This document shows positions 1-64,000 of a stretch of 64,000 nucleotides of DNA, piece by piece. The translations under genes were made by a program, and so were the position numbers. Positions within the stretch are counted from its first letter, which is position 1; each line of letters begins with the position of its first letter. The notes beneath the pieces are model-generated. The model was given only the letters and a program-made list of their open reading frames with translations. It was not told the origin of the DNA and did no database searches. The stretch is from a virus. The stretch is from IMG/VR virus record IMGVR_UViG_3300023112_001138, positions 10,147 to 74,146 of that record. The stretch is one strand, 5' to 3'.

Positions 1-523
1 GGAAATTATCATTAGAAAAATACTTAAAGAAGAAACCCAAAAACCTAAACTTAATGATATCATATTAAAAGATTTATTAAAATCTTTTAATAAAAATACA
101 ATGCTACGAGATAATATCAGTGGAGATATTAATGGTATGTTATTAAAAGATGTTGATTTTTATCAATATGAAAGATTACTAGATATGGTAAATAGCGTAT
201 TACTACCACATATTGATAAAACTTATGATTTAAACATTGGAAAAGATAATGATCTTTTACAACCAATTTATTTAAAGTGGATAAGGGAAATGTATGGTGA
301 TGGAAGTTATCCACTACCTGGAGATTTGATAGAAATGGTAGAGATGGCGGGGGATGACTTAAACCCAATCCCTACTGGAACTAAAGGGGTTGTAACTTCG
401 ATTAAGAGTCATAATTTTAATGGTGTAGCCGAAGAACATTTAGATGTCAATTGGGAAAATAAAAGGTCATTAAGAGTTTTACTCCCACACGACAAAATAA
501 AAATTATTAGTAGAAATATATGA
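1..523 (+). CDS. Leader-bearing protein with C-terminal DUF4314-like domain (5'-truncated by the window edge)
   Basis: Frame is open from base 2 (EIIIRKILKEETQKPKL...) into the 101..523 ORF; base 1 'g' could end an ATG. C-terminus GDLIEMVEM..PIPTGTKGVV..VNWENKRSL resembles DUF4314. Confidence 0.65.
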   Translation, partial: EIIIRKILKEETQKPKLNDIILKDLLKSFNKNTMLRDNISGDINGMLLKDVDFYQYERLLDMVNSVLLPHIDKTYDLNIGKDNDLLQPIYLKWIREMYGDGSYPLPGDLIEMVEMAGDDLNPIPTGTKGVVTSIKSHNFNGVAEEHLDVNWENKRSLRVLLPHDKIKIISRNI

Positions 524-1002
524 GGTTCCTTATTAAAAAAATATTAAGAGAGGGGTATAGTGAAGGTATTAATGACTATAAAAAAGTACAATCACAAGAA
601 CACGAAGAATATTTCACCAACAAAAAAATATTACCTTTAATAATAAAATATTTAGATAGTATCATTAATATAGATATGATCGTTAAATCGAATGAAAATT
701 CTACAACATATACTGTTTATTTTGATGATGTAGAACCTATCGCTAAACATTATTGTTATGGGTGTAGTGGTACATTCCATTACCCTACAGGTACACACGA
801 TATATACACTATGTCACATGCGGAAGATAATGATCAATTTACTAGTGCAGTAGAAGGTGCGTTAATAGATATGTTCGGTGGTGAACTAAGTAACATGGAA
901 TTTTATAGTTTAATTTATAAATATTTATTCGATATAATAAAAAAATATATGGATAATGATATGGTTATCAATTATCCTGAAGAACACGATATGGATTGGT
1001 AA
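520..1002 (+). CDS. Hypothetical leader-bearing protein
   Basis: 160-aa ORF, ATGA overlap with upstream gene, N-term MRFLIKKILREG. Confidence 0.75.
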   Translation: MRFLIKKILREGYSEGINDYKKVQSQEHEEYFTNKKILPLIIKYLDSIINIDMIVKSNENSTTYTVYFDDVEPIAKHYCYGCSGTFHYPTGTHDIYTMSHAEDNDQFTSAVEGALIDMFGGELSNMEFYSLIYKYLFDIIKKYMDNDMVINYPEEHDMDW

Positions 1003-2099
1003 TGAAAAGATTAATTAAAAAAATATTAAAGGAGGAAATATCTAATCCTAAACAAGAGAAATATTACGAGTATATTATTAATAATATAATGAAAGATATC
1101 TCAGTAACACCGGAGAAAGTATTTTATACCAGTATGGACACGGCATTAGATAACACTGAATTAAGAGTTTATGTGGAAAATATTATGGACGACTGGAGAG
1201 AAATGGATAGAAGAGGGTGGAGAGTAAGTGATGTTGACAATACATCAACGGATTTCGATGTCGATAGATTTATTTTCGATAAACAAGGGTATAGTAGGAA
1301 AGAAGGTTATACTAACCCAATAACTAACATATTACCACATAAACAAATGCCACATTCATGGGCAATGGAAGAAGTTACATATGAAGTATTAAAAGAATTA
1401 GAAGAAAAGGGTGTAATGGTTCAGTTGGGGGGGTTCGAAGAGTTTGAACAATTTTTACCAGACTACCTAATAGAAATTGGTACATCACATAATTACAATA
1501 ATCAAATTTTCAGAATTCCTTTATATTATAATATAATAACCCTTAATTACTATTTTACTATATCAGGAAAAGAGGCTATTATAAACATGCTATTACATAG
1601 ATTAAAATATTTTTATGGTTTAAATGATGATGAGTCTAAAAAAATAGTTGGTAAACTAATATTAAAAATAGTGGGGGAATTAGAAAACGAGTATTCCTTA
1701 AAAATAGAAAAAATAGAGCCAGAGTATTATACCTTTGATGTTGGTAGGGTGGATGAGTCTACTATATCTGATTTTATAAGTTTTACCAAGGATGAATTAG
1801 GGTTAGATAATGATTTTAGTGTAGAATTAGAAGATGATGGGGATGAATTGGAAACCTTAGCGAGTTATGATATAGAAGATAATAAAGTAAAAGTGTTATC
1901 TAAAAATAGATCATTACCTGATATTATAAGGTCTATTGCACATGAATTGGTGCACCATAAGCAAAATCAAGAAGGGGTATTAACTGGGGATGAAGATGAA
2001 GGTGCTGATGGGTCCCCACAAGAGAATGAAGCCAATGCGAGGGCGGGAAAAATAGTTAGAAGATTCGGAAAGAGATATCCAGAGATTTATGACTTATAA
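1002..2099 (+). CDS. Leader-bearing protein with C-terminal HExxH zincin (IrrE/ImmA-like) metallopeptidase domain
   Basis: Likely start MKRLIKKILKEE at 1002; RSIAHELVHHKQ...ENEANARAG motif. Confidence 0.75.
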   Translation: MKRLIKKILKEEISNPKQEKYYEYIINNIMKDISVTPEKVFYTSMDTALDNTELRVYVENIMDDWREMDRRGWRVSDVDNTSTDFDVDRFIFDKQGYSRKEGYTNPITNILPHKQMPHSWAMEEVTYEVLKELEEKGVMVQLGGFEEFEQFLPDYLIEIGTSHNYNNQIFRIPLYYNIITLNYYFTISGKEAIINMLLHRLKYFYGLNDDESKKIVGKLILKIVGELENEYSLKIEKIEPEYYTFDVGRVDESTISDFISFTKDELGLDNDFSVELEDDGDELETLASYDIEDNKVKVLSKNRSLPDIIRSIAHELVHHKQNQEGVLTGDEDEGADGSPQENEANARAGKIVRRFGKRYPEIYDL

Positions 2100-2488
2100 A
2101 TTTTATCACCTACCTGTATACCATTATTTTCACAAAAATCTAGATTAACCTCTAAATTAGAATCTGCAGTTAGATTATTAGAAATGTTTGTAACGTCATT
2201 TGGATTAGCGGGTATTATTTCTGATATCTCATCTCCGTTAATGAAAACCATTTCTAAGGGTATTTCTACGTCCTTCATCCAAAAACCATTATCTACTGAA
2301 TCAAAAAACATTCCACTATTTTTACCCAAATTATCTCTATACATTAACCCCTGAGCTCGTTCTTCAACGGATGTTGGAACTTCACAATTAACATTTATTT
2401 CCTCACCTTTACCATTAATAATGGTGATGTTACATCTATTTGGGAATGGTATTCCTAAGTTCTCTAATAATAATTCATTTAATTTCAT
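2087..2488 (-). CDS. DUF192 family protein
   Basis: ERAQGLMYR, GMFF, FWMKDVEIPLEMVFI, LEVN..GIQVGD motifs. Confidence 0.85.
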   Translation of the reverse strand: MKLNELLLENLGIPFPNRCNITIINGKGEEINVNCEVPTSVEERAQGLMYRDNLGKNSGMFFDSVDNGFWMKDVEIPLEMVFINGDEISEIIPANPNDVTNISNNLTADSNLEVNLDFCENNGIQVGDKIYKS

Positions 2489-2500
2489 ACTTATAAATAT

Positions 2501-2529
2501 TTGACATTTGTATTAAATATAAGTATAAT
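2501..2529 (+). promoter_or_regulatory. Putative host-RNAP (early) promoter TTGACA-N17-TATAAT
   Basis: TTGACA 2501-2506 and TATAAT 2524-2529 upstream of the 2564 ORF. Confidence 0.55.
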
Positions 2530-2563
2530 TTAATTATTAATAAAATAAATAAAAAAATATATT

Positions 2564-2779
2564 ATGCCAAAAAGTAGACATAGAAAAAACCAGAAGAAAA
2601 AATCCAGAGCAAGAACAGAAAAAGTGTTATCACAACAGAAAGCATTTCAAAAGAAAATGGAGGTGGAATTCATGAAGAAAATGGAAGAAGCTCAAAATAA
2701 AAATACTGAAATTCATGAGGTTACCGATGGTGACACACCAGATGGGGGTAGTGTTGCTTTTGATGAAATTAAAAAATAG
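2564..2779 (+). CDS. Small protein with basic N-terminus
   Basis: 71 aa, MPKSRHRKNQKKKSRAR, A-rich leader, upstream promoter. Confidence 0.75.
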   Translation: MPKSRHRKNQKKKSRARTEKVLSQQKAFQKKMEVEFMKKMEEAQNKNTEIHEVTDGDTPDGGSVAFDEIKK

Positions 2780-2817
2780 TTTTATATCTTTCATTATATT
2801 TATATGAAAAGGTTTAA

Positions 2818-3756
2818 ATGAAAATTATATTAACAGAGTCACAGTTAAAAGAATTATATAAGTCTACTTATAATAGTGCTGCGGCCAAGTCGGTAGAACA
2901 GGGGAACGATGAATTAGCTTTAGACTTCCTTCACCACTCAAATGAAATGGGGATACCTGAATTAAATGGTGTTTATCCACCTGACGTAGATAACGATGGA
3001 GATACTGATGCTGACGATGCAAAACATTGTACATATTCTGACCATTGTGATTACGATATGGATGGTTCTATAGATGACACTGGAGAACCAACAAGAGACT
3101 ATGATTTTTATGGTGTTGGTACTTCTGATATGGACGCTGATGGTATTCCTGACGATGAAGATGATGAATTATCTGTAGATAGGTTTGACATTAGACAAAG
3201 GATACAAAGTGAATTAAATACTATGTTAAATGAGGTAGGCGGTTATGATTCTCAGGATATAATGGGGATTCATGGTGGTAGAGTTCATGGTGAAATAACT
3301 AGAATAGTTACCGATACAGTGGGGTTAATAAAACACTTTAGCGAACATTTAGTTAGTGGTTCCTTATCTAAGAATGATATAATGCTCGGAATTTTTAATT
3401 TTTCTGAAAAAGTTCAACATGATATAAAACGATTAAAAGAATTATCAAGTGAAATTTATATAGATGACGATTTTAAGTCATTAATGGTAAATTATATACG
3501 AGCACTACAAAAAGTTTTAAAATATTTTAAATTATTAAGCAATTTAAGTTCAGGAATAGTGGGTAGGAAACCACAAATGTTTAGTGCTGGATTAGGTGTG
3601 GATATGAGCCATAGTGAGTTATCTTTAAAAATTGCAGAGAAATTATCTAGCTTGGGTGAACACATAGAATCTTTAGGTGAAATGTTCCAAACAATTATGG
3701 GTAGATTTAGTAGTCGAATGCAGGGTAATCACGATGATAGTGAGGATATATTTTAG
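2818..3756 (+). CDS. Leader-bearing protein with DxDxDG Ca2+-binding-like repeats
   Basis: MKIILTESQLKEL leader; DVDNDGDTD, DYDMDGSID, DMDADGIPD. Confidence 0.8.
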   Translation: MKIILTESQLKELYKSTYNSAAAKSVEQGNDELALDFLHHSNEMGIPELNGVYPPDVDNDGDTDADDAKHCTYSDHCDYDMDGSIDDTGEPTRDYDFYGVGTSDMDADGIPDDEDDELSVDRFDIRQRIQSELNTMLNEVGGYDSQDIMGIHGGRVHGEITRIVTDTVGLIKHFSEHLVSGSLSKNDIMLGIFNFSEKVQHDIKRLKELSSEIYIDDDFKSLMVNYIRALQKVLKYFKLLSNLSSGIVGRKPQMFSAGLGVDMSHSELSLKIAEKLSSLGEHIESLGEMFQTIMGRFSSRMQGNHDDSEDIF

Positions 3757-3808
3757 ATACCCTTTAAAATTAACTACATTAACATTACTTTTATTAAAAT
3801 AAAGAATT

Positions 3809-4006
3809 ATGAACAACGATCAAAAAGCAGAATTATACCATTCTTATCTATTAAGACATGATAGATTAGAATCTCAGATAGCAGATATTAAATCTGAGGC
3901 AGCAGGAAGAGATTTAAACAAAGAGCAAAAAAATAAGATTAATCTTATAGAATCTCAGAAGGCAGAAATTGTTACTGAAACTCAGAAACTTTTCGAGTCA
4001 TACTAG
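3809..4006 (+). CDS. Small coiled-coil hypothetical protein
   Basis: 65-aa ORF with A-rich 5' UTR. Confidence 0.7.
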   Translation: MNNDQKAELYHSYLLRHDRLESQIADIKSEAAGRDLNKEQKNKINLIESQKAEIVTETQKLFESY

Positions 4007-4019
4007 TATTTATAATAGT

Positions 4020-4814
4020 ATGTCGATAAGAACTACTATTAAAAAAATACTTTTAGAAAATAATAAACGTTATAATAAATTCGCTTATAACGTAATTAAA
4101 TATGCGTATAATAATATTCGCATTAATCAGTACAGTGGTAAAGAAGGTGAATTTAAATCTAAATTTGGGAGTGTTGATAATTGGATTAGAAATATTAAGT
4201 TGTATTTTTTTGAGCCGATGGAAAAACAAAAATCTATGTATAGTTTAGATAAGGCTATTGATTATGGAAACAACCCACTCATTGACGGAATCAAACAAAC
4301 AGATATAATAAAAATGTTATCAGAATTTATAGTGAATTTTGAGGAGTCTGGTGAAAAAATAGAAGTGGACGTAATTAGTGGGTTTAATTTTGATGTATAC
4401 TTGGAAAAAAATTATTTTAAGTGTACTAATGAATTTTTTGAATTTGTATGGGACGTTTATTTAAAAGATGCTAGAAATCATTGGAACGAGAGTCCAAAAG
4501 ATAAGTATTGGGAAGAAATAAAAGATGGTGTCATCGAAAAAATGGAAGATGTGGAGTGGCAAGAGGAAAACGGTGTTTCATTTGATCAATTAAATAACGA
4601 AAAGGAATATTTTATGTCATATTGGCATTACCCAATGGACTCTTTGGGTTGGGATAGGGATGATTTATGTGAATTTTATAAAGATATGTTATCTGAAAGG
4701 GGAGATGAAAAATTAAGAAAAGTAATCGAGTATCACGATAACCAATTTATAAATACAACTATAATAGACCATAACCTTTATTATGTAATTGACAGGGATA
4801 AGTTCCTATTTTAA
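4020..4814 (+). CDS. Hypothetical leader-bearing protein
   Basis: Likely start MSIRTTIKKILLEN at 4020, 6 nt after TATTTAT. Confidence 0.75.
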   Translation: MSIRTTIKKILLENNKRYNKFAYNVIKYAYNNIRINQYSGKEGEFKSKFGSVDNWIRNIKLYFFEPMEKQKSMYSLDKAIDYGNNPLIDGIKQTDIIKMLSEFIVNFEESGEKIEVDVISGFNFDVYLEKNYFKCTNEFFEFVWDVYLKDARNHWNESPKDKYWEEIKDGVIEKMEDVEWQEENGVSFDQLNNEKEYFMSYWHYPMDSLGWDRDDLCEFYKDMLSERGDEKLRKVIEYHDNQFINTTIIDHNLYYVIDRDKFLF

Positions 4815-5228
4815 CCTTTTTATACGTCTTAATGCGTTTTTTGACTCATTTGTTACCTTACTACCCTTACTTAAGTTCTCCTCATAGGGTATAAACCTTA
4901 AATTTTTGATGTTTCCTACCTTTTCTGGTGGGATTTTCTCTTTAAAACCCATCGCAATAGGGTAAATGTGATCTAAATGATGGTTTTTCCATCCTCTTTT
5001 GTCAGAATTCTCCAATAAATAGAGTTTTTGTCCTTCTGTAACCTCCCAAACCATAGCATAATACAATTTCTTCTCTAAATCCTTAATTTTTTTGATTTTT
5101 TGTTTGATTTTAGGGTGTTTTTTGGTAATTTTACGTATTTTATACCTATTTTTATCCCTTTTTCGTTGATTTAAGGGTGTTTTAGGGGTATTTTTACCTT
5201 TTTTAGTATTTTTGGGTGGAATATTCAT
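4806..5228 (-). CDS. HNH-family endonuclease
   Basis: HHLDHIYPI...NLRFIPYEENLSKGSK; very basic N-terminus. Confidence 0.7.
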   Translation of the reverse strand: MNIPPKNTKKGKNTPKTPLNQRKRDKNRYKIRKITKKHPKIKQKIKKIKDLEKKLYYAMVWEVTEGQKLYLLENSDKRGWKNHHLDHIYPIAMGFKEKIPPEKVGNIKNLRFIPYEENLSKGSKVTNESKNALRRIKRLK

Positions 5229-5246
5229 ATATTTAAATAAATAACT

Positions 5247-5260
5247 ATATTTATAAATAT
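5247..5260. promoter_or_regulatory. Perfect 14-bp palindrome ATATTTATAAATAT, putative bidirectional late promoter
   Basis: Self-complementary; lies between divergent genes 5228(-) and 5259(+). Confidence 0.6.
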
Positions 5261-6098
5261 GAAGATAATAATTACCGAAAACCAGTTAAAAAAAATACTT
5301 TTAAATGAAAATCAATATACAAAAAGTAATGTAACTTTTAATGATATATGGTTTTGTAATAAAGTAGTTAAATGTGATGAAAATCAAGATAGGGATGATA
5401 GCCCACTTTATTTAGTACAACAAAGATTAATAGAAGAGTTAAATAAAAATCCGGAAACAAAAAAATGGGTGATAAAAAAGAACTTCACAGCAGATAAATC
5501 TTTTGGTCCAACTACCGCTAAGGCAATTGGGATGTATTATACTAATGGTGAAAGTGAATTTGAGTGTCCAGTTAATATCGGACCAAAATTATTAAAAAAG
5601 TTAGGTTTTGAACCACCAGAAGAATTAACAGAAGATGAAAAAATATTGGCAGTTACATTAACTATGGAAATGTCTAGTTACAATGAAAATGAAATTAAAG
5701 CAATATCTAATGTAATTGCAAATAGATCATATATACGTAATAAATCTGTGGTAGATATAGTTAAATCTTGTAATAAGAAAAACATTTGTCAATTCTCTGG
5801 GTGGAATGATTATAAAGGTGAGGATGTCGACACTGTTATATGTAAAGAAAGATCGTATGAGGATGATTCTTGGGAAACTGCGGTAAAGTATGCGAAGTTA
5901 TTGTTGTCGGGTGCAAACTTTTCAGATAATACTAATGGTGCAACACATTATTATAACCCTAACAATCCAGACGTTAAAAAAAACCCACCTAATTGGGGTG
6001 AAGGATTTGATACTTGGGTACCACATATTAAATTAATTCATTCATATGGTAGGGATACTACAACTAATTGGGCAAAAAATCCAGTTATAAGAAAATAA
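5259..6098 (+). CDS. Cell-wall hydrolase (SleB/Hydrolase_2-like) with PG-binding-like segment and N-terminal leader
   Basis: AISNVIANR, CQFSGWN, DNTNGATHYYNP; ADKSFGPTTAKAI; leader MKIIITENQLKKILLNE. Confidence 0.8.
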   Translation: MKIIITENQLKKILLNENQYTKSNVTFNDIWFCNKVVKCDENQDRDDSPLYLVQQRLIEELNKNPETKKWVIKKNFTADKSFGPTTAKAIGMYYTNGESEFECPVNIGPKLLKKLGFEPPEELTEDEKILAVTLTMEMSSYNENEIKAISNVIANRSYIRNKSVVDIVKSCNKKNICQFSGWNDYKGEDVDTVICKERSYEDDSWETAVKYAKLLLSGANFSDNTNGATHYYNPNNPDVKKNPPNWGEGFDTWVPHIKLIHSYGRDTTTNWAKNPVIRK

Positions 6099-6102
6099 TA
6101 AA

Positions 6103-6360
6103 ATGGAAAGGGAATTAGATTACGCCTATAAGATATTCGTTTTTGAACAAATACACAATGCAACTGCAAGTGTAAAAAAAAGATGGATAATATACGATAG
6201 TATTTTAGGTGTCTTAAATGATATGAGGGAAATGGAATTAATAGATGAAATAAAATATAGAATAACTGACAATGAAAATGATGTAAAAGTGTTCAAGTCT
6301 TCTCTAAAGAAGATAAAAAATAAAAATGATACTTTAAATTTGTTAATTAATTCAATTTAG
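6103..6360 (+). CDS. Hypothetical protein
   Basis: 85-aa ORF directly after the hydrolase. Confidence 0.65.
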   Translation: MERELDYAYKIFVFEQIHNATASVKKRWIIYDSILGVLNDMREMELIDEIKYRITDNENDVKVFKSSLKKIKNKNDTLNLLINSI

Positions 6361-6388
6361 TATATATTTATAAATAAAAGTTAAGAGT

Positions 6389-8014
6389 ATGAAATATATA
6401 ATTAGTGAAAACCAATATAAGATATTATTAAAAGAAGATAGGGTTACATTTTTAAAGACAAATAATGTAATTACAAAAGATGACCTTAAAAAATACCTTA
6501 AAGGTGAAAAAGAAGTATCCCAAGATCACCCAGAAGGTGGGATGAAGAAAAGAATTAAGCTTGAACCTATTCAAGGTCATGATGGTATCGATATAGGTTA
6601 TATCGTAACAAACAAAAAAGGTAAGGTGAGTATTAAAGTCACAGAGGAGGTTTTTGATAACATGGTTGACTCTGACCCAACAAATAATAAATCATTTGTC
6701 CAGTGGATGCTAGGGGTGTTTAGTCGACACCTTAAAGATGGTGATACTGATCAAGCAGTTAGATTTTTATCTGAAGATTTACCTGAAGCTAATGAATATC
6801 TTGAAGTTTTTGAAAGGGTTAGAAAGAAAAAAGTATTTAAAACTGGTGCACCTAATAGACCTAACGCACCCGATAATGTTACCGACATAAATCAATATAA
6901 AGATTTGGCACATCTCTACTCCATTGTTAGCCCATTTATCGGCGCTGATGAAGAAGATGAGGATGATGGAGTAAGCCCTATATGGAAAAAAATGAAAAAG
7001 TATATTGATCTTGGACATGCTAGGTTAGCGTATAGAGATAATGACGTATTAGTTTATATTCCAGATACTATAGAATCTAGTTGTGACCCATTAGGTAATT
7101 TAGCTTCATGGTGTACGAGAAGAGAAGGGAATTCTTATTTTAAATCTTACCGAGAAGGGAATAAAAAACCAGATGGTAGTAATTCAGATTTATATGTAGT
7201 TATACCTAAAGAAGTTTTTGAAGGTGATGACGTTGGTGGGAGGTTTCCATTACAATTCCATTTTGAAACTGGACAATTACATGATAAAAACAATTCATCT
7301 ATAGAAAATGATTTTAATAATTTAATGAGTAATTATAGTGGGGCAAAGGAATTCTTTAAAAGAGAGTTAGGGGTATTAGCAACTGGAGATATTGAGCAAG
7401 GATCTGGATTAATGGATAGTAGGTATTTAAAGTACCTTAATAAGTTCGGTGGTAAAGCAAAAGATGTAATGACTGATGCTACATATAAAAAAGGTGTAGA
7501 ATCTATTAGAAAATTAGCATCAGAACAAACAGGACAACTTCAAAATAATAAGTATTTAAAGTGGTTAATGGAAAATACTGATGGTGTGCAAATAACGGAT
7601 TATTTGGATCCTAGTGTGGAGGTATTAGATTTTAGTAATATGGAATTAACAGAGCTTCCAGACATCTCGAACTTCGTCAAGGTAACTAGACTTTCAGCTA
7701 ATCAGTGTGGGTTAGTTAAATTACCACCTGTTAATTATTTACCTAAAAGTATTGAGGTTTTAACTATGACAGGAAATCAAATTAAAGAGGTTCCACTGAA
7801 AGATTATGGGACATTAACTAATTGTTTTGTAATGAATTTTGGTGACAACCCAGTTACAAAAATAAATGTGGAGGTACTGGAGAAATTGGTTAGGGAGGCG
7901 TTAGCTAGATTTGTATTAGCAAGTGTTAACTTAGATAATCTTTCACCTGAAAATCTTGCACAATATAGGAGGTTTGAGGAAGATCCCGATAGTATAGGAT
8001 ATTTAGTGGCGTAA
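6389..8014 (+). CDS. Leader-bearing protein with C-terminal leucine-rich repeats
   Basis: MKYIISENQYKILLKED; LDFSNMELTELP / LSANQCGLVKLP / LTMTGNQIKEVP / MNFGDNPVTKI; central SWCT..YF..Y..QFHF block. Confidence 0.8.
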   Translation: MKYIISENQYKILLKEDRVTFLKTNNVITKDDLKKYLKGEKEVSQDHPEGGMKKRIKLEPIQGHDGIDIGYIVTNKKGKVSIKVTEEVFDNMVDSDPTNNKSFVQWMLGVFSRHLKDGDTDQAVRFLSEDLPEANEYLEVFERVRKKKVFKTGAPNRPNAPDNVTDINQYKDLAHLYSIVSPFIGADEEDEDDGVSPIWKKMKKYIDLGHARLAYRDNDVLVYIPDTIESSCDPLGNLASWCTRREGNSYFKSYREGNKKPDGSNSDLYVVIPKEVFEGDDVGGRFPLQFHFETGQLHDKNNSSIENDFNNLMSNYSGAKEFFKRELGVLATGDIEQGSGLMDSRYLKYLNKFGGKAKDVMTDATYKKGVESIRKLASEQTGQLQNNKYLKWLMENTDGVQITDYLDPSVEVLDFSNMELTELPDISNFVKVTRLSANQCGLVKLPPVNYLPKSIEVLTMTGNQIKEVPLKDYGTLTNCFVMNFGDNPVTKINVEVLEKLVREALARFVLASVNLDNLSPENLAQYRRFEEDPDSIGYLVA

Positions 8015-8085
8015 ATAAAATTTTTTTATTAATAACACTATATTTATAATATAAAATAACATACTTTATAAAAAACATTAATAAT

Positions 8086-8250
8086 ATGTCAAAAAGAAAG
8101 AAAAAAGTGGTTAGGTTAACAGAAACAGAAATGGTTAGCTTAATTGAAAACATCGTTAACGAAGTAAAAAGAGAAAAGAAAAGAGAAATTACAGAATCTA
8201 GAAATAGAAAACCTGTAAGTAGAAAACCAGTATCTAGAAGAAGAAGATAA
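8086..8250 (+). CDS. 54-aa micro-protein with leader and Arg-rich tail (not in ORF track)
   Basis: Manual translation MSKRKKKVVRLTETEMVSLIENIVNEVKREKKREITESRNRKPVSRKPVSRRRR*; ATATTTAT at 8040; fills the 8014-8270 gap. Confidence 0.8.
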   Translation: MSKRKKKVVRLTETEMVSLIENIVNEVKREKKREITESRNRKPVSRKPVSRRRR

Positions 8251-8269
8251 TCCAAAGTTAAAAAAACGT

Positions 8270-9652
8270 ATGTCTAAAAATTTATCAGAAGAAAGAATTA
8301 GGATGAGAAAACTTATGGGGTTTACCTATGAGGATAATTCTCATGATGTATTGGCGGAACAGAATATTGGTAAATCTATAATTTCTGAACAGGGGGAAAA
8401 AGAAGAAGTTGGAGGAGAAGATTGTGTCACTATTAGTCATGTAGGGAGATTCCCAGTGGATGGTATTGCAGGGTCCGGTGCATTTACAACGTTTATGGAT
8501 AAAATAGAGACCACTATTAAAGGTAATGCTAAATTAGCGGATAAAATTACAAAAGGTTTTGTATATGTAACAGATTTTAGTCTTATTGGTGGCGCAAGTA
8601 ATCATTATGAGGGTCATTCTGTGACACCTGAAAAAAATAATGACCGTAAAAGTGATTATAGTGGACAAGATTATACTGAAGATAATAAGTCATCTCACTT
8701 TAAGAAAAATAAAGAATTATCAGTAAATCGAGCTAAAGGTTTGGCAGATGAATTAAACGGGGAGGATGGATTAAAACGTATTAATGTTCAATTCGATGAG
8801 GGTATTTTAGATAATGCTAAAAATAACGCACAAGGATATATTATAGATACAGGGGGAATTAATGATAAACCTAATAAATCAAGCTGGACAATTAATGGTG
8901 TAACATACCAACCCGGTCAAGTAGTTGAAGTTAGTATGACTATTTGTTACCAATCAGAAAAACAGGAGGAAAATCCTGAAACAGGAACCACAGAAACGGT
9001 AATAACCAAAGAACAGGTAACAGTACTAAAAAAGTGTTTTAATGGTGCCACAATTAAAGTAATTTATGACCCAAAAGATCTGAAGAAAAGAGGGCTTCCA
9101 GACCATAGTTGTAATAAAGCAGTTTATGATATATGGGCAAATGGTTATAAGATAAAAAGAACACCAACGTTAGATTACGCTAGTTTAAATAATAAAGGGT
9201 ATTTAGATGATGCTGAGAAAGAAGGGCGGAAAAGGATAAATACGTTTACTTTAGAGATAGATGGGGTAAATAGTGAGTTCTTTAATGAGGATATTATAGG
9301 TAAACATAGTGGAAGATTAGTGATTACGGCAGCATGTAGGAAGACAAAAGCAGGGAAATGGAGATCAAAAACGTGGAAGTTAAATGGAAAGAAAATGGAT
9401 CCAAGTGACTGTCATTATGGCGTAGGGAAAATAATAGTAGATACCGCTGAAGGAACCGACTCTAAAGTAGTGGTAACACCTAGTATGTGGGGAGTAGAGA
9501 AAAATGTTGCAGAATTTCCAGCTTGTGAAAATATAATTACTGAGTTAATGACTGATAAACCTAAAGTTATAGAAAAAATAAAAACTTGGTGGAAAAAAAT
9601 AAATAGTAAATCGGATAAGGAAGAAACAAAAAAAGAAGTAACAAGATTCTAA
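8270..9652 (+). CDS. Putative virion protein with OmpA/MotB-like motif
   Basis: Leader MSKNLSEERIRMRKLMG; IGGASN...NKELSVNRAKGL resembles the OmpA-C NxxLSxxRA motif. Confidence 0.6.
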   Translation: MSKNLSEERIRMRKLMGFTYEDNSHDVLAEQNIGKSIISEQGEKEEVGGEDCVTISHVGRFPVDGIAGSGAFTTFMDKIETTIKGNAKLADKITKGFVYVTDFSLIGGASNHYEGHSVTPEKNNDRKSDYSGQDYTEDNKSSHFKKNKELSVNRAKGLADELNGEDGLKRINVQFDEGILDNAKNNAQGYIIDTGGINDKPNKSSWTINGVTYQPGQVVEVSMTICYQSEKQEENPETGTTETVITKEQVTVLKKCFNGATIKVIYDPKDLKKRGLPDHSCNKAVYDIWANGYKIKRTPTLDYASLNNKGYLDDAEKEGRKRINTFTLEIDGVNSEFFNEDIIGKHSGRLVITAACRKTKAGKWRSKTWKLNGKKMDPSDCHYGVGKIIVDTAEGTDSKVVVTPSMWGVEKNVAEFPACENIITELMTDKPKVIEKIKTWWKKINSKSDKEETKKEVTRF

Positions 9653-10263
9653 TCAACTTTATTATATAACATTTTAATTATTTCTTTATCCAATTCCGAA
9701 TATTCAGTTACGGTAGAATACCCTTGATAAAAAATACTATTATCGTACTGGTATGTGTCATTCCCTAACCCTAAACATTGTGTTATTTCTTCGCGTAGTA
9801 TATGTTTTTGTCTAATAGGGTTTTTTACTCTACCAATATCTACAAATGCCTCACCCCCATAAATATTATTATGTCTACCACAATATATAACACCAAAACC
9901 TTGAGTATTACCCTTTGTATGTTCATCAAATTCCATATTAATTTTAGAGAATTCTTTTCGTGTCCCTAAAAATAGTAATAGATTAGATTCATCATTATTA
10001 GTAGTTATCGATATATTGATAGGGCTAATAATGTCATTTAGTTCAGATACAACCTTTTCTAATTCTTCAATTAAATAATCTATTTTTTCTCCCTTAACAA
10101 ATATTTTAACGTCTTTTTTGAATTTTTTATGTGATTTGGCACTGGAAGAGTATTCTCCATAATGAACTATCGTATCATAATAATTTATTATAGTTAGAGA
10201 ATCTATTTGTGAAACCCCATTTAAAGAGGTTAATACGATTAATAATGTGATTAAGTTTTTCAT
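9649..10263 (-). CDS. Secreted DUF2927-like protein
   Basis: Signal-peptide-like start MKNLITLLIVLTSLNGVSQ at 10263; HILREEITQCLGLGND..SIFY. Confidence 0.7.
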   Translation of the reverse strand: MKNLITLLIVLTSLNGVSQIDSLTIINYYDTIVHYGEYSSSAKSHKKFKKDVKIFVKGEKIDYLIEELEKVVSELNDIISPINISITTNNDESNLLLFLGTRKEFSKINMEFDEHTKGNTQGFGVIYCGRHNNIYGGEAFVDIGRVKNPIRQKHILREEITQCLGLGNDTYQYDNSIFYQGYSTVTEYSELDKEIIKMLYNKVD

Positions 10264-10280
10264 AGTTGTTTGATTTAATA

Positions 10281-10312
10281 CAAATATACGAAAAAAATTT
10301 GACTTTACCAAA
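10281..10312 (-). promoter_or_regulatory. Bacteroidota-type housekeeping promoter TTTG-N20-TATATTTG
   Basis: Minus strand reads tttg gtaaagtcaaatttttttcg tatatttg upstream of the 10263 ATG. Confidence 0.7.
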
Positions 10313-10330
10313 TATTATGCGTAATAATCT

Positions 10331-12808
10331 CTATTCTACTACTTTTACCTCTACCTTTTCCTTAACTTTACTATAAGAAATCATAATAGTTTGACCTTCC
10401 TTAACATTACCTTTTAATATTTCTTCCGATACAGGGTCTTCAACATACTTTTGTATTGCTCTATTAAGTGGTCTTGCACCATATTCTTCATCATAACCCA
10501 CTTTCGCTAGAAAATCTTTTATGGATTTGGTTAGTTTAAGTTTGTAACCTATTTCTACCATTCTTTCTTGTAGTTTAGCAATCTCTAGTTTTACTATTTG
10601 AGCTATTTCTTCTTGATTAAGTGAATTAAATATAACAACATCATCTAACCTATTTAAAAATTCTGGTGGAAAATGTTTTTTAAGTTCTTTCTTTAATACA
10701 TTTTTTCTATTTTCATCTGAATCACCTTCTAACATTTTAGTTGTGAAACCTAATCCAGTACCAAAATCTTGGAGTTTCTTTGCCCCCACATTTGATGTCA
10801 TTATTATCACACAATTTTTAAAGTTAACTTTCCTACCTAAACTATCTGTTAATTGCCCATCATCCAAAAGTTGTAACAATACATTATATACATCTCTATT
10901 GGCTTTCTCGATTTCATCAAATAATAATATTGAGTAGGGCTTTCTTCTAACCTTTTCGGTTAATTGACCACCCTCATCGTGTCCTACATATCCTGGAGGT
11001 GCGCCAATTAATCTTGAAACTGTATGTTTTTCTTGATATTCCGACATATCAATTCTTATTAGTGATTCCTCATTACCGAACATATACTCCGCCAATTTTT
11101 TTGCTAAATGTGTTTTCCCAGTACCGGTCGGTCCTAAAAACATAAATGTCCCAATAGGTTTCTTTGGGTTTCTAATACCTACCCTATTTCTTCTTAAAGA
11201 TTGGGATATTTTAACAATGGCACTGTCTTGTCCAATTACACTACCTTTCATATCACTTTCCATATTTAATAACCTCTTCCCTTCATCTTCACTTAATCTA
11301 CTTAATGGTATCCCTGTCATAATGGAAACCACATCACTAATATCTTCTGGTGTTATAATGGTTCTTTTTTTATTTAATTTATCTTTCCAAACCTCTTTCT
11401 CCTCTTCAAGTTTTTCAGTTACTTGTCTTTCTTTATCCCTAAGTTTTGCAGCCTCCTCATATTTTTGATTCCTAACCACATCATTTTTTTCTTCTTTTAT
11501 GTTAGTAATTTCACCTTCTAATTTATTGATAACTTCAGGGGGTTTTGCGTTAACTTGTGATCTAGCACCAGCTTCATCCATAAGATCAATTGCTTTATCA
11601 GGAAATTCTCTGTCAGTAATATATCTATCTGATAGTTTAACACATTGTACAATTGATTCTTCTAAATAAGTTGCCTTGTGATATTCTTCATAAGAATCTT
11701 TTATTCTATTTAATATTGTAATCGTATCTTCTACTGATGGTGGGTCAACTATCACTTGTTGGAATCTTCTGGTGAGTGCACCATCCTTTTCAATGTGTTC
11801 CCTAAAATCATCTAATGTGGTTGCACCAATTATTTGTAAATCACCTCTAGATAGTGCTGGTTTAAATACATTTGCTGCATCCATTGATCCTGAAGCATTT
11901 CCTGCACCAACCATATTATGTAACTCATCAATGAATAATATAATATCATCAGTGTTCATTAATTCATCAACAACACCCTTAATTCGTTCTTCAAATTGAC
12001 CCCTATATTTGGTTCCTGCAACTAATGAAGTTAAATCTAAAGAAATAATTCTTTTATCTAATAGTGTTCTTGGGGCATCTCCCTCATATATTTTTAAAGC
12101 TAAACCTTCAATGATTGTTGTTTTACCGACACCTGGGGGTCCAATTATAACAGGGTTATTCTTCTTTTTTCTTGAAAGTATTTGTGCAACTCTTTGTATT
12201 ACATCATCTCTACCGATAACTGGGTCAATATTTCCTTCTGATGCTTTTTTTGTTATATCATCAGAAAAATTATCTAGTATAGGTGTATTAGAAGTTGTTT
12301 TTCCTCTCTTCTTGGATGGTCTATTAAATATTTCTTCTGGGTCATTAGCAGATTCAAAAGCATTATCCATATTATCGATTAATGATTTTTTAATTGTATT
12401 TTTGTAGTTTTTATAGTTTACCCCCATAGAGTTTAAAATTTTTGTAACATTATTTTTTTCTTTTAGTGTGGATAATAAAATATGGGTGGTGTCTAAATAA
12501 GATTCTTTTAATTTATCACATTCATTTTCTGATCCCTTCATTATCTTTTCTGTATGTGCGTTCATTGGAATGTGTTTGATTATCGTTCTACCATCATCTT
12601 TCTTTTTTACTATACCCTTCTCTAACTTTCTATGTAAATCATCAATATCTATGCCCATCTCTAAAAGAAATTTTATTGATTCATTGTTAAAATCGTTTAT
12701 TAACGCAATGATAATATGTTCTATCTTTATTTCGCAATCATTATAAAGTTTGGCTTCATCGATTGACTTGTTTATTATTTTTTTTACTTTCGGTAATACT
12801 TTTCTCAT
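10331..12808 (-). CDS. clpC: ClpC-type AAA+ chaperone / protease ATPase subunit
   Basis: Clp-N domain, GPPGVGKT and GPTGTGKT Walker A motifs, KYRG and GYVG pore loops, UVR coil (QKYEEAAKLRD), LGF ClpP-docking loop. Confidence 0.93.
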   Translation of the reverse strand: MRKVLPKVKKIINKSIDEAKLYNDCEIKIEHIIIALINDFNNESIKFLLEMGIDIDDLHRKLEKGIVKKKDDGRTIIKHIPMNAHTEKIMKGSENECDKLKESYLDTTHILLSTLKEKNNVTKILNSMGVNYKNYKNTIKKSLIDNMDNAFESANDPEEIFNRPSKKRGKTTSNTPILDNFSDDITKKASEGNIDPVIGRDDVIQRVAQILSRKKKNNPVIIGPPGVGKTTIIEGLALKIYEGDAPRTLLDKRIISLDLTSLVAGTKYRGQFEERIKGVVDELMNTDDIILFIDELHNMVGAGNASGSMDAANVFKPALSRGDLQIIGATTLDDFREHIEKDGALTRRFQQVIVDPPSVEDTITILNRIKDSYEEYHKATYLEESIVQCVKLSDRYITDREFPDKAIDLMDEAGARSQVNAKPPEVINKLEGEITNIKEEKNDVVRNQKYEEAAKLRDKERQVTEKLEEEKEVWKDKLNKKRTIITPEDISDVVSIMTGIPLSRLSEDEGKRLLNMESDMKGSVIGQDSAIVKISQSLRRNRVGIRNPKKPIGTFMFLGPTGTGKTHLAKKLAEYMFGNEESLIRIDMSEYQEKHTVSRLIGAPPGYVGHDEGGQLTEKVRRKPYSILLFDEIEKANRDVYNVLLQLLDDGQLTDSLGRKVNFKNCVIIMTSNVGAKKLQDFGTGLGFTTKMLEGDSDENRKNVLKKELKKHFPPEFLNRLDDVVIFNSLNQEEIAQIVKLEIAKLQERMVEIGYKLKLTKSIKDFLAKVGYDEEYGARPLNRAIQKYVEDPVSEEILKGNVKEGQTIMISYSKVKEKVEVKVVE

Positions 12809-12815
12809 GACTAAA

Positions 12816-12847
12816 TTTGTTTTTTTAAATAAATATTATTATGTTTG
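12816..12847 (+). promoter_or_regulatory. Bacteroidota-type promoter TTTG-N20-TATGTTTG for the MTase
   Basis: TTTG 12816-12819, TATGTTTG 12840-12847. Confidence 0.6.
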
Positions 12848-12876
12848 TTAATAAATTCATATATAAAATATAAATA

Positions 12877-13800
12877 ATGAAAGACAAATATAAACTTTAT
12901 TTAGGAGAAACAAAAGAAATAATTTCTAAAATGGTGGAAAAGAACGAATTAGTGGATATGATATTCACTTCACCACCCTATTATTCGTTCAGAAAAAATT
13001 ATAGTGGTAACGGAGATGGATCTGTCGGATCCATACATGTGGACGAGTATGCAGATTGGCTTTTAGAATTTACAGAAAAGTTTTTACAAGTATTAAAACC
13101 TAATGGTAGTTTTTTCCTAAATATTAACGACAAAATCGAAAATGGTGTTGTTCACCCAGTATTAGATGAATTAAAATATAAGATGAGTAAACAAGGTTGG
13201 TACTTGGTTGCAAAACCTTATATATGGTTTAAAAAACAATCTATGCCCACTAATTGTAAATACAGAGCAATTGATAGGTATGAGTATGTGTTCCATTTTT
13301 CAAACTCTACTAAACCAAAATTTAGAGCAACTAATTGTAGGACACCTCATTCTGAAGTTACAAAAAGAAGAATGAAGCGACCAGTACCAACAATCAATTC
13401 TAGAGATGGGGTTTATGAACACACAAAAATTAAATTAAATTCTGATGGGGCATTACCACATAATGTTGTTATTACACCCGCAGAATCTAACCCCAGTGTA
13501 TTACACCCAGCTCCTTTTCATGTGGATTTAGCTGAATGGTTTATTAAGGTAGGGTCAGATATCAACGACATTGTTTTAGATCCGTTTGCTGGGTCTTCAA
13601 CCACAGGTGTGGCAGCAATTAAAAATGAAAGAAAATACGTTGGTATTGACTTAGTAGATTTTAATATTAACTTTGGGGAAAATAGAATAAAACATTTGTT
13701 AAAAACTGGAGATTGTTATATACCTAAAAATAAATTAACAACTTATGGTATTGATGTAAACTATTATAAGGTAAAAGGTAAAAACATCAATAACCCATAA
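12877..13800 (+). CDS. Orphan beta-class N4-C/N6-A DNA methyltransferase
   Basis: DMIFTSPPY catalytic motif precedes the VLDPFAGSSTTG SAM-binding motif; HPAPF. Confidence 0.92.
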   Translation: MKDKYKLYLGETKEIISKMVEKNELVDMIFTSPPYYSFRKNYSGNGDGSVGSIHVDEYADWLLEFTEKFLQVLKPNGSFFLNINDKIENGVVHPVLDELKYKMSKQGWYLVAKPYIWFKKQSMPTNCKYRAIDRYEYVFHFSNSTKPKFRATNCRTPHSEVTKRRMKRPVPTINSRDGVYEHTKIKLNSDGALPHNVVITPAESNPSVLHPAPFHVDLAEWFIKVGSDINDIVLDPFAGSSTTGVAAIKNERKYVGIDLVDFNINFGENRIKHLLKTGDCYIPKNKLTTYGIDVNYYKVKGKNINNP

Positions 13801-13842
13801 TGTCATTTTGACATAAAAACTAATATGGTATATGTTTTGACA
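13800..13842 (+). promoter_or_regulatory. Inverted repeat ATGTCA-N3-TGACAT plus sigma54-like TGGTAT-N5-TTGA upstream of hsp20
   Basis: Palindrome 13800-13814; GG at 13827-13828 and GA at 13839-13840 with 10-nt spacing. Confidence 0.5.
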
Positions 13843-13891
13843 ATGGATTATTAAATTTCAAATAATAATAAAAAAATAAATTAAATTAAAA

Positions 13892-14362
13892 ATGCGAAGA
13901 GATTTTAACGAAATAATAAAAGATTTGTTTACACATGACGATTACTTATGGAGTAACTCCACAATAACACCCTTTTTAAATAGGATCACTGAAAATAATC
14001 CTTTACGTAAGGATAGAGATTATGCTCAAAACCTACCACCTACCAACATTTATGAAGATGAGTGGTCGTATAGGTATGAGTTATCAACACCAGGGTTTAT
14101 AAAAAACAATTTATCTGTGGAACTAGATAATAGTGTTCTTACAATAAGAGGTGAACGAAAAAACACTAATAAAAAAGAAACTGGTGAATATATTGCTAAA
14201 GAATACCACTCCAATAAATTTTATAGGTCATTTAATTTACCTGAAAATATTGTTGCAGATGAGATACACGCAAAGGTAGATAATGGAATTACTACTTTAT
14301 TTATACCAAAAGAAAAACCAACAAAGACCAAAAATTTAACAAAAACTATAGAGATATCTTAG
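13892..14362 (+). CDS. Small heat-shock protein (Hsp20/alpha-crystallin)
   Basis: PPTNIYE..PGF..LTIRGER..FYRSFNLPE..AKVDNGITTLFIPK. Confidence 0.93.
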   Translation: MRRDFNEIIKDLFTHDDYLWSNSTITPFLNRITENNPLRKDRDYAQNLPPTNIYEDEWSYRYELSTPGFIKNNLSVELDNSVLTIRGERKNTNKKETGEYIAKEYHSNKFYRSFNLPENIVADEIHAKVDNGITTLFIPKEKPTKTKNLTKTIEIS

Positions 14363-14390
14363 CGTATCTAATATATTTAAAATAATATTT

Positions 14391-14420
14391 AAGCCATACC
14401 TTTACAGGTGTGGCTTTTTT
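14391..14420 (+). terminator. Rho-independent terminator
   Basis: aagccatacct-ttac-aggtgtggctt hairpin followed by a T-run. Confidence 0.8.
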
Positions 14421-14482
14421 ATTATATTTATTTTAACAAAAATTTGATTTTTAAATAAAAAAAATATATAATTATATAAGTT

Positions 14483-14725
14483 ATGATACCATCAGCACCA
14501 AAGTTTAAAAAAATAGTATTACTAATAAAAAATGAAAATAGTAGTGATCCAGATATAAAACCCACAATTAGGGTTGAGCATAGTGATTGTGCAATGATCA
14601 TAACTGGAGATTATGTTATTATAACAGAAGATGAGACTGGTAACAATATTGATACACCTTCAACAGTAAAGGGGAAAATATATGTATTAAAAGAAATAGA
14701 CTCATATAAACTTTTTAAAAATTAA
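14483..14725 (+). CDS. Hypothetical protein
   Basis: 80-aa ORF, first of a tightly packed run. Confidence 0.65.
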   Translation: MIPSAPKFKKIVLLIKNENSSDPDIKPTIRVEHSDCAMIITGDYVIITEDETGNNIDTPSTVKGKIYVLKEIDSYKLFKN

Positions 14726-14728
14726 ATT

Positions 14729-15022
14729 ATGGTTTTAAATAAACACGAAGAGAATGGAGCAATCGAAAACTTGTACGATTCAAGTAATATACTAGCTTCA
14801 AAGTACGATATCAGAGGTAAGAAGTTGGCAATAATTTTTAATAGTGGTAGACAATATTTGTATCATGATGTATCAAGAAATGATTATGATGTATTTGAGG
14901 GTGCTGAAAGTCAAGGAAAAATTTTACATTCAACGATTAAAAAATATAAAGTAGAGAAAGTAGTGGACATTGTTGACACTACTTTAATTATCGAGCAGAT
15001 ACAAACACTGAAAAATTCATAA
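14729..15022 (+). CDS. KTSC-domain protein
   Basis: DSSNILASKYD..KLAIIFNSGRQYLYHDV..F..AESQGK. Confidence 0.85.
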   Translation: MVLNKHEENGAIENLYDSSNILASKYDIRGKKLAIIFNSGRQYLYHDVSRNDYDVFEGAESQGKILHSTIKKYKVEKVVDIVDTTLIIEQIQTLKNS

Positions 15023-15190
15023 ATGGAATCAAATAAAAATCAGAGATTATTATCTAAACTATATGAATGTCAAGAAATAATTCTTGCATTGAGTGGTGAC
15101 ACTATTAGTGAACAACATATTTTAATGTCTGAAATAATAAAAGAATTAGAATGTGATATAATAGAAGATATTGGCTATATAGGGATTTAA
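15023..15190 (+). CDS. 55-aa hypothetical protein (not in ORF track)
   Basis: ATG abuts the KTSC stop; MESNKNQRLLSKLYECQE...DIGYIGI*. Confidence 0.6.
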   Translation: MESNKNQRLLSKLYECQEIILALSGDTISEQHILMSEIIKELECDIIEDIGYIGI

Positions 15191-15203
15191 AAAATAAATT
15201 AAA

Positions 15204-15608
15204 ATGAAAAATAATATAACAATAATATTAACACTACTATCTTTAAACCTAATAGGTCAGATAAACTATGATGTATATAGGGTAGTTGCTCACAGCAATG
15301 AAATGTATGTGCATTCAATTTCAAACACAATTAAAGTACCCCAAGAACATGCTATATTTGTTCCAAATGTATTCTCACCTAATAATGACGGAATAAATGA
15401 TTATTTCCGGGTGATGGGTAAAGGTTTAGATCATATTACAATCGAAATATATAATAGATGGAGTCAACAAGTATTCGAAGCACCTCACTTAACAGAGATT
15501 TGGGATGGGACATACCGAGGTAAACAATGCCCCATCGGAACATATGTATACCAACTTAAAATAGATAAAAAAATATCCCATTCAGGGACAGTAACATTAA
15601 TAAGATGA
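15204..15608 (+). CDS. Signal peptide plus T9SS type-B C-terminal (gliding-motility/CHU_C) domain protein
   Basis: IFVPNVFSPNNDGINDYF..EIYNRW..WDGTYRG..PIGTYVY..GTVTLIR. Confidence 0.88.
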   Translation: MKNNITIILTLLSLNLIGQINYDVYRVVAHSNEMYVHSISNTIKVPQEHAIFVPNVFSPNNDGINDYFRVMGKGLDHITIEIYNRWSQQVFEAPHLTEIWDGTYRGKQCPIGTYVYQLKIDKKISHSGTVTLIR

Positions 15609-15697
15609 AAGAAGTAGTAATATTTAGTTGGGTATTTGCAGGTGTTATATGTGTTTATGCGTATTATGTTAAACATAAGAAAAACCAAAACAATTAA
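15605..15697 (+). CDS. 30-aa single-TM peptide (not in ORF track)
   Basis: ATGA overlap; MKEVVIFSWVFAGVICVYAYYVKHKKNQNN*. Confidence 0.5.
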   Translation: MKEVVIFSWVFAGVICVYAYYVKHKKNQNN

Positions 15698-15772
15698 ATC
15701 ACCATTAAATAATTAATTTCCCCAATAACTTTAATTTAATAATTAATGTGAGTATTTATTATAAAAATACTT

Positions 15773-16564
15773 ATGCGAATTAAAAGATTAAAAGAACAAG
15801 AGGTAAGTGATATAATCGCCAAAGAAAATATTGACTTATCATCCTTTAAAGTAAAAAAAACATTAAACCCAAAAGTATTCGACAAGGATAAAAAAATGCA
15901 TAGTGATGTTCGATCTAGGTTACTGATGATTGCTGATGATTTTTTTGAAACTTTGGATATCGGTTGGGTTGATCTGGATGATGTTATATTAACTGGTAGT
16001 TTAGCTAATTATAATTGGTCAAAATTTTCAGATGTTGATCTACATATATTACTACAATTTGAAGATGTGGATGAAAATGTGGATTTGGTTAGGGAATATT
16101 TTAACTCAAAAAAGAATTTATGGAATGAAAAACATTCTATTACCATAAAAGGTTATGATGTGGAATTATATTTACAAGATACTCATGAATCACATGTTTC
16201 TAGTGGTGTGTATTCTGTAATGTGGGATGGATGGGTTGTTAAACCAGAAAGAGGTGATAAGAAAATAGATGCGAAAAAAGTAAGTGAAAAAGTTAATAGT
16301 ATTGTTGATGCAATTAAACATGTTTATGAGATGTATAAAGATGGGGAGTATGATAAAGTAATTAGAAGTATAAAAACACTTAAAGAGAAATTAAAGAAAA
16401 TGCGACAAGCCGGATTGGATCGTGAAGGTGAATATTCTTTTGAGAATATTGCATTTAAAGTTCTTAGAAGAAGTGAGTATCTAGATAAATTAACTACAAT
16501 AGAAACTAGGGCGTATGATAATTCATTAACATTGGATGAATCTATAAAGCTTATAAAGTATTAA
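15773..16564 (+). CDS. Pol-beta-superfamily nucleotidyltransferase
   Basis: ILTGSLANYNWSKFSDVDLHI (GS..DxD) and DVELYLQD; late motif at 15752. Confidence 0.85.
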   Translation: MRIKRLKEQEVSDIIAKENIDLSSFKVKKTLNPKVFDKDKKMHSDVRSRLLMIADDFFETLDIGWVDLDDVILTGSLANYNWSKFSDVDLHILLQFEDVDENVDLVREYFNSKKNLWNEKHSITIKGYDVELYLQDTHESHVSSGVYSVMWDGWVVKPERGDKKIDAKKVSEKVNSIVDAIKHVYEMYKDGEYDKVIRSIKTLKEKLKKMRQAGLDREGEYSFENIAFKVLRRSEYLDKLTTIETRAYDNSLTLDESIKLIKY

Positions 16565-16623
16565 TATATAACTATTTTATGTTTTTTTATTAAAAATGCA
16601 ATATTTATTAATAAAATAAAAGA

Positions 16624-16944
16624 ATGGGAACATATTTAACGGGAACATATTCAGTAATTCATACTAGTGGTACTACAGATTTTAATAATTTCGTATATAG
16701 TGCGGTGTATTTTAATACTACAGGGCCATTTACAATAAATGGTACCAACGTAGTTGGGTCAATAGGTGAAACATTAGATATTGTTGTAGATGAAAATACT
16801 ACAATATTATCTACAGATTTTCTTTTGTTAGGAAATCCAATTGCACCACAAACAAAAGTTCAAACTGGTTTAATATCTGGTGATTCACATAACGAAGTGT
16901 GGCAATTTGTAAATATAAAAACTGGATTACCAACAAACGGATAA
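16624..16944 (+). CDS. Small Thr/Gly-rich putative virion protein
   Basis: 106 aa, beta-rich composition, late motif at 16601. Confidence 0.7.
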   Translation: MGTYLTGTYSVIHTSGTTDFNNFVYSAVYFNTTGPFTINGTNVVGSIGETLDIVVDENTTILSTDFLLLGNPIAPQTKVQTGLISGDSHNEVWQFVNIKTGLPTNG

Positions 16945-16976
16945 AAATTAAAATTAAAAATATAAAAAATAAAAAA

Positions 16977-18872
16977 ATGAGAAAATTTACAAACCCAAAA
17001 ACTCTAAAAGGTCAAGATAAAATCAATAGGATTACTGATCTAATGAGTAGAATGACAACACTAAATGAAAGTACTTCACTTTCAGAAATAGATTTCATAA
17101 AAAAGGGACCAAATGGAATTGTTTATGGTATTATTAGAGAAAATCATAACTACTTTATTAAAACAACTGAAAAAACATCTGGAACATTAATTGCAGAAGA
17201 TTTTGAATACGTTGGTGGTGCTAAAAATAAATACATTGAAAGGTATAATACATATACTGAAGCATTAAAACAATTAAATATGAAATTTGATATGTTGAAT
17301 GAGTCATATGGTATTGAAGTGGGATCAAATCTTTTTGAATCCGATGGTCATGAGATTCAGGTATCCAACGCTAGTGGGGTAGTAGTTAAAGAGACTAAGG
17401 TTTCTGACCCCGATAATGATGATGATGGTAAATTAGAGTTAATAAATGATGAAGAGGAAGATGTTGAAGAACAAAAGCAAGTAATTAGGGTAAAAACACC
17501 AAAAGCGCCAGTAGAAGATACAGTAGAGGTAGATGAATTTGCGATGGATGATATGGAAACTGCTGAAGGTGGTGGAGAAGACCCATTCGCTGCTGAAGAT
17601 GGTGGAGAAGGAATGGATGATGAAGGAATGGATGATGAAGGAATGGATGATGAAGATGGGGACGAAACAACCAAAAAGATACAAAAACTTACTGGAAAAG
17701 TCACACAACTAATGAGAGATATGGATGACCCTGATTCGGAGTTAGATAAATACGTCATTAACTCAGTTATTTCAGCAATTGATTTTGAAGAAATGGATGA
17801 GGAAGATGTTGAAGATGTTATTGCTAAGATTGAGGGTGAAGATGAAGAAGCTGGAGAAGGTGATGAATTTGATACGGAAGAGGTTGATGTTGATTTAGAT
17901 GTAGAAGAAGTTCCTGAAGGTGAACCGTCAGAAGATCAAATTACTGAAGATTCTGAAGGTAGGGAAACTTTTGACTATGGTGAGGATGAAGGTCACGACC
18001 ATAAAGAAGAAGAAGATTTAAAAGAGAAAGAAGAAATGTCACCACAAGATAGGATTAGTGAAATAAAAAAACATCTTGAAGCCCTTGAGTCTGATATGTC
18101 TTATGATGAAGACCATGAAGATAGAGAAGAAGAAGGTACCGAATTTAACGAATCAAGGTCATTTTCCAAAAAACAATTAATGGAAACATTTTTAAGAAAA
18201 AATGTTAAAAATTCACTAAAAAAAGTTTTAAAAGAAAACCACTCAATGTGTGAAGAATGTTTGGGGGAAGGTTGTGAGTCTTGTATGGGAGAACATCATA
18301 ATTTGTCAGATACTAATTATGGTAAATATAATAGAAATGAATATATGTTAGAAGATGACGATATGGATATGTTGGCTGGGGATGATGTACATGAAGATAT
18401 AGATTATATGGATACTGAAATGTTAGGACAAGATGTTTTATACCGAACCGGAGAAGAACCTAAATTTGATAGGGATGGTGATGGTATATCTAATGAGTAT
18501 GATGTAGATAGTAACGATGATGGTAGTATAGATTACGGAATGGGTAATAAAATGTATGATTGGCCAGAACGCACTTTTGGTAGAAAGGGTGATAGGGATT
18601 CTGACGGTATCCCAAATACAAACGATGACAATCCTGGAACACCTAGTTGGGAAGATGACGGAGATGATTTTATAGAAATAGATTTTGAATCGTTGATGGG
18701 AAATGCTCCGGTTAAAGAACCGGGTGTCGCACCACCAACAACTACACCAAGTACCACACCAGGTAAACCAAGATGGAAAAAAATTAGGAAACCTGAACCA
18801 GGTACACAGGGAAAACCTAAAGCAGAAGTAGCAAGAAGAAAAGCTACTATACGAAAAGGAAGAATGTATTAA
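16977..18872 (+). CDS. Large acidic putative prohead-core/internal protein with DxDxDG repeats
   Basis: Likely start at 16977 (MRKFTNPK); very D/E-rich; many [ILF]xE sites; DRDGDG, DRDSDG; Pro/Thr-rich then basic C-terminus. Confidence 0.75.
   Translation: MRKFTNPKTLKGQDKINRITDLMSRMTTLNESTSLSEIDFIKKGPNGIVYGIIRENHNYFIKTTEKTSGTLIAEDFEYVGGAKNKYIERYNTYTEALKQLNMKFDMLNESYGIEVGSNLFESDGHEIQVSNASGVVVKETKVSDPDNDDDGKLELINDEEEDVEEQKQVIRVKTPKAPVEDTVEVDEFAMDDMETAEGGGEDPFAAEDGGEGMDDEGMDDEGMDDEDGDETTKKIQKLTGKVTQLMRDMDDPDSELDKYVINSVISAIDFEEMDEEDVEDVIAKIEGEDEEAGEGDEFDTEEVDVDLDVEEVPEGEPSEDQITEDSEGRETFDYGEDEGHDHKEEEDLKEKEEMSPQDRISEIKKHLEALESDMSYDEDHEDREEEGTEFNESRSFSKKQLMETFLRKNVKNSLKKVLKENHSMCEECLGEGCESCMGEHHNLSDTNYGKYNRNEYMLEDDDMDMLAGDDVHEDIDYMDTEMLGQDVLYRTGEEPKFDRDGDGISNEYDVDSNDDGSIDYGMGNKMYDWPERTFGRKGDRDSDGIPNTNDDNPGTPSWEDDGDDFIEIDFESLMGNAPVKEPGVAPPTTTPSTTPGKPRWKKIRKPEPGTQGKPKAEVARRKATIRKGRMY
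17607..17655 (+). repeat. 15-bp tandem repeat x3 (GAAGGAATGGATGAT, encodes EGMDD)
   Basis: Three exact copies visible in the sequence. Confidence 0.9.
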
Positions 18873-18874
18873 AA

Positions 18875-19273
18875 ATGAAATTAGTATATATAAATAAAAT
18901 AGGTCAAAACTGGAAAGGAAACTACATTTATGAGTTTCTTTTTTCAGATATAATAAAAGATATTGACGGAGAGGGATGGGATTCGTACCCATCTTCAGGT
19001 AACCCTGAACCACCAGAAGTAAAATTTATTAAAGAGACTGGGGTGTTAAATACTACATTAAAACTGGATTTGGTTCAAGAATCCGATTCATTTGCAATGT
19101 GGGACGCAGTTGATGGTGTTGTTTCTATGGCTTGGGAAAATATGGAAGGATATGATGAATATCCAGAAAAAAGATTATTCTTTTCTTTCGGGGAGGATAT
19201 TAAATCAGTAAACGATAAACTATATGAAAAAGATATAGTATTAAACTATAATAAAGAATTAATAAACACATAA
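18875..19273 (+). CDS. Hypothetical protein
   Basis: 132-aa ORF in operon. Confidence 0.75.
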   Translation: MKLVYINKIGQNWKGNYIYEFLFSDIIKDIDGEGWDSYPSSGNPEPPEVKFIKETGVLNTTLKLDLVQESDSFAMWDAVDGVVSMAWENMEGYDEYPEKRLFFSFGEDIKSVNDKLYEKDIVLNYNKELINT

Positions 19274-19274
19274 A

Positions 19275-19793
19275 ATGAAAAAGAAAGTTAAGATATTTGG
19301 TAAGGAAATTAAGCGGGCAACCAGACGTAAATTAATGGAGAATGTTATGGAAAACTGGGAAATGAAGGACACTTACAGTAAAAAGAAATATAAACAAACC
19401 CCTAGAGAAGGTGGTATTGAGAATGTATTTGGTCAATATGCTGAAGATATGGATCCTGCGGTAATTAGATACATGAGAAAAAATCCCGATGCGATTCTAA
19501 GAAGAATGGCTAAGTTGTATCCAGAAATTTATATGAGACACCTACCAGAACAATCACCAGTTATGGATGATTGGGAATTTGAAGAAAAAGGGGTAGACAT
19601 AGTAGATGAAACATACTATGGTTTTGAAAACTCTGGAGATATACCTAGTAATTTCAAACCAGAACAAGATGACACAGTAAAAGTGGGTCCAAATGCAGTT
19701 AAAACAGAAAGTAAGATTAAAACTGTAACAGTTAATGAAATTAAAAAAATGTTAGGTAGAAAATCAAAAAAGAAGAATAAATTTAGAAGATAA
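19275..19793 (+). CDS. Hypothetical protein with basic leader ending LME
   Basis: MKKKVKIFGKEIKRATRRKLMEN; basic C-terminus. Confidence 0.75.
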   Translation: MKKKVKIFGKEIKRATRRKLMENVMENWEMKDTYSKKKYKQTPREGGIENVFGQYAEDMDPAVIRYMRKNPDAILRRMAKLYPEIYMRHLPEQSPVMDDWEFEEKGVDIVDETYYGFENSGDIPSNFKPEQDDTVKVGPNAVKTESKIKTVTVNEIKKMLGRKSKKKNKFRR

Positions 19794-19794
19794 A

Positions 19795-20517
19795 ATGAAA
19801 AAAAAGGATATTATAAAAAGTTTAATATCTGAAAAGTTTGCATCCAAAGCACAACAAGCTTATCTTTATGCAAATGAGCCCGATATTGCAGATGAATTTG
19901 CTTCTACAATGACCGATGAAGATTACGATGAATTACCCCAAAAAGTTAAGAAAAAAAAGAAAGGGAGTAAAAAATCTAAAAAAGAATCCATCAATCCCAG
20001 AATGAAAAAAAATGATTTACTGGAATATATAAAAAATTCATCAGTTAAAAAAAAAAGTAAGATAGTTGAGTCTCGGTATGATTTTCCTTACCTAAGAGAG
20101 GTAGACCCACAAGAACGAAGGGATATAATGAAATACTTTGAGATGATCCGACAAAGTGGGATTGTTAATATGTTTCAATCACCCCCAATACTTAATTGGG
20201 CAAAAGACGATCTACATAGATTTTTATATGGAGAAAGAAATGATCCAGAATCTATTGAGAGGAGTATTGAGGAAGAAGAATATGATAATGAAGATGGGGA
20301 AAATGATACTACTATCTCCATATTAAAGGAAAGGTTAGTAACTATAAACTATTTATTAGATAATAAACAAAAGATTAGAGATATATTAATCCGAGCTGCA
20401 TTTAACAGAATAGATAATACCAATGGTAACCATGAAATGAGAAATGTACAACATATATTCGAAAAGATGGCTAAAGAATCTTGGCAGTTTTGGGTTGGTA
20501 TACAAAGTATAAAATAA
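19795..20517 (+). CDS. Leader-bearing multi-module protein (DUF3008-like and DUF5049-like segments)
   Basis: MKKKDIIKSLISEK; FASKAQQ..LPQKV; EMIRQSGIVNMF. Confidence 0.6.
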   Translation: MKKKDIIKSLISEKFASKAQQAYLYANEPDIADEFASTMTDEDYDELPQKVKKKKKGSKKSKKESINPRMKKNDLLEYIKNSSVKKKSKIVESRYDFPYLREVDPQERRDIMKYFEMIRQSGIVNMFQSPPILNWAKDDLHRFLYGERNDPESIERSIEEEEYDNEDGENDTTISILKERLVTINYLLDNKQKIRDILIRAAFNRIDNTNGNHEMRNVQHIFEKMAKESWQFWVGIQSIK

Positions 20518-20527
20518 AACAATAACT

Positions 20528-21940
20528 ATGAGAAAGAAAATAAATAGAATAAACGAAATTACTAAACTAATAGTAAAGAAACATTTAAGAGAAGCAATAG
20601 AATACGACCCATCTCATAGAGAAAGAATGGATCAAAGTATTGAACAAAGTTTAGGTCAAGACACTCACCCATTTGGTGGTAGTCCTTCATTACCAGGTAC
20701 TGGAACATCTCAAAAATATTCAGAAAAACTTGCTAGTAAAAGATTTAAAGATATTGTTAATATGGTTAAAAGATATCATGGGGTAGAAAATATTGATATG
20801 GGGATGATGAGACAAATGATGCAAATTATGCAACAAGTTGGGGAAATTGAACAATCAAAAAAAGCACAATTAGAGCAGTTGGCAATTGATATAGTAAGTG
20901 AGGAGTTTGATATACCGGAAGATATGTTAAGACCAAATCTAGTTCCACCCGGATCAGAATTAAATTTAGATGATGATAATGAGGAAGAAGGAGAAGAGGG
21001 TGAAGAAGAAGAATTCAAACCTAAAAGTGCTGAAAGAATGAAAGAATTAGATTCTGAAGTTGCTAAAAGAAATTCACTTAATGCTATGATGCAAGGGGCA
21101 GCAAAGAAAGGTCACTATATATTCCATCAAGTTGCTGATGAATTAGATAAGATAGACCCTCGTTTAATGGGTCTTTATGGTAAATTAATGTCATTGGCAG
21201 ATTACCAATATTGGTTAGTTCCAGAAAGTGCTATGGGTAGTGCTATTGGTGGAACAGAAAAAATTAAATGGGAAAAACCAAAAAAACCTGAAGATGAAGA
21301 AGAAGAAGAAACAGGTATAAAGGAAGAGGAAGAACCTATAATAGAAGCTAAAGCGTGGATATTCCCTCTTTTAGTACATGAATTAATCAAAGGGGTTATG
21401 GAGTTAGCTGCAATGGATTGGGGGAGAAAACATATGGATTCCGATGAACTGAAACATGTTATTGGTAGAGCTGATACTATTAGTGGTGAAATATGGGGAA
21501 TGAGATTGGGTCCAGGAATGTGGGAGAAATTTCTTGAATGTATTAATGATGAGGATTATAAGATAAAACATTGGTTATTCCAACAACTATCTCAGTTACC
21601 TGCAGATAAATTTCATAGTTTTATGAAAGAAATACTATCCTCTACTCATGAATGTGAAAAAGTAATTGACCACCTAAGAGAACTACATCAAGAAGATGAA
21701 AATGATAGCTTAGAAGATATTGTAACAGGCGATGAAAATACTTTCGATGCGGGATTAGATGATTTATTAGATGATGTGGGTATTGCACCTTCACCACAAG
21801 AAGATACTCCCGAAGATACGGCAACACCAGAAGATGTCGATTATTCTGAAATGTCAAAATCTGAAATCCAGAAGTTAATAGATGATGCTTTAGATGCGGG
21901 TGATATTGATATGATGGATAAGTTATACAAGTATTTGTAA
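20528..21940 (+). CDS. Hypothetical leader-bearing acidic protein
   Basis: 470 aa; ..IVKKHLREA leader; LLVHELIKGVME, MRLGPGMW. Confidence 0.8.
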   Translation: MRKKINRINEITKLIVKKHLREAIEYDPSHRERMDQSIEQSLGQDTHPFGGSPSLPGTGTSQKYSEKLASKRFKDIVNMVKRYHGVENIDMGMMRQMMQIMQQVGEIEQSKKAQLEQLAIDIVSEEFDIPEDMLRPNLVPPGSELNLDDDNEEEGEEGEEEEFKPKSAERMKELDSEVAKRNSLNAMMQGAAKKGHYIFHQVADELDKIDPRLMGLYGKLMSLADYQYWLVPESAMGSAIGGTEKIKWEKPKKPEDEEEEETGIKEEEEPIIEAKAWIFPLLVHELIKGVMELAAMDWGRKHMDSDELKHVIGRADTISGEIWGMRLGPGMWEKFLECINDEDYKIKHWLFQQLSQLPADKFHSFMKEILSSTHECEKVIDHLRELHQEDENDSLEDIVTGDENTFDAGLDDLLDDVGIAPSPQEDTPEDTATPEDVDYSEMSKSEIQKLIDDALDAGDIDMMDKLYKYL

Positions 21941-21982
21941 ATTTTTAATACTAAAATAAAAAAACTGTAAAGATAATATTAG

Positions 21983-22007
21983 AATCCCATCAAGGTGGGA
22001 TTTTTTT
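21983..22007 (+). terminator. Rho-independent terminator
   Basis: aatcccat...gtgggatt hairpin plus T7. Confidence 0.75.
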
Positions 22008-22055
22008 ATATACATAAGATATTTATATAAAAAATAGATAGGATACCCCAAAGGT

Positions 22056-23177
22056 GTGAAATTAACATTTAAAAATATAATTACAGAAGATATTAGGAAA
22101 TCCCCTAAACTAGAGAATGCCATTTTTAAATTTCTTAAAAGGAAGGACGTTTGGCGAGGGAGAACAGAAGACGAAGATAAAAGTAGTTTGCAAGCTTCTG
22201 ATGATGTAGAAAAAACATTTGGTTTGGATGAATGGGATGCTAAGTTTTTTACATTTAAATGGTTAGTTAATAATGGTTACGACACTCTAGATAGTGATGG
22301 TGAGATTGATTATTGGGTTAAAAGTACTGATGACAAATATCAATTTTTAAAAGATACTGGATGGTGGGGTAAATTTTATAAACCATATAAATTTATAGAT
22401 GTAGTAGAGAAGGGTGAAGGTAATCAAAAATTTATCCTTGTAGATTCTTATTATGAATTTAAACCATTATTTGATAATGAATGGATAAGTGATGCAATTT
22501 TTGGTGGCGATTATGTTGAGATATTTGGGTGGTATAACTACCCGCTAGAAGAAATGTGGGATAGCCTTGATGATAAAGGGTTACAATCTATAATAGAAGT
22601 TCTCCCTTCATATACATCCGAAGATGATTTATTTCATAACGCCCCTGAATCGTTTTTAGATGTAGTTGACCCAGATACCGGTAGTATCCCAATGGATAGA
22701 AGAACAATAAATTTTATTAAAGATGGGGATACCTCTTCATTACTTTATGATTTGATTAATGAGTTAGATGAATTTGATGAATTAAAAAGTGATATGGTAA
22801 ATCTTTATAATGTAGCATATAATGATGCTGCACATTCAGAATTATTCAAGGGTGCAATGTCAGAGTTGGAAAGTTTTTTCGGGGGCAACCCAAAATGGGT
22901 GCAGGTTCCGGGTCCAGATAAAAATAATGAGTTAAATATGTTAGAAATCCCCATCAAACAAGAAGATTATGACAATTTATATAAAGAATGGTTGGACACC
23001 TTTTCAGATTTCCCAGAACATTCTTATTCAGAGTATATAGAATCGTGGGGAGAGGTATTAAGAGAAAGTGGGGATGAGCTGAGATTTCCTGACTTACAAT
23101 ATTTTTATCCAGACCATAATATAGTGAATGATTATTTTAATGATTCATTACGAGATAATTTATATGGTGGTAACTAA
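22056..23177 (+). CDS. Hypothetical leader-bearing acidic/aromatic protein
   Basis: GTG start, KLTFKNIITED; late motif at 22019. Confidence 0.75.
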   Translation: MKLTFKNIITEDIRKSPKLENAIFKFLKRKDVWRGRTEDEDKSSLQASDDVEKTFGLDEWDAKFFTFKWLVNNGYDTLDSDGEIDYWVKSTDDKYQFLKDTGWWGKFYKPYKFIDVVEKGEGNQKFILVDSYYEFKPLFDNEWISDAIFGGDYVEIFGWYNYPLEEMWDSLDDKGLQSIIEVLPSYTSEDDLFHNAPESFLDVVDPDTGSIPMDRRTINFIKDGDTSSLLYDLINELDEFDELKSDMVNLYNVAYNDAAHSELFKGAMSELESFFGGNPKWVQVPGPDKNNELNMLEIPIKQEDYDNLYKEWLDTFSDFPEHSYSEYIESWGEVLRESGDELRFPDLQYFYPDHNIVNDYFNDSLRDNLYGGN

Positions 23178-23188
23178 TATTTATTAAT

Positions 23189-24034
23189 ATGAAGATTATA
23201 ATAACAGAGTCACAACATAGGAGAATAGTAAAGGAAGAAACCAAACAGATGGAATTGGCCAATAAAGTAAAACAAGGGTTGTCAAGTGCAGACCTAAAAA
23301 CAACTATGTATGAAATCACTACCTTATATTCATATAGTGAAGAAGAAATTATTAATAATTCAGTGTTAATGGAGTTAGTTAAAGAGAAAATGTTAAAAGA
23401 AATAAAGGATAATTACTATATATCTAAAGATTTAAGAGATAAGTATGGAAACTATTTTGGTTTGGTTGGGCAAAGCGCAGCTAAAGAAATCGTTCAAGGT
23501 GGGTCAAACCCTTATTCTAAGTTTTTGCAATTAGATGCGGTTTTAAAAACTATACCCCGTGGTTATTCTATAACAGAATCAAGTATAGAGATAGTAAAAG
23601 AAATGAGAGATGGGTTAACTTATGATGCGATACAATATCTTTTTGATAACTTTGAAGTCGCTGGTGCAATTAAAAGGGCATCAATTATGAAAGATAGGTC
23701 GGGTAATTATGATGAAATATACCCCTACGTTAAAGAATGGGCGATTAAACATGGTATAACCTTATTTGAGAAACATAGGGGATTAACATTTATAAAGAAA
23801 GATGGTATGATGCAGTCTTTGGTTAACTACCTAAAGGATGTTAACCCCAAAACGAAGTCGGGATTTTTGGATTATATTAACTCCAGGGGGAGATCAACAG
23901 GTCAACATGCGTATTTTTGGAAAGCAGCCCAAGAATCTGGAATTATTACCCCTGTTAGAAATGGTAGACAGATTACCTATCAGTTAGGTCCCAATTATGA
24001 AGCTTGGAAAAACGATAATTTAGTTGCATTTTAA
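23189..24034 (+). CDS. Leader-bearing protein, possible C-terminal winged helix
   Basis: MKIIITESQHRRIVKEE; ..AAQESGIITPVRNGRQITYQLG. Confidence 0.7.
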   Translation: MKIIITESQHRRIVKEETKQMELANKVKQGLSSADLKTTMYEITTLYSYSEEEIINNSVLMELVKEKMLKEIKDNYYISKDLRDKYGNYFGLVGQSAAKEIVQGGSNPYSKFLQLDAVLKTIPRGYSITESSIEIVKEMRDGLTYDAIQYLFDNFEVAGAIKRASIMKDRSGNYDEIYPYVKEWAIKHGITLFEKHRGLTFIKKDGMMQSLVNYLKDVNPKTKSGFLDYINSRGRSTGQHAYFWKAAQESGIITPVRNGRQITYQLGPNYEAWKNDNLVAF

Positions 24035-24076
24035 TAGTTTTATTCACATTTTTATATTTATTAGTAAACTAACCTT

Positions 24077-25873
24077 ATGGATAGAGCAGAAAAATTAAAA
24101 ATATACGCACGTTGTTTAGGTGACCCTACATATGCAATTGAAACGTTTTTGAAAACATATGATTTAACACAAAAAGGATTTGTTCCCTTTAAGTTATATA
24201 TTAAACAAAAAAAAATAATAGAATCATATGAAAACCACAATAGAAATATTGTTACTAAACCTCGTCAGGCAGGTGTATCTACTACTACTGCTGCATATAT
24301 CGCAGTAAAAATTGCTTTCGGTGACCCTAATAACCCTTGGAAAGTATTGGTATTAGCAAATAAACAAACTTTAGCCCAAGAATTTCTTAAAAAAATAAAA
24401 GATTTTTTAGATCAAATGCCTGCATGGGTATGGGGAGTAAAAGAAGGTGACTCATATTTAGATATTGAAGCTAAGGGACATATAAAAACAAAGGGCACAA
24501 AATGTGAGGTTAAAGCTTTGGCAACATCTAAAGATGCTCTTAGGGGGTATACCCCTACATTCTTAATAATGGATGAAGCTGCGTTTATCGATAATGGTGC
24601 TGAGGTATTTGGTGCTGCATTAACCTCTTTGGGTACTGGTGGTAAGGTAACGTTAATATCAACACCTAATGGGCAAGATGCGTTATATTATAGAACGTAT
24701 GACGGTGCAAAGAAAGGGGACAATAATTTTAAAATTATTGAAATGAGGTGGCATGAAGATATAAGATATAATAGAAATTTAAGGTGGTTAAGGGGTGAGG
24801 AAGAAATAATTGTTTGTGAAAGTATCGGTAGAGAAAAATTAAGATGGGAATATAGTGGTAACACATATGAAACTGATAGTATCCACATAGATGATTACAC
24901 TATAATGGTTAAAGATGGATGGAAAGCATCCTCCCCATGGTATGAAGAAATGTGTAGGGATATGAATGGGGATAAAAAACAAATAGCCCAAGAATTAGAT
25001 GTGTCATTTGTTAGTTCTGGTGGTAACGTTATAGATGATGAATATATCGAATACCAAAACGATAATTATGTTAAAGAACCAAAATATATGGCAGAAATGG
25101 AAAAATCTATGTGGATATGGAAAGAACCAGAAGAGGGTCATAAATATATTATGGGTGTGGATGTATCTAGAGGAGATGGAAAAGATAGTTCCACTATAGT
25201 AATATTAGATTTTGATGGTTTAGAACAGGTTGCAGAATTTCAATATAAACTACCACCTGATTTATTAGCGGAAATAGTTTATAAGTATGGTAATCTTTAT
25301 CAAGCATATACTGTTGTAGATATAACTGGTGGTATGGGGGTTTCTACAGTAATGAAACTTCTAGAAATGGGTTATAAATATCTTCATTATGATGACCCTA
25401 AAAGTAGAAGCTTAAGTGAAAAATACGCAAAAAGTGTATATAAACAAGGTGATAAGGTTCCAGGTTATAATGTAGGGAACACAAGGTTACAAATGGTTAG
25501 TGATTTAGAAGAGCATGTAAGAGAAAGTAAAACAATTATTAGATCAGTTAGATTGATTTCTGAATTAAAGACTTTTGTGTATAGAAATGGTAGGCCAGAT
25601 CATATGGATGGGTATCATGATGATATAATTATGGCATTGGCAATGCCAATATTTATTGTACAAACAACATTTAAAAAATTAAAAGCCATAGAAAAACAAA
25701 CAAAAGCAATGTTAGATAGTTGGGTTACTGTGTCTAGTGGTAATGAAACAGATAAAATAGATAAACCCCACGTTAACCCTTTTTATACTAACACCCCAAC
25801 GTATCACCCAAAAGAGGCATCTAACGGAAATAATGATAAAGGTGAATTTAATTGGTTATTTGGGATTAGATAA
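24077..25873 (+). CDS. terL: Terminase large subunit (T4 gp17-like)
   Basis: KPRQAGVST, LIMDEAAF Walker B, ISTPNG, AQEL, MGVDVSRGDG, HDDIIMALA. Confidence 0.95.
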   Translation: MDRAEKLKIYARCLGDPTYAIETFLKTYDLTQKGFVPFKLYIKQKKIIESYENHNRNIVTKPRQAGVSTTTAAYIAVKIAFGDPNNPWKVLVLANKQTLAQEFLKKIKDFLDQMPAWVWGVKEGDSYLDIEAKGHIKTKGTKCEVKALATSKDALRGYTPTFLIMDEAAFIDNGAEVFGAALTSLGTGGKVTLISTPNGQDALYYRTYDGAKKGDNNFKIIEMRWHEDIRYNRNLRWLRGEEEIIVCESIGREKLRWEYSGNTYETDSIHIDDYTIMVKDGWKASSPWYEEMCRDMNGDKKQIAQELDVSFVSSGGNVIDDEYIEYQNDNYVKEPKYMAEMEKSMWIWKEPEEGHKYIMGVDVSRGDGKDSSTIVILDFDGLEQVAEFQYKLPPDLLAEIVYKYGNLYQAYTVVDITGGMGVSTVMKLLEMGYKYLHYDDPKSRSLSEKYAKSVYKQGDKVPGYNVGNTRLQMVSDLEEHVRESKTIIRSVRLISELKTFVYRNGRPDHMDGYHDDIIMALAMPIFIVQTTFKKLKAIEKQTKAMLDSWVTVSSGNETDKIDKPHVNPFYTNTPTYHPKEASNGNNDKGEFNWLFGIR

Positions 25874-25926
25874 TATTTATTTTTAATAGATATTTATTAT
25901 AATGGTAAAACAATATATAAGATAAG

Positions 25927-27864
25927 ATGGCAAAAAAAACAATATTTCAACAGTTAGGAGACTTATTTGGTCCTGAGATAAGTCAGAAACAAAGTAAATC
26001 CAGATATTCATTAGGTAATGAAGAATTACTTAAAACACAATCTAAAGAAGAATACGATCATAAAAAGTTGCAAATGCAACAAAATAAATATCTTTCTGAT
26101 ATGTGGTCTAAGGTTGATAATGAGATATATCAGCACTCGATATATTATGAAACTACACGATTAGCTTCATATGCAGATTTTGAAGGGATGGAATTTTTCC
26201 CAGAGATAGCAGCGGCATTAGACATTTTTATGGAAGAATCTACAACTCAAAACGGGGAAGGTAGAATTTTAAACATATTTTCAGAAAGTAAAAGAGTTAA
26301 AAGAATATTACAAGACCTATTTTTTAATAGGTTAGATATACACACAAATTTACCTATGTGGGTAAGAAACACATGTAAATACGGTGACAATTTTTTATTT
26401 TTAAATATAGATGGTGAAGAAGGTATAACCAACGTAAAACAATTACCCAATATAGAAGTAAGTAGAAAAGAGAATGATGGGTTCGGTGAAAATTCTAGTC
26501 TTGAAACTGAGGATAAATTTAACCCAGTTAAATTTGTATGGAGTAATAAGGATATAGAATTTAATGCTTGGCAAATAGCACATTTTAGATTATTGGGTGA
26601 TGATAGGAGATTACCTTATGGTACGTCAGTATTAGAAAAAGCGAGAAGAATTTGGAAACAATTACTTCTATCTGAAGATGCAATGTTAATATATAGAGTA
26701 ACTAGGGCACCAGAAAGAAGGATATTTAAAATATTTGTTGGTAATATCGATGAGGCAGATGTTCCAGCATATATTAATAAAATTGCAGATAACTTTAAAA
26801 GAAGTCCAGTTATAGATCAAAAAACAGGTCAAATAGATACTAGATATAATCAAATGGCTCAAGATCAGGATTATTTTATACCTGTTAGAGACCCTAACGC
26901 CCCTAGCCCCATAGATACTCTTCCTGGTGCAACTAACTTATCAGAAATTGCAGATATACAATACCTACAGAAAAAATTGTTTACAGCTCTTAGAGTACCT
27001 AAACCATTTTTGGGTTTCGAGGAGGTGACTGGTGAAGGTAAAAATTTAGCACTACAAGATATTAGATTTTCAAGGACAATAAATAGAGTACAACAATCGA
27101 TAATACAAGAATTAAATAAAATCGCAATTATTCATTTATATGTTTTAGGATTAGAAGATGAATTAGAAAACTTTACGTTGTCACTTAACAACCCTTCTAC
27201 TCAAGCGGATATGTTAAAAACTGAACAAACTCAATTGAAGGTAACTCTTTATAAGGATGCAGTATCAGATGCAGGTAACGGTTTTGGTGCGTATTCTATG
27301 ACTAGAGCTAAAAGAGATATTTTAGGGATGAGTGAAGAAGAAATAAGAAATGATTTAGAACAACAAAGAATGGAAAAAGCTGCATCTGCAGAAATGGAAC
27401 AAACTTCTACTATAATTAAGAAGACTGGTATATTTGATAGGGTAGATACTTTATATGGTGAATTCGGTACAACACCAACTAACGCAGCTGGTGAAGAAGG
27501 TGGTGATGACATGTCCGGTGGAGATGAATCATTCGGTGGTGGGTCAGACTTTGGTGGTGGCGGGTCAGACTTTGGTGCTGAAATGGAAGGTGGTGCAACC
27601 GCAGAAGCGGGAGCTGAAGCTGGTGCAGCAGAAGCACCGGTAGAATCTACAAATAAGAAAGGTGATTTAATAGTAGAGGAAAATAAATCCAAACTAACTA
27701 ATAAAACCAAAAAATATCAAAACATTTATTTAAAAAGATTAATTGAGAGTATAGATAACGATCAAAACATAATTAATGTGGATAATGGTGTAGAAAGCAT
27801 AAATTCTAAGATCGAACAAATGTCAAAAGAGATAGATGGTTTAATACGAGACGAAGAAAAATAG
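25927..27864 (+). CDS. Portal protein (T4 gp20-like)
   Basis: PEIAAALDI, EDAMLIYRVTRAPERRIF, IDTLPGATNL, DIQYLQKKLFTALRVP, DIRFSRTINR. Confidence 0.95.
   Translation: MAKKTIFQQLGDLFGPEISQKQSKSRYSLGNEELLKTQSKEEYDHKKLQMQQNKYLSDMWSKVDNEIYQHSIYYETTRLASYADFEGMEFFPEIAAALDIFMEESTTQNGEGRILNIFSESKRVKRILQDLFFNRLDIHTNLPMWVRNTCKYGDNFLFLNIDGEEGITNVKQLPNIEVSRKENDGFGENSSLETEDKFNPVKFVWSNKDIEFNAWQIAHFRLLGDDRRLPYGTSVLEKARRIWKQLLLSEDAMLIYRVTRAPERRIFKIFVGNIDEADVPAYINKIADNFKRSPVIDQKTGQIDTRYNQMAQDQDYFIPVRDPNAPSPIDTLPGATNLSEIADIQYLQKKLFTALRVPKPFLGFEEVTGEGKNLALQDIRFSRTINRVQQSIIQELNKIAIIHLYVLGLEDELENFTLSLNNPSTQADMLKTEQTQLKVTLYKDAVSDAGNGFGAYSMTRAKRDILGMSEEEIRNDLEQQRMEKAASAEMEQTSTIIKKTGIFDRVDTLYGEFGTTPTNAAGEEGGDDMSGGDESFGGGSDFGGGGSDFGAEMEGGATAEAGAEAGAAEAPVESTNKKGDLIVEENKSKLTNKTKKYQNIYLKRLIESIDNDQNIINVDNGVESINSKIEQMSKEIDGLIRDEEK
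27541..27577 (+). repeat. 16-bp direct repeat, 21-bp period (GSDFG x2) in the portal Gly-rich tail
   Basis: gggtcagactttggtg occurs twice. Confidence 0.8.
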
Positions 27865-27904
27865 ACCTTTTTATAAAATCTTAATATTTATTAATAAAAA
27901 AAGT

Positions 27905-28678
27905 ATGAATAACTTTGGAAAAATAAAAGATACCTTTAACTTAATTCTAACAGAATCTATCATTAAAAAAGATAGTGAAGGTAAAAAATTATTTATTAGT
28001 TACTTGAAAGAACTAAAAGAAAACAAATCATTAAAATCACAATTTTTACTATATAAGAATTTAAGTGATAAAAAATTTATTAATGAGTCTGATGCCAAAT
28101 ACTATATTAAAGAAAATATCGAACTATTAAAAAAATTAGATAAAAAAGAAATTAATAGTGGGTCAAAAAAATTAGTATCTTTATTAGAGGGTAAAGAATT
28201 AGTTAAAGAAAATATAGAATTATATAACCATATTAATGTATTAGTAGAAACTAAAAAAACAGCTTCCTCTATAGATAAAATTCAAGAGTCAATTAATTTC
28301 ATCACAAGAAAGATGATGGAAGTAGATGAAGAAGAAGTTGAACAATATGAATCTCTAAATTTACCACCTAGTGTATTAACTAAATTGGCAATTAATAGAT
28401 TTAATTTAAAATATTCAGATATTACAGAAAGTGAAAAAAAAATAATCAAATCAGTTTTAAACGGCACAGATGAAAACAAAGAAGATGTGTACGTAAACCT
28501 TAAAAAAGAATGTATTGATTTAATCGATAGTAAATTAAATGAAAATACTGATTTGGATATGAAAGATAAGTTACTCAGAGTAAAAGACAAACTATTGAGT
28601 ATGGCTTATAATCCAGATGAATATGTTGGTGACATCGATAAGGTTTACCAACTTAAACAATCAGTGGCCACTGATTAG
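27905..28678 (+). CDS. Putative prohead-core helical protein
   Basis: Between portal and protease; late motif at 27884; K/E-rich; ILTES. Confidence 0.6.
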   Translation: MNNFGKIKDTFNLILTESIIKKDSEGKKLFISYLKELKENKSLKSQFLLYKNLSDKKFINESDAKYYIKENIELLKKLDKKEINSGSKKLVSLLEGKELVKENIELYNHINVLVETKKTASSIDKIQESINFITRKMMEVDEEEVEQYESLNLPPSVLTKLAINRFNLKYSDITESEKKIIKSVLNGTDENKEDVYVNLKKECIDLIDSKLNENTDLDMKDKLLRVKDKLLSMAYNPDEYVGDIDKVYQLKQSVATD

Positions 28679-28708
28679 AACCAATAACAATTATATAAAA
28701 ACGTGATT

Positions 28709-29110
28709 ATGAAACAATTAATTTTAATGTTTGCGCTATTTGTTTGTTCTTTTGCAGGTTTTTCTCAAGAAAAGGGATCAACTCAATTAAGTACTTTATC
28801 AATATCTTCAACAGAAAATGTTATTAATGTTTCCTCTCCTAGTATTACTCATTTTTTCTTTGAAAATGTGGGAATTACTTTAGGTATGGCAAACTTTGAT
28901 GATATCAATGTTGGTGCGAGGTATTATGTTAAAGATAACAATTTTGCATTCGCTGGTTATGGTACCAGTTCAGAATCTTTTGATTTAGGTCTAGGTAAGA
29001 CCTATAAATGGAAAGATCATGTAAACATAGAACCAAGATTAACCCTTTCGGATGTTTTAAACGATGAAAGAAATCTAGGTCTAAGTATACATTTAAACTT
29101 AGTATTTTAA
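28709..29110 (+). CDS. Small outer-membrane beta-barrel-like protein
   Basis: Signal peptide MKQLILMFALFVCSFAGFSQ; alternating beta-strands; C-terminal ..LSIHLNLVF (terminal Phe). Confidence 0.7.
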   Translation: MKQLILMFALFVCSFAGFSQEKGSTQLSTLSISSTENVINVSSPSITHFFFENVGITLGMANFDDINVGARYYVKDNNFAFAGYGTSSESFDLGLGKTYKWKDHVNIEPRLTLSDVLNDERNLGLSIHLNLVF

Positions 29111-29138
29111 CCAATAACAAAAATTAAAAAACAAAATT

Positions 29139-29363
29139 ATGGAAAAGATATTTGGAAGTATCAAAACATTTTTCTCTGGAGTTACGGATCTCTTAATGAC
29201 ATTCTTAACTGTAGGTATCTTAGTACAAGTACTCTTCGGTGAAGCAGTATTTGGAATGGATGTAGTAGGTAATGTTACCGCTCTAATTGAATCTTTAGGA
29301 AACTCAGGATTCGTTGGACTGTTAGCAGTTGTCTTACTAGTGAAATTGTTAGATAAAAAATAG
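29139..29363 (+). CDS. Small two-TM membrane protein
   Basis: Two hydrophobic helices (LLMTFLTVGILVQVLFG; GFVGLLAVVLLVKLL). Confidence 0.75.
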   Translation: MEKIFGSIKTFFSGVTDLLMTFLTVGILVQVLFGEAVFGMDVVGNVTALIESLGNSGFVGLLAVVLLVKLLDKK

Positions 29364-29391
29364 GTATATTTCAAAATAAACCAATGAGATT

Positions 29392-29418
29392 AAACCCACC
29401 CAATAAGGTGGGTTTTTT
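29392..29418 (+). terminator. Rho-independent terminator
   Basis: aaacccacc-caataa-ggtgggttt plus T-run. Confidence 0.8.
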
Positions 29419-29487
29419 CGTGGTTGACAAACCTATATATATTTAGTATATTTTAATCATAAATAACATAAAAATAAAATATTATGA

Positions 29488-29928
29488 ATGAAAAAAAGAG
29501 GAAAAGAAATAACTTTAGATGTAGATTCAAGTTATAAAGTAAGATTAGGTACGGTTGACAATAAAAACCCAAAGAGTATATACATTAGTTTATGTGCTTG
29601 GGGTGAGCCAATGAAAGAAACAGAAAATATAAATTATAATAGCGTAATAAGTAATTTAAGAAAACAAATAAAACATAATATAAATTCTACTATAGATGTA
29701 AATGACTTTCACACCGATAAATATATTGTAGATTTAGATATGAGATCTTCAGGTATAAGTGATGGTAAAAGAAGTTTTATGTCATGTGAAATAACACTAT
29801 TTCAAAAAAACAATATATCAGTTACTAAACCAAAGATGATAAACACCGCAACTGACATCGTAAAAAATGTGATAGGTAGTTGTTTAGAAAAGCAAGAACA
29901 TTTTACTTTTTATAAAACTAAAAAATAA
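29488..29928 (+). CDS. Hypothetical protein
   Basis: 146-aa ORF preceded by a TTGACA..TATATT promoter-like sequence. Confidence 0.75.
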   Translation: MKKRGKEITLDVDSSYKVRLGTVDNKNPKSIYISLCAWGEPMKETENINYNSVISNLRKQIKHNINSTIDVNDFHTDKYIVDLDMRSSGISDGKRSFMSCEITLFQKNNISVTKPKMINTATDIVKNVIGSCLEKQEHFTFYKTKK

Positions 29929-29972
29929 AGTTTTTCTTAACATAGATATATTTATTAGTAAAGTATGTCACT

Positions 29973-30665
29973 ATGTTAGAAATATTAAAGAGTAATGAAG
30001 TAAATAAAAAAGGTATTCTTGTAGAATACGATTCAGGATACATCTCTCCAAAAGATAATAAACATTTTATTAATGAGGTAAATAAATTAACCAAGGGTGG
30101 AACAATAGTTGAAACTCCTTTGGTTGTTTATGCTGTAATGCAGAAATATGGTGTTGAGAATAAGAACGAAAGGATATACCCTGAAAATATTTTAAGAAGA
30201 GAAGCAGAAAACTACCTTAAACTAATTAACGAAAGAAGAGCAATGGGTGAGGCAGATCACCCGGAGAGTTCAATAGTATCGATAAGTAGGATTTCACATA
30301 ATGTCACAGAATTATGGTGGGAGGGAAATGTCCTAATGGGGAAATTAGAAATTATAATGTCACCAGGATTTGTCAACCAAGGGATTATTTCTTGTGAAGG
30401 AGATTTAGTTGCTAATTTACTACGTAATAATTTAAAGATGGGTGTATCTTCTAGAGGTGTAGGTTCCCTGGAGAAGGAGCATGGTAAAAATATAGTTCAA
30501 GATGACTTTGAATTAATATGTTGGGATGTGGTAACATCACCGTCAACTCCCGGTTCTTGGATATATAATAGAGAACCAAGTAAGGAAGAACAAATGGCAG
30601 AATCTAAAGATAATTCTGATAAGAATTTACTTATTGGTTCTTTAGATGATTTTTTATGTGACTAA
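29973..30665 (+). CDS. Prohead core protease (T4 gp21-like)
   Basis: NKNERIYP, AMGEADHP, ISHNV, GVSSRGVGS, WDVVTSPSTPGS. Confidence 0.95.
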   Translation: MLEILKSNEVNKKGILVEYDSGYISPKDNKHFINEVNKLTKGGTIVETPLVVYAVMQKYGVENKNERIYPENILRREAENYLKLINERRAMGEADHPESSIVSISRISHNVTELWWEGNVLMGKLEIIMSPGFVNQGIISCEGDLVANLLRNNLKMGVSSRGVGSLEKEHGKNIVQDDFELICWDVVTSPSTPGSWIYNREPSKEEQMAESKDNSDKNLLIGSLDDFLCD

Positions 30666-30776
30666 AATACCACAAAAATCATACTTTTCTAATTTTCTAT
30701 ATATTTATTAAAAAACATGGTACATTAGTGCCAAAATAAAATATTCTAATAATATAAAATAAACAAAAAGAATTAA

Positions 30777-32105
30777 ATGGCTACAAAAAGAAAATCAATC
30801 ATCGAAGAGGCTTTGCTAGAAGCTAAGTCTTTAGAGGATGCCTTAAAAGCCAATACGAAAGAAATACTTGCCACTCATATGAAGCAAGAAATTGAGAGTA
30901 TCGTAGAGTCGTCTCTGAAAGAAGAAGACGAAGAATTTGAAATCGATATAGAAGGGTCCGATGAAAATGAGGATGGAATGTCAGTTGACGATGTTGTAAC
31001 TGGAGATGATTCTGAAGAACTAATTAATTTAGATGCATTTACTGCAGATGAAGAAGGTGACGCAGAATTGGAATTAGATCTTGATCTTGATTTACCTGAT
31101 GACGGTGAAGAGTCAGATATTGATGTTTTGGAATTACCTATGGATTTATTAGGTGGTGATGAAATAGATTTAACTGGTGCACCCGATGATGAAGTACTTA
31201 AAGTTTTCAAAGCAATGAGCGATGATGACGAAGTAGAAGTAATCAAAGATGAATGTGGAATTCACTTAACAGATAACGAAACAGGTGCTGAGTATTACAT
31301 TAAGGAAAGTATGGAAGAACTGGATGGAATGGCAGAAGGTTGTGATGACTCTTTGGAAGAAGGTTGTGAAGAATTGGAAGAAGAAACCATTTATGAAATA
31401 GAAATGGATGATCAAGGATACGATGATAAAGAAGATGAATCTTTAGGTATGAGGACCGGTAAGGAACTTGAAGAAGAAGAATCATATTCAGATCGTAGAG
31501 AAGATTCTTACGGAAAATGGGGGGATCGTGACGATGAATCTTTGGAAGAAGATCATACACTTGCTAGGACTAAAGGATACCAAAGAAAAGGTGGACATAG
31601 AAATAGGCAAGAAGAATCTCGTAAACCACGTAAACCAATCTCTGAAAGGAGAAATTCACGTAAACCAATCTCTGAAAGGAGAAAAACACCTAAGAATGTA
31701 AGCAAAGTAGCTGACTCTAAAATAATGAAAGAATACAAAGAACTTAAGAGTAAAAATGAAGAATACAAAGGAGCTCTTAACGTATTCAAAGATAAACTTA
31801 ATGAAGTTGCTTTATTCAATACAAATTTAGCATACGTAAATAGATTGTTTACTGAACACTCTACCACTAAAAAAGAAAAAATGAGCATCTTAAAGAGGTT
31901 CGATGAAGCTGATAGTGTTAAAGGTTCTAAATCTATTTATAAAACTATTAAATCAGAATTGGATCGTAAATCACCAATTACTGAATCAGTAGAGAAGAAA
32001 GTAAACAGAACTGTTAAGTCATCGGCTTCAGATTTAAACGAATCTACAGCATATGTAGATCCACAAATCGTAGCGATTAAAGATTTAATGAAAAGGATAT
32101 CATAA
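30777..32105 (+). CDS. Prohead scaffold/core protein (gp22-like position)
   Basis: Between protease and MCP; extremely acidic centre, coiled coil, many [IL]xE sites. Confidence 0.8.
   Translation: MATKRKSIIEEALLEAKSLEDALKANTKEILATHMKQEIESIVESSLKEEDEEFEIDIEGSDENEDGMSVDDVVTGDDSEELINLDAFTADEEGDAELELDLDLDLPDDGEESDIDVLELPMDLLGGDEIDLTGAPDDEVLKVFKAMSDDDEVEVIKDECGIHLTDNETGAEYYIKESMEELDGMAEGCDDSLEEGCEELEEETIYEIEMDDQGYDDKEDESLGMRTGKELEEEESYSDRREDSYGKWGDRDDESLEEDHTLARTKGYQRKGGHRNRQEESRKPRKPISERRNSRKPISERRKTPKNVSKVADSKIMKEYKELKSKNEEYKGALNVFKDKLNEVALFNTNLAYVNRLFTEHSTTKKEKMSILKRFDEADSVKGSKSIYKTIKSELDRKSPITESVEKKVNRTVKSSASDLNESTAYVDPQIVAIKDLMKRIS
31627..31684 (+). repeat. 28-bp direct repeat, 30-bp period (RKPISERR x2)
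   Basis: cacgtaaaccaatctctgaaaggagaaa occurs twice. Confidence 0.9.
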
Positions 32106-32137
32106 TAATAATAATATAAATTAAAACTCAAAAAAAA

Positions 32138-33889
32138 ATGGGACATTTATTAAACTCAGGTGAAGTCGGAAATATCGGACTTGAACACTTGAAACAAATA
32201 AGATCTAAAACTATTTCGAAGTGGAACAAAATTGGTTTCCTAGAAGGTTTAAAAGGTCACGTAAGAGAGAACATTGCTCAGTTATATGAAAACCAAGCAT
32301 CGGCTCTTTTAAACGAATCTACGAGTTCAAACTCATCAGGTTCATTCGAAACAGTTGTTTTTCCAATTGTAAGGAGAGTATTCTCTAAATTATTGGCTAA
32401 TGACATCGTTTCAGTACAAGCTATGAATATGCCGATTGGTAAATTATTCTTCTTTGTACCGAAAACAACTGGTAGGAATCATGCAGCCTTAAACGGACCA
32501 GCATTGTCAAATCAGGAATGTGTATTTTCAGCTTGTGGTGGTAACACACTATCAGTATTTCAAGAAAAGAATCTTTATGATATCTTTTATAATGATGGAT
32601 TATTTGATGCGTCTAAAGGACAATCAACACTATTTTCGGATGGTGGAATTGATCCAGTTATCTTAAGTGCAAACGGAGAATCCGTTTCAACAATATTTGC
32701 TGATCAACCTTTAGCGGCTGATGGTAGTATGAGAAATTTAACTTTCTGTATTACTGGATTTACTGGTACAGGTGCTGGTAGAATGGTTGGTGCAGATGGT
32801 AATGAAATGGATACTGAGGCTTTCTTAGCTTCATTACACATAGTAAATGGTTCTGACCCAATTATGGCTGGTGACGGTAGTGGTAATGTAGTTATTGCAG
32901 CCAATGCTAACGTACCATTTAGATTAGTAGCACAAAAATATGGAAAAGGTATTGTCGATTACGGTGATATTTGTACTCCAGCAGGTTGTTTACTAGTTGA
33001 AGTGGATCTTACAACACCAGCTTGTGTTAGTTGTAGTGCTAATACCTTCGATGGTTACATTGGTGGTAGTGACGCAACAACATCAGCGGCAACATTCAGT
33101 GTAAACTGGATGACATATGCATCTTTAGAATATGCAACTGAAATGGGTGAGGTATCATTCGAACTTGATGAAGTTGTTGTTTCTGTAACAGAGAGAAAGT
33201 TGAGAGCAACTTGGTCTCCTGAACTAGCACAAGATGTTAGTGCATTCCATAACATTGATGCTGAAGCTGAATTAACGGCTTTATTATCTGAACAAGTAGC
33301 AGCTGAAATCGACAGAGAGATTCTTAGAGATTTAAGAGTAGGTGCAGCTTGGCAATTGAGATGGGATTACAATGGTTGGAAACGAACTGCTAGTGGTGGT
33401 TTCAACGCTTACACTCAAAAAGAGTGGAATCAAACGTTGATTACTAAAATTAATCAGTTATCAGCTCAAATTCATAAATCAACTCTAAGGGGTGGTGCTA
33501 ACTTCGTAGTAGTATCTTCTGAGATATCAGCTATTTTTGATGACTTAGAATACTTCCACGTATCAAATGCGGCTCCAGAGCAAGATCAATACAACATGGG
33601 TATTGAGAAAGTAGGTTCATTAGGAGGACGTTACACAGTGTATCGTGACCCTTACGCACCAGCTAACTCAATAATTGTTGGACATAAAGGAAAATCGTTA
33701 TTGGATACTGGGTACATTTATGCACCTTACGTACCATTACAATTGACTCCAACGTTACAAAACCCATTCAACTTCGCACCAACGAAGGGGATAATGACAA
33801 GATACGCTAAGAAAATGGTTAATAACCGTTTCTACGGAGCGTTGACTGTTGATGGTGTTGTTACATTTGACATCAATGAGTTGAGATAG
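32138..33889 (+). CDS. Major capsid protein (T4 gp23-like)
   Basis: LYENQA, PIVRRVF..LANDIVSVQ, RKLRATWSPELAQD, EIDREI, GYIYAPYVPL, GIMTRYA. Confidence 0.96.
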   Translation: MGHLLNSGEVGNIGLEHLKQIRSKTISKWNKIGFLEGLKGHVRENIAQLYENQASALLNESTSSNSSGSFETVVFPIVRRVFSKLLANDIVSVQAMNMPIGKLFFFVPKTTGRNHAALNGPALSNQECVFSACGGNTLSVFQEKNLYDIFYNDGLFDASKGQSTLFSDGGIDPVILSANGESVSTIFADQPLAADGSMRNLTFCITGFTGTGAGRMVGADGNEMDTEAFLASLHIVNGSDPIMAGDGSGNVVIAANANVPFRLVAQKYGKGIVDYGDICTPAGCLLVEVDLTTPACVSCSANTFDGYIGGSDATTSAATFSVNWMTYASLEYATEMGEVSFELDEVVVSVTERKLRATWSPELAQDVSAFHNIDAEAELTALLSEQVAAEIDREILRDLRVGAAWQLRWDYNGWKRTASGGFNAYTQKEWNQTLITKINQLSAQIHKSTLRGGANFVVVSSEISAIFDDLEYFHVSNAAPEQDQYNMGIEKVGSLGGRYTVYRDPYAPANSIIVGHKGKSLLDTGYIYAPYVPLQLTPTLQNPFNFAPTKGIMTRYAKKMVNNRFYGALTVDGVVTFDINELR

Positions 33890-33914
33890 TCTTAGTTAGA
33901 TTATAAGTAACTTT

Positions 33915-33947
33915 AAAAGGGGTGGATTTATTTCTACCCCTTTTTTT
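33915..33947 (+). terminator. Rho-independent terminator after MCP
   Basis: aaaaggggtgga...tctacccctttt plus T-run. Confidence 0.85.
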
Positions 33948-33983
33948 GTTTTATAAGATATTTATTATTAAATTAGAACCAAT

Positions 33984-34796
33984 ATGAGGATTAAGAAAAA
34001 AGATGTGTTATTAGAAGCTCAATTAATAGATACTACTTCCGAATTTACCCCACAAGAAAAAAGATTGTTAAAAACATTAAAAAAGAAGTTTGGTAAGGGG
34101 GGTTATGACTCTGATTATGACAGATTTGTTGGTGCAGCATTTTTAATTGAGGACATGGGGATTCCTTATGATCAAGCATATGACTTATCTTTAACTCATT
34201 GGTGGCATGGAGATAAATTATATCAAGAAGTTGATCCAATCTATAAAAAAGAAGATAGAGGGTGGCTTTATAGAAAATTAATACATCAGCTATTATCACC
34301 ATATATAGAAGGTAGGGGTGAAACAATTGGCGATGCCACCATAACATGGGAAGATCCTAACCATATAATTTCACAAAAAGATTTATTTACTGTTAAAGAA
34401 AGTGTTACATTATGGTCCGGAACTTTGGGGTTTACTTTATACATCCCTTTTAGGGGGAATATTTTGGGGATACCATCAAGTGACGTGATTCACGGCGTGA
34501 GGCACCGTTACGATATCTCAGATAAAAATACTCTGATGGTGTATATTAAATTTATACCATACGATGAAAAAGGTCACCCTAAAATGGGTACACATGTTAA
34601 GTTTGATGTAAAATATGTTGTTGGGGATTCCACGATGAGGCATGAAAATAATAATGAAAAAAATATGATGAGTTTTGATATTCCTATTCCCTCCCCATTA
34701 GATAAAGATAATATGTATAAAATTTTTACTGACTCTTTAAAGGATGTATTGGAGAAAATAGAAAGTATGACTTTTACTTTAAACCCACCTGAATAA
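33984..34796 (+). CDS. Hypothetical leader-bearing protein
   Basis: MRIKKKDVLLEAQ; late motif at 33958. Confidence 0.75.
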   Translation: MRIKKKDVLLEAQLIDTTSEFTPQEKRLLKTLKKKFGKGGYDSDYDRFVGAAFLIEDMGIPYDQAYDLSLTHWWHGDKLYQEVDPIYKKEDRGWLYRKLIHQLLSPYIEGRGETIGDATITWEDPNHIISQKDLFTVKESVTLWSGTLGFTLYIPFRGNILGIPSSDVIHGVRHRYDISDKNTLMVYIKFIPYDEKGHPKMGTHVKFDVKYVVGDSTMRHENNNEKNMMSFDIPIPSPLDKDNMYKIFTDSLKDVLEKIESMTFTLNPPE

Positions 34797-34801
34797 CCAA
34801 C

Positions 34802-36232
34802 TTAATGTAATTGATCCACTTGGTTAACTATATTAAATTTAATGGCGTCTGTGAGTGTTTTAACTTGTAAATTAGAGGTTAACTTGATATCTATATGGTA
34901 TTCGTTAGGTATCATCCAAGAAGTGTCTAAAACGAAGTAATTTTTAAGATAAGCCCTATTAATATCTTCCCACTCAATAACGTTAACTTGTGTGTTCCCT
35001 TCCCTCACCCATAACCTATATTGTAAACCATCAATAACTTCACTTTGATTAATGGTGAATGGTATTCTTGCTGAAACTAATATTTTTCTTTTGTCTCCTC
35101 TTTTAATCTTTTCGTCCCTTTTAACACCACTTAATGATATTGCGTATTCTATTGGTAGTGATTCATTATCACCGATATTGTAATAATCAGTGTCATCCTT
35201 AATTTCAAACTCTAATGATACATTTGGTCGATTAACCCCCCCTATATTAATATCACCCCAAGTATCCATAAATAAACAACCATCCTCTTGCGTTATTGGA
35301 ACAAATACTTCAGCATAATAAATACCTGTGGTTACATGTACTGTTTGTGCGGTTGTTATTGATGAAAATACGTTACCAGATTCATCATAAATGGTAACAC
35401 TAGGATTATTATCGAGATTAGTTGGTTCACCACCTAAATTACTATAAAGGTATAACTTATTTGTTTTACCCCTATAAAAGTTTTTTCTATCATCTATAAC
35501 CGTATCGTTATAAGTAGTTTCTAAAAATGGTTCGTAATACGTTTGGGTATGTCTACTGAAAAACCCAACGAATTGTGCGGGATTTTTAATAAGTATTTCT
35601 AAATCTCTCTCAAATGCGATACCATAACCATAATTTGTTGTCCCACCAGTAATTAAACTATTAACCTCATCGGACATATCCATTTCAATATTTTCATTAC
35701 CTTTATCAAAATGTTGTGTGGTTATCGTAATTGCTGATGGTGACCCCGAATAAACACCTCCACTATCCCAAGGAGTTGTTGTTGTCGCATTTAACCAATT
35801 ACTAGCACCTTCAACAAAAGTTATGTTATCTGAAGATTCAACTACACCCCTATCTTTATCTCCCGATTTAAATATTCTTTGGTAATCGTATCCACATCCC
35901 TCATCCCATGATTTATTAACTCTAAATAATACCAGATCAAATGAGAAAGTTCTTCGTTTACTATCTAATAATTCTTGTGCTTGTAGATCCGCATCAAAAA
36001 AAGAACTATTACACATTTTAAGTGTGTGAACCACATTAGATAAATCACCTAGCTCACCATTATTATATTGTGTTTGTAATGTATCAATATCGAAATATAA
36101 TAAATGTCTAGTATAATTAGTGGCCGATTCACTTCCACCATAATATAATTCAGTGATAGGGTTTCTACCAGTATTAATAATAGTATCCTTAATTAATGTG
36201 TTGTTTTTATCTATGTATGTTCTAGTTACCAT
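34802..36232 (-). CDS. Virion structural protein (DNRLRE-like N-terminal region)
   Basis: KSWDEGCG, GASNW..W..GG, NYGYGIAF, FFSRHT.TYYEPFLE; late motif at 36241. Confidence 0.65.
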   Translation of the reverse strand: MVTRTYIDKNNTLIKDTIINTGRNPITELYYGGSESATNYTRHLLYFDIDTLQTQYNNGELGDLSNVVHTLKMCNSSFFDADLQAQELLDSKRRTFSFDLVLFRVNKSWDEGCGYDYQRIFKSGDKDRGVVESSDNITFVEGASNWLNATTTTPWDSGGVYSGSPSAITITTQHFDKGNENIEMDMSDEVNSLITGGTTNYGYGIAFERDLEILIKNPAQFVGFFSRHTQTYYEPFLETTYNDTVIDDRKNFYRGKTNKLYLYSNLGGEPTNLDNNPSVTIYDESGNVFSSITTAQTVHVTTGIYYAEVFVPITQEDGCLFMDTWGDINIGGVNRPNVSLEFEIKDDTDYYNIGDNESLPIEYAISLSGVKRDEKIKRGDKRKILVSARIPFTINQSEVIDGLQYRLWVREGNTQVNVIEWEDINRAYLKNYFVLDTSWMIPNEYHIDIKLTSNLQVKTLTDAIKFNIVNQVDQLH

Positions 36233-36249
36233 TTTTATATATAAATATA

Positions 36250-37587
36250 CTAATTACTGTTAATGTTTTTATTTAATATACTATCTAAGTCAAAATTTAA
36301 AACATTTATCTTATTAGGTAAATCTGTGGAAGGCATACCATGATAATTATGTATATGTAATGATACATATCTTTTCATTAATTCTAAAAATTCTACTAGT
36401 TTATCCCCATACACTAAGGGGTGAGCTTCATTATTTATTTTTTCTTGAACTTCATCAGTAATTAAACTTTCTGGATTAGTTAAATCAAACGTATGGTTAC
36501 CATCGTGACTTATTAAATTAATTTTACTAGCTACCACATTCAATACACTAGATTTTTTATCTTTATCTGGTATTAATTTAATAACTTTAATGGTTTTTTT
36601 AACTTCTTTTTTTGCGCCTTTAAAAAATGCGACTTGATTTAAAACTCCTTCGTCACCCCCATAATTCTTCAACACTTCATTAGCGTTAGATTTTAGTTTC
36701 CATTTTCCAGTTTTATATGGTAATATCCAAGCATAAGCAGCAATTAACGCTGCCTCTCTATTGGGGAAGGTGGTGGGTGTCATTGATGCAATATTCACCT
36801 TTGTTGTTATATCTGTAACCTTTATTTCTACAATAGTATCCCCAACATTTAAAATATATTCGTTAGGTGTTAAATCCCCAGCTAATGTATTTGGGTCAGT
36901 TCCTTGTGTTTGTGTATTAATTTTAACATTTATTAATGTTTTTGCATCATCATATACGTAATTAGTTATTACTTTTTCCTCTGTTGTCCTTTTTAATTGT
37001 TCACCACCATATTTAAGTTGTATATACCCAAGATCTTTATTATTAAATTCATTTCTTTCGGGCGTATCTATAAATTTACCAGCTCTTATCCATATTTCAC
37101 CATTCTCATTTTGTTCCCCCTTATCTTTAAAAATTATATCAGCATTATTTCTACCTTGTAAACTTATGTCTAATTTATCTGGATATGACCCCTTAAAATC
37201 CTTACCTACGGGATTACTTAATTTTAGTTGCCCGTCTGCCATTAATGACCTAGCACTTTTTTTAGGGTCAAAATTTAATTTAGTTATTTCAGATACAACA
37301 GGTCCAATCCAGAATCTTTGGGTTTGGTATTCTGCATACTTTGCAATGTGTCTACTCTCGTATTGGAAAAGGAAAACTATCTCACCTTCTTTTGGTAATA
37401 TATTTAAGTATTTTGGTAGTAGGGGTACACAATATGGTAAATTTGCATCGGACACATCTTTATCTATCCCTTCTATTCTACATTGTATTCTTCCAGTTCT
37501 TTTCGAGTCTACCGCACTAATAACCTCACCAACCCTTATCATTGGTATAGTTTTATTATCTCTACTATCTTTATATCTATCTCCCAT
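36250..37587 (-). CDS. Baseplate hub/central spike protein (gp5/VgrG OB-fold-like)
   Basis: GEVISAVD...GRIQCRIEG..LP...P..GE.V N-terminus; LQGRNNADI; C-terminal HIHNYHG. Confidence 0.7.
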   Translation of the reverse strand: MGDRYKDSRDNKTIPMIRVGEVISAVDSKRTGRIQCRIEGIDKDVSDANLPYCVPLLPKYLNILPKEGEIVFLFQYESRHIAKYAEYQTQRFWIGPVVSEITKLNFDPKKSARSLMADGQLKLSNPVGKDFKGSYPDKLDISLQGRNNADIIFKDKGEQNENGEIWIRAGKFIDTPERNEFNNKDLGYIQLKYGGEQLKRTTEEKVITNYVYDDAKTLINVKINTQTQGTDPNTLAGDLTPNEYILNVGDTIVEIKVTDITTKVNIASMTPTTFPNREAALIAAYAWILPYKTGKWKLKSNANEVLKNYGGDEGVLNQVAFFKGAKKEVKKTIKVIKLIPDKDKKSSVLNVVASKINLISHDGNHTFDLTNPESLITDEVQEKINNEAHPLVYGDKLVEFLELMKRYVSLHIHNYHGMPSTDLPNKINVLNFDLDSILNKNINSN

Positions 37588-37785
37588 TTATTCTATACCT
37601 TTATGTCGTTTGTTTAATATTGTATTCCCTAAATAATATTCTTTTTCTATATCCATTAAATTTTCTAAAAGGGTATCTATTTTATTTTTAAGGGCAATAT
37701 GACCATGTTTTAAAGATTCTAATTCTTCTTTTATTTTTTTATTAGATTTATTACCCCAATCCATATGCTCTACTTTAATATCCAT
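37588..37785 (-). CDS. Small coiled-coil hypothetical protein
   Basis: 65-aa ORF abutting both neighbours. Confidence 0.7.
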   Translation of the reverse strand: MDIKVEHMDWGNKSNKKIKEELESLKHGHIALKNKIDTLLENLMDIEKEYYLGNTILNKRHKGIE

Positions 37786-38189
37786 TACCTTATAATACCG
37801 TAACCTTTTATTGTCGCAAAAGGTGGTGTATCATTAACACCGATTCCTATTGGTGGTGATTGACCTGGAACACCTGCATAAACAGTAACTTGAAGCGCAT
37901 TGGGTGGGATCACTATATCTACTTTTGCGTTGGCAATTAATTCATTTAATATTGCTTCTACCCTAATTCTTTCCATCCTTAAATCTTCTTCTGATGGTAC
38001 ATTAGGAACACCCGCTTGAGTTTTTCTAGTTTTAATCTCATTATACACTCTCGATGGACTAATACCAGTTTTATTAATTGGGACACCCTTCCGTATAATT
38101 TCTTTATTTATAGGTATAGGTGGCGTGTATAGTGTCATTAACCCCTTAAAAAATCCAAGTACTGTTTTTATACTTTGTATTGCTGCCAT
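37785..38189 (-). CDS. Hypothetical structural protein
   Basis: 134 aa, Pro/Gly-rich C-terminus, next to the spike gene. Confidence 0.7.
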   Translation of the reverse strand: MAAIQSIKTVLGFFKGLMTLYTPPIPINKEIIRKGVPINKTGISPSRVYNEIKTRKTQAGVPNVPSEEDLRMERIRVEAILNELIANAKVDIVIPPNALQVTVYAGVPGQSPPIGIGVNDTPPFATIKGYGIIR

Positions 38190-38201
38190 AATTTCATATT
38201 T

Positions 38202-39839
38202 TTAATCACAAAATTTACCATCTTTAGTTTCACCCTTTTTAGAATTACCTAAACCACCTGCTGGGACTGGTAAATTAACTTTATTTAGTGCGGTTCCTAC
38301 TTTACCCGCAGCATCTTTTACGTTACCCATCGCTTTAGTTATTTTATCTTTAGTTTCCTCCCTTATATTAACATTAACTAATAAACTTTCCAAGGTTAAC
38401 TTCTGAATTTTTAATTTCTCTTGTATAATCCATTTTAATGCACATATTATTATAGGTTTTAAATTTTTTAAAATAAAAGGGATCAAAAGTTCATATATTA
38501 GTTTTCTTAATAGTTCACCTAATATGTTACCGATAATACACGCATTAAACTTTAAAAATTCCCCAGTAGAGGCGTATCTACTTTTATTTTCAACTAAGTA
38601 CCCCATCATAATTATAGGTACGTTAACCTTGGGTGATAGTGTTAATTTAGTTGTCACAATAGATAAACTATTTAAAAAATTACCAATAAAATCTCTTCTT
38701 GCCTTATCTACATCTCCAGAATTAACATTATTAGCGCTTTGTTCTGACATACTCCTCATAGACTTATCTATTTCTCCGGCCTTTTCAGAATTACTCATAT
38801 TAGGGTCACTTAATTTTTCATTTAATTCTGTTAATGATTCTATACTAACTGATGCCGTTTTTTTACTACAACATTCAGTAAATGGTCTAACACCCTTTTT
38901 ATTGTTTCTTACTGCCTCCTTTATATTTTTTAGTTCCGGGGTAGAGAATTCAAAAAATGAATCATCTACCACCACGTCTGCATCGTCAAGACCGTTATCT
39001 ATCATTTTTTCCAAACCTTTCTCAAACTCAATTTTTTTAGTAACACACGCAGTGGACATGTCTACGTTACTAGTTATTGATCCATATAGTAAATCTATGG
39101 TTGCAGGAATAACTTTCGATATATCAAAGGGTGGGAACTGACTAGTTATATATTCATTAGTAAATGTGGTTAAAGACTTTCCACTATATGAGGGGTTAAT
39201 TTTAATATTAAAAACATTATTTCTGGGGTCTTCGTTTTGTTGGGCTCCGGGGCTATTGGTAGAAACATTTGCGGCTTGTTCAATAAATGTAACATCTACT
39301 ATTGGGTTGTTACTTTTTGGGTCTTCCCATGTGGAAGATGTACCAGCATTTTGGATTCTGTCATATAGAAATCTGTTCATATCATCTCCACCATCATATA
39401 AAAATTGACCCGCTATTGAGCTTGGTGCGGTTTTAAACATACAATCTCTATCTATTTGTTCTAATTCTACATTAAACCCAACATCAAATAACCAACTAGG
39501 TATTTTAGGATTTATCTTACAAGTGTAACATTTTTTTATTGCTTCTTTTATAATGTCCCCCAATCTTTCTAGTAGAGGTTGTAAATTATTAACTAACCAA
39601 TCAACAATCAATGCTCTTATCTCATCTATTTTTAAATTACCTAAAACGGCCATAATATCCCTAAGAAAATTAATAACCGCAAAATTTACATTAATAGATG
39701 GTAATGATGTATCAATATTTAAAAAAGGTGGTCCAGCACAAAAAGATTTGATGCCTTTTATTTGATCCAGAACTTCTTGTTTTGCTTTACGAATATCTTC
39801 TATAGTATCGCATATTCTATTTTGTTCTCCGTCACCCAT
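38202..39839 (-). CDS. Hypothetical (likely baseplate/tail-associated) protein
   Basis: 545-aa ORF in a late operon. Confidence 0.7.
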   Translation of the reverse strand: MGDGEQNRICDTIEDIRKAKQEVLDQIKGIKSFCAGPPFLNIDTSLPSINVNFAVINFLRDIMAVLGNLKIDEIRALIVDWLVNNLQPLLERLGDIIKEAIKKCYTCKINPKIPSWLFDVGFNVELEQIDRDCMFKTAPSSIAGQFLYDGGDDMNRFLYDRIQNAGTSSTWEDPKSNNPIVDVTFIEQAANVSTNSPGAQQNEDPRNNVFNIKINPSYSGKSLTTFTNEYITSQFPPFDISKVIPATIDLLYGSITSNVDMSTACVTKKIEFEKGLEKMIDNGLDDADVVVDDSFFEFSTPELKNIKEAVRNNKKGVRPFTECCSKKTASVSIESLTELNEKLSDPNMSNSEKAGEIDKSMRSMSEQSANNVNSGDVDKARRDFIGNFLNSLSIVTTKLTLSPKVNVPIIMMGYLVENKSRYASTGEFLKFNACIIGNILGELLRKLIYELLIPFILKNLKPIIICALKWIIQEKLKIQKLTLESLLVNVNIREETKDKITKAMGNVKDAAGKVGTALNKVNLPVPAGGLGNSKKGETKDGKFCD

Positions 39840-40223
39840 TTAATCTAAATCATATTCTATATTATCTCTTGATTGTTTTTCATTAAATAACTCTCTTAAT
39901 GCGTCTTTGTCTTTATCTGAAAATGATTTATCACTAACATTTTCATCGTTAGATGACCTATTATCTGATACTATTTGACTTTGTAACTTTGCTAGTGATA
40001 ATTTCTTATCAATAGTAGAATCAATTAATTTTAATGTATCATTATTAACCTTCCCAATCATAGATTCATCGTTAACGTCATCTATATCTACTCTATTTTT
40101 TCTTTCATTTAATTCTTTACGAGCACTATTCATCATATTACTACAATCATTATAAATTTCTTGCATAAATTCACGCAAACTATCCTTATCTAAATGTATC
40201 TTAGTTTTTTTTGGTCTCGCCAT
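39840..40223 (-). CDS. Hypothetical helical late protein
   Basis: 127 aa; ATATTTAT at 40246-40239 on the minus strand. Confidence 0.7.
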   Translation of the reverse strand: MARPKKTKIHLDKDSLREFMQEIYNDCSNMMNSARKELNERKNRVDIDDVNDESMIGKVNNDTLKLIDSTIDKKLSLAKLQSQIVSDNRSSNDENVSDKSFSDKDKDALRELFNEKQSRDNIEYDLD

Positions 40224-40261
40224 AGGTTCCTTTTTACTATAAATATCAAAGATTAATATTT

Positions 40262-41002
40262 TTATAAAGATCCTTGATCTATCTTAATATTCTTTAACGC
40301 AGTATATATTTTTTTAAATCTCCTCATTGATACCCTAATATCTTTAGTAGATAACCCAGATATCTCCCTTATATAGGACAATATTAAATTTTTGTTATAT
40401 TTATTCCCACTTTCTACCTGCTCAAATATAGTTTCCCAGTCTTCTAACACTACAATTAATGCATTACCTACACGCTTTTCATTTTCAGTAATTTTTAACC
40501 CAGATAATTCTTCTTTAATGTTAGAGGATATTTCTAATATGAAAACATCTAGCGGTGTTTTATCTTCATCTTCTAAGTTATATATATAATCATCCATCTT
40601 CTCCACTGTTGAGTACATGTCTTCGTATGATAAATCAGATTTCATCTTTTTATCGGATTTTAATAATTGACCCAATAGATAATTTTTACAAATGGTACCA
40701 AAATAGGAGTATGCTTTTTTATTTTTAGATGGTTGAAACTTTTCCATCTTTGTGGCTAAAAAAGAAAGGGTGTCGGAATGAATATCTTCATAAGTGTAAT
40801 CTTTCCTATATAATTTATACCGCCTAATGATTGACTCAATCATCTTATTTAGTGGTGCCTTTAAAAATGTATTATATATTTTATTTCTTTCTTCGTAATC
40901 GTCAGAGGTTAAAAATTCAACAACAGCTTTTTCTTGTTCAGGGCCAAAGTATAAATTAGTTGTCCTTTTTCTACCCCTCTTGTTGGTGGGTTTTTCGGAC
41001 AT
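40262..41002 (-). CDS. Phage sigma factor (T4 gp55-like late sigma)
   Basis: LYFG..QE.AV; KMEKFQPSKNKKAYSYFGTICKNYL resembles the gp55 F.P.K...F.YF region-2 motif. Confidence 0.7.
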   Translation of the reverse strand: MSEKPTNKRGRKRTTNLYFGPEQEKAVVEFLTSDDYEERNKIYNTFLKAPLNKMIESIIRRYKLYRKDYTYEDIHSDTLSFLATKMEKFQPSKNKKAYSYFGTICKNYLLGQLLKSDKKMKSDLSYEDMYSTVEKMDDYIYNLEDEDKTPLDVFILEISSNIKEELSGLKITENEKRVGNALIVVLEDWETIFEQVESGNKYNKNLILSYIREISGLSTKDIRVSMRRFKKIYTALKNIKIDQGSL

Positions 41003-41799
41003 TAATTTGTTTCTAATTCATATGTTATTTCTCTATCTTCAGTGAAAAAATATTCTTTTTTAGCTTTATTAACCCAAAACTTACTTTCCATTACATCTAC
41101 AGTGTTTTTATAGTGATCAAACAATGAATCTTTTCTATTGTTAGTATGTTTATACCCTAGTTTTGGTATTACCATAATTGGTATGGATAAGTAACTCATT
41201 CTTAATAGGAATTCATATGTAAACGTTAACTTCATATGTGTTTTAATACCACCATGTTCCTCATATAATGATTTATTAACAATCATTCCATCGAAATTAA
41301 AATTCTGAATCCTCTGGAGTGTGTTATTATCTAATAACCCCATTTCTTCACTTACATTTTTACCCCATATAGTTTCATTTGTAAAAGAAATAAATTGACC
41401 ATTTTCATCACATTCAAATACTATAGGTAGGAAAACGCCAACTTCAGGGTATGCATTTACATACTCTACCCCATTTTTGATCCATATTTGGGACATTTCA
41501 TCATCATACTCTAAAAATGTAAAATACTCAGTATCGCATTTACTAACACCAAAATTCATTTGTGATGGAAACCCATAGTCTCCATTTGTATTCTCAACCA
41601 CCCTAGTTATTTCTTTTATCTCACCGTAATCAAACTTATCAAGTAGTGTTTTAAGTTTTTTATCTTTAGACCTAACTATTAATAATTCTTTAGGTTTAAC
41701 TGATTGTGTTGCGATACTAGTTATTGCTCTTTTTAATAAAGTTTCTGTATTTTCTTGTACCTCATGTATTGGTAATATTACTGTAATATTATTGGACAT
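41002..41799 (-). CDS. Glycosyltransferase family 2
   Basis: ITVILPIH..AITSI..Q, NFGV, FTFLEYDD. Confidence 0.85.
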   Translation of the reverse strand: MSNNITVILPIHEVQENTETLLKRAITSIATQSVKPKELLIVRSKDKKLKTLLDKFDYGEIKEITRVVENTNGDYGFPSQMNFGVSKCDTEYFTFLEYDDEMSQIWIKNGVEYVNAYPEVGVFLPIVFECDENGQFISFTNETIWGKNVSEEMGLLDNNTLQRIQNFNFDGMIVNKSLYEEHGGIKTHMKLTFTYEFLLRMSYLSIPIMVIPKLGYKHTNNRKDSLFDHYKNTVDVMESKFWVNKAKKEYFFTEDREITYELETN

Positions 41800-41811
41800 A
41801 TTTAATTATTT

Positions 41812-42957
41812 TTATTTTTTGTTATTTTCAATTTGTAATTCAGGGGTAGTATTTAATTTCTCCTGTTCTTTTTCCCCAATGGTTTGCAACTCAACTATCC
41901 TTCTACCAAAAATTCTATTATATACTTCTTTAATAGAATTTTTCATCTCATCTTCAGTATATTTAGATTTATATTCTTCCATTGATTCTAATAAATTAGT
42001 AGGGATAGCATCCTCTAAATATAATCCAACTACGGTTGCAATTATATCTGGTATTGCATTTAAATTTGCTGTCCATATACCATTATCATTTAAATTTAAA
42101 TTACCATTTTCATCCACAGCTCCCATCCATTCAGGAACCATTCTAGGTATCTTACCAACAACAGGTGTTCCACATTTCATAGATTCTATTGGGAATGTAC
42201 CAAAACTAGATAATTCGTCAACCCACACACTTAAAAAGGATTTGGATAATTCCTTAGCGAATTCTTCTCTAGGTAATCCAGACATATCTCTAAATGTGAT
42301 GAACTGATATTGTGGGTATTTTTGATAAAATATTTTAACTATTTTTAACACTTCTCTTTTATCTCTAGCTGATAATGCAACTGTAGGTATCTTTGGTTTT
42401 TCATTCTCTTTGAAATACTCTGGAATTGCCACAGGAACGATTTCAGTAGATAAATTCCTAAATATCGATTCTATATAATTTTTAAGATTTTCATTTGTGG
42501 TTATAACCTCATTAATACCAAAATTTTGCCAATTCTCACCAATTTCTAACATCTCAAACACATATTCATATGATTGTAGAAAAACTAATCGTTTACAAGG
42601 AAATTTAGATGTTTGTTTCATAACACTAGCGAATGCTTCAGGTATAACAACAAAATCTGATGGTCCAACTTGCAATGTTTGCGATTCGATAGAAACGTGT
42701 GGTAAATTGGCGTATTCTTCACCTAACCACTCAGCAATACCAATCCCAGTTTCATCTTCTCTAAGTTTATAATCATTTTTATCATGTAGAATTTGGGCAT
42801 TAAATCCTAATTCTCTTAATACCTTAACATGTTCATATATAGTTGCAACACCAGCAGTGGGGTTACCTTTCGTATCAAGGGTAAAAAAATAAATACCGAA
42901 GTCCTTATCGGTTATTTTTTTTATTGATTCATTTATTGCGTTAATTTGTTCACTCAT
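41812..42957 (-). CDS. GT-B (GT4-like) glycosyltransferase
   Basis: AGVATIYEHV, DFVVIPE, SSFGTFPIESMKCGTPVVG. Confidence 0.8.
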   Translation of the reverse strand: MSEQINAINESIKKITDKDFGIYFFTLDTKGNPTAGVATIYEHVKVLRELGFNAQILHDKNDYKLREDETGIGIAEWLGEEYANLPHVSIESQTLQVGPSDFVVIPEAFASVMKQTSKFPCKRLVFLQSYEYVFEMLEIGENWQNFGINEVITTNENLKNYIESIFRNLSTEIVPVAIPEYFKENEKPKIPTVALSARDKREVLKIVKIFYQKYPQYQFITFRDMSGLPREEFAKELSKSFLSVWVDELSSFGTFPIESMKCGTPVVGKIPRMVPEWMGAVDENGNLNLNDNGIWTANLNAIPDIIATVVGLYLEDAIPTNLLESMEEYKSKYTEDEMKNSIKEVYNRIFGRRIVELQTIGEKEQEKLNTTPELQIENNKK

Positions 42958-42969
42958 ATTTTTATTTTT

Positions 42970-43275
42970 TTATAATTCTTTTATTATTCCTTTCATTAGT
43001 AATGTATTAAAAGATAATTTAAAGGGTATCGGTAACGAATTTAATGCCATAATCCCCATTTTATCATCTATTATTTCACCACAACCTAATAATGTCCCCA
43101 CAAGATCTCGATACATTTCGTATTTTGCAACATCTATTTGTAAGGTATTTTGTATGATATTTTCCGATGATTCAACAACTGTAACAGGTTCATTATCTAC
43201 TTTAACTGCTTCTGACATCGCATCAATGTCTAAGTAAAATTCTTTTCCCCCAATTTCTAATAAAATATTATCCAT
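42970..43275 (-). CDS. Hypothetical protein
   Basis: Likely start MDNILLEIGG at 43275. Confidence 0.7.
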   Translation of the reverse strand: MDNILLEIGGKEFYLDIDAMSEAVKVDNEPVTVVESSENIIQNTLQIDVAKYEMYRDLVGTLLGCGEIIDDKMGIMALNSLPIPFKLSFNTLLMKGIIKEL

Positions 43276-43336
43276 ATGCTTTTTTAAAAAATGTAAAATA
43301 AGTATCCCCTTAAGTAAACACTTAAAAATTATTAAT

Positions 43337-43966
43337 TTATATATCCTCAAATTCAACAGTTTCCGTACTTAGTACCTTTTCTAAAGTATTTCTATCGTCT
43401 AATAGCTCTTTTAAATCGACTAATGTGTAATCAGAATCTATATTTTTATTATATTCGTTTATTACCTTTATTGATATCTTACCCGATGGTTTAATTTTTA
43501 ACGTTTCAGGGTTGGCGGTTATTAATATATCAACATGATCCCATTTTTTATCATAATCTCTAACAAATATTATATTATTTATTTTAGAGGATAATTTAGA
43601 TAAAAAGAATAAAGTTGCTGGTTTGCTATTATTTAACTCTTTGCTAATAACAATTGGTGTATGACCTAAATCTTCAATTATATTATGTAGTTGGTTTAGA
43701 TGTTCCACACTATTTAATTTAACTTCACCTGCGTGACCGAAAATCTCTAACGCAGCGTCTACATACATAAACTCATTAAGTTCCTTTGTACCACCTGAAA
43801 ATTCAAAATAGTCTAATAAATCTAAAGTTTTTATATCTCTTTCTGGTAATTCTTCTGTTTCTTCTTCCGATTCATCTATATCCACTGGGTAATATTTATC
43901 ATAAACTGACTCAAACTTTGTTATGAAATCTCTTATAACACCATCTATTGTAATACCTACTTTCAT
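43337..43966 (-). CDS. HAD-fold 5'(3')-deoxyribonucleotidase-like protein (degenerate motif I)
   Basis: VGITIDGVIRDF N-terminus; overall NT5C-like layout. Confidence 0.6.
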   Translation of the reverse strand: MKVGITIDGVIRDFITKFESVYDKYYPVDIDESEEETEELPERDIKTLDLLDYFEFSGGTKELNEFMYVDAALEIFGHAGEVKLNSVEHLNQLHNIIEDLGHTPIVISKELNNSKPATLFFLSKLSSKINNIIFVRDYDKKWDHVDILITANPETLKIKPSGKISIKVINEYNKNIDSDYTLVDLKELLDDRNTLEKVLSTETVEFEDI

Positions 43967-44112
43967 ACCTTTTCTATTTTATAAATTTTGAATATCTCTT
44001 TCTTAGGTAATTGTTTAACTTTAGAAAAATATTCTATAGCTAATTCCAATGAACTCTGTTTAGTGGTGTTTATTACTTCACCAGACATATTTTTTAATAC
44101 ATATTTATACAT
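43963..44112 (-). CDS. 49-aa hypothetical protein (not in ORF track)
   Basis: MYKYVLKNMSGEVINT...IYKIEKV*; fills the gap, ATGA overlap with the next gene. Confidence 0.7.
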   Translation of the reverse strand: MYKYVLKNMSGEVINTTKQSSLELAIEYFSKVKQLPKKEIFKIYKIEKV

Positions 44113-44116
44113 AAAT

Positions 44117-44872
44117 TTACCCTTCTAACTCTTCAAAAACCTTTTCGATTATTTTGATTACTGGGTTTCTAACTACATCGTCAGGGTTTCTAAGTGAAAC
44201 ACAACCAAAACCATCTATACCTTCAAACTTATCAATTACAACTTCTAATGAACTATTCTTAGGGTTCTTAATATCTTTTTGTTTAATATCACCAAGAATA
44301 ACCATCTTGGAGTTATCACCTATCCTCGTCATAAGGGTTCTCATATTCTGTATAGATATGTTTTGTGCCTCATCAATAATGATAATAGTATTATCTATAC
44401 TTCTTCCCCTAACAAATGCTAGTGGTTGTATCTGTATTAACCCCAACTCACGTAATTTATTAGTTAACGACTCACCAATAATCTTTTCAAAGTTATCAAT
44501 AAATGATATCATATAAGGATCCAACTTATCTTTCAAATCACCTGGTAAAAAACCTAATTCTTCACCTGGTAACTGTATAACAGATTTAACCAATAAAATC
44601 TTTTTATATTTAGGTTTTGTTTTAATTAGTTTAAGTGCTTCAGCACAGGCCAAAAACGTCTTTCCAGTACCTGGAAGTCCCGAAACTATAGTGATTTCAT
44701 TATTTTTAATAGACTCTATTACTAACTTTTGGTTTTCATTCTTACATTTAATATTTACAGACATCGACTTTAGGAATTTATCCTCCTCAGCGTTTTTCTT
44801 ATAAACAAAATTTTGTACTTCCTCTAATTCTTCTTCTGAGAGTTTACCTCGTCTTCTACTTGTTTTTGACAT
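44117..44872 (-). CDS. phoH: PhoH-family ATPase
   Basis: GLPGTGKT, ELGFLPGDLKDKLDPY, PLAFVRGRS, IDEAQN, TRIG, GD.KQ.D. Confidence 0.95.
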   Translation of the reverse strand: MSKTSRRRGKLSEEELEEVQNFVYKKNAEEDKFLKSMSVNIKCKNENQKLVIESIKNNEITIVSGLPGTGKTFLACAEALKLIKTKPKYKKILLVKSVIQLPGEELGFLPGDLKDKLDPYMISFIDNFEKIIGESLTNKLRELGLIQIQPLAFVRGRSIDNTIIIIDEAQNISIQNMRTLMTRIGDNSKMVILGDIKQKDIKNPKNSSLEVVIDKFEGIDGFGCVSLRNPDDVVRNPVIKIIEKVFEELEG

Positions 44873-44909
44873 ATATTAATAATAGCGTATTAATTAAATA
44901 TTGTGAATG

Positions 44910-45842
44910 TTATTTTCTAATATTATCATAATTAGATTCGAACCATTCTATTGTTTCTTTCAAACCATCATATAAAGGGGTAAATTTAAAGTTAGGTAAG
45001 TAATGTTTAATTTTACTATTATCACTTGGTTTTCTAAATTGACCGTCTGGTTTATTTTTATCGTATATAACTTCCCCTTTGAAATCCATTAACTCAACAA
45101 TAACCCCTACTACTTCTTTTATTGATATTTCTTCTGATGTTGATAATATAATTGGTTCATCTTCATTATAATTATCTAATACCCATTCTGTTAATTTAGC
45201 CACATCTTTATTATAGATAAATTCTCTTAATGGTTTACCACTTCCCCATATCATTAGTGGTGTGTTGGTTTCTCTAGCGATATAACATTTATGAATTAAT
45301 GAGGGTACGACATGTCCGTTTTCTATATCAAAGTTATCATTAATACCATATATATTTGTTGGGATAACTGATTTATAGTTTAAACCATATTGTTCTCTAT
45401 AAGCCCTGATTTGAACATCAGCCATTCTTTTAGCGTAGGCGTAAGCGTCATTTGAAAAGTGTGGTGGACCTAAATGTATTTTATCTTCCGTAAGTGGATA
45501 TTCTACATTATCTGGAAAAACACATGTTGATAAAAAACAAACTAGATTTTCTATCCCGTATTTTCTTGCGGATTCAATAACATTAGTATTGATCATAATA
45601 TTGTCATAAAAAAATTCACCTTTATAATTCATATTACCACCTAACCCACCTACTTTGGCGGCACAATGAATAACCGACCCCCAATCTGTAGAATTAATAT
45701 TATTAACATAGTTATTAAAAATATTTTTTGTTTCACCAATATTTCTAAGATCACAATCTGAAGAACTAAAATAACTATATTTTTCTCCCCTAAATTGTGA
45801 CCCAACTAAACCGTTGCCCCCAGTTACTAATATTTTACGCAT
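44910..45842 (-). CDS. fcl: GDP-L-fucose synthase
   Basis: TGGNGLVGS, HCAAKVGG, LSTCVFP, YAYAKR, PTNIYG, WGSGKPLREF. Confidence 0.95.
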   Translation of the reverse strand: MRKILVTGGNGLVGSQFRGEKYSYFSSSDCDLRNIGETKNIFNNYVNNINSTDWGSVIHCAAKVGGLGGNMNYKGEFFYDNIMINTNVIESARKYGIENLVCFLSTCVFPDNVEYPLTEDKIHLGPPHFSNDAYAYAKRMADVQIRAYREQYGLNYKSVIPTNIYGINDNFDIENGHVVPSLIHKCYIARETNTPLMIWGSGKPLREFIYNKDVAKLTEWVLDNYNEDEPIILSTSEEISIKEVVGVIVELMDFKGEVIYDKNKPDGQFRKPSDNSKIKHYLPNFKFTPLYDGLKETIEWFESNYDNIRK

Positions 45843-46869
45843 ATATAATATCTTTTTCTTTATAGTATTCTAACCAATACTCAATCATTTCATCTAACAT
45901 AGTTTCAAATGTATATTTAGGTTGCCAATCCAGTTCACTTCTTAATTTAGTGGAATCGCCCTTTAAATCGGTTAATTCTTCTGGTCTCATATGTTTACCT
46001 GAAATGGCAACATAATTTATATAGTTTAAATCTAATTTTTTAAAAACATATTCACAAAGTTCTCTAACTGAGTGTGAAACACCAGTGGAACAAACATAAT
46101 CATCTGGATTATCTGTCTGTAACATTAACCACATAGCTTCAATATAATCTTTAGCGTGTCCCCAATCTCTAGTTGCATCTAAATTACCTAAATGTAAGTT
46201 ATTTTGTAAACCTAATTTTATTTTAACTGCCGCCTTAACTACTTTATTGGTTACAAAATTAGTTCCACGTCTTGGTGATTCGTGATTGAACAATATCCCA
46301 TTCCATATTTTCATATTATAAGAATTTCTATAATTCCTACAAATATTATATGAAAATACCTTAGCACACCCATAAGGTGAAACTGGTGTCATCGGTGTGG
46401 TTTCTCTTTGATACCCATCAGCATCGATATTGTTACCAAACATTTCTGATGAACTTGCTTGATATATTTTTGAATGTGGAGATACCATTCTAACTGACTC
46501 TAATAAATTAAGTGTTCCCAATCCTGTTACATTGGCAGTGTATATTGGTTGATCGAAACTAACTTTTACGTGAGATTGAGCAGCTAAATTATATATCTCA
46601 TCTGGTTGTACCATTTGTAATACCCTCACTAGTGATGCCATATCTGTAAGATCGGCATATTCTAAATTAATTTTACCTGATGAACGAAGGTGTTCTATTC
46701 TTGTTGATTGTGTTTCTGATACAGAGTTTCTTTTTACTGTACCCCATACTTCGTAATTTTTTTCTAATAAAAACTCTGCAAGGTATGAACCATCTTGTCC
46801 GTTAATTCCAGTGATGAGACATTTACGACCCTTATAAACACCATTTTCTTTTTTCACTTCTTTTCCCAT
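45835..46869 (-). CDS. gmd: GDP-mannose 4,6-dehydratase
   Basis: ITGINGQDGSYLAE, NLAAQSHV, YQASSSEMFG, SPYGCAK, GILFNHESPRRG. Confidence 0.97.
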   Translation of the reverse strand: MGKEVKKENGVYKGRKCLITGINGQDGSYLAEFLLEKNYEVWGTVKRNSVSETQSTRIEHLRSSGKINLEYADLTDMASLVRVLQMVQPDEIYNLAAQSHVKVSFDQPIYTANVTGLGTLNLLESVRMVSPHSKIYQASSSEMFGNNIDADGYQRETTPMTPVSPYGCAKVFSYNICRNYRNSYNMKIWNGILFNHESPRRGTNFVTNKVVKAAVKIKLGLQNNLHLGNLDATRDWGHAKDYIEAMWLMLQTDNPDDYVCSTGVSHSVRELCEYVFKKLDLNYINYVAISGKHMRPEELTDLKGDSTKLRSELDWQPKYTFETMLDEMIEYWLEYYKEKDIIYA

Positions 46870-46904
46870 TTGTATTTATATTGTTTATTTATATTTACTT
46901 GTAA

Positions 46905-48158
46905 TTATAATTTAATTGCTTCTAAATTCAAACTCATTAATGTTCCATTTTTTTTATCCATATGTGGGAGATAGGCTTGGCTATAATCATCTATTTCTCT
47001 ATGTGATGTTTTTCGCCAATCCCATTCTTTTACTTTATAAAATCCAACATCCAACAATGATTTAGTTAGATTTTCTTTAGTAAAAATCATTCCATGATAA
47101 TCATATTTATTTCTTTGTCCACCTACTAATAATCCAGTTATTAAAGATAAATCATGGGTTTTATTATAATGTTCAATTATTTTATCTAAATCGGGCACTG
47201 CCAACCTTAAAATACCGCCAGGTCTTAATTTTTTAAACCATGTTTTTAAAACGTCTTTATATTCATATCTACCAAAATGTTCTAAAATGTGACTTCCATA
47301 GATTATATCATAAGAATCATCTTCAATGGAAGAAAGATGTTTAACGTCTTCTATTTTATCTACCCTTTCTTTATTATCAATATCTATATTTTCCCATCCC
47401 TCCATATATCTTTTACCGCACCCCACATGTAATTTTTTAATTTTACTAATAGGTGGATTAATGATTAAACTTTTTTCTTGGGTTTTTGTCATGGGAGGAT
47501 GGTGATGTTTAGACACATGAAACCCTGTTGTAATATCTAAGACTGGAAAATTTTCCTTATTATAATTTTTATCAATAAAAATCAAATTTACATTAGGGAT
47601 ATGAGCAATTAATTCATATCCTCGTTCATTTGCTAATTTAGTTAATGCTAACCCACTAGCTCCGTAAAATTGTGTATTATCCCATTCATGTTCCGGATTA
47701 TAAGGAACAGTTGTAGATTTTTCCCAATTGGAATTATATTCTACAATAACTACTTTGGGTTTAAATCGTAAATTATCCCATATCCAATAATCACACCCAT
47801 CTAAATCTAAGGACAAAATATCAAAGTCTATGGGGGTATTAGTCTTTATTAAAATTTCATCTAAAGTATCACCTTTTTCTAATGATACCATTTTATTAAT
47901 ACAGGATATATTATTATATGGTTTCATATTCTTAAGTAGTGTAGAATATTTTTCTTTATCACCCTCTATTAACGTAGCTGACCACCCTTTGGTAATGAGA
48001 TTATATACATTACTATATTTTATTCCGTCCCAAGCACCTAATTCTACTGAATGCCCATTTTTTATATTTAAAGTATTAAATATTGCTTCTATGATGCCAT
48101 CCTCTCCTCTTTGACTCCATACTTTCTTTTTATATTCATTTAAGTTTTCCATAATCAA
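46905..48158 (-). CDS. Fused double methyltransferase (FkbM-like plus class I SAM-MTase)
   Basis: SQRGEDGII..ELGAWDG..LSLDLDGCDYWIW; then KLHVGCG..SHILEH..LRPGGILRLAVPD. Confidence 0.8.
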   Translation of the reverse strand: MIMENLNEYKKKVWSQRGEDGIIEAIFNTLNIKNGHSVELGAWDGIKYSNVYNLITKGWSATLIEGDKEKYSTLLKNMKPYNNISCINKMVSLEKGDTLDEILIKTNTPIDFDILSLDLDGCDYWIWDNLRFKPKVVIVEYNSNWEKSTTVPYNPEHEWDNTQFYGASGLALTKLANERGYELIAHIPNVNLIFIDKNYNKENFPVLDITTGFHVSKHHHPPMTKTQEKSLIINPPISKIKKLHVGCGKRYMEGWENIDIDNKERVDKIEDVKHLSSIEDDSYDIIYGSHILEHFGRYEYKDVLKTWFKKLRPGGILRLAVPDLDKIIEHYNKTHDLSLITGLLVGGQRNKYDYHGMIFTKENLTKSLLDVGFYKVKEWDWRKTSHREIDDYSQAYLPHMDKKNGTLMSLNLEAIKL

Positions 48159-48161
48159 TTT

Positions 48162-49031
48162 TTATATTTTTTTATATTTAGGTGTAATTAAAGTAGGATA
48201 AAAATTAGGGTGCCATCCATGCCAATGTAGACCTAATCGAGGGTGAATCATTTTTTTACCTTGACCAGCTCTTTTATGATAAAATATTTTTTCACTAAAA
48301 AAAGAAAATAATCCAATCATAAAACTAAAGCTACCACTAGAAATAATTACATATTTACAAGTACTACCAAAAAGTATTGTATCTATTTTATTTTCAACAA
48401 AAGGAATAATTTTATATTTTTTAATTAATCCTTGACAAATTTTATGTTCTATGTTATCTGAAGACATATAAATATTACTATATTCATCATTTAAAGAATC
48501 TATAATACCTTCATAAAAAGCCTGATCTGGTAATACAATATTTCTTAATGGGTGACTATCTGGATACATATGGTTTGCTCGTATATGAATAAACATATCA
48601 TTATTATTTTTATATCTATCTTTATATTTATTACGGGAAATAATATTATCACATAATTCATTTTCACTATTTGCAAAATAGTGGGTAATATGTTTAACAA
48701 TACCACTATCTTGACACCAACATGGTGGATTAAAAATATATTTAGTAGATTTATCTATAGATAAATCACCATCTAAAAACTGTTTTATTTGAGTATCAGT
48801 TATTTGTTGGCTATTTTTTATTGGGTGTATATTTTCATCTTTAAATTCTACCCCTAATTCTAAAAAATCATCGGTTTTCCACTGATAGTGGGGTGGTAAA
48901 TCATAGTGTTTTGGAATTTTTTCGTACTCACTTCCTGTGTTATATTTAATAGATAACAAATAAGTTATCATATTACGAAAGAACACATTAGCAAATAATC
49001 CTCCTTGATTGTTATTTTTACATGAAAACAT
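48162..49031 (-). CDS. GT11-like (alpha-1,2-fucosyltransferase-like) glycosyltransferase
   Basis: GGLFANVFF, WCQ, FIHIR, CKYVIISSGSFS. Confidence 0.6.
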   Translation of the reverse strand: MFSCKNNNQGGLFANVFFRNMITYLLSIKYNTGSEYEKIPKHYDLPPHYQWKTDDFLELGVEFKDENIHPIKNSQQITDTQIKQFLDGDLSIDKSTKYIFNPPCWCQDSGIVKHITHYFANSENELCDNIISRNKYKDRYKNNNDMFIHIRANHMYPDSHPLRNIVLPDQAFYEGIIDSLNDEYSNIYMSSDNIEHKICQGLIKKYKIIPFVENKIDTILFGSTCKYVIISSGSFSFMIGLFSFFSEKIFYHKRAGQGKKMIHPRLGLHWHGWHPNFYPTLITPKYKKI

Positions 49032-49037
49032 ATATTT

Positions 49038-49679
49038 TTATATTTTTTTATTTAAGAATTTAAAATCAAAAAGCTCAATCTCTTTTGAATACCTATTTTG
49101 AATCTCGTCAATTAATTTTTTATCATAATAATAAGAATAATGGTTGTGGGTAGTTTTATTTATATGAATTAAATTTTTATTAAAATTAAATTTTTTATTT
49201 AGGTTATCATATTCTTCTTTTAAATCTTTTAAATCTATTATTTTATCTATTATAATATTCCCTTCTAAATCACAGAGATATTTTTCTGCACCCCACGTTG
49301 GTCTTATAAGAGGAGATTTTAAATCATTAAGAAATAAGTCGCGATTAAATTTATCATTATTTTTCCATAAATGTAAGGATAATAGGCGCTCATAGGTATT
49401 TCTAACGATAGAAATTTTATAATATTCATTAAATTTTTTAGGGTATAATTTTCTCATTTCTAAAGCAGTTGCATGCTTATAATTAAGTGCAAACGAATCC
49501 ATTTTACTAAATTTATTATAGATATCACCACCTTCTTTTAAATTAACCATAGTATTAAGACCCTTTCTATTAAAAGTACTTATTTTATCTACCGAAAAAT
49601 CTTTCCACATTACTTCTAAAGAAGATCCTCCTGTTTTGGGAATATGAATAAATATTATTTTTTTAGTATCAGATATCAT
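49038..49679 (-). CDS. Sulfotransferase (Sulfotransfer_2-like)
   Basis: IFIHIPKTGGSS (5'-PSB), VRNTYERLLS (3'-PB). Confidence 0.85.
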   Translation of the reverse strand: MISDTKKIIFIHIPKTGGSSLEVMWKDFSVDKISTFNRKGLNTMVNLKEGGDIYNKFSKMDSFALNYKHATALEMRKLYPKKFNEYYKISIVRNTYERLLSLHLWKNNDKFNRDLFLNDLKSPLIRPTWGAEKYLCDLEGNIIIDKIIDLKDLKEEYDNLNKKFNFNKNLIHINKTTHNHYSYYYDKKLIDEIQNRYSKEIELFDFKFLNKKI

Positions 49680-50233
49680 TTTTCTATTGTTATAATTAAC
49701 CTATCATCTACTATAAAGTTATTAGTTATATTAAGTGTTTTAAAACATTCATAAATATTAGTGGTGGATATGTTACCCCAGTCCTCATATTTAGTTGTAC
49801 CAAATAATCTAAAATCATCAATAATTATTATACCATGAGATGATTTATAATGCTTATCTATATGTTTACATTCTTTTATAATGGGAACCTCATAGATTCC
49901 TTTACTTGTTATACCACCAGACCAATGACCATCTAACCAAAATACAGTGTTATCAGGTATTTCACTAATTACTTTATCTAAGAGTGTTGCACTATCACCT
50001 AATATAAATTCTACATTATTTAAATAACTTAATTTTTTTCTAGTTTTTTTATATATTAACTCAGACACCTCGACAGTATAAATTTTTTTAAATAAAGAAT
50101 ACATCTCCATAACTGTTTCTCCTTGATATGTTCCCGTTTCTACAAAATAAGGATATTTAATATTTTCTAATTTATAATTTTTATTATTAATTATTTTTCT
50201 AATCTGATTATATTGTAGGTGAGTTAATTTCAT
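49676..50233 (-). CDS. SAM-dependent methyltransferase
   Basis: FVETGTYQG, GDS, FWLDGHWSG, IIIDDFRLF. Confidence 0.8.
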   Translation of the reverse strand: MKLTHLQYNQIRKIINNKNYKLENIKYPYFVETGTYQGETVMEMYSLFKKIYTVEVSELIYKKTRKKLSYLNNVEFILGDSATLLDKVISEIPDNTVFWLDGHWSGGITSKGIYEVPIIKECKHIDKHYKSSHGIIIIDDFRLFGTTKYEDWGNISTTNIYECFKTLNITNNFIVDDRLIITIEK

Positions 50234-50234
50234 T

Positions 50235-51002
50235 TCATCTATTCGTTAATACTACAACTGGTTGTAATATCGCAGCTTTTCCAGTATCTTTTTCTAATGC
50301 ATGATGTGAGAATCCGGAGGAATAAAGAATATCAAAATCCTCTATAAGTTTTCCCCATCTTTTTTTACCATAAATCCTGTGAGCATTCCATATTATTTTA
50401 TCTCTCCCAATAGGTACAGATAAAAATAATTTCCCACCCTTCTTTAAAATATTTTTTTTAACATTTTTCATCGCTTTTAAATCCCCATCTGGGTCAATAT
50501 TGTCACCATATCTCCCTAATCCGTCATGTTCAAATGAAGAAATAGAAAATACCATATCAAACTTTGTTGGGTTTTTATCATATTCTGACACAGTTAATAA
50601 TTTAAGTCTGTTATCGTTAGTAGTGATAGTATTATATTCTATAGTGGTAGGGTATCCTCCATACGCTATACAAACAGATTCATACCATGGTTCTACTGAC
50701 CCTAAAATGGCTACCGTTTTATTTTTAATGGGGTATTTGGATAAACAATCATATAAAAATTTATCTGTTTCCCCATAATAATTAACTTGTTTTTTTAACG
50801 CTTTTTTTATAAGGGCATCAATCTCTTCTTTATCATAATAATTATTTTTTTTATCATTAAGATAATCACTATTAATAAACCAATCTAATTTAGGTATAGT
50901 ATTATTCATGGTAAATTTATTTTTATCATCTATCGACAAGTTCACCCAATTAAGTGGTACTTTTCTAAAATTATTAATTTTATCAGAAGGATTACTATTC
51001 AT
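50235..51002 (-). CDS. DUF268-like SAM-dependent methyltransferase
   Basis: LGSVEPWYE, SISSFEHDGLGRYGD.IDPDGDLKAM, WNAHRIYG. Confidence 0.8.
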   Translation of the reverse strand: MNSNPSDKINNFRKVPLNWVNLSIDDKNKFTMNNTIPKLDWFINSDYLNDKKNNYYDKEEIDALIKKALKKQVNYYGETDKFLYDCLSKYPIKNKTVAILGSVEPWYESVCIAYGGYPTTIEYNTITTNDNRLKLLTVSEYDKNPTKFDMVFSISSFEHDGLGRYGDNIDPDGDLKAMKNVKKNILKKGGKLFLSVPIGRDKIIWNAHRIYGKKRWGKLIEDFDILYSSGFSHHALEKDTGKAAILQPVVVLTNR

Positions 51003-51062
51003 AATTTAACACTATTGTAGGTATATTAATATTTTTAATGTCTATTATTTTCATAAGTTATA

Positions 51063-51755
51063 TTATATATTATAAATACTCTTTAAGTTATTTTTTTCTT
51101 CATTACCAATGGATTTTCTGGTGTTAGTTGACACCCACCAGTTAGGTAAAATTTTACCCCTTTTAAATATGTGTATGTAATCGGTTACTGTTGGAGTTGT
51201 GCAACATACCCCCCATTCATCATTAATCTTTAGTGTTTCCCAGTCCCATAAATTATTACATTCTGGTAAGTATTTTAAAAAGTAATCCTTATCCCAAAGT
51301 GACATAGTTATAGATAAAAAATGATTTTCACCTTTTAAAGTTTCGTTAACACTAAAATTTTTATGGAACTCAATTATTTTATGTTTTCTATTGTTATTAT
51401 CTGGTGTTAATCCTATCCTACCAATCTTATCATTCTTTATTTTTTCAATTAAAAAATCTAATATTTCATAATTAAAACTTTTAACTATTGGTTTATCATC
51501 CACCTCAATTATAAAATATTTTTCCTCTTTTTTAGAAAAATATTCATATAATTGTTGACATACTTTATCCACACCTTGATCTTCACCTAAACTTTCAAAC
51601 CTGCAAAATAATGGTTTTACTTTAGGGTTAGAATAACCTAATACACAAACATCACTTTTAGGGTGATATTTTTTATAAAAAGTATCCGCCATTTGTATAG
51701 TTGAGTTTACTAATTTATCAGATGTTAAAATGTAAGTCACAATATTTTGTCCCAT
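51063..51755 (-). CDS. Putative GT-A-like glycosyltransferase
   Basis: YFIIEVDD, SLWDKDYF, WDWE; genomic context. Confidence 0.45.
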   Translation of the reverse strand: MGQNIVTYILTSDKLVNSTIQMADTFYKKYHPKSDVCVLGYSNPKVKPLFCRFESLGEDQGVDKVCQQLYEYFSKKEEKYFIIEVDDKPIVKSFNYEILDFLIEKIKNDKIGRIGLTPDNNNRKHKIIEFHKNFSVNETLKGENHFLSITMSLWDKDYFLKYLPECNNLWDWETLKINDEWGVCCTTPTVTDYIHIFKRGKILPNWWVSTNTRKSIGNEEKNNLKSIYNI

Positions 51756-51757
51756 AA

Positions 51758-52477
51758 TTAATTTAAAAGTTCTTTATAGTAATTTTTAGCTTGTTGGGTG
51801 GTTGGTTGTCCCCATCTAGTATTACCAACTATTAAAGAATCAAATCCACTACCAATATCTAATAATGTAATGTTATTTTTAAATTTATGAATATCACTAA
51901 TTAAACCAGGAGATTGCAAACCAACACTAAATAATATTATACAATCATCAGTTATCGCATTTTTTATTTCTTCATAAATTTTATCCTTTTCATCATAAGC
52001 GTTTACTAATGGTATTGTAATGTAATCATCTATTTTTAGATAATTACAAATACCCTTTAATCTTTCTGGGCCAACATATATTTTTTTTCTTTTAGAGTTC
52101 GTAATACTTCTATAAAATTCTAATAAAGATTTATCACCTAATTTATTTTTTTGTATCATTAACACTTCAAATGGTGAAATAAAATTAGGTTTTATGTTAT
52201 TTTCATTATTAAAATGATTAAAAAACTTAAAGTTAGGGAAATCATGCGGGTTTTTTGGTGGATTGCTAGAATACCAATCAGATATGTAAGCACCAATAGA
52301 TGATAGATATTTATACCCCTCTATATTATCATTACCTAAATCTTTACTGTATTTATGTCCGTCAATATTTTCACCTTCTTTAAATTGCATAGAAATTATT
52401 TCCCCATCACCAATTTTAAGAAATACAAAATTGTCGTTATTACTAATTTTATCCGTAAAAAGTTCTATACTCATCAT
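51758..52477 (-). CDS. GT-D-fold (DUF1792-like) glycosyltransferase
   Basis: FLKIGDGE, YVGP, LLDIGSGFD. Confidence 0.65.
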   Translation of the reverse strand: MMSIELFTDKISNNDNFVFLKIGDGEIISMQFKEGENIDGHKYSKDLGNDNIEGYKYLSSIGAYISDWYSSNPPKNPHDFPNFKFFNHFNNENNIKPNFISPFEVLMIQKNKLGDKSLLEFYRSITNSKRKKIYVGPERLKGICNYLKIDDYITIPLVNAYDEKDKIYEEIKNAITDDCIILFSVGLQSPGLISDIHKFKNNITLLDIGSGFDSLIVGNTRWGQPTTQQAKNYYKELLN

Positions 52478-53157
52478 CTATTTGCACTTTTATAAACACC
52501 TGTCATTGATCCTTGTTTAACTAATCCGGGTTCTAACCAGTAACAATTAGTATTTAATTTATTAAAAAAATAATTTAATTCGAAATCAAAAGGTAAAACA
52601 ATTTCTTTTATTTCTTCATAAAGTTTTTTAGCAAATTCTTTTTTTACAACATACCCATCCACACATCTAGTTTTGGCTGGTGTTTTTTTATATATATTAT
52701 TTTTTATTTTAATAGTTTTTGATAGGTTTGATTTATCTAAATTAAAAATATTAAATGACGAACCAAAAAATATAACATCAAAATCTTCAGGGGTTTGTTT
52801 TATTAAATTTTCTAATCTACCATTAAAATCATTATTAAAAATAACATCATCCTCAATAATAATTGAGTAATCTTCTTTTGATTCTGATATTTTTTTTAAT
52901 GCATCTAAATGGGATAAAGAATTACAAATTTCACTTAATTTTAGTTCTCTAAATCCTATATTATTTATGTATAACCCTTTAGTTCTTTTTTCCCATAATT
53001 CTGGGTTTACCTTATAAAATTTATTTATCAAATTGGTGCTAATGGTTTCTCTTTCGTATTGTTCAATAAAACGATATTCTAAATTAAAACTATTTAATTT
53101 ATTTATTAGATATTCCTTTCTATCTGTTAATTTTTTATAGTGTATAATATAGATCAT
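52474..53157 (-). CDS. Glycosyltransferase family 25
   Basis: IYIIH..LTDRK, EICNSLSH, IIIEDDV, DVIFFG, GYVV. Confidence 0.85.
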   Translation of the reverse strand: MIYIIHYKKLTDRKEYLINKLNSFNLEYRFIEQYERETISTNLINKFYKVNPELWEKRTKGLYINNIGFRELKLSEICNSLSHLDALKKISESKEDYSIIIEDDVIFNNDFNGRLENLIKQTPEDFDVIFFGSSFNIFNLDKSNLSKTIKIKNNIYKKTPAKTRCVDGYVVKKEFAKKLYEEIKEIVLPFDFELNYFFNKLNTNCYWLEPGLVKQGSMTGVYKSANR

Positions 53158-53162
53158 TTTAT

Positions 53163-53786
53163 TTAATTTATGTTATATAATAATAAAGATTTATCGGTAT
53201 AGTTAGGGTAGTCTTCTGCGCAATTTTCAATAATAATATCTATAGGGTTAGTTAACTTATATGGTTCTATTTCTAGATTTATTGGTCTCCATCCACCATC
53301 AGGTATATTTGCATTTAAAACAGATTTTCTCCAGTCATGACCCAAATTTTTATCTGTAAAGGAAGTTGTTAAAAGATATTTAACATTGCTATTTTTTACA
53401 TTTTCTATAAATTTTAATATGTTATCATTACTTAAATGAACCAAACAATCTCTAACTAATAATAAATCCACATCAGGTATTTTATCTGTTATGATATTTA
53501 TAACTTTAAAATCAAAATTGTAGAGACTTTTGTTTTTTTCTATGATTTCAGGGACAATATCTCCACCAATATATTCTATATTAGATAAATCCATTTCTTT
53601 CACCCAATTAAAATCACCACATGGCGCATCTAACATTGTTTTTATATTATATTTTTTTAAAAGATTTTGTAATCCTATTCTTAAATCTTTTGTGGTATCT
53701 AATTCTGATCCAGCCCCACTAACACTTTCTTTAGATGACCAAGCATTATTTTTAAATTTACTATGAAATATATTTGTTAAACTCAT
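53163..53786 (-). CDS. Class I SAM-dependent methyltransferase
   Basis: SGAGS, LDAPCGDFNW, RDCLVHL. Confidence 0.85.
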   Translation of the reverse strand: MSLTNIFHSKFKNNAWSSKESVSGAGSELDTTKDLRIGLQNLLKKYNIKTMLDAPCGDFNWVKEMDLSNIEYIGGDIVPEIIEKNKSLYNFDFKVINIITDKIPDVDLLLVRDCLVHLSNDNILKFIENVKNSNVKYLLTTSFTDKNLGHDWRKSVLNANIPDGGWRPINLEIEPYKLTNPIDIIIENCAEDYPNYTDKSLLLYNIN

Positions 53787-54638
53787 CTAACCCTTTATTA
53801 GTTTTTCCCAATATGGAAATTTTAATTTTTCCATATTTTTATTTTCTTTAAAATAATCTTTTTTTGCGATAAGTAAAGTTTCATTTAAATCTTTAAAACT
53901 ATCTACTATTAAAACTGGTAAGTCACCATATATTTTTTCATGGAAATAACTCCTTTCAATTATAGGTATTACCCCTATATATAACATTTCCCAATTTCTA
54001 TGGCAATCTATACCATTACCATCGGGGCATAATACAAAATCAGATTCTTTACATTCTTTAAGGTAATTATCAATATTTCCTAACCAACCACCCATTCTTA
54101 TATAACACCATTCATATTTACTAAAATATGGTGGAATCCACTCTCTTTTATTCTTATTTGTTTTCGTATTAAAATTTAAATAACACATATATTTTTTATC
54201 TAAATTCTGAGAACTATACGCCTCAATTTTATTATGCTTATTGCCGTGTTTTCCATGTGATTTTACTGACCAAAATTTTCTTTCTAACCCTATCGGTAGG
54301 CTACATATTTCATTTGTATTGACAGCGTCAATATTTTGACCAAACCATTTTTTTATACATTTCGGTATATTGTCTACGTCACTTTGTTTAAAACCCATGT
54401 CTCCATTATGCGATAAAAGAATAAATGGTTTTTCATAATCTTTAATAATATTAAAAAAATTAGTAACCCTGTCCGAATCAACATAAACGATTGGTAGTCT
54501 GTCTTCTTTAAAATTTTCTATGAAATTATTTAATCTATTAAAATCTAAAGGTAGTTCTTTAGTATATTTATCCCCAAAACCAATATCTGCAATAGATTCG
54601 AATTTTTCACCATCAATGTAGTCTTCTTTTTTTATCAT
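53787..54638 (-). CDS. Exostosin/GT47-like glycosyltransferase
   Basis: WFGQN, LPIGL, FVLCPDGNGIDCHRNWEMLYIGVIPI. Confidence 0.7.
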   Translation of the reverse strand: MIKKEDYIDGEKFESIADIGFGDKYTKELPLDFNRLNNFIENFKEDRLPIVYVDSDRVTNFFNIIKDYEKPFILLSHNGDMGFKQSDVDNIPKCIKKWFGQNIDAVNTNEICSLPIGLERKFWSVKSHGKHGNKHNKIEAYSSQNLDKKYMCYLNFNTKTNKNKREWIPPYFSKYEWCYIRMGGWLGNIDNYLKECKESDFVLCPDGNGIDCHRNWEMLYIGVIPIIERSYFHEKIYGDLPVLIVDSFKDLNETLLIAKKDYFKENKNMEKLKFPYWEKLIKG

Positions 54639-55531
54639 TTTGATAAAAATTTATATAACTCTTTAGAGTGGATGTGTAAATTACAAATTGGTATTTTTTT
54701 ACCGTCATACCAGCAAAATGGTCTTTTAAACCCTTCGGAATCACATTCTAAAGAAATTTTAATATTATTATTAATTATTTCTTTACCGATATATGTTTTC
54801 AGTATATTATCACCACATTGGTGGTATGGTCTACCTTTATTATCCCCACCGAAAAATTGACCGTAAGGTGCAGGGTCAAATAACATATTAAATTCATTAA
54901 AATTATTAGAAAAAGGTAAAAGTGGAAAATCCTTTATATAGTCCTTTTCTTTTTTTACTTTCCTCAAAAAAGTCATTTCTGATGGGCAACATTCACTATA
55001 ATTTTCTCTTATATCTTTTATTTTTTCTTTATCATGTAAAATATCATCCATATCACTAACTAGTTGTTTAAAAATATTTTTATTTTTAAAGTAGGTTAAC
55101 CCAGTAGTAACTCTTTGGTCATCCAATGTGGTAACAAATATATCACCAGTTAAGTTTTTTAATATATTTTTTATTTTTGATAACGACTGATAAATTAATA
55201 TATCATTTTCAAAAAAGAAAAACTCTACATCGGAATTGATGGTTTTTAAATATTCTTCGATAATATAAAATCTTGCAAAAGTTAAAATCCAGAAATCTTT
55301 AGTGGGGAAACTATTGAATATATTATTTTTATTGTCTAGTAGTTTTAAACTACTATATTTTTCTATTTTATTAATGTCTATTCGAATAAACTCAACACCA
55401 TACTCATCAAAACAAAAATGTTTATTATCCCCTAAAAATATTATTTTTTCATCTTTATTAAATGTCCTTAACTGGCGTATAGTATCGTTTATATAGTCAG
55501 GTACTTTCCCTATGTTAACTAAAATAATCAT
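54635..55531 (-). CDS. Putative GT-A glycosyltransferase
   Basis: ARFYII, FFENDILIY, EM, FDPAPYGQ, NLHIHSK. Confidence 0.55.
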   Translation of the reverse strand: MIILVNIGKVPDYINDTIRQLRTFNKDEKIIFLGDNKHFCFDEYGVEFIRIDINKIEKYSSLKLLDNKNNIFNSFPTKDFWILTFARFYIIEEYLKTINSDVEFFFFENDILIYQSLSKIKNILKNLTGDIFVTTLDDQRVTTGLTYFKNKNIFKQLVSDMDDILHDKEKIKDIRENYSECCPSEMTFLRKVKKEKDYIKDFPLLPFSNNFNEFNMLFDPAPYGQFFGGDNKGRPYHQCGDNILKTYIGKEIINNNIKISLECDSEGFKRPFCWYDGKKIPICNLHIHSKELYKFLSK

Positions 55532-56295
55532 AAATAAATAAAATTTTTTGTTTTTATATCTTTAGGGAAAAATGTTTCATCCTTAGTAAAGTTATAGTTA
55601 TAATTTAACCATCTATCAGGTGCAATTACTATCTCACTATTAAGTAACCCCAACCAAGACGCCCACCAAGAGAATGTTGATGAACTAATTATTTTATATT
55701 TACTATGTAATATTAATTGAAAATCTGTTCTCATATCATTTTGATAGATAGTGTCGTTAGGAAAATATTTTTTAGCTAATGGTTTATTATCTGTTATAAC
55801 TATAAATTTAATATCTTTATTTATTATTGAGTTAATATGTTCTTTAGCGGATATAAAGTATTTCTTTGGTAGTCGGTAATCTCTTAGATAAGCATCTTGC
55901 GCTCTAAAATGAATAACACAGGTATTATCGTCAATAATATTATTTGTAGGGGGTTCCATCTTAAACCATTCACGTATCTTATTCTCAAACCCTTCAAAGT
56001 AACATTCACTTTGCCACCAACCATTTAAATGGGTATCATTGTCAATATCAAAAACTTCCGAATTAAATTTATCACCTATTTCTTTGAATACGTTAGTTTG
56101 TTTTCTATACGGTTGAATCCCCATGTCGCAATTAAAAAATTTATTACCTAACCAACCACCTTTTACTGTTTTATCCCCGTAAGGTACACCATTAGGTATT
56201 GTAAAACCATAACCCAGTTTCTCTGATATTACTCTAGCCATTACGTACTGATATAAATGATTCCCTAACCTACCCTGTAATTCTACTGATACCAT
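55528..56295 (-). CDS. GT11 alpha-1,2-fucosyltransferase
   Basis: GRLGNHLYQY, GWWQSECYF, IHFR, SSTFSWWASWL. Confidence 0.88.
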   Translation of the reverse strand: MVSVELQGRLGNHLYQYVMARVISEKLGYGFTIPNGVPYGDKTVKGGWLGNKFFNCDMGIQPYRKQTNVFKEIGDKFNSEVFDIDNDTHLNGWWQSECYFEGFENKIREWFKMEPPTNNIIDDNTCVIHFRAQDAYLRDYRLPKKYFISAKEHINSIINKDIKFIVITDNKPLAKKYFPNDTIYQNDMRTDFQLILHSKYKIISSSTFSWWASWLGLLNSEIVIAPDRWLNYNYNFTKDETFFPKDIKTKNFIYL

Positions 56296-56296
56296 A

Positions 56297-57592
56297 TTAA
56301 AATGGGTTAAACCCTAATTTTTTATTGTTAGTAGTGTAATTATTTTTTTCTAAAAAGAAAGTTAATGGAGATTTAAAGGAATCATTTTTTAATTTAACAC
56401 TTAAATTTAAAAATGATTGTACCACATCTTTATCTAAAAATGGGTATCTACTCTCCACACCGAAAGAACCAGTTACGAATTCTTCCTTTTGTAAATATGA
56501 AAATTGGGATCCATGATAAAAATTCTCCCAAGGAAAATAAGTGGATATGTTTTCGTCATGTTTAATAGGGTTACTTTTTCCAAAAGTATATGCTTGTATG
56601 TTAGACATGATTTCATCAGAACCTTGACCAGATGCCATTATTCTAATGTTTGGGTTTTCGTTTTTTACAGTTTTTAATAGATGATAAAGACCAAGAGCAC
56701 CAGGGTCATTAAACCCATCTATTGATTTTTTATTATAGCTACTGCCGTAAAAAAATGGTTCACAATTATTACTTAATCCCTCTTTAAGTTTTATCTTATT
56801 AATTGAATTGTCTTGTATGTAACTTTTTATGATATTTTCAGATTTCACCCTTTTTTTAATTATGTCTAAATTCTCTTTACCTTGAAATGAAAAAGTGGTA
56901 TAGGGGATTTTTAATATATCTAAACCACAAGCAATTGCACCACTATCATGACCACTACTTAATGGTAAGATTATATCATGTTGTATATTAGTGAATCGTT
57001 TTTTTAAAGATTTAATAAAATTATCTTCCCACTCACTAAAACTATCTATATTTTGTGTTAAATCAAAAACATATACACTTTCTTTTTTTATAATTTCTTT
57101 TGTAGTTAAGTCAAATTTTAATGTGGTATTGGGAGGTAATTTAGTAATATTATTAAACCCATTATTTCTTAAAATTGATTCGTAGGTAGACACACCTACA
57201 CCTGAAACTGATATATCATAGTATATTGGTTTGGTGCTGAATACATCACTAGATATGTATATGACATTTTTTTTGAAGTCGATTAATGTGATTGCAAATT
57301 CCCCATCTAATTTTTTAACAAAATTATCACCGAATTCTTTGTAATCATTTATTATATGGTAAACATCACTTTCATATTTTTTATTATAATTATAAATCTC
57401 ACCATTAAAAAGACAAACAATGTCACCATCAACTATGGGTTGCGTGGTTAGTGATCCTGTTAGTGATAGTAATGTATGTATGAAAGTAATTCCATTAACA
57501 TCTAAAATAGAAGTATTATCGGGACCCCTTAATTTTAATAGATTAAGGGTACTTTCATTAATGGGTTTGGTTGACACTACTATACCGCACAT
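56297..57592 (-). CDS. Asparagine-synthetase-like glutamine amidotransferase
   Basis: MCGI N-terminal nucleophile, RGPD, FNGEIYN, LSSGHDS, SGQGSDE, RYPFLD. Confidence 0.9.
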   Translation of the reverse strand: MCGIVVSTKPINESTLNLLKLRGPDNTSILDVNGITFIHTLLSLTGSLTTQPIVDGDIVCLFNGEIYNYNKKYESDVYHIINDYKEFGDNFVKKLDGEFAITLIDFKKNVIYISSDVFSTKPIYYDISVSGVGVSTYESILRNNGFNNITKLPPNTTLKFDLTTKEIIKKESVYVFDLTQNIDSFSEWEDNFIKSLKKRFTNIQHDIILPLSSGHDSGAIACGLDILKIPYTTFSFQGKENLDIIKKRVKSENIIKSYIQDNSINKIKLKEGLSNNCEPFFYGSSYNKKSIDGFNDPGALGLYHLLKTVKNENPNIRIMASGQGSDEIMSNIQAYTFGKSNPIKHDENISTYFPWENFYHGSQFSYLQKEEFVTGSFGVESRYPFLDKDVVQSFLNLSVKLKNDSFKSPLTFFLEKNNYTTNNKKLGFNPF

Positions 57593-57595
57593 ATT

Positions 57596-58219
57596 TTATA
57601 TTTTAATATTCTTTTTATTGTAAATTTCTGAACCAGATATTAGATCATCATTCTCAAAGTTGTAACCAAAATATTCAAAATCTTTTTTAAATCCTTCTAT
57701 CATTAACTCTATACTTTTTTCATCATAATAATCTTTAAAATGGGTTCTACTAGATTTATTAGTGTGTGGTAAAGTCCCCTCAATTCCTAACTTATTTTTA
57801 ATGAAATTAAAATCTTCATTTATTTTTTCAAATTTACCTACAAAATCTAATGTGATTGGGCTCTCTAAATCAGAATTTTCTGATAACCAAAGATACTGGG
57901 GTTTACAATCTTCATTAACTCTCCATTCTATATATTCTCCATAATTTTTAAATGACTTGATAAGTTTGTGTTGAAAATGAGATGTATCTTTTAACATATA
58001 ATGATATAAAGAAACTTGCCAATCAAACGGATTTCTTACAAATGCGAAAGTAAAATATTTGATATATTTATCTTTTCCATATTTATCGATATATTTTTTG
58101 GGTGGGTCATGTTTATCGGATATAAAGTTTCCATATTTATTTAAGATATTTCTCATAGAAGTACCACCTGTTTTATATAAATGAAAAAATATAAATTTAT
58201 TATTGTCGGATCCTATCAT
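57596..58219 (-). CDS. Sulfotransferase (Sulfotransfer_2-like)
   Basis: FFHLYKTGGTS, FVRNPFDWQVSLY, DFVGKFE. Confidence 0.85.
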   Translation of the reverse strand: MIGSDNNKFIFFHLYKTGGTSMRNILNKYGNFISDKHDPPKKYIDKYGKDKYIKYFTFAFVRNPFDWQVSLYHYMLKDTSHFQHKLIKSFKNYGEYIEWRVNEDCKPQYLWLSENSDLESPITLDFVGKFEKINEDFNFIKNKLGIEGTLPHTNKSSRTHFKDYYDEKSIELMIEGFKKDFEYFGYNFENDDLISGSEIYNKKNIKI

Positions 58220-58223
58220 AATT

Positions 58224-58931
58224 TTAATTTAATTCTATGTAACACAACCAAGTATATTGTTGTGATTCTTTTTTGAAAATCTCATGTTTATTTTCACTAT
58301 TTTCAAATATTGGTTTTTTGGTCGGGTATTCGACACCCCATTCATCACCCCATCTTGTTTTTATATCTTTATAAACGGGTGGGAATTCATAATAAAAATC
58401 CAGATTCTCTTCAAGATACTTTAAGTTACTATCTTTAGAATCGATAATCTTCTTTAAAGAATAACAATCCCCTTGATTAATAGGGTAATTATCCTCTATG
58501 ATTATTTTTTTAAAACCTAATTTTTTACATAATTTAATTCTTTCCAACGCATCTTGATGGTCATCGAAAAACAATATAGTATTTTCTTTATCTAAAGAAT
58601 CCCATTCTGAGGTATCAATATCCTTAAAATCAGTATTAAAATACTTAGCTGATTCAGATATGTATTCCCTTCTACTTAAATTAATATCTATACCAAATAC
58701 TTTAGATGTCGGTAAAACATTTTCAATCAACCAAGTACTTTGACCCCTCCAAACACCACTTTCTATAACACTACTAGGGCTTATCTTATCTAAAATAAAA
58801 TAAATGGCAAACATATGAGGTGTAACCATCCCACCCTTATTGTATTTTATTGGTCTTTTAGAATATAGTTCTAAAAAATCTTCAATCTTTTCTGTTATTT
58901 CATCATAAGACCACAATTCTTTATATTCCAT
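58224..58931 (-). CDS. Methyltransferase-like protein
   Basis: VIESGVWRGQSTW, FFDDHQ, EDNYP. Confidence 0.65.
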   Translation of the reverse strand: MEYKELWSYDEITEKIEDFLELYSKRPIKYNKGGMVTPHMFAIYFILDKISPSSVIESGVWRGQSTWLIENVLPTSKVFGIDINLSRREYISESAKYFNTDFKDIDTSEWDSLDKENTILFFDDHQDALERIKLCKKLGFKKIIIEDNYPINQGDCYSLKKIIDSKDSNLKYLEENLDFYYEFPPVYKDIKTRWGDEWGVEYPTKKPIFENSENKHEIFKKESQQYTWLCYIELN

Positions 58932-58935
58932 TGTT

Positions 58936-59718
58936 TTAAATTATTTTTACGTTATTTTCGTTTAATATTTTGTTCGTTATGTTAAAACTACCTTCTATAG
59001 AACAATTTTCTTCATACCATTTTATACCATTATTACTCATTTCTTCCCAATTTTCTTTCGTTATATTATTAATCTTTTCTTTTACCTCTTCCGGGTTAGA
59101 TGCCGTTATATAATGTTTATTTTCCTCTAATGGGTTATAGAATGTTAAATCGACTAAAGGTGTTATAATGGGGACAACTCCCATACACAGTAATTCAATT
59201 TCCCTATTACATTTAGGTCCATACCCACTTAAACATAAACCGAATTTACTTTTAGTCAATAATTTAAGATATTCTTTCTGATTATATTTATATTCACCAC
59301 GAATAGGCATACTAAAAAGTTCAATATTTTTTGACCAATCAACTTCTGTTCTTTTTCCCAACTGTACGTTATTTTCCACTTTACCCAAAAAGATCGATTC
59401 TATATTTCGATCACCCCAGCTCAGTCTTTCTTCTTTTATTTTTTCCATTAATCTAGGTCTCCTACCCCAAAATATCCAAGGCGAGGATTTAGGTAAGTTA
59501 GGTACGGTGTTACCGAATAATGCAAAATTATAATTTTGTCCACCATACCATTCTAGTGTTGGTCTATCGTAGAGTAGAACGTCACCATAATCATTTAACC
59601 AAACGTTTTTAACATTTTGATACTCTACCTCGCAGAAACCATTTTCTACCCATAGATCAACCAATTCTCTAAAGGTATCACCATTATGTTGATCATATTT
59701 AGGTTTTATTATTTTCAT
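58936..59718 (-). CDS. Exostosin/GT47-like glycosyltransferase
   Basis: EY..LL.KSKFGLCLSGYGPKCNREIE..GVVPI. Confidence 0.7.
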   Translation of the reverse strand: MKIIKPKYDQHNGDTFRELVDLWVENGFCEVEYQNVKNVWLNDYGDVLLYDRPTLEWYGGQNYNFALFGNTVPNLPKSSPWIFWGRRPRLMEKIKEERLSWGDRNIESIFLGKVENNVQLGKRTEVDWSKNIELFSMPIRGEYKYNQKEYLKLLTKSKFGLCLSGYGPKCNREIELLCMGVVPIITPLVDLTFYNPLEENKHYITASNPEEVKEKINNITKENWEEMSNNGIKWYEENCSIEGSFNITNKILNENNVKII

Positions 59719-60314
59719 TTTTTCAAAAAAGTTACTTCTTGGTAGTTTGGCGTTGTATGTATTATATCATAACCATTATTTTTTAACATATTAATTTTAT
59801 TCATTGTATCGTTAATTGTAATGGTTGATATTTGATTATGATGAAACTCAACACATATTTGTTTAACGCCCACACAATCAGATAAAACCTCATATTCTGA
59901 CCCCTCTATATCTAATTTTATGAGTGATGGGTTATAGTCAGTTATTAATGTTTTTATTGATACCGTTTCTACCTCGTGGTAATCACTATTACTTACCATT
60001 GTATGGGATGGTGTTGTTGATTCACTAACAAAATTTGGGTTTGTATTTTTATATAATTTTATTCTATCACCATCGACTTTACCTACTGCCTTTTTTATTA
60101 ACTTTAAATTAGGTAAATTAACACCCTCAATGAATTTATGGCTTTTAATTGTTGGGTCTATCCCCACTATATTGATATCTTTTAATTTATTGAGTTCAAT
60201 ATCAAAAGATATATCCTCACCTAACCCCCCATCAATAATTACATCACCGTCAGAAATGGAATCAACGTCAATTGTCCAACCACCATATTTTGTCCCTAAA
60301 TATTTTTTATTCAT
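59715..60314 (-). CDS. FkbM-family methyltransferase
   Basis: GTKYGGW, GLGEDISFD, DPT, LIKLDIEGSEY, QICVEFH. Confidence 0.88.
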   Translation of the reverse strand: MNKKYLGTKYGGWTIDVDSISDGDVIIDGGLGEDISFDIELNKLKDINIVGIDPTIKSHKFIEGVNLPNLKLIKKAVGKVDGDRIKLYKNTNPNFVSESTTPSHTMVSNSDYHEVETVSIKTLITDYNPSLIKLDIEGSEYEVLSDCVGVKQICVEFHHNQISTITINDTMNKINMLKNNGYDIIHTTPNYQEVTFLKK

Positions 60315-60997
60315 TTTTTATATTTTTTTATTATATTATCTATATATGTTTCTTTTAAATCAATATTACATTTTTTCATTATTTGTAAAGTATACCCACT
60401 AGGTATCCCAATATAATTTTCACCACCCTCAATTTTTTTGATAGTATTTTTTTTATTTAATGATATTTGCATTTTTTTAACTATGTCTATGACATTATAA
60501 GAAATCGGGTGAATAAAATTAATAATTTTAGGGTGTTTACCATCTAAATTATTTATAAAACAAGAGATATCAGCAACATCTATAATATTTCGATAAGCAT
60601 TTTTTAAAATTGTGATTTGTTCGTTATTATTTATTGTTTCTTTAAAATAATTGAACATCGTATTGGGGTTTCCTCCTTCACCCACAACGTTGGGTAATCT
60701 TATGGTTAAACTATTATTAACACTCTTCATCAACCTTTCTATCTTTAATTTATGTTCAACATATTTTGAATTAATTAAGGAAGAATCATATATACTATAA
60801 GTGCTAAAATAAATAATATTTTTATTAATGTCCCTATCTTTAATAAATTCCATTATCATTTCTATTTCTCGATTAAATTCAGTTTTTAAATCCTCATTAG
60901 AATTGGAAACCCCTGAAGCAAAAATTTCGAACCTATCCGTAGTTAAATTTTTTTTTAAGGATTTTGCTATTAAACCATTACCTATTATTTTTAACAT
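60311..60997 (-). CDS. NAD-dependent epimerase/dehydratase-like protein
   Basis: IIGNGLIA, FASGVSNS, YFST, YVEHK (YxxxK), IRLPNVVG. Confidence 0.8.
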   Translation of the reverse strand: MLKIIGNGLIAKSLKKNLTTDRFEIFASGVSNSNEDLKTEFNREIEMIMEFIKDRDINKNIIYFSTYSIYDSSLINSKYVEHKLKIERLMKSVNNSLTIRLPNVVGEGGNPNTMFNYFKETINNNEQITILKNAYRNIIDVADISCFINNLDGKHPKIINFIHPISYNVIDIVKKMQISLNKKNTIKKIEGGENYIGIPSGYTLQIMKKCNIDLKETYIDNIIKKYKK

Positions 60998-61640
60998 ACT
61001 CTAATAATTTAAATTTATTTTCTAACCCAACAGTCCAATTACCATGATGGATAATAACCTCATTGGGTATATTAAAATTTTCTCCATTCCATTGTTTTGG
61101 TCCAGTACTTGCTGCTACTGTAAAATATTTATTTTTAGGTAACCTACTATGTTTTATTGGGTGTTTATTGGAATTAAGGAAGTGGTTTATAATTTTTTGA
61201 TCATCCATACCATTTTTTACTGTATTTAATAAAGTTTTTAAAACATCTTTAAAAAAATTTAATATTTTTTCATTTTGATTGCAGACAAATAATCCAGCAC
61301 AAACACATACGATATCATCTTGAAATTTTATATCGTAATCACCTATATCTTCTATGATATCTTCTTTTATATTTTTAAAAAATTGTATGTCACAATCTGT
61401 GAAAACTAATGGGTTATTATCACTTATATCAACGTTGTTAATTATATGTTCAACTTTACCTATCATTGTTTGATTAAACCCCAATGTACCATATGATACA
61501 TCTTTTGTAATTTGTTTATAGTGACACCCTAAAAGTTCAAAATCATCTTTCAAATATTGTTTATACGAAGATAAAAAATATTTTTCATATAACTCTTTAT
61601 GTGAATCAGTATAAAAAGTTAATAATTTTATTTTTTTCAT
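60978..61640 (-). CDS. Nucleotide-diphospho-sugar transferase (GT77-like)
   Basis: VFTDCDIQF, CAGLF, DDQ, HHGNWTVGLENK. Confidence 0.75.
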   Translation of the reverse strand: MKKIKLLTFYTDSHKELYEKYFLSSYKQYLKDDFELLGCHYKQITKDVSYGTLGFNQTMIGKVEHIINNVDISDNNPLVFTDCDIQFFKNIKEDIIEDIGDYDIKFQDDIVCVCAGLFVCNQNEKILNFFKDVLKTLLNTVKNGMDDQKIINHFLNSNKHPIKHSRLPKNKYFTVAASTGPKQWNGENFNIPNEVIIHHGNWTVGLENKFKLLEYVKNNR

Positions 61641-61641
61641 A

Positions 61642-62280
61642 TTAAATAGGATTTACGTAATAGTATGGTTTTTCAACCACATCTTTGTTATTTATATGCT
61701 CTTTTTGACCCACCAATGTTTCTTTATAATTTCTTATATTAGTATTATGGGTATGATAAGTTTTAATAATACTACAAGGGTTTCTTAAAATAAATCCCTT
61801 ATTTTTAAATTCCCAAGCAATTCTATTATCACAACCTAATTTACCTAAATAAAAATCAGAATAATCTAATTCTTTCATTTTACCTAACCATATCCAAGTA
61901 TCTTGACAATCAGATCTCATTATTTCTACTTTTGGGGTTTCTTTATATTCCCACCTCAATAAAGATAATAACATATTATTATTTATAATGTTTTTAACAT
62001 CTTTTATGGTTTCATCTAAAAAAATATCAGTATTAGTTAAAATATTTATGTCATCCTCTTTTGTAAATTCATTAATTATATTAAAAAAATCTTTAAATGT
62101 TGGTCTTTTATGTGGGATAATTTTTAATTTATTATTAGTAAATGGTACATCATCTGTTTCACTAAGAATATAAATTTTATCAATAAAACCATTACTTATA
62201 TTCTTACCCAAACAAAAATCAATTTCTTTTTGCCTTTCTGAATTTTTATCTTTATAATATGAAGTAAACAAATTTATCAT
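61642..62280 (-). CDS. Putative glycosyltransferase-like protein
   Basis: RPTFKDFF, TNTDIFL, QDTWI, LGKLGCDNRIA. Confidence 0.55.
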   Translation of the reverse strand: MINLFTSYYKDKNSERQKEIDFCLGKNISNGFIDKIYILSETDDVPFTNNKLKIIPHKRPTFKDFFNIINEFTKEDDINILTNTDIFLDETIKDVKNIINNNMLLSLLRWEYKETPKVEIMRSDCQDTWIWLGKMKELDYSDFYLGKLGCDNRIAWEFKNKGFILRNPCSIIKTYHTHNTNIRNYKETLVGQKEHINNKDVVEKPYYYVNPI

Positions 62281-63680
62281 GCAACAATTTTATTATCTTT
62301 TATTTCGAAGTTTTTATTCATTATTTTCATATATAGTTCTTGACTATTTTTATTGGCTTCGGTAGATACTGTTCCATCTTTTTCATGATGAAAATATACA
62401 AATAGTGGTTTAGGTATTCTTTTACCTACATACCCCTCTTTCATCATTCTTATCCACATATCATAATCTTCCCAACCAGTTAACTCTTCATCGTAACCAT
62501 TAACTTTTTCAAAAGCTTCTCTATGAAACATTGAACAATTAACGATAAACGGACCCTTCAGTAATGTTTCTTTATTCCATTCTGGACGTTTTTCAATTCC
62601 TTGCATTTGACCAACATGATGTGTATCACAATAAACTGGACTTACATTTTTTTCTCTCTTTAAAATTGCAACACATGTTTTCATATAACCATCTAAAATC
62701 ATATCATCAGAATCTAAAGGTAATATATAATCACCATTACAATGTTTAAACGCCTCATTTCTAGCTGAAGATGGTCCACCATTTTCTTTATAAACAACTT
62801 TGATTTTTTCATTACTTTCCAGTTGTTTTAGTTTTAGTTTCACAAATTCATCAGTTGACCCGTCATCAACCAATATAATTTCATAGTTTGTGTAATCTTG
62901 ATTAAAAACAGAATTTAATGTTTGATTGATTCTATTACCATAGTTATATATTGGCATTAAGATAGAAACCAAAGGTTCATCCTTCTTTATGTTTTTAGTT
63001 TTATATGTGTATGGTATTATTTGTGGTAACTTATCTTCATATTTTTCCACAAATTGTTTTTTATTATTTTCCCATTGTTCATTTGTTTGACCAATGGATA
63101 AATGTGTAATTGCAATATCTGATATTACACCCACCTTTACATCATTTAAAAAATTATTAAAACAAAAATCTAGTTCATAAAAGTGAAAACCTTTAATGTC
63201 CTCATCGAAATTAGATTTAATATTATTCTTATTTACAATAAAAAATAAACCATCAACGATAATGGTATCCTCTATTTTATTACCAAAAAATTCATTATAT
63301 TTAGATAGCCATTTTTTACCTTGGTTTTGGTGGTGTACTTGACCTACCGATTCTGTCATACCATTATCCCACCAACAACCAGATTTAGGTAGATATTTTG
63401 ACCCAGCTTTACCTAAAATACCATAATCAGGGTTTCGTTTAAAGTGTTTTAATATTTTATTACCCCAATTTTTTGTTTCAAAAATGATGTCATCATGACA
63501 AAAAACCACAATGTCATTTGTAGTTTCTTTTAAAGCCCTATTATATAATTCAGTTAAACCAAACTCTCCATCATTAACGTATTGAATGACTTCCAACCCC
63601 TTATAAACCCCAGAAGATTTCTTTATGTGATCAATGTGAGGTTGGTTATCTTTTCTTGTTGAAAATACGACACTAATCAT
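62277..63680 (-). CDS. Two-domain GT2 glycosyltransferase
   Basis: N-domain VVFCHDDI..VDGLF..FHFYELDF; C-domain PLVSILMP..VDDGSTD..ARN..LDSDD..EDYDMW. Confidence 0.9.
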   Translation of the reverse strand: MISVVFSTRKDNQPHIDHIKKSSGVYKGLEVIQYVNDGEFGLTELYNRALKETTNDIVVFCHDDIIFETKNWGNKILKHFKRNPDYGILGKAGSKYLPKSGCWWDNGMTESVGQVHHQNQGKKWLSKYNEFFGNKIEDTIIVDGLFFIVNKNNIKSNFDEDIKGFHFYELDFCFNNFLNDVKVGVISDIAITHLSIGQTNEQWENNKKQFVEKYEDKLPQIIPYTYKTKNIKKDEPLVSILMPIYNYGNRINQTLNSVFNQDYTNYEIILVDDGSTDEFVKLKLKQLESNEKIKVVYKENGGPSSARNEAFKHCNGDYILPLDSDDMILDGYMKTCVAILKREKNVSPVYCDTHHVGQMQGIEKRPEWNKETLLKGPFIVNCSMFHREAFEKVNGYDEELTGWEDYDMWIRMMKEGYVGKRIPKPLFVYFHHEKDGTVSTEANKNSQELYMKIMNKNFEIKDNKIVA

Positions 63681-63885
63681 TGGTTAGGCTCAAGTAATAA
63701 CCCCTTATTTCTCTACCCAATTCCTTATCATTAGGGTATTCCTGAATTAAATCTACAATGTGCTGACAATCAAAATTCACTTTTCTCCAATATTCATTAT
63801 CCACCTTTGCTTTTGGTGCGGTATAAGTATTGTCCTTAACTTGTCTTAACTCATTCATCGTTCTTTCTTTTGGTTCTTCCATCAT
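63673..63885 (-). CDS. Hypothetical protein
   Basis: 70-aa ORF overlapping the GT2 start; YPNDKELGREIR. Confidence 0.7.
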   Translation of the reverse strand: MMEEPKERTMNELRQVKDNTYTAPKAKVDNEYWRKVNFDCQHIVDLIQEYPNDKELGREIRGYYLSLTND

Positions 63886-64000
63886 ATCTATTTATTTTTA
63901 TGTTTATTTATTTTAAAATCGTACCAATATTTAAAGTTTATAAGGACATTGTTTTTACCTCTAGGTGGTGAAAGTTTAATTAAATGACTGTCATCCGCTT

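What the first reader, a model, noticed from the sequence alone, without database searches (positions are those of the whole stretch)
1..34796. Modular capsid-address leader system: at least 15 unrelated proteins share a short N-terminal leader ending in a prohead-protease-type [ILV]-x-E site
Seen in sequence: N-termini EIIIRKILKEE (1), MRFLIKKILREG (520), MKRLIKKILKEE (1002), MKLNELLLEN (2488-), MKIILTESQL (2818), MSIRTTIKKILLEN (4020), MKIIITENQLKKILLNE (5259), MKYIISENQYKILLKED (6389), ..VVRLTETEMVSLIE (8086), MSKNLSEERIRMRKLMG (8270), MRIKRLKEQ (15773), ..RRKLMEN (19275), MKKKDIIKSLISEK (19795), ..IVKKHLREA (20528), KLTFKNIITED (22056), MKIIITESQHRRIVKEE (23189) and MRIKKKDVLLEA (33984). 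The downstream bodies are unrelated (peptidase, muramidase, LRR, DUF192, nucleotidyltransferase). The scaffold (ALLEA, PITES, DLNES) and MCP (LLNES) carry the same kind of site. Established: T4 gp21 cleaves after [IL]-x-E, and the T4 internal proteins use a ~10-aa cleaved capsid-targeting sequence. Inference: this phage has extended that into a plug-in address tag (two sub-types, MK(I/Y)I(I/L)(T/S)E(S/N)Q and IKKIL(K/R/L)E) that loads a payload of enzymes into the head for release at infection. The host-promoter genes and the glycan genes largely lack the tag.
Basis: partly seen in the sequence, partly recalled or inferred. Interest (0 to 1): 0.9.

Follow-up and report, generated by a model that had tools for sequence, protein, structure and literature searches.

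The report
Shared capsid-cargo leader on phage proteins
An uncultured T4-like phage of Bacteroidota and its relatives put one short peptide, ending in the cut site of the phage's own head protease, on many unrelated proteins; it probably works like phage T4's tag for loading proteins into the capsid, but neither cutting nor packaging has been measured.

Summary
The core observation is real. Nine proteins in the window start with one leader family.

The two "sub-types" are halves of one two-part leader. Its full form in relatives has 22 residues, M-KK-(V/I)I(K/R)-LTE-SDLxxIVKRVIxE, and contains two hydrophobic-x-Glu sites.

- **Selection:** it acts on the protein, because identical residues often use different codons.
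- **Bodies:** they share no detectable similarity.
- **Regulation:** leader genes share an ATATTTAT upstream box with terminase, portal and protease genes. The glycan genes lack both box and leader.
- **Protease:** the phage encodes a gp21-type (Peptidase_S77) prohead protease. Invariant L-x-E sites sit at the end of the capsid protein's N-terminal region and in the scaffold.
- **Spread:** a leader profile matches 9,167 protein clusters in public metagenomes, almost always at residue 1. A complete 296-kb relative has 32 matches; T4 and a cultured Flavobacterium phage have none.
- **Modularity:** modules occur both alone and fused, with the leader kept at the joint.

Best reading (about 0.6): a T4-style capsid-targeting propeptide removed by the head protease. 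The principle is already known for T4, and this scan has noted similar leaders on other DNA, so this is a new variant of a known kind.

The parts
1..523 (+). Leader protein. The true ATG lies two bases before the window and the leader is (M)EIIIRKILKEE at window 1-34. The body has a weak DUF4314 match.
520..1002 (+). Leader protein, short-form leader MRFLIKKILREG (520-555). Its start overlaps the stop of the gene upstream.
1002..2099 (+). Leader protein, short-form leader MKRLIKKILKEE (1002-1037). The body has a weak IrrE/M78-like match, below cut-off.
2818..3756 (+). Two-module leader protein. Long-form leader MKIILTESQLKE (2818-2853), then an acidic spacer, then a degenerate internal leader near residue 124 (about 3187-3240). 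The second module is homologous to a stand-alone, leader-headed gene in relatives.
4020..4814 (+). Leader protein, short-form leader MSIRTTIKKILLEN (4020-4061).
5259..6098 (+). Leader protein, long-form leader MKIIITENQLKKILLNE (5259-5309). The body is a cell-wall hydrolase (Hydrolase_2). Orthologs keep the leader down to 32% identity. In the AlphaFold2 model, residues 1-20 are low-confidence and detached from the body.
6389..8014 (+). Leader protein, long-form leader MKYIISENQYKILLKE (6389-6436). 541-residue body with a weak leucine-rich-repeat match.
8086..8250 (+). 54-residue micro-gene: a near-canonical leader (VVRLTETEMVSLIENIVNE) followed by a basic tail.
8270..9652 (+). Type C leader protein (N-terminus LSEERIRMRKLMGFTYE). 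This variant is specific to the contig.
15773..16564 (+). Probable leader variant (MRIKRLKEQEVSDIIAKE). The N-terminus and the upstream TATTTAT box are conserved in about 50 viral loci. Weak nucleotidyltransferase match.
19275..19793 (+). Degenerate leader (GKEIKRATRRKLMEN). Its homologs in relatives carry the canonical leader.
20528..21940 (+). Conserved protein of the head region. The N-terminal segment ends at HLRE (residue 22); that Glu is present in 100% of 20 relatives.
23189..24034 (+). Leader protein, long-form leader MKIIITESQHRRIVKEE (23189-23239).
27905..28678 (+). Protein between portal and protease, the position of T4 gp67/gp68. Conserved sites ILTE at residue 17 and DITE at residue 175.
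29973..30665 (+). Prohead protease of the gp21 type (Peptidase_S77), the presumed enzyme that cuts the leaders.
30777..32105 (+). Scaffold protein with eight conserved hydrophobic-x-Glu sites, including PITE (403) and DLNE (422), both 100% conserved.
32138..33889 (+). Major capsid protein of the gp23 type. The N-terminal region (32138-32317) ends at an invariant L-[LIM]-[NTS]-E at residue 60. After it the sequence becomes variable until the conserved VRR motif.
33984..34796 (+). Protein downstream of the capsid gene. Its N-terminus MRIKKKDVLLE is conserved in homologs. Genes at the same position in other relatives start MKKIIKKLLRE.

Best explanation
The leader is an N-terminal propeptide of the same functional kind as the T4 capsid targeting sequence.

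**Proposed mechanism:**
1. Leader genes are expressed with the head genes from promoters that share an ATATTTAT box.
2. The leader's short helix docks the cargo onto the scaffold or core while the prohead assembles.
3. The Peptidase_S77 prohead protease (29973-30665) cuts after the conserved Glu residues: L-T-E inside the leader and hydrophobic-x-E at its end.
4. This frees the cargo inside the capsid, and it leaves with the DNA at infection.
5. In fused proteins the same element acts as a cleavable joint between modules.

**Shown:** the leader family, its position at residue 1, selection at protein level, its modularity, the protease gene, conserved sites in capsid and scaffold proteins, and the shared upstream box.

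**Inferred:** docking, cleavage, packaging and ejection.
For: - **Position:** N-terminal enrichment holds in independent relatives. Of the best 150 of 9,167 matching clusters, 140 have a copy at residues 1-3.
- **Conserved Glu:** Met1, Glu9 and Glu22 are invariant in 24 canonical leaders. When the two Glu columns are masked from the scoring matrix, 11 of 14 new hits still have Glu at the last column and none has Asp. In T4, Asp at this position blocks processing (PMC9026906).
- **Protease:** one Peptidase_S77 gene occurs in each of five related records. gp21 cuts after L/I-x-E, and T4 propeptides are 7-65 residues long (PMC9026906).
- **Head proteins:** the capsid protein's N-terminal region ends in L-x-E in all 72 sequences compared, and the scaffold has eight conserved sites.
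- **T4 record:** it shows the same design, with gp23 cut after FLTE65, gp24 starting MAKINELLRE and Alt starting MELITELFDE. Mature chain lengths in the PDB agree for gp23 and gp24.
- **Protein-level selection:** up to 5 of 8 identical leader residues use different codons between paralogs.
- **Bodies:** unrelated to each other; 64 of 66 have no Pfam domain.
- **Orthologs of 5259:** they keep the leader down to 32% identity, with Glu17 in at least 90%. The AlphaFold2 model has residues 1-20 at pLDDT about 50 with a short helix, and the body above 90.
- **Fusion and fission at the leader:** a 410-residue protein with an internal leader matches a stand-alone 124-residue module headed by the leader. 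Of 63 internal copies, 34 have another hydrophobic-x-Glu site within 12 residues upstream, against 28% expected.
- **Upstream box:** ATATTTAT precedes 24 of 87 genes. These include the terminase, portal and protease genes and nearly all leader genes or their operon heads. The reverse-complement control word occurs before 2.
Against: - There are no virion proteomics, no N-terminal sequencing and no cultured member of the clade. All hits checked come from metagenomes.
- The leader has no sequence similarity to the T4 tag, and the profile finds nothing in T4.
- Hydrophobic-x-Glu is common in this AT-rich proteome, 0.02 per residue, so the site alone is weak evidence.
- 32 matches in a single genome is far more than T4's handful of packaged proteins.
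- 60 of the best 150 hits carry extra internal copies, some at the C-terminus. Targeting alone does not need these.
- Helical amphipathicity is not clearly above shuffles.
- A conserved phage ClpC-like ATPase is an alternative binding partner.
Confidence: 0.6

Rival explanations
1. The leader is a docking or recognition helix for another shared partner and has nothing to do with the capsid. The obvious candidate is the phage's ClpC-like AAA+ unfoldase (10331-12808, minus strand), perhaps with the Hsp20 (13892-14362).
For: - The ClpC-like gene has Clp_N, two AAA modules, a UVR motif and the ClpB_D2-small domain.
- It is present in three of four related records, often next to leader genes.
- It has the same ATATTTAT box.
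- Clp ATPases and Hsp20 are reported as frequent or core genes in related Bacteroidota phage lineages (PMC9723584, PMC12619734).
- The motif also occurs internally and at C-termini.
Against: - No known Clp recognition signal resembles the leader.
- This reading does not explain the strict Glu, never Asp, at fixed positions, or the matching sites in capsid and scaffold proteins.
- In the complete 296-kb relative most leader genes lie far from the Clp gene.
Confidence: 0.13
2. The element is cut by the head protease but does not address anything. It would be only a removable pro-segment or polyprotein joint, with entry into the prohead decided by the protein bodies or by chance.
For: - Internal copies sit at module joints with extra hydrophobic-x-Glu sites upstream.
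- Fusion and fission occur exactly at the leader.
- Each leader holds two candidate sites.
Against: - A bare cut site needs three residues. Here 12-22 residues are conserved across 9,167 clusters, and in the orthologs of 5259 the leader stays conserved while the body falls to 32% identity.
- For cleavage to happen at all, the substrate must already be inside the prohead with the protease.
Confidence: 0.12
3. The shared N-terminus is a by-product of DNA-level processes. It would be a recombination joint for swapping gene cassettes together with promoter and start region, or a translation-initiation optimum. There would be no function as a peptide.
For: - The leader travels with a conserved upstream box.
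- The A-rich MKK start is typical of well-translated genes.
Against: - Paralogous leaders differ by many synonymous codons.
- Specific residues (Glu9, Glu22, Leu7) are invariant.
- Internal in-frame copies exist without promoters.
- 520 and 1002 have leaders but no upstream box.
Confidence: 0.04
4. The leader is a recognition sequence for a modifying enzyme. An earlier scan finding proposed this for a shared tag in phage RB43, linked to a radical-SAM enzyme.
For: The lead comes from earlier finding e1-127136. Many unrelated small proteins share one leader here too.
Against: No radical-SAM domain occurs in any of five related records, including the complete 296-kb genome. The control genomes all gave matches.
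Confidence: 0.02

Closest known systems
Phage T4 capsid targeting sequence on internal proteins IPI, IPII and IPIII, and the N-terminal propeptides of Alt and gp24, removed by the gp21 prohead protease
   Same: - A short N-terminal peptide on otherwise unrelated proteins.
- It ends in hydrophobic-x-Glu.
- The phage has a gp21-family (Peptidase_S77) protease, a gp23-type capsid protein, a gp20-type portal and a scaffold.
- The cargo is hypervariable (PMC9026906, PMC3012670).
   Different: - No sequence similarity to the T4 tag.
- Longer, 12-22 residues, and two-part with two candidate cut sites.
- Tens of copies per genome and thousands of clusters, against a handful in T4.
- Also used internally at joints of multi-module proteins.
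- No experimental evidence.
Propeptides of head and inner-body proteins in phiKZ, 201phi2-1 and SPN3US, cut by their prohead protease
   Same: Many head and ejected proteins are processed after Glu by a related protease, and propeptides carry redundant sites (PMC9026906, PMC5694885).
   Different: - Their motif is S/A-x-E, whereas here the third residue before the cut is I, L, V or M.
- Those propeptides are not one shared portable sequence.
- The capsid gene set differs.
CTS-like leaders noted earlier in this scan on other uncultured T4-like phages (for example MIKLKDLLKE, and a 14-residue tag in a Bacteroidota megaphage)
   Same: Same design, same inferred role and same kind of circumstantial evidence.
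   Different: The leader sequence is different. These are unchecked AI notes, not independent evidence.
Encapsulin cargo-loading peptides
   Same: A short portable peptide directs diverse cargo into a shell with an HK97-type fold.
   Different: - They are usually C-terminal and are not cleaved.
- There is no portal, scaffold or protease.
- This is a functional analogy only.

Membership tests
T4-type capsid targeting sequence / gp21-processed N-terminal propeptide | Located at the extreme N-terminus, roughly 7-65 residues long (10-19 in the internal proteins) | tested here: met
   Leaders of 12-25 residues start at Met1. Of the best 150 library hits, 140 start at residues 1-3.
T4-type capsid targeting sequence / gp21-processed N-terminal propeptide | Ends in the gp21 cleavage motif L/I-x-E | tested here: met
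   Glu22 is invariant, with I/L/V/M two residues before it. A second L-T-E site has an invariant Glu9. In the masked-column test 11 of 14 hits have Glu and none has Asp.
T4-type capsid targeting sequence / gp21-processed N-terminal propeptide | The genome encodes a gp21-family prohead protease with a T4-type head gene set | tested here: met
   Peptidase_S77 at E 4e-22, and PHROG head maturation protease at 5e-40. Portal_T4 and a gp23-type capsid protein are present. One protease gene occurs in each of 5 records.
T4-type capsid targeting sequence / gp21-processed N-terminal propeptide | Shared by proteins whose mature parts are unrelated | tested here: met
   No blastp similarity between the bodies. 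The profile matches 9,167 clusters at 50% identity.
T4-type capsid targeting sequence / gp21-processed N-terminal propeptide | Sequence relationship to the T4 tag (MKTYQEFIAE) | tested here: not met
   The leader profile finds no match in the T4 genome. Only the M-K start and the hydrophobic-x-Glu end are alike.
T4-type capsid targeting sequence / gp21-processed N-terminal propeptide | Necessary and sufficient for packaging into the prohead, and removed by the protease | not testable with these tools
   This needs proteomics or reporter fusions. There is no cultured member.
phiKZ-type prohead-protease propeptides | Cleavage motif S/A-x-E | tested here: not met
   The residue two before the conserved Glu is I/L/V/M in the leaders and L in the capsid protein.
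RiPP-like leader recognised by a radical-SAM maturase | A partner radical-SAM enzyme encoded in the same genomes | tested here: not met
   PF04055 is absent from 5 records, including a complete genome. The controls were positive.
Encapsulin cargo-loading peptide | A C-terminal, uncleaved peptide with an encapsulin shell lacking portal and protease | tested here: not met
   The leader is N-terminal, and the genome has a portal, a scaffold and a protease.

The most novel reading that the evidence does not exclude
A two-part, doubly cleavable 22-residue address tag marks thousands of otherwise unannotated protein families (9,167 clusters) as virion-delivered effectors of a globally distributed clade of Bacteroidota jumbo phages. 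Modules are freely fused and split at the tag. A conserved ClpC-like unfoldase and an Hsp20, which appear to be co-regulated with the head genes, serve as dedicated loading or unfolding machinery for this cargo.
Probability: 0.12. Interest if true: 0.8.

Novelty: new variant of a known kind. Interest (0 to 1): 0.52.

Why it matters
- **Finding injected proteins from sequence:** if the leader marks packaged, injected proteins, a simple profile could pull a phage's first-strike arsenal out of metagenomes. That would cover anti-defence factors and envelope-acting proteins, without any culture. Here it would be about 9,000 protein clusters, nearly all with no known domain.
- **Scale:** it would show that the T4 packaging-tag principle can grow to tens of cargo species per virion, including multi-module chains cut apart inside the head.
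- **Engineering:** the tag is a candidate handle for loading foreign proteins into capsids of phages that infect Bacteroidota.
- **Limit:** the principle itself is textbook T4 biology, so the advance is in breadth and in a new tag, not in kind.

Tried and rejected
- **De novo motif finding:** EM on relatives' N-termini converged on a generic MKK-rich start and was uninformative. I used fixed patterns and HMMs instead.
- **Cultured phages:** tblastn of the 5259 protein and of a 27-residue leader against cultured phage records found nothing.
- **Amphipathicity:** the helical hydrophobic moment is only marginally above shuffles for some leaders, so I do not use it as evidence.
- **Bare [ILV]-x-E counts:** too common to support individual members.
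- **Radical-SAM rival:** tested and rejected.
- **DNA-level explanation:** rejected on synonymous variation.
- **Homologs of the DUF192 gene (2488, minus strand):** none found in viral contigs, so its short leader-like start stays unresolved.
- **PDB sequence searches:** 20528 and 16977 gave no match.
- **Capsid N-terminal region versus long leader:** the end of the capsid protein's N-terminal region (ENQ...LLNE) looks like the long leader. The leader HMM does not score this phage's own capsid protein, though it scores the Flavobacterium phage one at 8 bits. I keep this as a lead only.
- **Type C leader:** not found outside this contig.
Full report
**Context**

The window is bases 10147-74146 of a 74,146-bp uncultured virus record of about 30% G+C. 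It carries a T4-type head module:
- terminase (24077);
- gp20-type portal (25927; Portal_T4, E 2e-75);
- a Peptidase_S77 (gp21-type) prohead protease (29973; Pfam E 4e-22, PHROG head maturation protease 5e-40);
- an acidic scaffold (30777);
- a gp23-type major capsid protein (32138), which matches the T4 gp23 and gp24 structures.

Cultured relatives are distant. The best capsid matches are about 40% identical over part of the protein, in a Microcystis phage and a Flavobacterium phage. IMG/VR holds hundreds of close relatives with capsid identity of 58-88%. The lineage resembles the large Bacteroidota phages described from metagenomes (PMC9723584, PMC12619734). Text searches of those two papers for leader-related terms found no description of an N-terminal leader.

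Yes for the core. Nine proteins in the window begin with one family of leaders: the ORF cut by the window start, 520, 1002, 2818, 4020, 5259, 6389, 8086 and 23189. A tenth lies at contig position 1285.

In relatives the full form has 22 residues: M-(K/R)K-(V/I)(I/V)(K/R)-L(T/S/N)E-x(D/Q/E)L-xx-(I/L)V-K(K/R)-(V/I)(I/L)-x-E. The window's long leaders are three residues shorter.

Three tests used data independent of the window:
- The pattern [KR][KR][ILVM][ILVM].E occurs 57 times in the first 30 residues of ORFs in 80 related loci. Shuffles that keep N-terminal composition give 5.5, and the N-terminal rate is 8.5 times the internal rate.
- An HMM built only from relatives gives 12 N-terminal hits of at least 2 bits in this contig, against 0.95 expected. 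None falls in the 37 genes to the right of 34796.
- A profile of 24 canonical leaders, run against 1.84 billion cluster representatives, matches 9,167 at E<=0.001 and 196 at E<=1e-10. Of the best 150, 140 have a copy at residues 1-3.

The other listed items:
- **8270 (type C, MRKLMG):** shares this N-terminus with two upstream genes (3 copies against about 0 expected). The variant is confined to this contig.
- **19275:** supported, because its homologs carry the canonical leader.
- **15773:** has a conserved, leader-like N-terminus in about 50 viral loci.
- **20528, 27905 and 33984:** conserved proteins of the head region with conserved N-terminal hydrophobic-x-Glu sites.
- **2488(-), 19795 and 22056:** not distinguishable from chance. 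A bare [ILV]-x-E within residues 5-30 is expected in 41% of proteins. It occurs in 35% of right-hand genes and 68% of left-hand genes.

**What kind of signal is it?**

- **It is selected as a peptide.** Between paralogous leaders, up to 5 of 8 identical residues use different codons.
- **It sits on unrelated bodies.** There is no blastp hit at E<0.01 among 24 bodies. Recognisable domains are few:
  - Hydrolase_2 in 5259;
  - PG_binding_1 in two upstream leader proteins;
  - weak DUF4314, M78-like and leucine-rich-repeat matches.

  In the wider family, 64 of 66 proteins of at least 140 residues have no Pfam domain.
- **Orthologs conserve it.** Orthologs of 5259 keep the leader nearly unchanged down to 32% overall identity, with Glu17 in at least 90%. 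The AlphaFold2 model (mean pLDDT 88) has residues 1-20 at about 50 with a short helix, and the body above 90 from about residue 21. The leader therefore looks like a detached extension.
- **The units are modular.**
  - The second half of 2818 is homologous to a stand-alone gene in relatives that starts with its own short leader.
  - A 410-residue metagenomic protein with an internal leader has, in its own 90% cluster, stand-alone 124-residue versions of the second module that start with the leader.
  - Of the best 150 library hits, 60 have two or more copies. This list is biased, because total score favours double copies.
  - Of 63 internal copies, 34 have a further hydrophobic-x-Glu site within 12 residues upstream, against 28% expected.

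**Link to the head protease**

T4 gp21 cuts after L/I-x-E. T4 propeptides are 7-65 residues long, and the 10-19-residue propeptides of the internal proteins are capsid targeting sequences. Asp in place of the final Glu blocks processing (PMC9026906).

In this clade:
- Met1, Glu9 and Glu22 are the only invariant columns of 24 canonical leaders, and I, L, V or M lies two residues before Glu22. L-T-E at residues 7-9 forms a second site.
- With both Glu columns masked from the scoring matrix, 11 of 14 non-training hits still have Glu at the last column and none has Asp. This sample is small and partly related by descent.
- The capsid protein's N-terminal region ends in L-[LIM]-[NTS]-E at residue 60 in all 72 sequences compared. 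A variable Ser/Thr/Ala-rich stretch follows, up to the conserved VRR motif that aligns with T4 gp23.
- The scaffold has eight conserved sites. The protein at the gp67/gp68 position has ILTE at residue 17, and 20528 has an invariant Glu at residue 22.
- The T4 record shows the same design: gp23 is cut after FLTE65, gp24 starts MAKINELLRE and Alt starts MELITELFDE. PDB chain lengths (456 against 521 residues, 417 against 427) agree with the gp23 and gp24 cuts.

**Regulation and distribution**

- ATATTTAT lies within 60 nt upstream of 24 of 87 genes, mostly 12-46 nt before the start. These include the terminase, portal, core-protein and protease genes, 33984, the Clp gene and nearly all leader genes or their operon heads.
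- The reverse-complement control word occurs before 2 genes. No glycan gene has the 8-mer.
- The box is conserved upstream of 15773 orthologs.
- Leader matches per record: 32 in a complete 296-kb relative; 14, 13, 6, 3 and 3 in other, partial relatives; 1 weak match in one more; none in T4 or Flavobacterium phage immuto.

**Rivals**

- **Radical-SAM recognition tag.** This lead came from an earlier scan note. It is excluded, because the domain is absent from five records while the controls were positive.
- **DNA-level origin.** Contradicted by synonymous variation, by internal in-frame copies, and by leaders on genes without the upstream box.
- **Cleavage-only joint.** This does not explain conservation of 12-22 residues across thousands of clusters.
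- **Docking onto the ClpC-like ATPase.** The gene (10331-12808, minus strand) is conserved, carries the same box and is often next to leader genes, so this cannot be excluded. It does not account for the strict Glu positions or for the matching sites in head proteins.

**Verdict**

The leader family is real, modular and very widespread. The most likely function is a T4-style capsid-targeting propeptide removed by the S77 protease, and in fused proteins a cleavable joint. I put this at about 0.6.

Nothing here measures cleavage, packaging or ejection. All sequences checked come from metagenomes.

The principle is established for T4 and is explicitly proposed as a general mechanism of T4-like phages (PMC9026906, PMC3012670). 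Similar leaders have been noted elsewhere in this scan. This is therefore a new variant of a known kind. Its distinguishing features are the two-part design with two sites, its use at module joints, and its scale.

Noticed in passing
window 10331-12808 (-), 12877-13800 (+), 13892-14362 (+): A ClpC-like double-AAA+ ATPase (Clp_N, UVR, ClpB_D2-small), a DNA N6/N4 methylase and an Hsp20 lie between the leader gene clusters. The Clp gene has the ATATTTAT box and is present in three of four related records, often beside leader genes.
   Followed up: partly
window 32270-32320; L081:19143-20753: The end of the capsid protein's N-terminal region (LYENQASALLNE) resembles the long leader (ITENQLKKILLNE). 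The leader HMM scores residues 47-61 of the Flavobacterium phage immuto capsid protein at 8 bits, but does not score this phage's own capsid protein. The leader may derive from, or mimic, the capsid cleavage region.
   Followed up: partly
L083:4690-4755 (contig 4690-4755, upstream of the window): The 412-residue type C leader protein ends, just before a real stop codon, with a leader-like segment (KVITLTESDVKKII). This C-terminal copy recalls the C-terminal processing of T4 Alt, or it may be a remnant of a lost downstream module.
   Followed up: no
window, upstream of 24 gene starts (e.g. 5247-5254, 6364-6371, 24054-24061, 29948-29955): An ATATTTAT box lies within 60 nt upstream of head genes and leader genes, mostly 12-46 nt before the start. 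The reverse-complement word occurs before only 2 genes. The box is conserved upstream of 15773 orthologs in many viral contigs.
   Followed up: partly
L079:310-498 (-): A relative encodes a small ORF on the opposite strand near the head genes that I read as ribosomal protein bS21-like, by eye and untested. If right, it links the clade to the bS21-encoding Bacteroidota phages of PMC9723584. I saw no such ORF in this window.
   Followed up: no
L090:255-4172 (-), L091:4145-4663 (+) (296-kb relative G002): Tandem arrays of paralogous genes of about 150 residues all start MKIIITESQYK. One copy lies beside ORFs that I read as baseplate-like, without testing.
   Followed up: no
proteins P0066 versus P0215, P0217, P0218: The same cargo module exists both as a stand-alone, leader-headed 124-residue protein and as the second module of a 410-residue protein with the leader kept internally, preceded by LAIILE-N.
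   Followed up: yes
contig 1285-2157 and 3517-4755 (L083); window 5259-6098: Three leader proteins are directed at peptidoglycan: two carry PG_binding_1 and one carries Hydrolase_2. Leader-bearing PG-binding proteins recur in metagenomes (P0042, P0046-P0048). Part of the cargo may therefore act on the cell wall during entry.
   Followed up: partly

Follow-up and report, generated by a model that had tools for sequence, protein, structure and literature searches.

In the chlorovirus PBCV-1, soluble glycosyltransferases (GTs) and methyltransferase domains build a fucose-containing, methylated capsid glycan without a lipid carrier. The virus is described as encoding its own GMD (A118R) and GMER (A295L), which supply GDP-fucose from host GDP-mannose, together with soluble GTs for its capsid glycans (PMC9614988), and its capsid glycosylation system also includes A064R and A111/114R (PMC9614988, PMC7826918). 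The phage locus described here is alike in its own GDP-fucose supply; however, in the main text of the PBCV-1 review the words 'sulfated' and 'sulfotransferase' do not occur and no swapping of cassettes is described (PMC9614988). PBCV-1 also differs in having a eukaryotic host and a capsid glycan that was shown experimentally, whereas the glycan considered here is predicted from genes. The fibril-glycosylation clusters of the Megavirinae (Moumouvirus australiensis ma457-ma468, and Cotonvirus) resemble the present locus in gene content, with sugar-nucleotide genes, several GTs, a methyl-/acetyltransferase and a predicted sulfotransferase (PMC10117803). These clusters are presented as clade-specific, with sulfation that is predicted but unvalidated; they have amoebal hosts, one sulfotransferase as against two here, and a bifunctional sulfate adenylyltransferase/APS kinase (PMC10117803). 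No such enzyme was found in the present contig or in four relatives.

Among tailed phages, mycobacteriophage virion glycosylation is the only direct proof known of the mechanism proposed below. The mycobacteriophages studied by Freeman et al. in 2023 infect actinobacteria, and their cassettes are said to be small, with two to four genes, and to lack sulfation. Mycobacteriophage GTs glycosylate the phages' own capsid and tail-tube subunits, as cited in PMC12619734 and PMC12801897. The cyanomyoviruses S-SCSM2R, S-SCSM1 and P-SSM2 are, like the present phage, large T4-type marine phages with clustered soluble GTs; their clusters combine GT2, GT11, GT25, GT10 and other GTs with nucleotide-sugar epimerases or dehydratases, the function being unproven, and S-SCSM2R, with 13 GTs, possibly has the highest number in a marine phage (PMC12801897). 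The present phage belongs to another lineage, with a capsid protein that shares no more than 32% identity with cyanophage gp23, and its locus alone has 7-11 GTs, within 23% of the genome. The main text of the cyanomyovirus paper does not contain the word 'sulfotransferase', whereas two sulfotransferases are present here, and describes no conserved frame with a swapped cassette (PMC12801897). The moraphages, aquatic T4-related jumbo phages of 200-307 kb with four core GT orthogroups and predicted Flavobacteriia hosts (PMC12619734), are similar by description. The complete relative G001 is a 296-kb record (CheckV 100% complete), and the lineage has core GTs too, namely a GT2 of 265 aa, a GT-B of 381 aa, a two-domain GT2 'anchor' and, seen in relatives, a fourth GT-B-like gene upstream of the dUTPase gene. 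The moraphage paper treats GTs in one paragraph, in a text where 'sulfotransferase' and 'fucose' have no occurrences and no variable cassette is described (PMC12619734). Bacterial O-antigen and capsule serotype loci are alike in their conserved flanks, their swapped lower-GC interior of GTs and tailoring enzymes, and their donor-synthesis genes (gmd, fcl) at one edge. Unlike these, the present locus lies in a virus and has no priming phosphoglycosyl transferase, flippase, exporter or polymerase of the types searched for.

Source and gene content of the locus

The window (the whole 64,000-nucleotide stretch analysed here) comes from an uncultured marine T4-type jumbo phage. Its 74-kb contig is incomplete, and is estimated by CheckV at about 23% of a genome of roughly 300 kb, with 77% outside the contig. 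The contig that carries the glycan locus also has genes for terminase, portal and a gp23-type capsid protein, and IMG/VR holds at least 595 relatives of its capsid protein. A Bacteroidota host and mimicry of algal fucans, both suggested in the preliminary description, gained no support from either of two host tests.

All 28 ORFs of the block of about 23 kb at 41002-63680 are on the minus strand, and 21 of the 27 junctions overlap or span at most 6 nt, in agreement with the translational coupling ascribed earlier to many of the genes. With firm assignments defined by a Pfam score at or above the curated cut-off or a PDB match of E<1e-9, 16 ORFs are firmly assigned, seven weakly and five (42970, 43337, 51063, 60311 and 61642) have no family assignment. 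A separate epimerase proposed earlier, probably 60311-60997, is a tentative call from motifs read by eye. Both genes for GDP-L-fucose are firm as claimed: GDP-mannose 4,6-dehydratase (gmd, 45835-46869; Pfam E 7.8e-122) and GDP-L-fucose synthase (fcl, 44910-45842; PDB 4e5y E 4.9e-95). The same holds for the GT2 genes. One of these is the lineage-core gene at 41002-41799 (Pfam Glycos_transf_2 E 2.6e-12), whose start codon overlaps no upstream gene's stop; the other is the anchor (62277-63680), with two GT-A domains (Pfam Glyco_tranf_2_5 at residues 40-214, GT2 and Glyco_transf_7C at 239-432), the C-terminal one matching E. coli K4 chondroitin polymerase (2z86, E 2.5e-28) and heparosan synthase (8vh7, E 7e-14). 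The lineage-core GT-B (41812-42957) matches a glucosyltransferase (PDB 8xsg, E 6e-10, residues 41-347).

The GT25 enzyme (52474-53157; Pfam E 9.2e-18) and the GT77-type nucleotide-diphospho-sugar transferase (60978-61640; Pfam Nucleotid_trans E 5.5e-7, 30.2 bits against a cut-off of 22) were likewise borne out. Other GT claims stood in part. One of two GT11-like proteins is a firm GT11-type fucosyltransferase (55528-56295; Pfam Glyco_transf_11 E 8.9e-8, 32.1 bits against 23.9), the second (48162-49031) having moderate support from hhalign against a GT11 alignment of four sequences (94.6%, E 7e-8). The RXYLT1_C/GT47-like enzyme at 53787-54638 is just over the Pfam cut-off (27.5 against 27 bits), and a second at 58936-59718, weak by itself (E 0.014), has a 40-residue motif in common with it (blastp E 3e-6). 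A possible GT-D (DUF1792-type) enzyme at 51758-52477 gave weak matches (Pfam GT-D E 0.027; NCBIfam TIGR03728 E 4.2e-4, over the identical region), and 54635 may belong, on a weak Atlas lead, to a virus-only GT-A-like family.

Two Sulfotransfer_2 enzymes were claimed and both are firm, one matching over its full length (57596-58219; Pfam E 1.7e-12) and one in its N-terminal half (49038-49679; E 2.2e-8); they are related to each other (blastp E 5.6e-10). The former carries KTGGTS and RNPxxxxxS motifs, presumably with a role in PAPS binding, and the latter PKTGGSS and RNTYERLLS. About seven methyltransferase domains had been counted, of which three are firm and four weak. The locus encodes an FkbM-type enzyme (59715-60314; Pfam Methyltransf_21 E 2.4e-11), a DUF268 protein (50235-51002; E 2.6e-29), which we take to be methyltransferase-type, and a 417-aa protein (46905-48158) with a C-terminal SAM methyltransferase domain (Methyltransf_11, 22.7 bits against 21.2) and a weak FkbM-like match in its N-terminal part (E 0.061); weak matches were also obtained for 58224 (CmcI-type, E 0.058), 53163 (E 0.026) and 49676 (Methyltransf_24, E 0.2). 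The Asn-synthetase-type amidotransferase claimed earlier is a 431-aa AsnB-type glutamine amidotransferase (56297-57592) with firm GATase_7 (E 6e-12) and Asn_synthase (E 1.9e-8) domains, an N-terminal Cys2, an SSGHDS PP-loop-like motif and 187 viral relatives; it scores 100.5 bits with NCBIfam asn_synth_AEB, under that model's cut-off. The locus is, as had been proposed, a real phage-borne pathway of soluble enzymes for GDP-fucose, glycosyl transfer, sulfation, methylation and AsnB-type amidotransfer. It also contains a PhoH-like ATPase gene (44117-44872; Pfam E 2.7e-61), missing from the earlier gene list, which is not a glycan gene.

A conserved frame with a replaced interior

The new finding is a conserved frame with a wholesale-replaced interior across related phage records. 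The frame has the order dUTPase, two-domain GT, variable block, PhoH, GT-B, GT2 and sigma-like gene; it is entire in eight related records, with one end in a ninth, and the block between the frame genes is replaced in each related record. The variable interior here (46870-62276) has 20 ORFs in 15.4 kb, the largest cassette seen, with a GC content of about 0.24-0.29, lower than elsewhere in the window. It holds the two sulfotransferases, GT25, GT11, GT77 and RXYLT1/GT47-type GTs, the AsnB-like enzyme, methyltransferases and ORFs of unknown function. The flanks are 87-89% DNA-identical to the closest relative, L163, and no DNA similarity to L163 was found between 62277 and 46818. Four other islands each have homologues, at 23-39% identity, of only zero to six of the 20 interior ORFs. 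The interiors of two annotated relatives are also made up of glycan genes, in different sets, including GT10, GT11, GT25, sulfotransferases, FkbM/TylF/MT24 methyltransferases, a HAD-nucleotidyltransferase and a GDSL protein.

At the upstream edge, the anchor is 93, 83 and 78% identical in G006, L164 and G005, and its N-terminal domain is present in all five relatives searched. At the downstream edge gmd is conserved, with 82-91% identity in G004, G005 and G006, and PhoH is kept in relatives. The 381-aa GT-B has homologues in five of five relatives (42-77% identical) and the 265-aa GT2 in 16 of the relatives' loci. However, fcl varies between close relatives: L163 is without it, and metagenome contigs join 44912 to 45844 across its position.

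Seawater metagenomes spanning 2016 to 2025 contain this version of the island again with little change: contigs from another seawater study carry an identical island (0 differences), and an 11.4-kb contig from a 2025 run differs from it at 140 positions. Two runs have contigs with a common first base, 46843, which lies some 27 nt within the start of gmd, at the edge of the island. Contig-based depth is a weak measure, by which the flanks exceed the interior in three of four runs. A bacterial glycan block misjoined to a phage contig, by chimeric assembly or host contamination, would fit the low GC of the interior but is refuted, as eight other viral records have this frame next to their capsid module, contigs from independent metagenomes span both island edges with no differences (X7 at 46490-47302, X4 at 61636-62336), and strand and tight gene packing run on unbroken from the phage genes.

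Soluble enzymes, exporters and likely timing

The earlier claim that the enzymes have no transmembrane segments agrees broadly with a crude Kyte-Doolittle scan (19-residue window, threshold 1.6), in which three of the 28 ORFs (42970, 48162 and 58936) reach 1.6 in one window and none has two hydrophobic segments; the whole 74-kb contig has no real multi-TM ORF. GT solubility does not discriminate between the readings weighed below because the GTs of bacterial O-antigen and capsule loci are as a rule soluble too. The locus had further been called exporter-less on the grounds of what the window lacks. That argument says little because the contig is only about 23% of the genome; moreover, soluble phage GTs might be served by exporters of the host. 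The claim gains from a wider search, in which Bac_transf, WecA-type GT4, Wzx and ABC-2 permease were found in none of five records (the contig and four relatives, one of them the 296-kb complete genome). APS kinase was not found in these records either, consistent with the reported absence of PAPS-synthesis genes from the window.

The preliminary description placed the locus directly before late sigma and structural genes. A sigma-like gene (40262-41002, minus strand) does adjoin it downstream, its start codon overlapping the GT2 stop codon by one base (junction -1 nt); both labels, however, are weak. The sigma-like protein is below threshold in Pfam (Sigma70_r2 E 5.5e-4, 20.1 bits against 24) and NCBIfam (sigma70-ECF E 4.7e-4), and a PDB search with a profile of 20 sequences gave no sigma factor. 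For five of the six genes at 34802-41002, nothing in PHROG, Pfam or NCBIfam matched better than E 0.002, and there was no match in the PDB for two of the six or in the Atlas for one. The island's neighbours are nucleotide-metabolism genes (dUTPase in relatives, PhoH here). The lineage's late-promoter motif is absent from the sense strand of the intergenic parts of the locus but occurs, at 36241 and 40239, in front of two downstream genes, although overall it is only marginally enriched (56 found, 40 expected). Given the nucleotide-metabolism flanks and the lack of this motif, the locus looks early or middle and not part of the virion operon.

Possible acceptors of the glycan

The best single reading, a tentative one, is a glycan locus with virion proteins as acceptor. 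The products of gmd and fcl would convert host GDP-mannose into GDP-L-fucose, and a chain would be assembled in the cytoplasm of the infected cell by seven firm GTs (eight domains) and up to four weak ones, GT11-type fucosyltransferases among them. The chain would be sulfated by two PAPS-type sulfotransferases and methylated by three to seven methyltransferases, and the AsnB-type enzyme probably converts a uronic acid to its amide; the host, or the part of the genome outside the contig, must supply PAPS, GDP-mannose and any UDP-uronic acid. The glycan would be placed on one or more virion proteins of the phage itself, giving a strain-specific surface, in effect a phage 'serotype', in which the frame enzymes may lay the glycan base and the swapped cassette make the variable outer part. 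The earlier proposal of cytoplasmic assembly on a phage acceptor is favoured by the soluble pathway and the lack of a lipid-carrier route; however, the contig offers no candidate acceptor, none of its real ORFs having a Ser/Thr-rich stretch, and the locus is flanked by nucleotide-metabolism genes, outside the virion operon. As acceptors, virion proteins rank as most likely, then the host surface and then DNA.

Remodelling of the host envelope, in which the soluble phage enzymes would act on undecaprenyl-linked O-antigen or capsule intermediates and a host flippase or ABC exporter would display the glycan, is less likely. It could block superinfection or stop progeny from sticking to debris, and the cassette would vary because it must match equally variable host-strain glycans. 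Conserved flanks around a swapped lower-GC interior are the architecture of bacterial serotype loci, the C-terminal domain of the anchor resembles ABC-exporter-linked capsule polymerases such as the K4 enzyme, and the location of the locus, with metabolic genes of early type around it and no late motif, suits action during infection; this is also the published reading of the cyanomyovirus clusters for 'cell wall synthesis and modification' (PMC12801897). However, the absence of priming transferase, Wzx and ABC-2 permease extends to the complete genome, a full donor supply with more than seven GTs suggests de novo synthesis over editing, and the benefit for a lytic jumbo phage is unproven.

In known DNA-glycan clusters, a C5-methyltransferase and dioxygenase, or a hydroxymethylase, are accompanied by a single GT or a few. 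That the present glycan is carried on a modified base, evading restriction, with the cassette diversifying in an arms race with modification-dependent nucleases, is improbable in view of at least seven GTs, two sulfotransferases and several methyltransferases. In addition, G003 has a ThyA-family protein whose matches are true thymidylate synthases (E 2.6e-70; each of the 60 matches listed bears that name) and not hydroxymethylases. A Tet_JBP search gave no match here but carries no weight, as it gave none in any control genome either. The neighbours (dUTPase, PhoH and a 209-aa gene that has no family assignment but, by eye, a HAD-like motif near its N-terminus) would suit DNA modification, as would reports that phage DNA can bear glycans one to three sugars long, uronic and ulosonic acids among them (bioRxiv 10.1101/2023.12.21.572611), and of glycosyl- and sulfotransferase-based nucleotide modification in phages, citing Iyer et al. 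2013, together with co-occurrence with phoH (PMC10829341); in the text of the former, however, 'sulfotransferase' and 'fucose' do not occur. Little credence is given to a free product, attached covalently to neither virion, envelope nor DNA: a sulfated polysaccharide, cytoplasmic or released at lysis, or a glycosylated small molecule or lipid, which could serve as matrix, decoy or signal. Neither acceptor nor exporter was found, and the two-domain anchor resembles processive glycosaminoglycan polymerases, but the single-addition families GT11, GT25, GT77 and GT47-like fit a branched oligosaccharide of defined structure more readily than a homopolymer, and we know of no phage precedent.

In the related records, the glycan locus sits at a fixed place in the genomes of this lineage, and its cassette is exchanged wholesale between relatives, like the middle of a bacterial serotype locus.

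A conserved frame around an exchanged cassette

The locus at 41002-63680 consists of a variable interior of 20 ORFs (46870-62276) enclosed by a frame of conserved genes. The whole frame recurs in the related phage records G001 (complete), G002, G003, G004, G005, G006, L166 and L167, and its upstream end is seen in L164. In the direction of transcription it runs from a dUTPase and the anchor, a two-domain glycosyltransferase (GT) gene at 62277-63680, through the variable block to gmd with or without fcl, PhoH, a 209-aa gene, a GT-B gene (41812-42957), a GT2 gene (41002-41799), a sigma-like gene (40262-41002), a 127-aa gene, a 545-aa-type gene and further genes, with a convergent capsid gene at the far end. 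The dUTPase is seen in the relatives, and here its position would fall just beyond the contig end. DNA identity to the closest relative (L163/G006) is 89% over 63872-62277 and 87% over 46818-45824, with zero DNA similarity across the 15.4 kb between these matching flanks.

The variable block measures 15.4 kb (20 ORFs) in this window, 10.4 kb (11-12 ORFs) in G002, 9.5 kb (14) in G005, 8.5 kb (12) in G006, 6.0 kb (9) in G001, about 5 kb (7) in G003, 4.4 kb (6) in L166 and 3.9 kb (5) in G004, and the cassette described here is the largest and chemically richest of the lineage among the records compared. Any homologue was found for six of its 20 ORFs in G005, three in G006, one in G003 and none in G004, and all interior homologues in other islands are 23-39% identical. 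Pfam annotation of two other interiors identified glycan genes as well, but in different sets, comprising glycosyltransferases (GT25, GT10, GT11), sulfotransferases (Sulfotransfer_2 and a sub-threshold Sulfotransfer_3 match), methyltransferases (Methyltransf_24, FkbM, TylF), a HAD-nucleotidyltransferase fusion and a sub-threshold GDSL match; in the G004 interior a family was found for one of the five ORFs. Interior GC here is 0.24-0.29, lower than in most of the window. Conserved flanks around a swapped, compositionally distinct interior, a feature of serotype loci, are thus present, and the comparison shows cassette exchange, not gradual divergence.

The frame itself varies at fcl (44910-45842), a presence/absence polymorphism: only some relatives carry the gene, and in L163/G006 no fcl lies between gmd and PhoH. 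At the opposite edge, the anchor is immediately preceded by an ORF of about 68 aa (63681-63887, minus strand), whose DNA is conserved in L163 and L165. Upstream of this small ORF the relatives carry the dUTPase and, farther up, a protein of 407-419 aa whose Glycos_transf_1 match is weak (E 0.0016); it might represent a fourth GT conserved in the lineage, situated beyond the end of this contig.

Persistence of the cassette in seawater

A 10-kb probe had at least half of its sampled words in 14 runs from seawater or marine metagenomes of 2016-2025 (a listing of 20 rows from 14 studies, three rows of which are possibly the source sample). Four runs were compared with the locus. In X4 (2019), where this genotype reaches a contig depth of about 155, there are no differences over 46843-53249, 54432-59089 and 59120-61664, and in X9 (2025) an 11.4-kb contig over 46843-57673 carries 140 differences. 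Both island edges are spanned by contigs from X7 and X4 with zero differences. In two runs contigs start at one and the same base, 46843, at the edge of the island and about 27 nt into gmd. Contig joints also skip fcl, from 44912 to 45844 in X9 and from 44917 to 45828 in X4 and X16.

The recurring frame and the independent metagenome contigs across both edges exclude an assembly chimera, so that the preliminary description's concern about a chimeric host contig does not apply. Summed contig depth was higher in the flanks than in the interior by about 1.3-2.6x in X4, 2.4-13x in X9 and 4x or more in X16, and in X7 exceeded the interior only at the gmd edge, but contig-derived depth is a poor measure that cannot rank genes and makes this difference a weak hint. 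If reliable, it would mean that co-occurring relatives share these flanks and carry another cassette.

Enzyme content

All 28 ORFs of the locus lie on the minus strand, and 21 of the 27 junctions overlap or are at most 6 nt long. Family assignment was firm for 16 ORFs, weak for seven and absent for five. Those firmly assigned are GT2, GT-B (PDB 8xsg, a glucosyltransferase, E 6e-10), PhoH, GDP-L-fucose synthase (fcl, 44910-45842; PDB match to GDP-L-fucose synthase, E 4.9e-95), gmd (Pfam E 7.8e-122), a SAM methyltransferase, two Sulfotransfer_2 proteins, DUF268, GT25, an RXYLT1_C/GT47-type protein, GT11, an AsnB-type amidotransferase (56297-57592; 431 aa, with an N-terminal Cys2 and a PP-loop-like SSGHDS), an FkbM methyltransferase, GT77 and the 467-aa anchor with two GT-A domains; seven are glycosyltransferase proteins. 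DUF268, GT77, GT47/RXYLT1 and Sulfotransfer_2 are families typical of eukaryotes. Weak assignments concern a second GT11-like protein (hhalign 94.6%), GT-D (Pfam E 0.027; NCBIfam E 4.2e-4), a second GT47-like protein, three methyltransferase-like proteins and a 298-aa ORF (54635-55531) of a virus-only family found near GT77/GT47-bearing clusters in the Atlas, where it falls in virus-only clusters common to Uroviricota and Nucleocytoviricota. No NCBIfam model reached its curated cut-off for the 10 locus proteins searched.

The enzyme list first read from this DNA was therefore correct in substance. Not secure in it are the GT-D, the second GT47-like protein, the separate "epimerase" and four of the "about 7" methyltransferase domains; PhoH and two unknown genes lie within 41002-63680 without being glycan genes. 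The described lack of transmembrane segments is in line with a crude Kyte-Doolittle scan: two hydrophobic 19-residue windows occur together in none of the locus ORFs, and the contig as a whole encodes no real multi-TM protein.

An A-rich box, AAAAATATAAAA(A/T), lies directly 5' of several island start codons (ORFs 46905-48158, 48162-49031, 56297-57592 and 59715-60314). It could be an initiation signal of a host that does not use Shine-Dalgarno sequences, or a simple composition effect.

The phage and the genes downstream

The window covers bases 10147-74146 of a single viral contig of 74,146 nt, which lacks a terminal repeat and has 23% completeness (CheckV). Its plus strand encodes a large terminase (PHROG E 4.7e-48), a portal (E 6.7e-60) and a gp23-type major capsid protein (E 8.7e-67). 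Identity of the capsid protein to those of deposited phages does not exceed 39%, the top match being Microcystis phage Mel-JY01 and the other best matches two uncultured huge phages and Flavobacterium phage immuto; in IMG/VR it has at least 595 relatives, among them a 296-kb record rated complete. Neither megablast of the whole locus nor tblastn of the GT-B core gave any match in 50,697 phage records, and therefore no close relative is cultured or deposited. The contig is accordingly part of an uncultured marine jumbo phage that belongs to a large T4-related lineage. In size class, habitat and number of core GTs it resembles the moraphages described in PMC12619734.

The preliminary description proposed a Bacteroidota host and mimicry of algal fucan, for which two host tests gave no support. 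The nearest cellular relatives of an 825-aa Clp-type ATPase (10331-12808, minus strand) are at most 51% identical, and these 41 loci come from Omnitrophota, Planctomycetes, Patescibacteria, Bacillota and Proteobacteria MAGs, none bearing a Bacteroidota label. Of the T9SS C-terminal domains, the type-A family Por_Secre_tail was searched and had no match in the contig, with a weak control (no genome over the cut-off).

Downstream of the locus, the gene proposed as a late sigma factor has sub-threshold matches only, with no PDB sigma factor recovered by single-sequence or 20-sequence-profile search; tblastn gave two phage matches, unannotated or hypothetical. The six genes at 34802-41002 had no PHROGs match, and the 476-, 445-, 134- and 545-aa proteins yielded nothing usable from Pfam (E up to 10), two PDB searches or the Atlas, leaving the proposed structural identity of these genes unconfirmed, with a late motif before two of them. 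The late-promoter motif RTATTTAT occurs 56 times against 40 expected, a count reached by two of 100 shuffles; in DNA of 30% GC it is too weak a motif to time the locus and serves as a hint only. The 445-, 134- and 545-aa proteins (36250-39839, minus strand) are 48%, 35% and 33% identical in G006, where their neighbours reach 68-93%, and 88-93% identical in L001. One idea, drawn from these identities, is that they evolve fast, as do host-recognition proteins; they might serve in host recognition or be candidate acceptors of the glycan.

Predicted chemistry of the glycan

The chemistry is read from enzyme families. A virus-encoded nucleotide-sugar supply is present in gmd and fcl, a feature of the PBCV-1 type (GMD and GMER), and these enzymes would convert GDP-mannose to GDP-L-fucose, from which GT11-type enzymes would transfer fucose. 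The GDP-fucose synthase (44910-45842) scores 321 bits against 4e5y and 4bkp, the best-scoring solved entries named GDP-L-fucose synthase, and 172 bits against 1bsv; we take the first two to be human and the last to be from E. coli. The KTGG(S/T)S and RNxxxxxxS motifs, presumably involved in PAPS binding, are retained in each of the two sulfotransferases. Consistent with the earlier observation that PAPS-synthesis genes are absent from the window, APS kinase (PF01583) was found in none of five records (the contig and four relatives, one of them complete), in a search whose control matched 11 of 14 genomes and which covered, of the sulfate-activation enzymes, APS kinase alone. The host or unseen DNA would therefore have to supply PAPS.

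The AsnB-like enzyme is a member of a widespread viral family: of 206 candidate stretches in IMG/VR, 187 are relatives, and among the 80 loci kept from these, 16 are on contigs named as giant-virus MAGs. Within 6 kb of the AsnB-like gene, the 80 loci hold SDR epimerases/dehydratases (27), methyltransferases (26), GT77 (23), UDP-glucose/GDP-mannose dehydrogenase (15), mannose-1-P-type nucleotidyltransferase (15) and GT8 (13), a neighbourhood that fits a putative role in uronic acid amidation. The C-terminal domain of the anchor (62277-63680) is most similar to the glycosaminoglycan polymerases K4CP and PmHS2, making it possible that the anchor builds a repeating backbone.

What the glycan is attached to

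Virion proteins are the acceptor that we favour, tentatively and at somewhat less than even confidence. The enzymes are soluble, and the initiating phosphoglycosyl transferases (PF02397 and PF00953; controls matched in 9 and 12 of 14 genomes) and the flippase and ABC-2 exporter families (PF01943 and PF01061) were found in none of the five records, one of which is complete. This agrees with the preliminary statement that flippase, ABC exporter and priming transferase are missing from the window, at only 23% completeness of the contig itself. Precedents are described for chloroviruses, Megavirinae and mycobacteriophages, and the mechanism is plausible. However, no Ser/Thr-rich acceptor candidate occurs in the 74-kb contig, where such windows are confined to antisense or spurious ORFs; the locus has nucleotide-metabolism genes as neighbours, the late motif is absent from its intergenic parts, and 77% of the genome lies outside the contig. 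Remodelling of the host surface, with the glycan placed on the host envelope, is less probable, a minority reading favoured by the serotype-locus architecture and by the interpretation of cyanophage clusters given in PMC12801897; it faces the same absence of an initiating transferase and exporter, both of which a bacterial Wzx/Wzy- or ABC-type locus has.

DNA modification is improbable. The neighbouring genes are compatible with it, and a single sentence in PMC10829341 cites Iyer et al. 2013 on sulfotransferases in DNA-modification systems. However, the number and kinds of enzymes do not fit: DNA-glycan clusters, as described in 10.1101/2023.12.21.572611, have one to few GTs and make mono- to trisaccharides, whereas this locus has at least seven GT proteins, two sulfotransferases and at least three methyltransferase-type proteins. 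As to an enzyme that would create the attachment point by hydroxymethylating or oxidising a base, a ThyA-family gene is present in three of the five records, not including our contig, and in G003 looks like a true, canonical thymidylate synthase; Tet_JBP had no match in the five records, but none in any control genome either, which makes that search uninformative. Release of the glycan as a free product is comparably unlikely, and the small remainder falls to other readings.

Relation to known systems and implications

Megavirinae-type clusters for sulfated fibril glycans include a sulfotransferase, as does this locus with its two Sulfotransfer_2 proteins, but they have their own sulfate activation (SAT/APS kinase), for which APS kinase was not found here. 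The PBCV-1 and mycobacteriophage type has several soluble GTs, matched here by seven firm GT proteins. Large glycan gene clusters of aquatic phages are listed in genome papers. Multi-GT clusters are in print for cyanomyoviruses (PMC12801897), core GTs for moraphages (PMC12619734), virus-made capsid or fibril glycans for giant viruses (PMC9614988, PMC10117803) and DNA glycans (10.1101/2023.12.21.572611). In the papers searched, sulfation in virus glycan clusters was encountered only as a prediction for the giant viruses Moumouvirus and Cotonvirus (PMC10117803), and not for phages. A literature search covering main texts outside subscription journals found no description of phage glycan islands with sulfotransferases or of fixed-site swapped glycan cassettes in phages, although moraphage and cyanophage gene tables may list sulfotransferases missing from those main texts.

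The preliminary description is good, and the feature it describes is real. The locus is rich in chemistry, combining two sulfotransferases with a fucose supply and an amidotransferase, and its cassette has a fixed site and is swapped among phages that are otherwise alike; their uncultured lineage is very large, with at least 595 relatives of the capsid protein in IMG/VR. Besides the cassette itself, this window contributes the metagenome evidence for cassette persistence and for fcl presence/absence: one version has stayed nearly unchanged in seawater for about nine years, apparently beside relatives with only the flanks in common. Fixed-site swapping together with persistence implies strong diversifying selection on a phage-made glycan.

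A more specific proposal, which we consider a long shot, is a phage "serotype" locus. A coat built in the cytoplasm would carry a different glycan in each strain of an abundant marine lineage, here a fucose-rich, sulfated and methylated one resembling algal fucan and serving as bait; glycan-binding and uptake proteins of polysaccharide-foraging hosts would grab it, and the cassette would set host range besides the tail fibres. Should the glycan sit on the virion, phage particles would have serotypes; this would provide a concrete target for lectin-sorted viromics and would matter for host recognition, evasion of defences, the stickiness of particles and the sulfated-polysaccharide pool of the sea.
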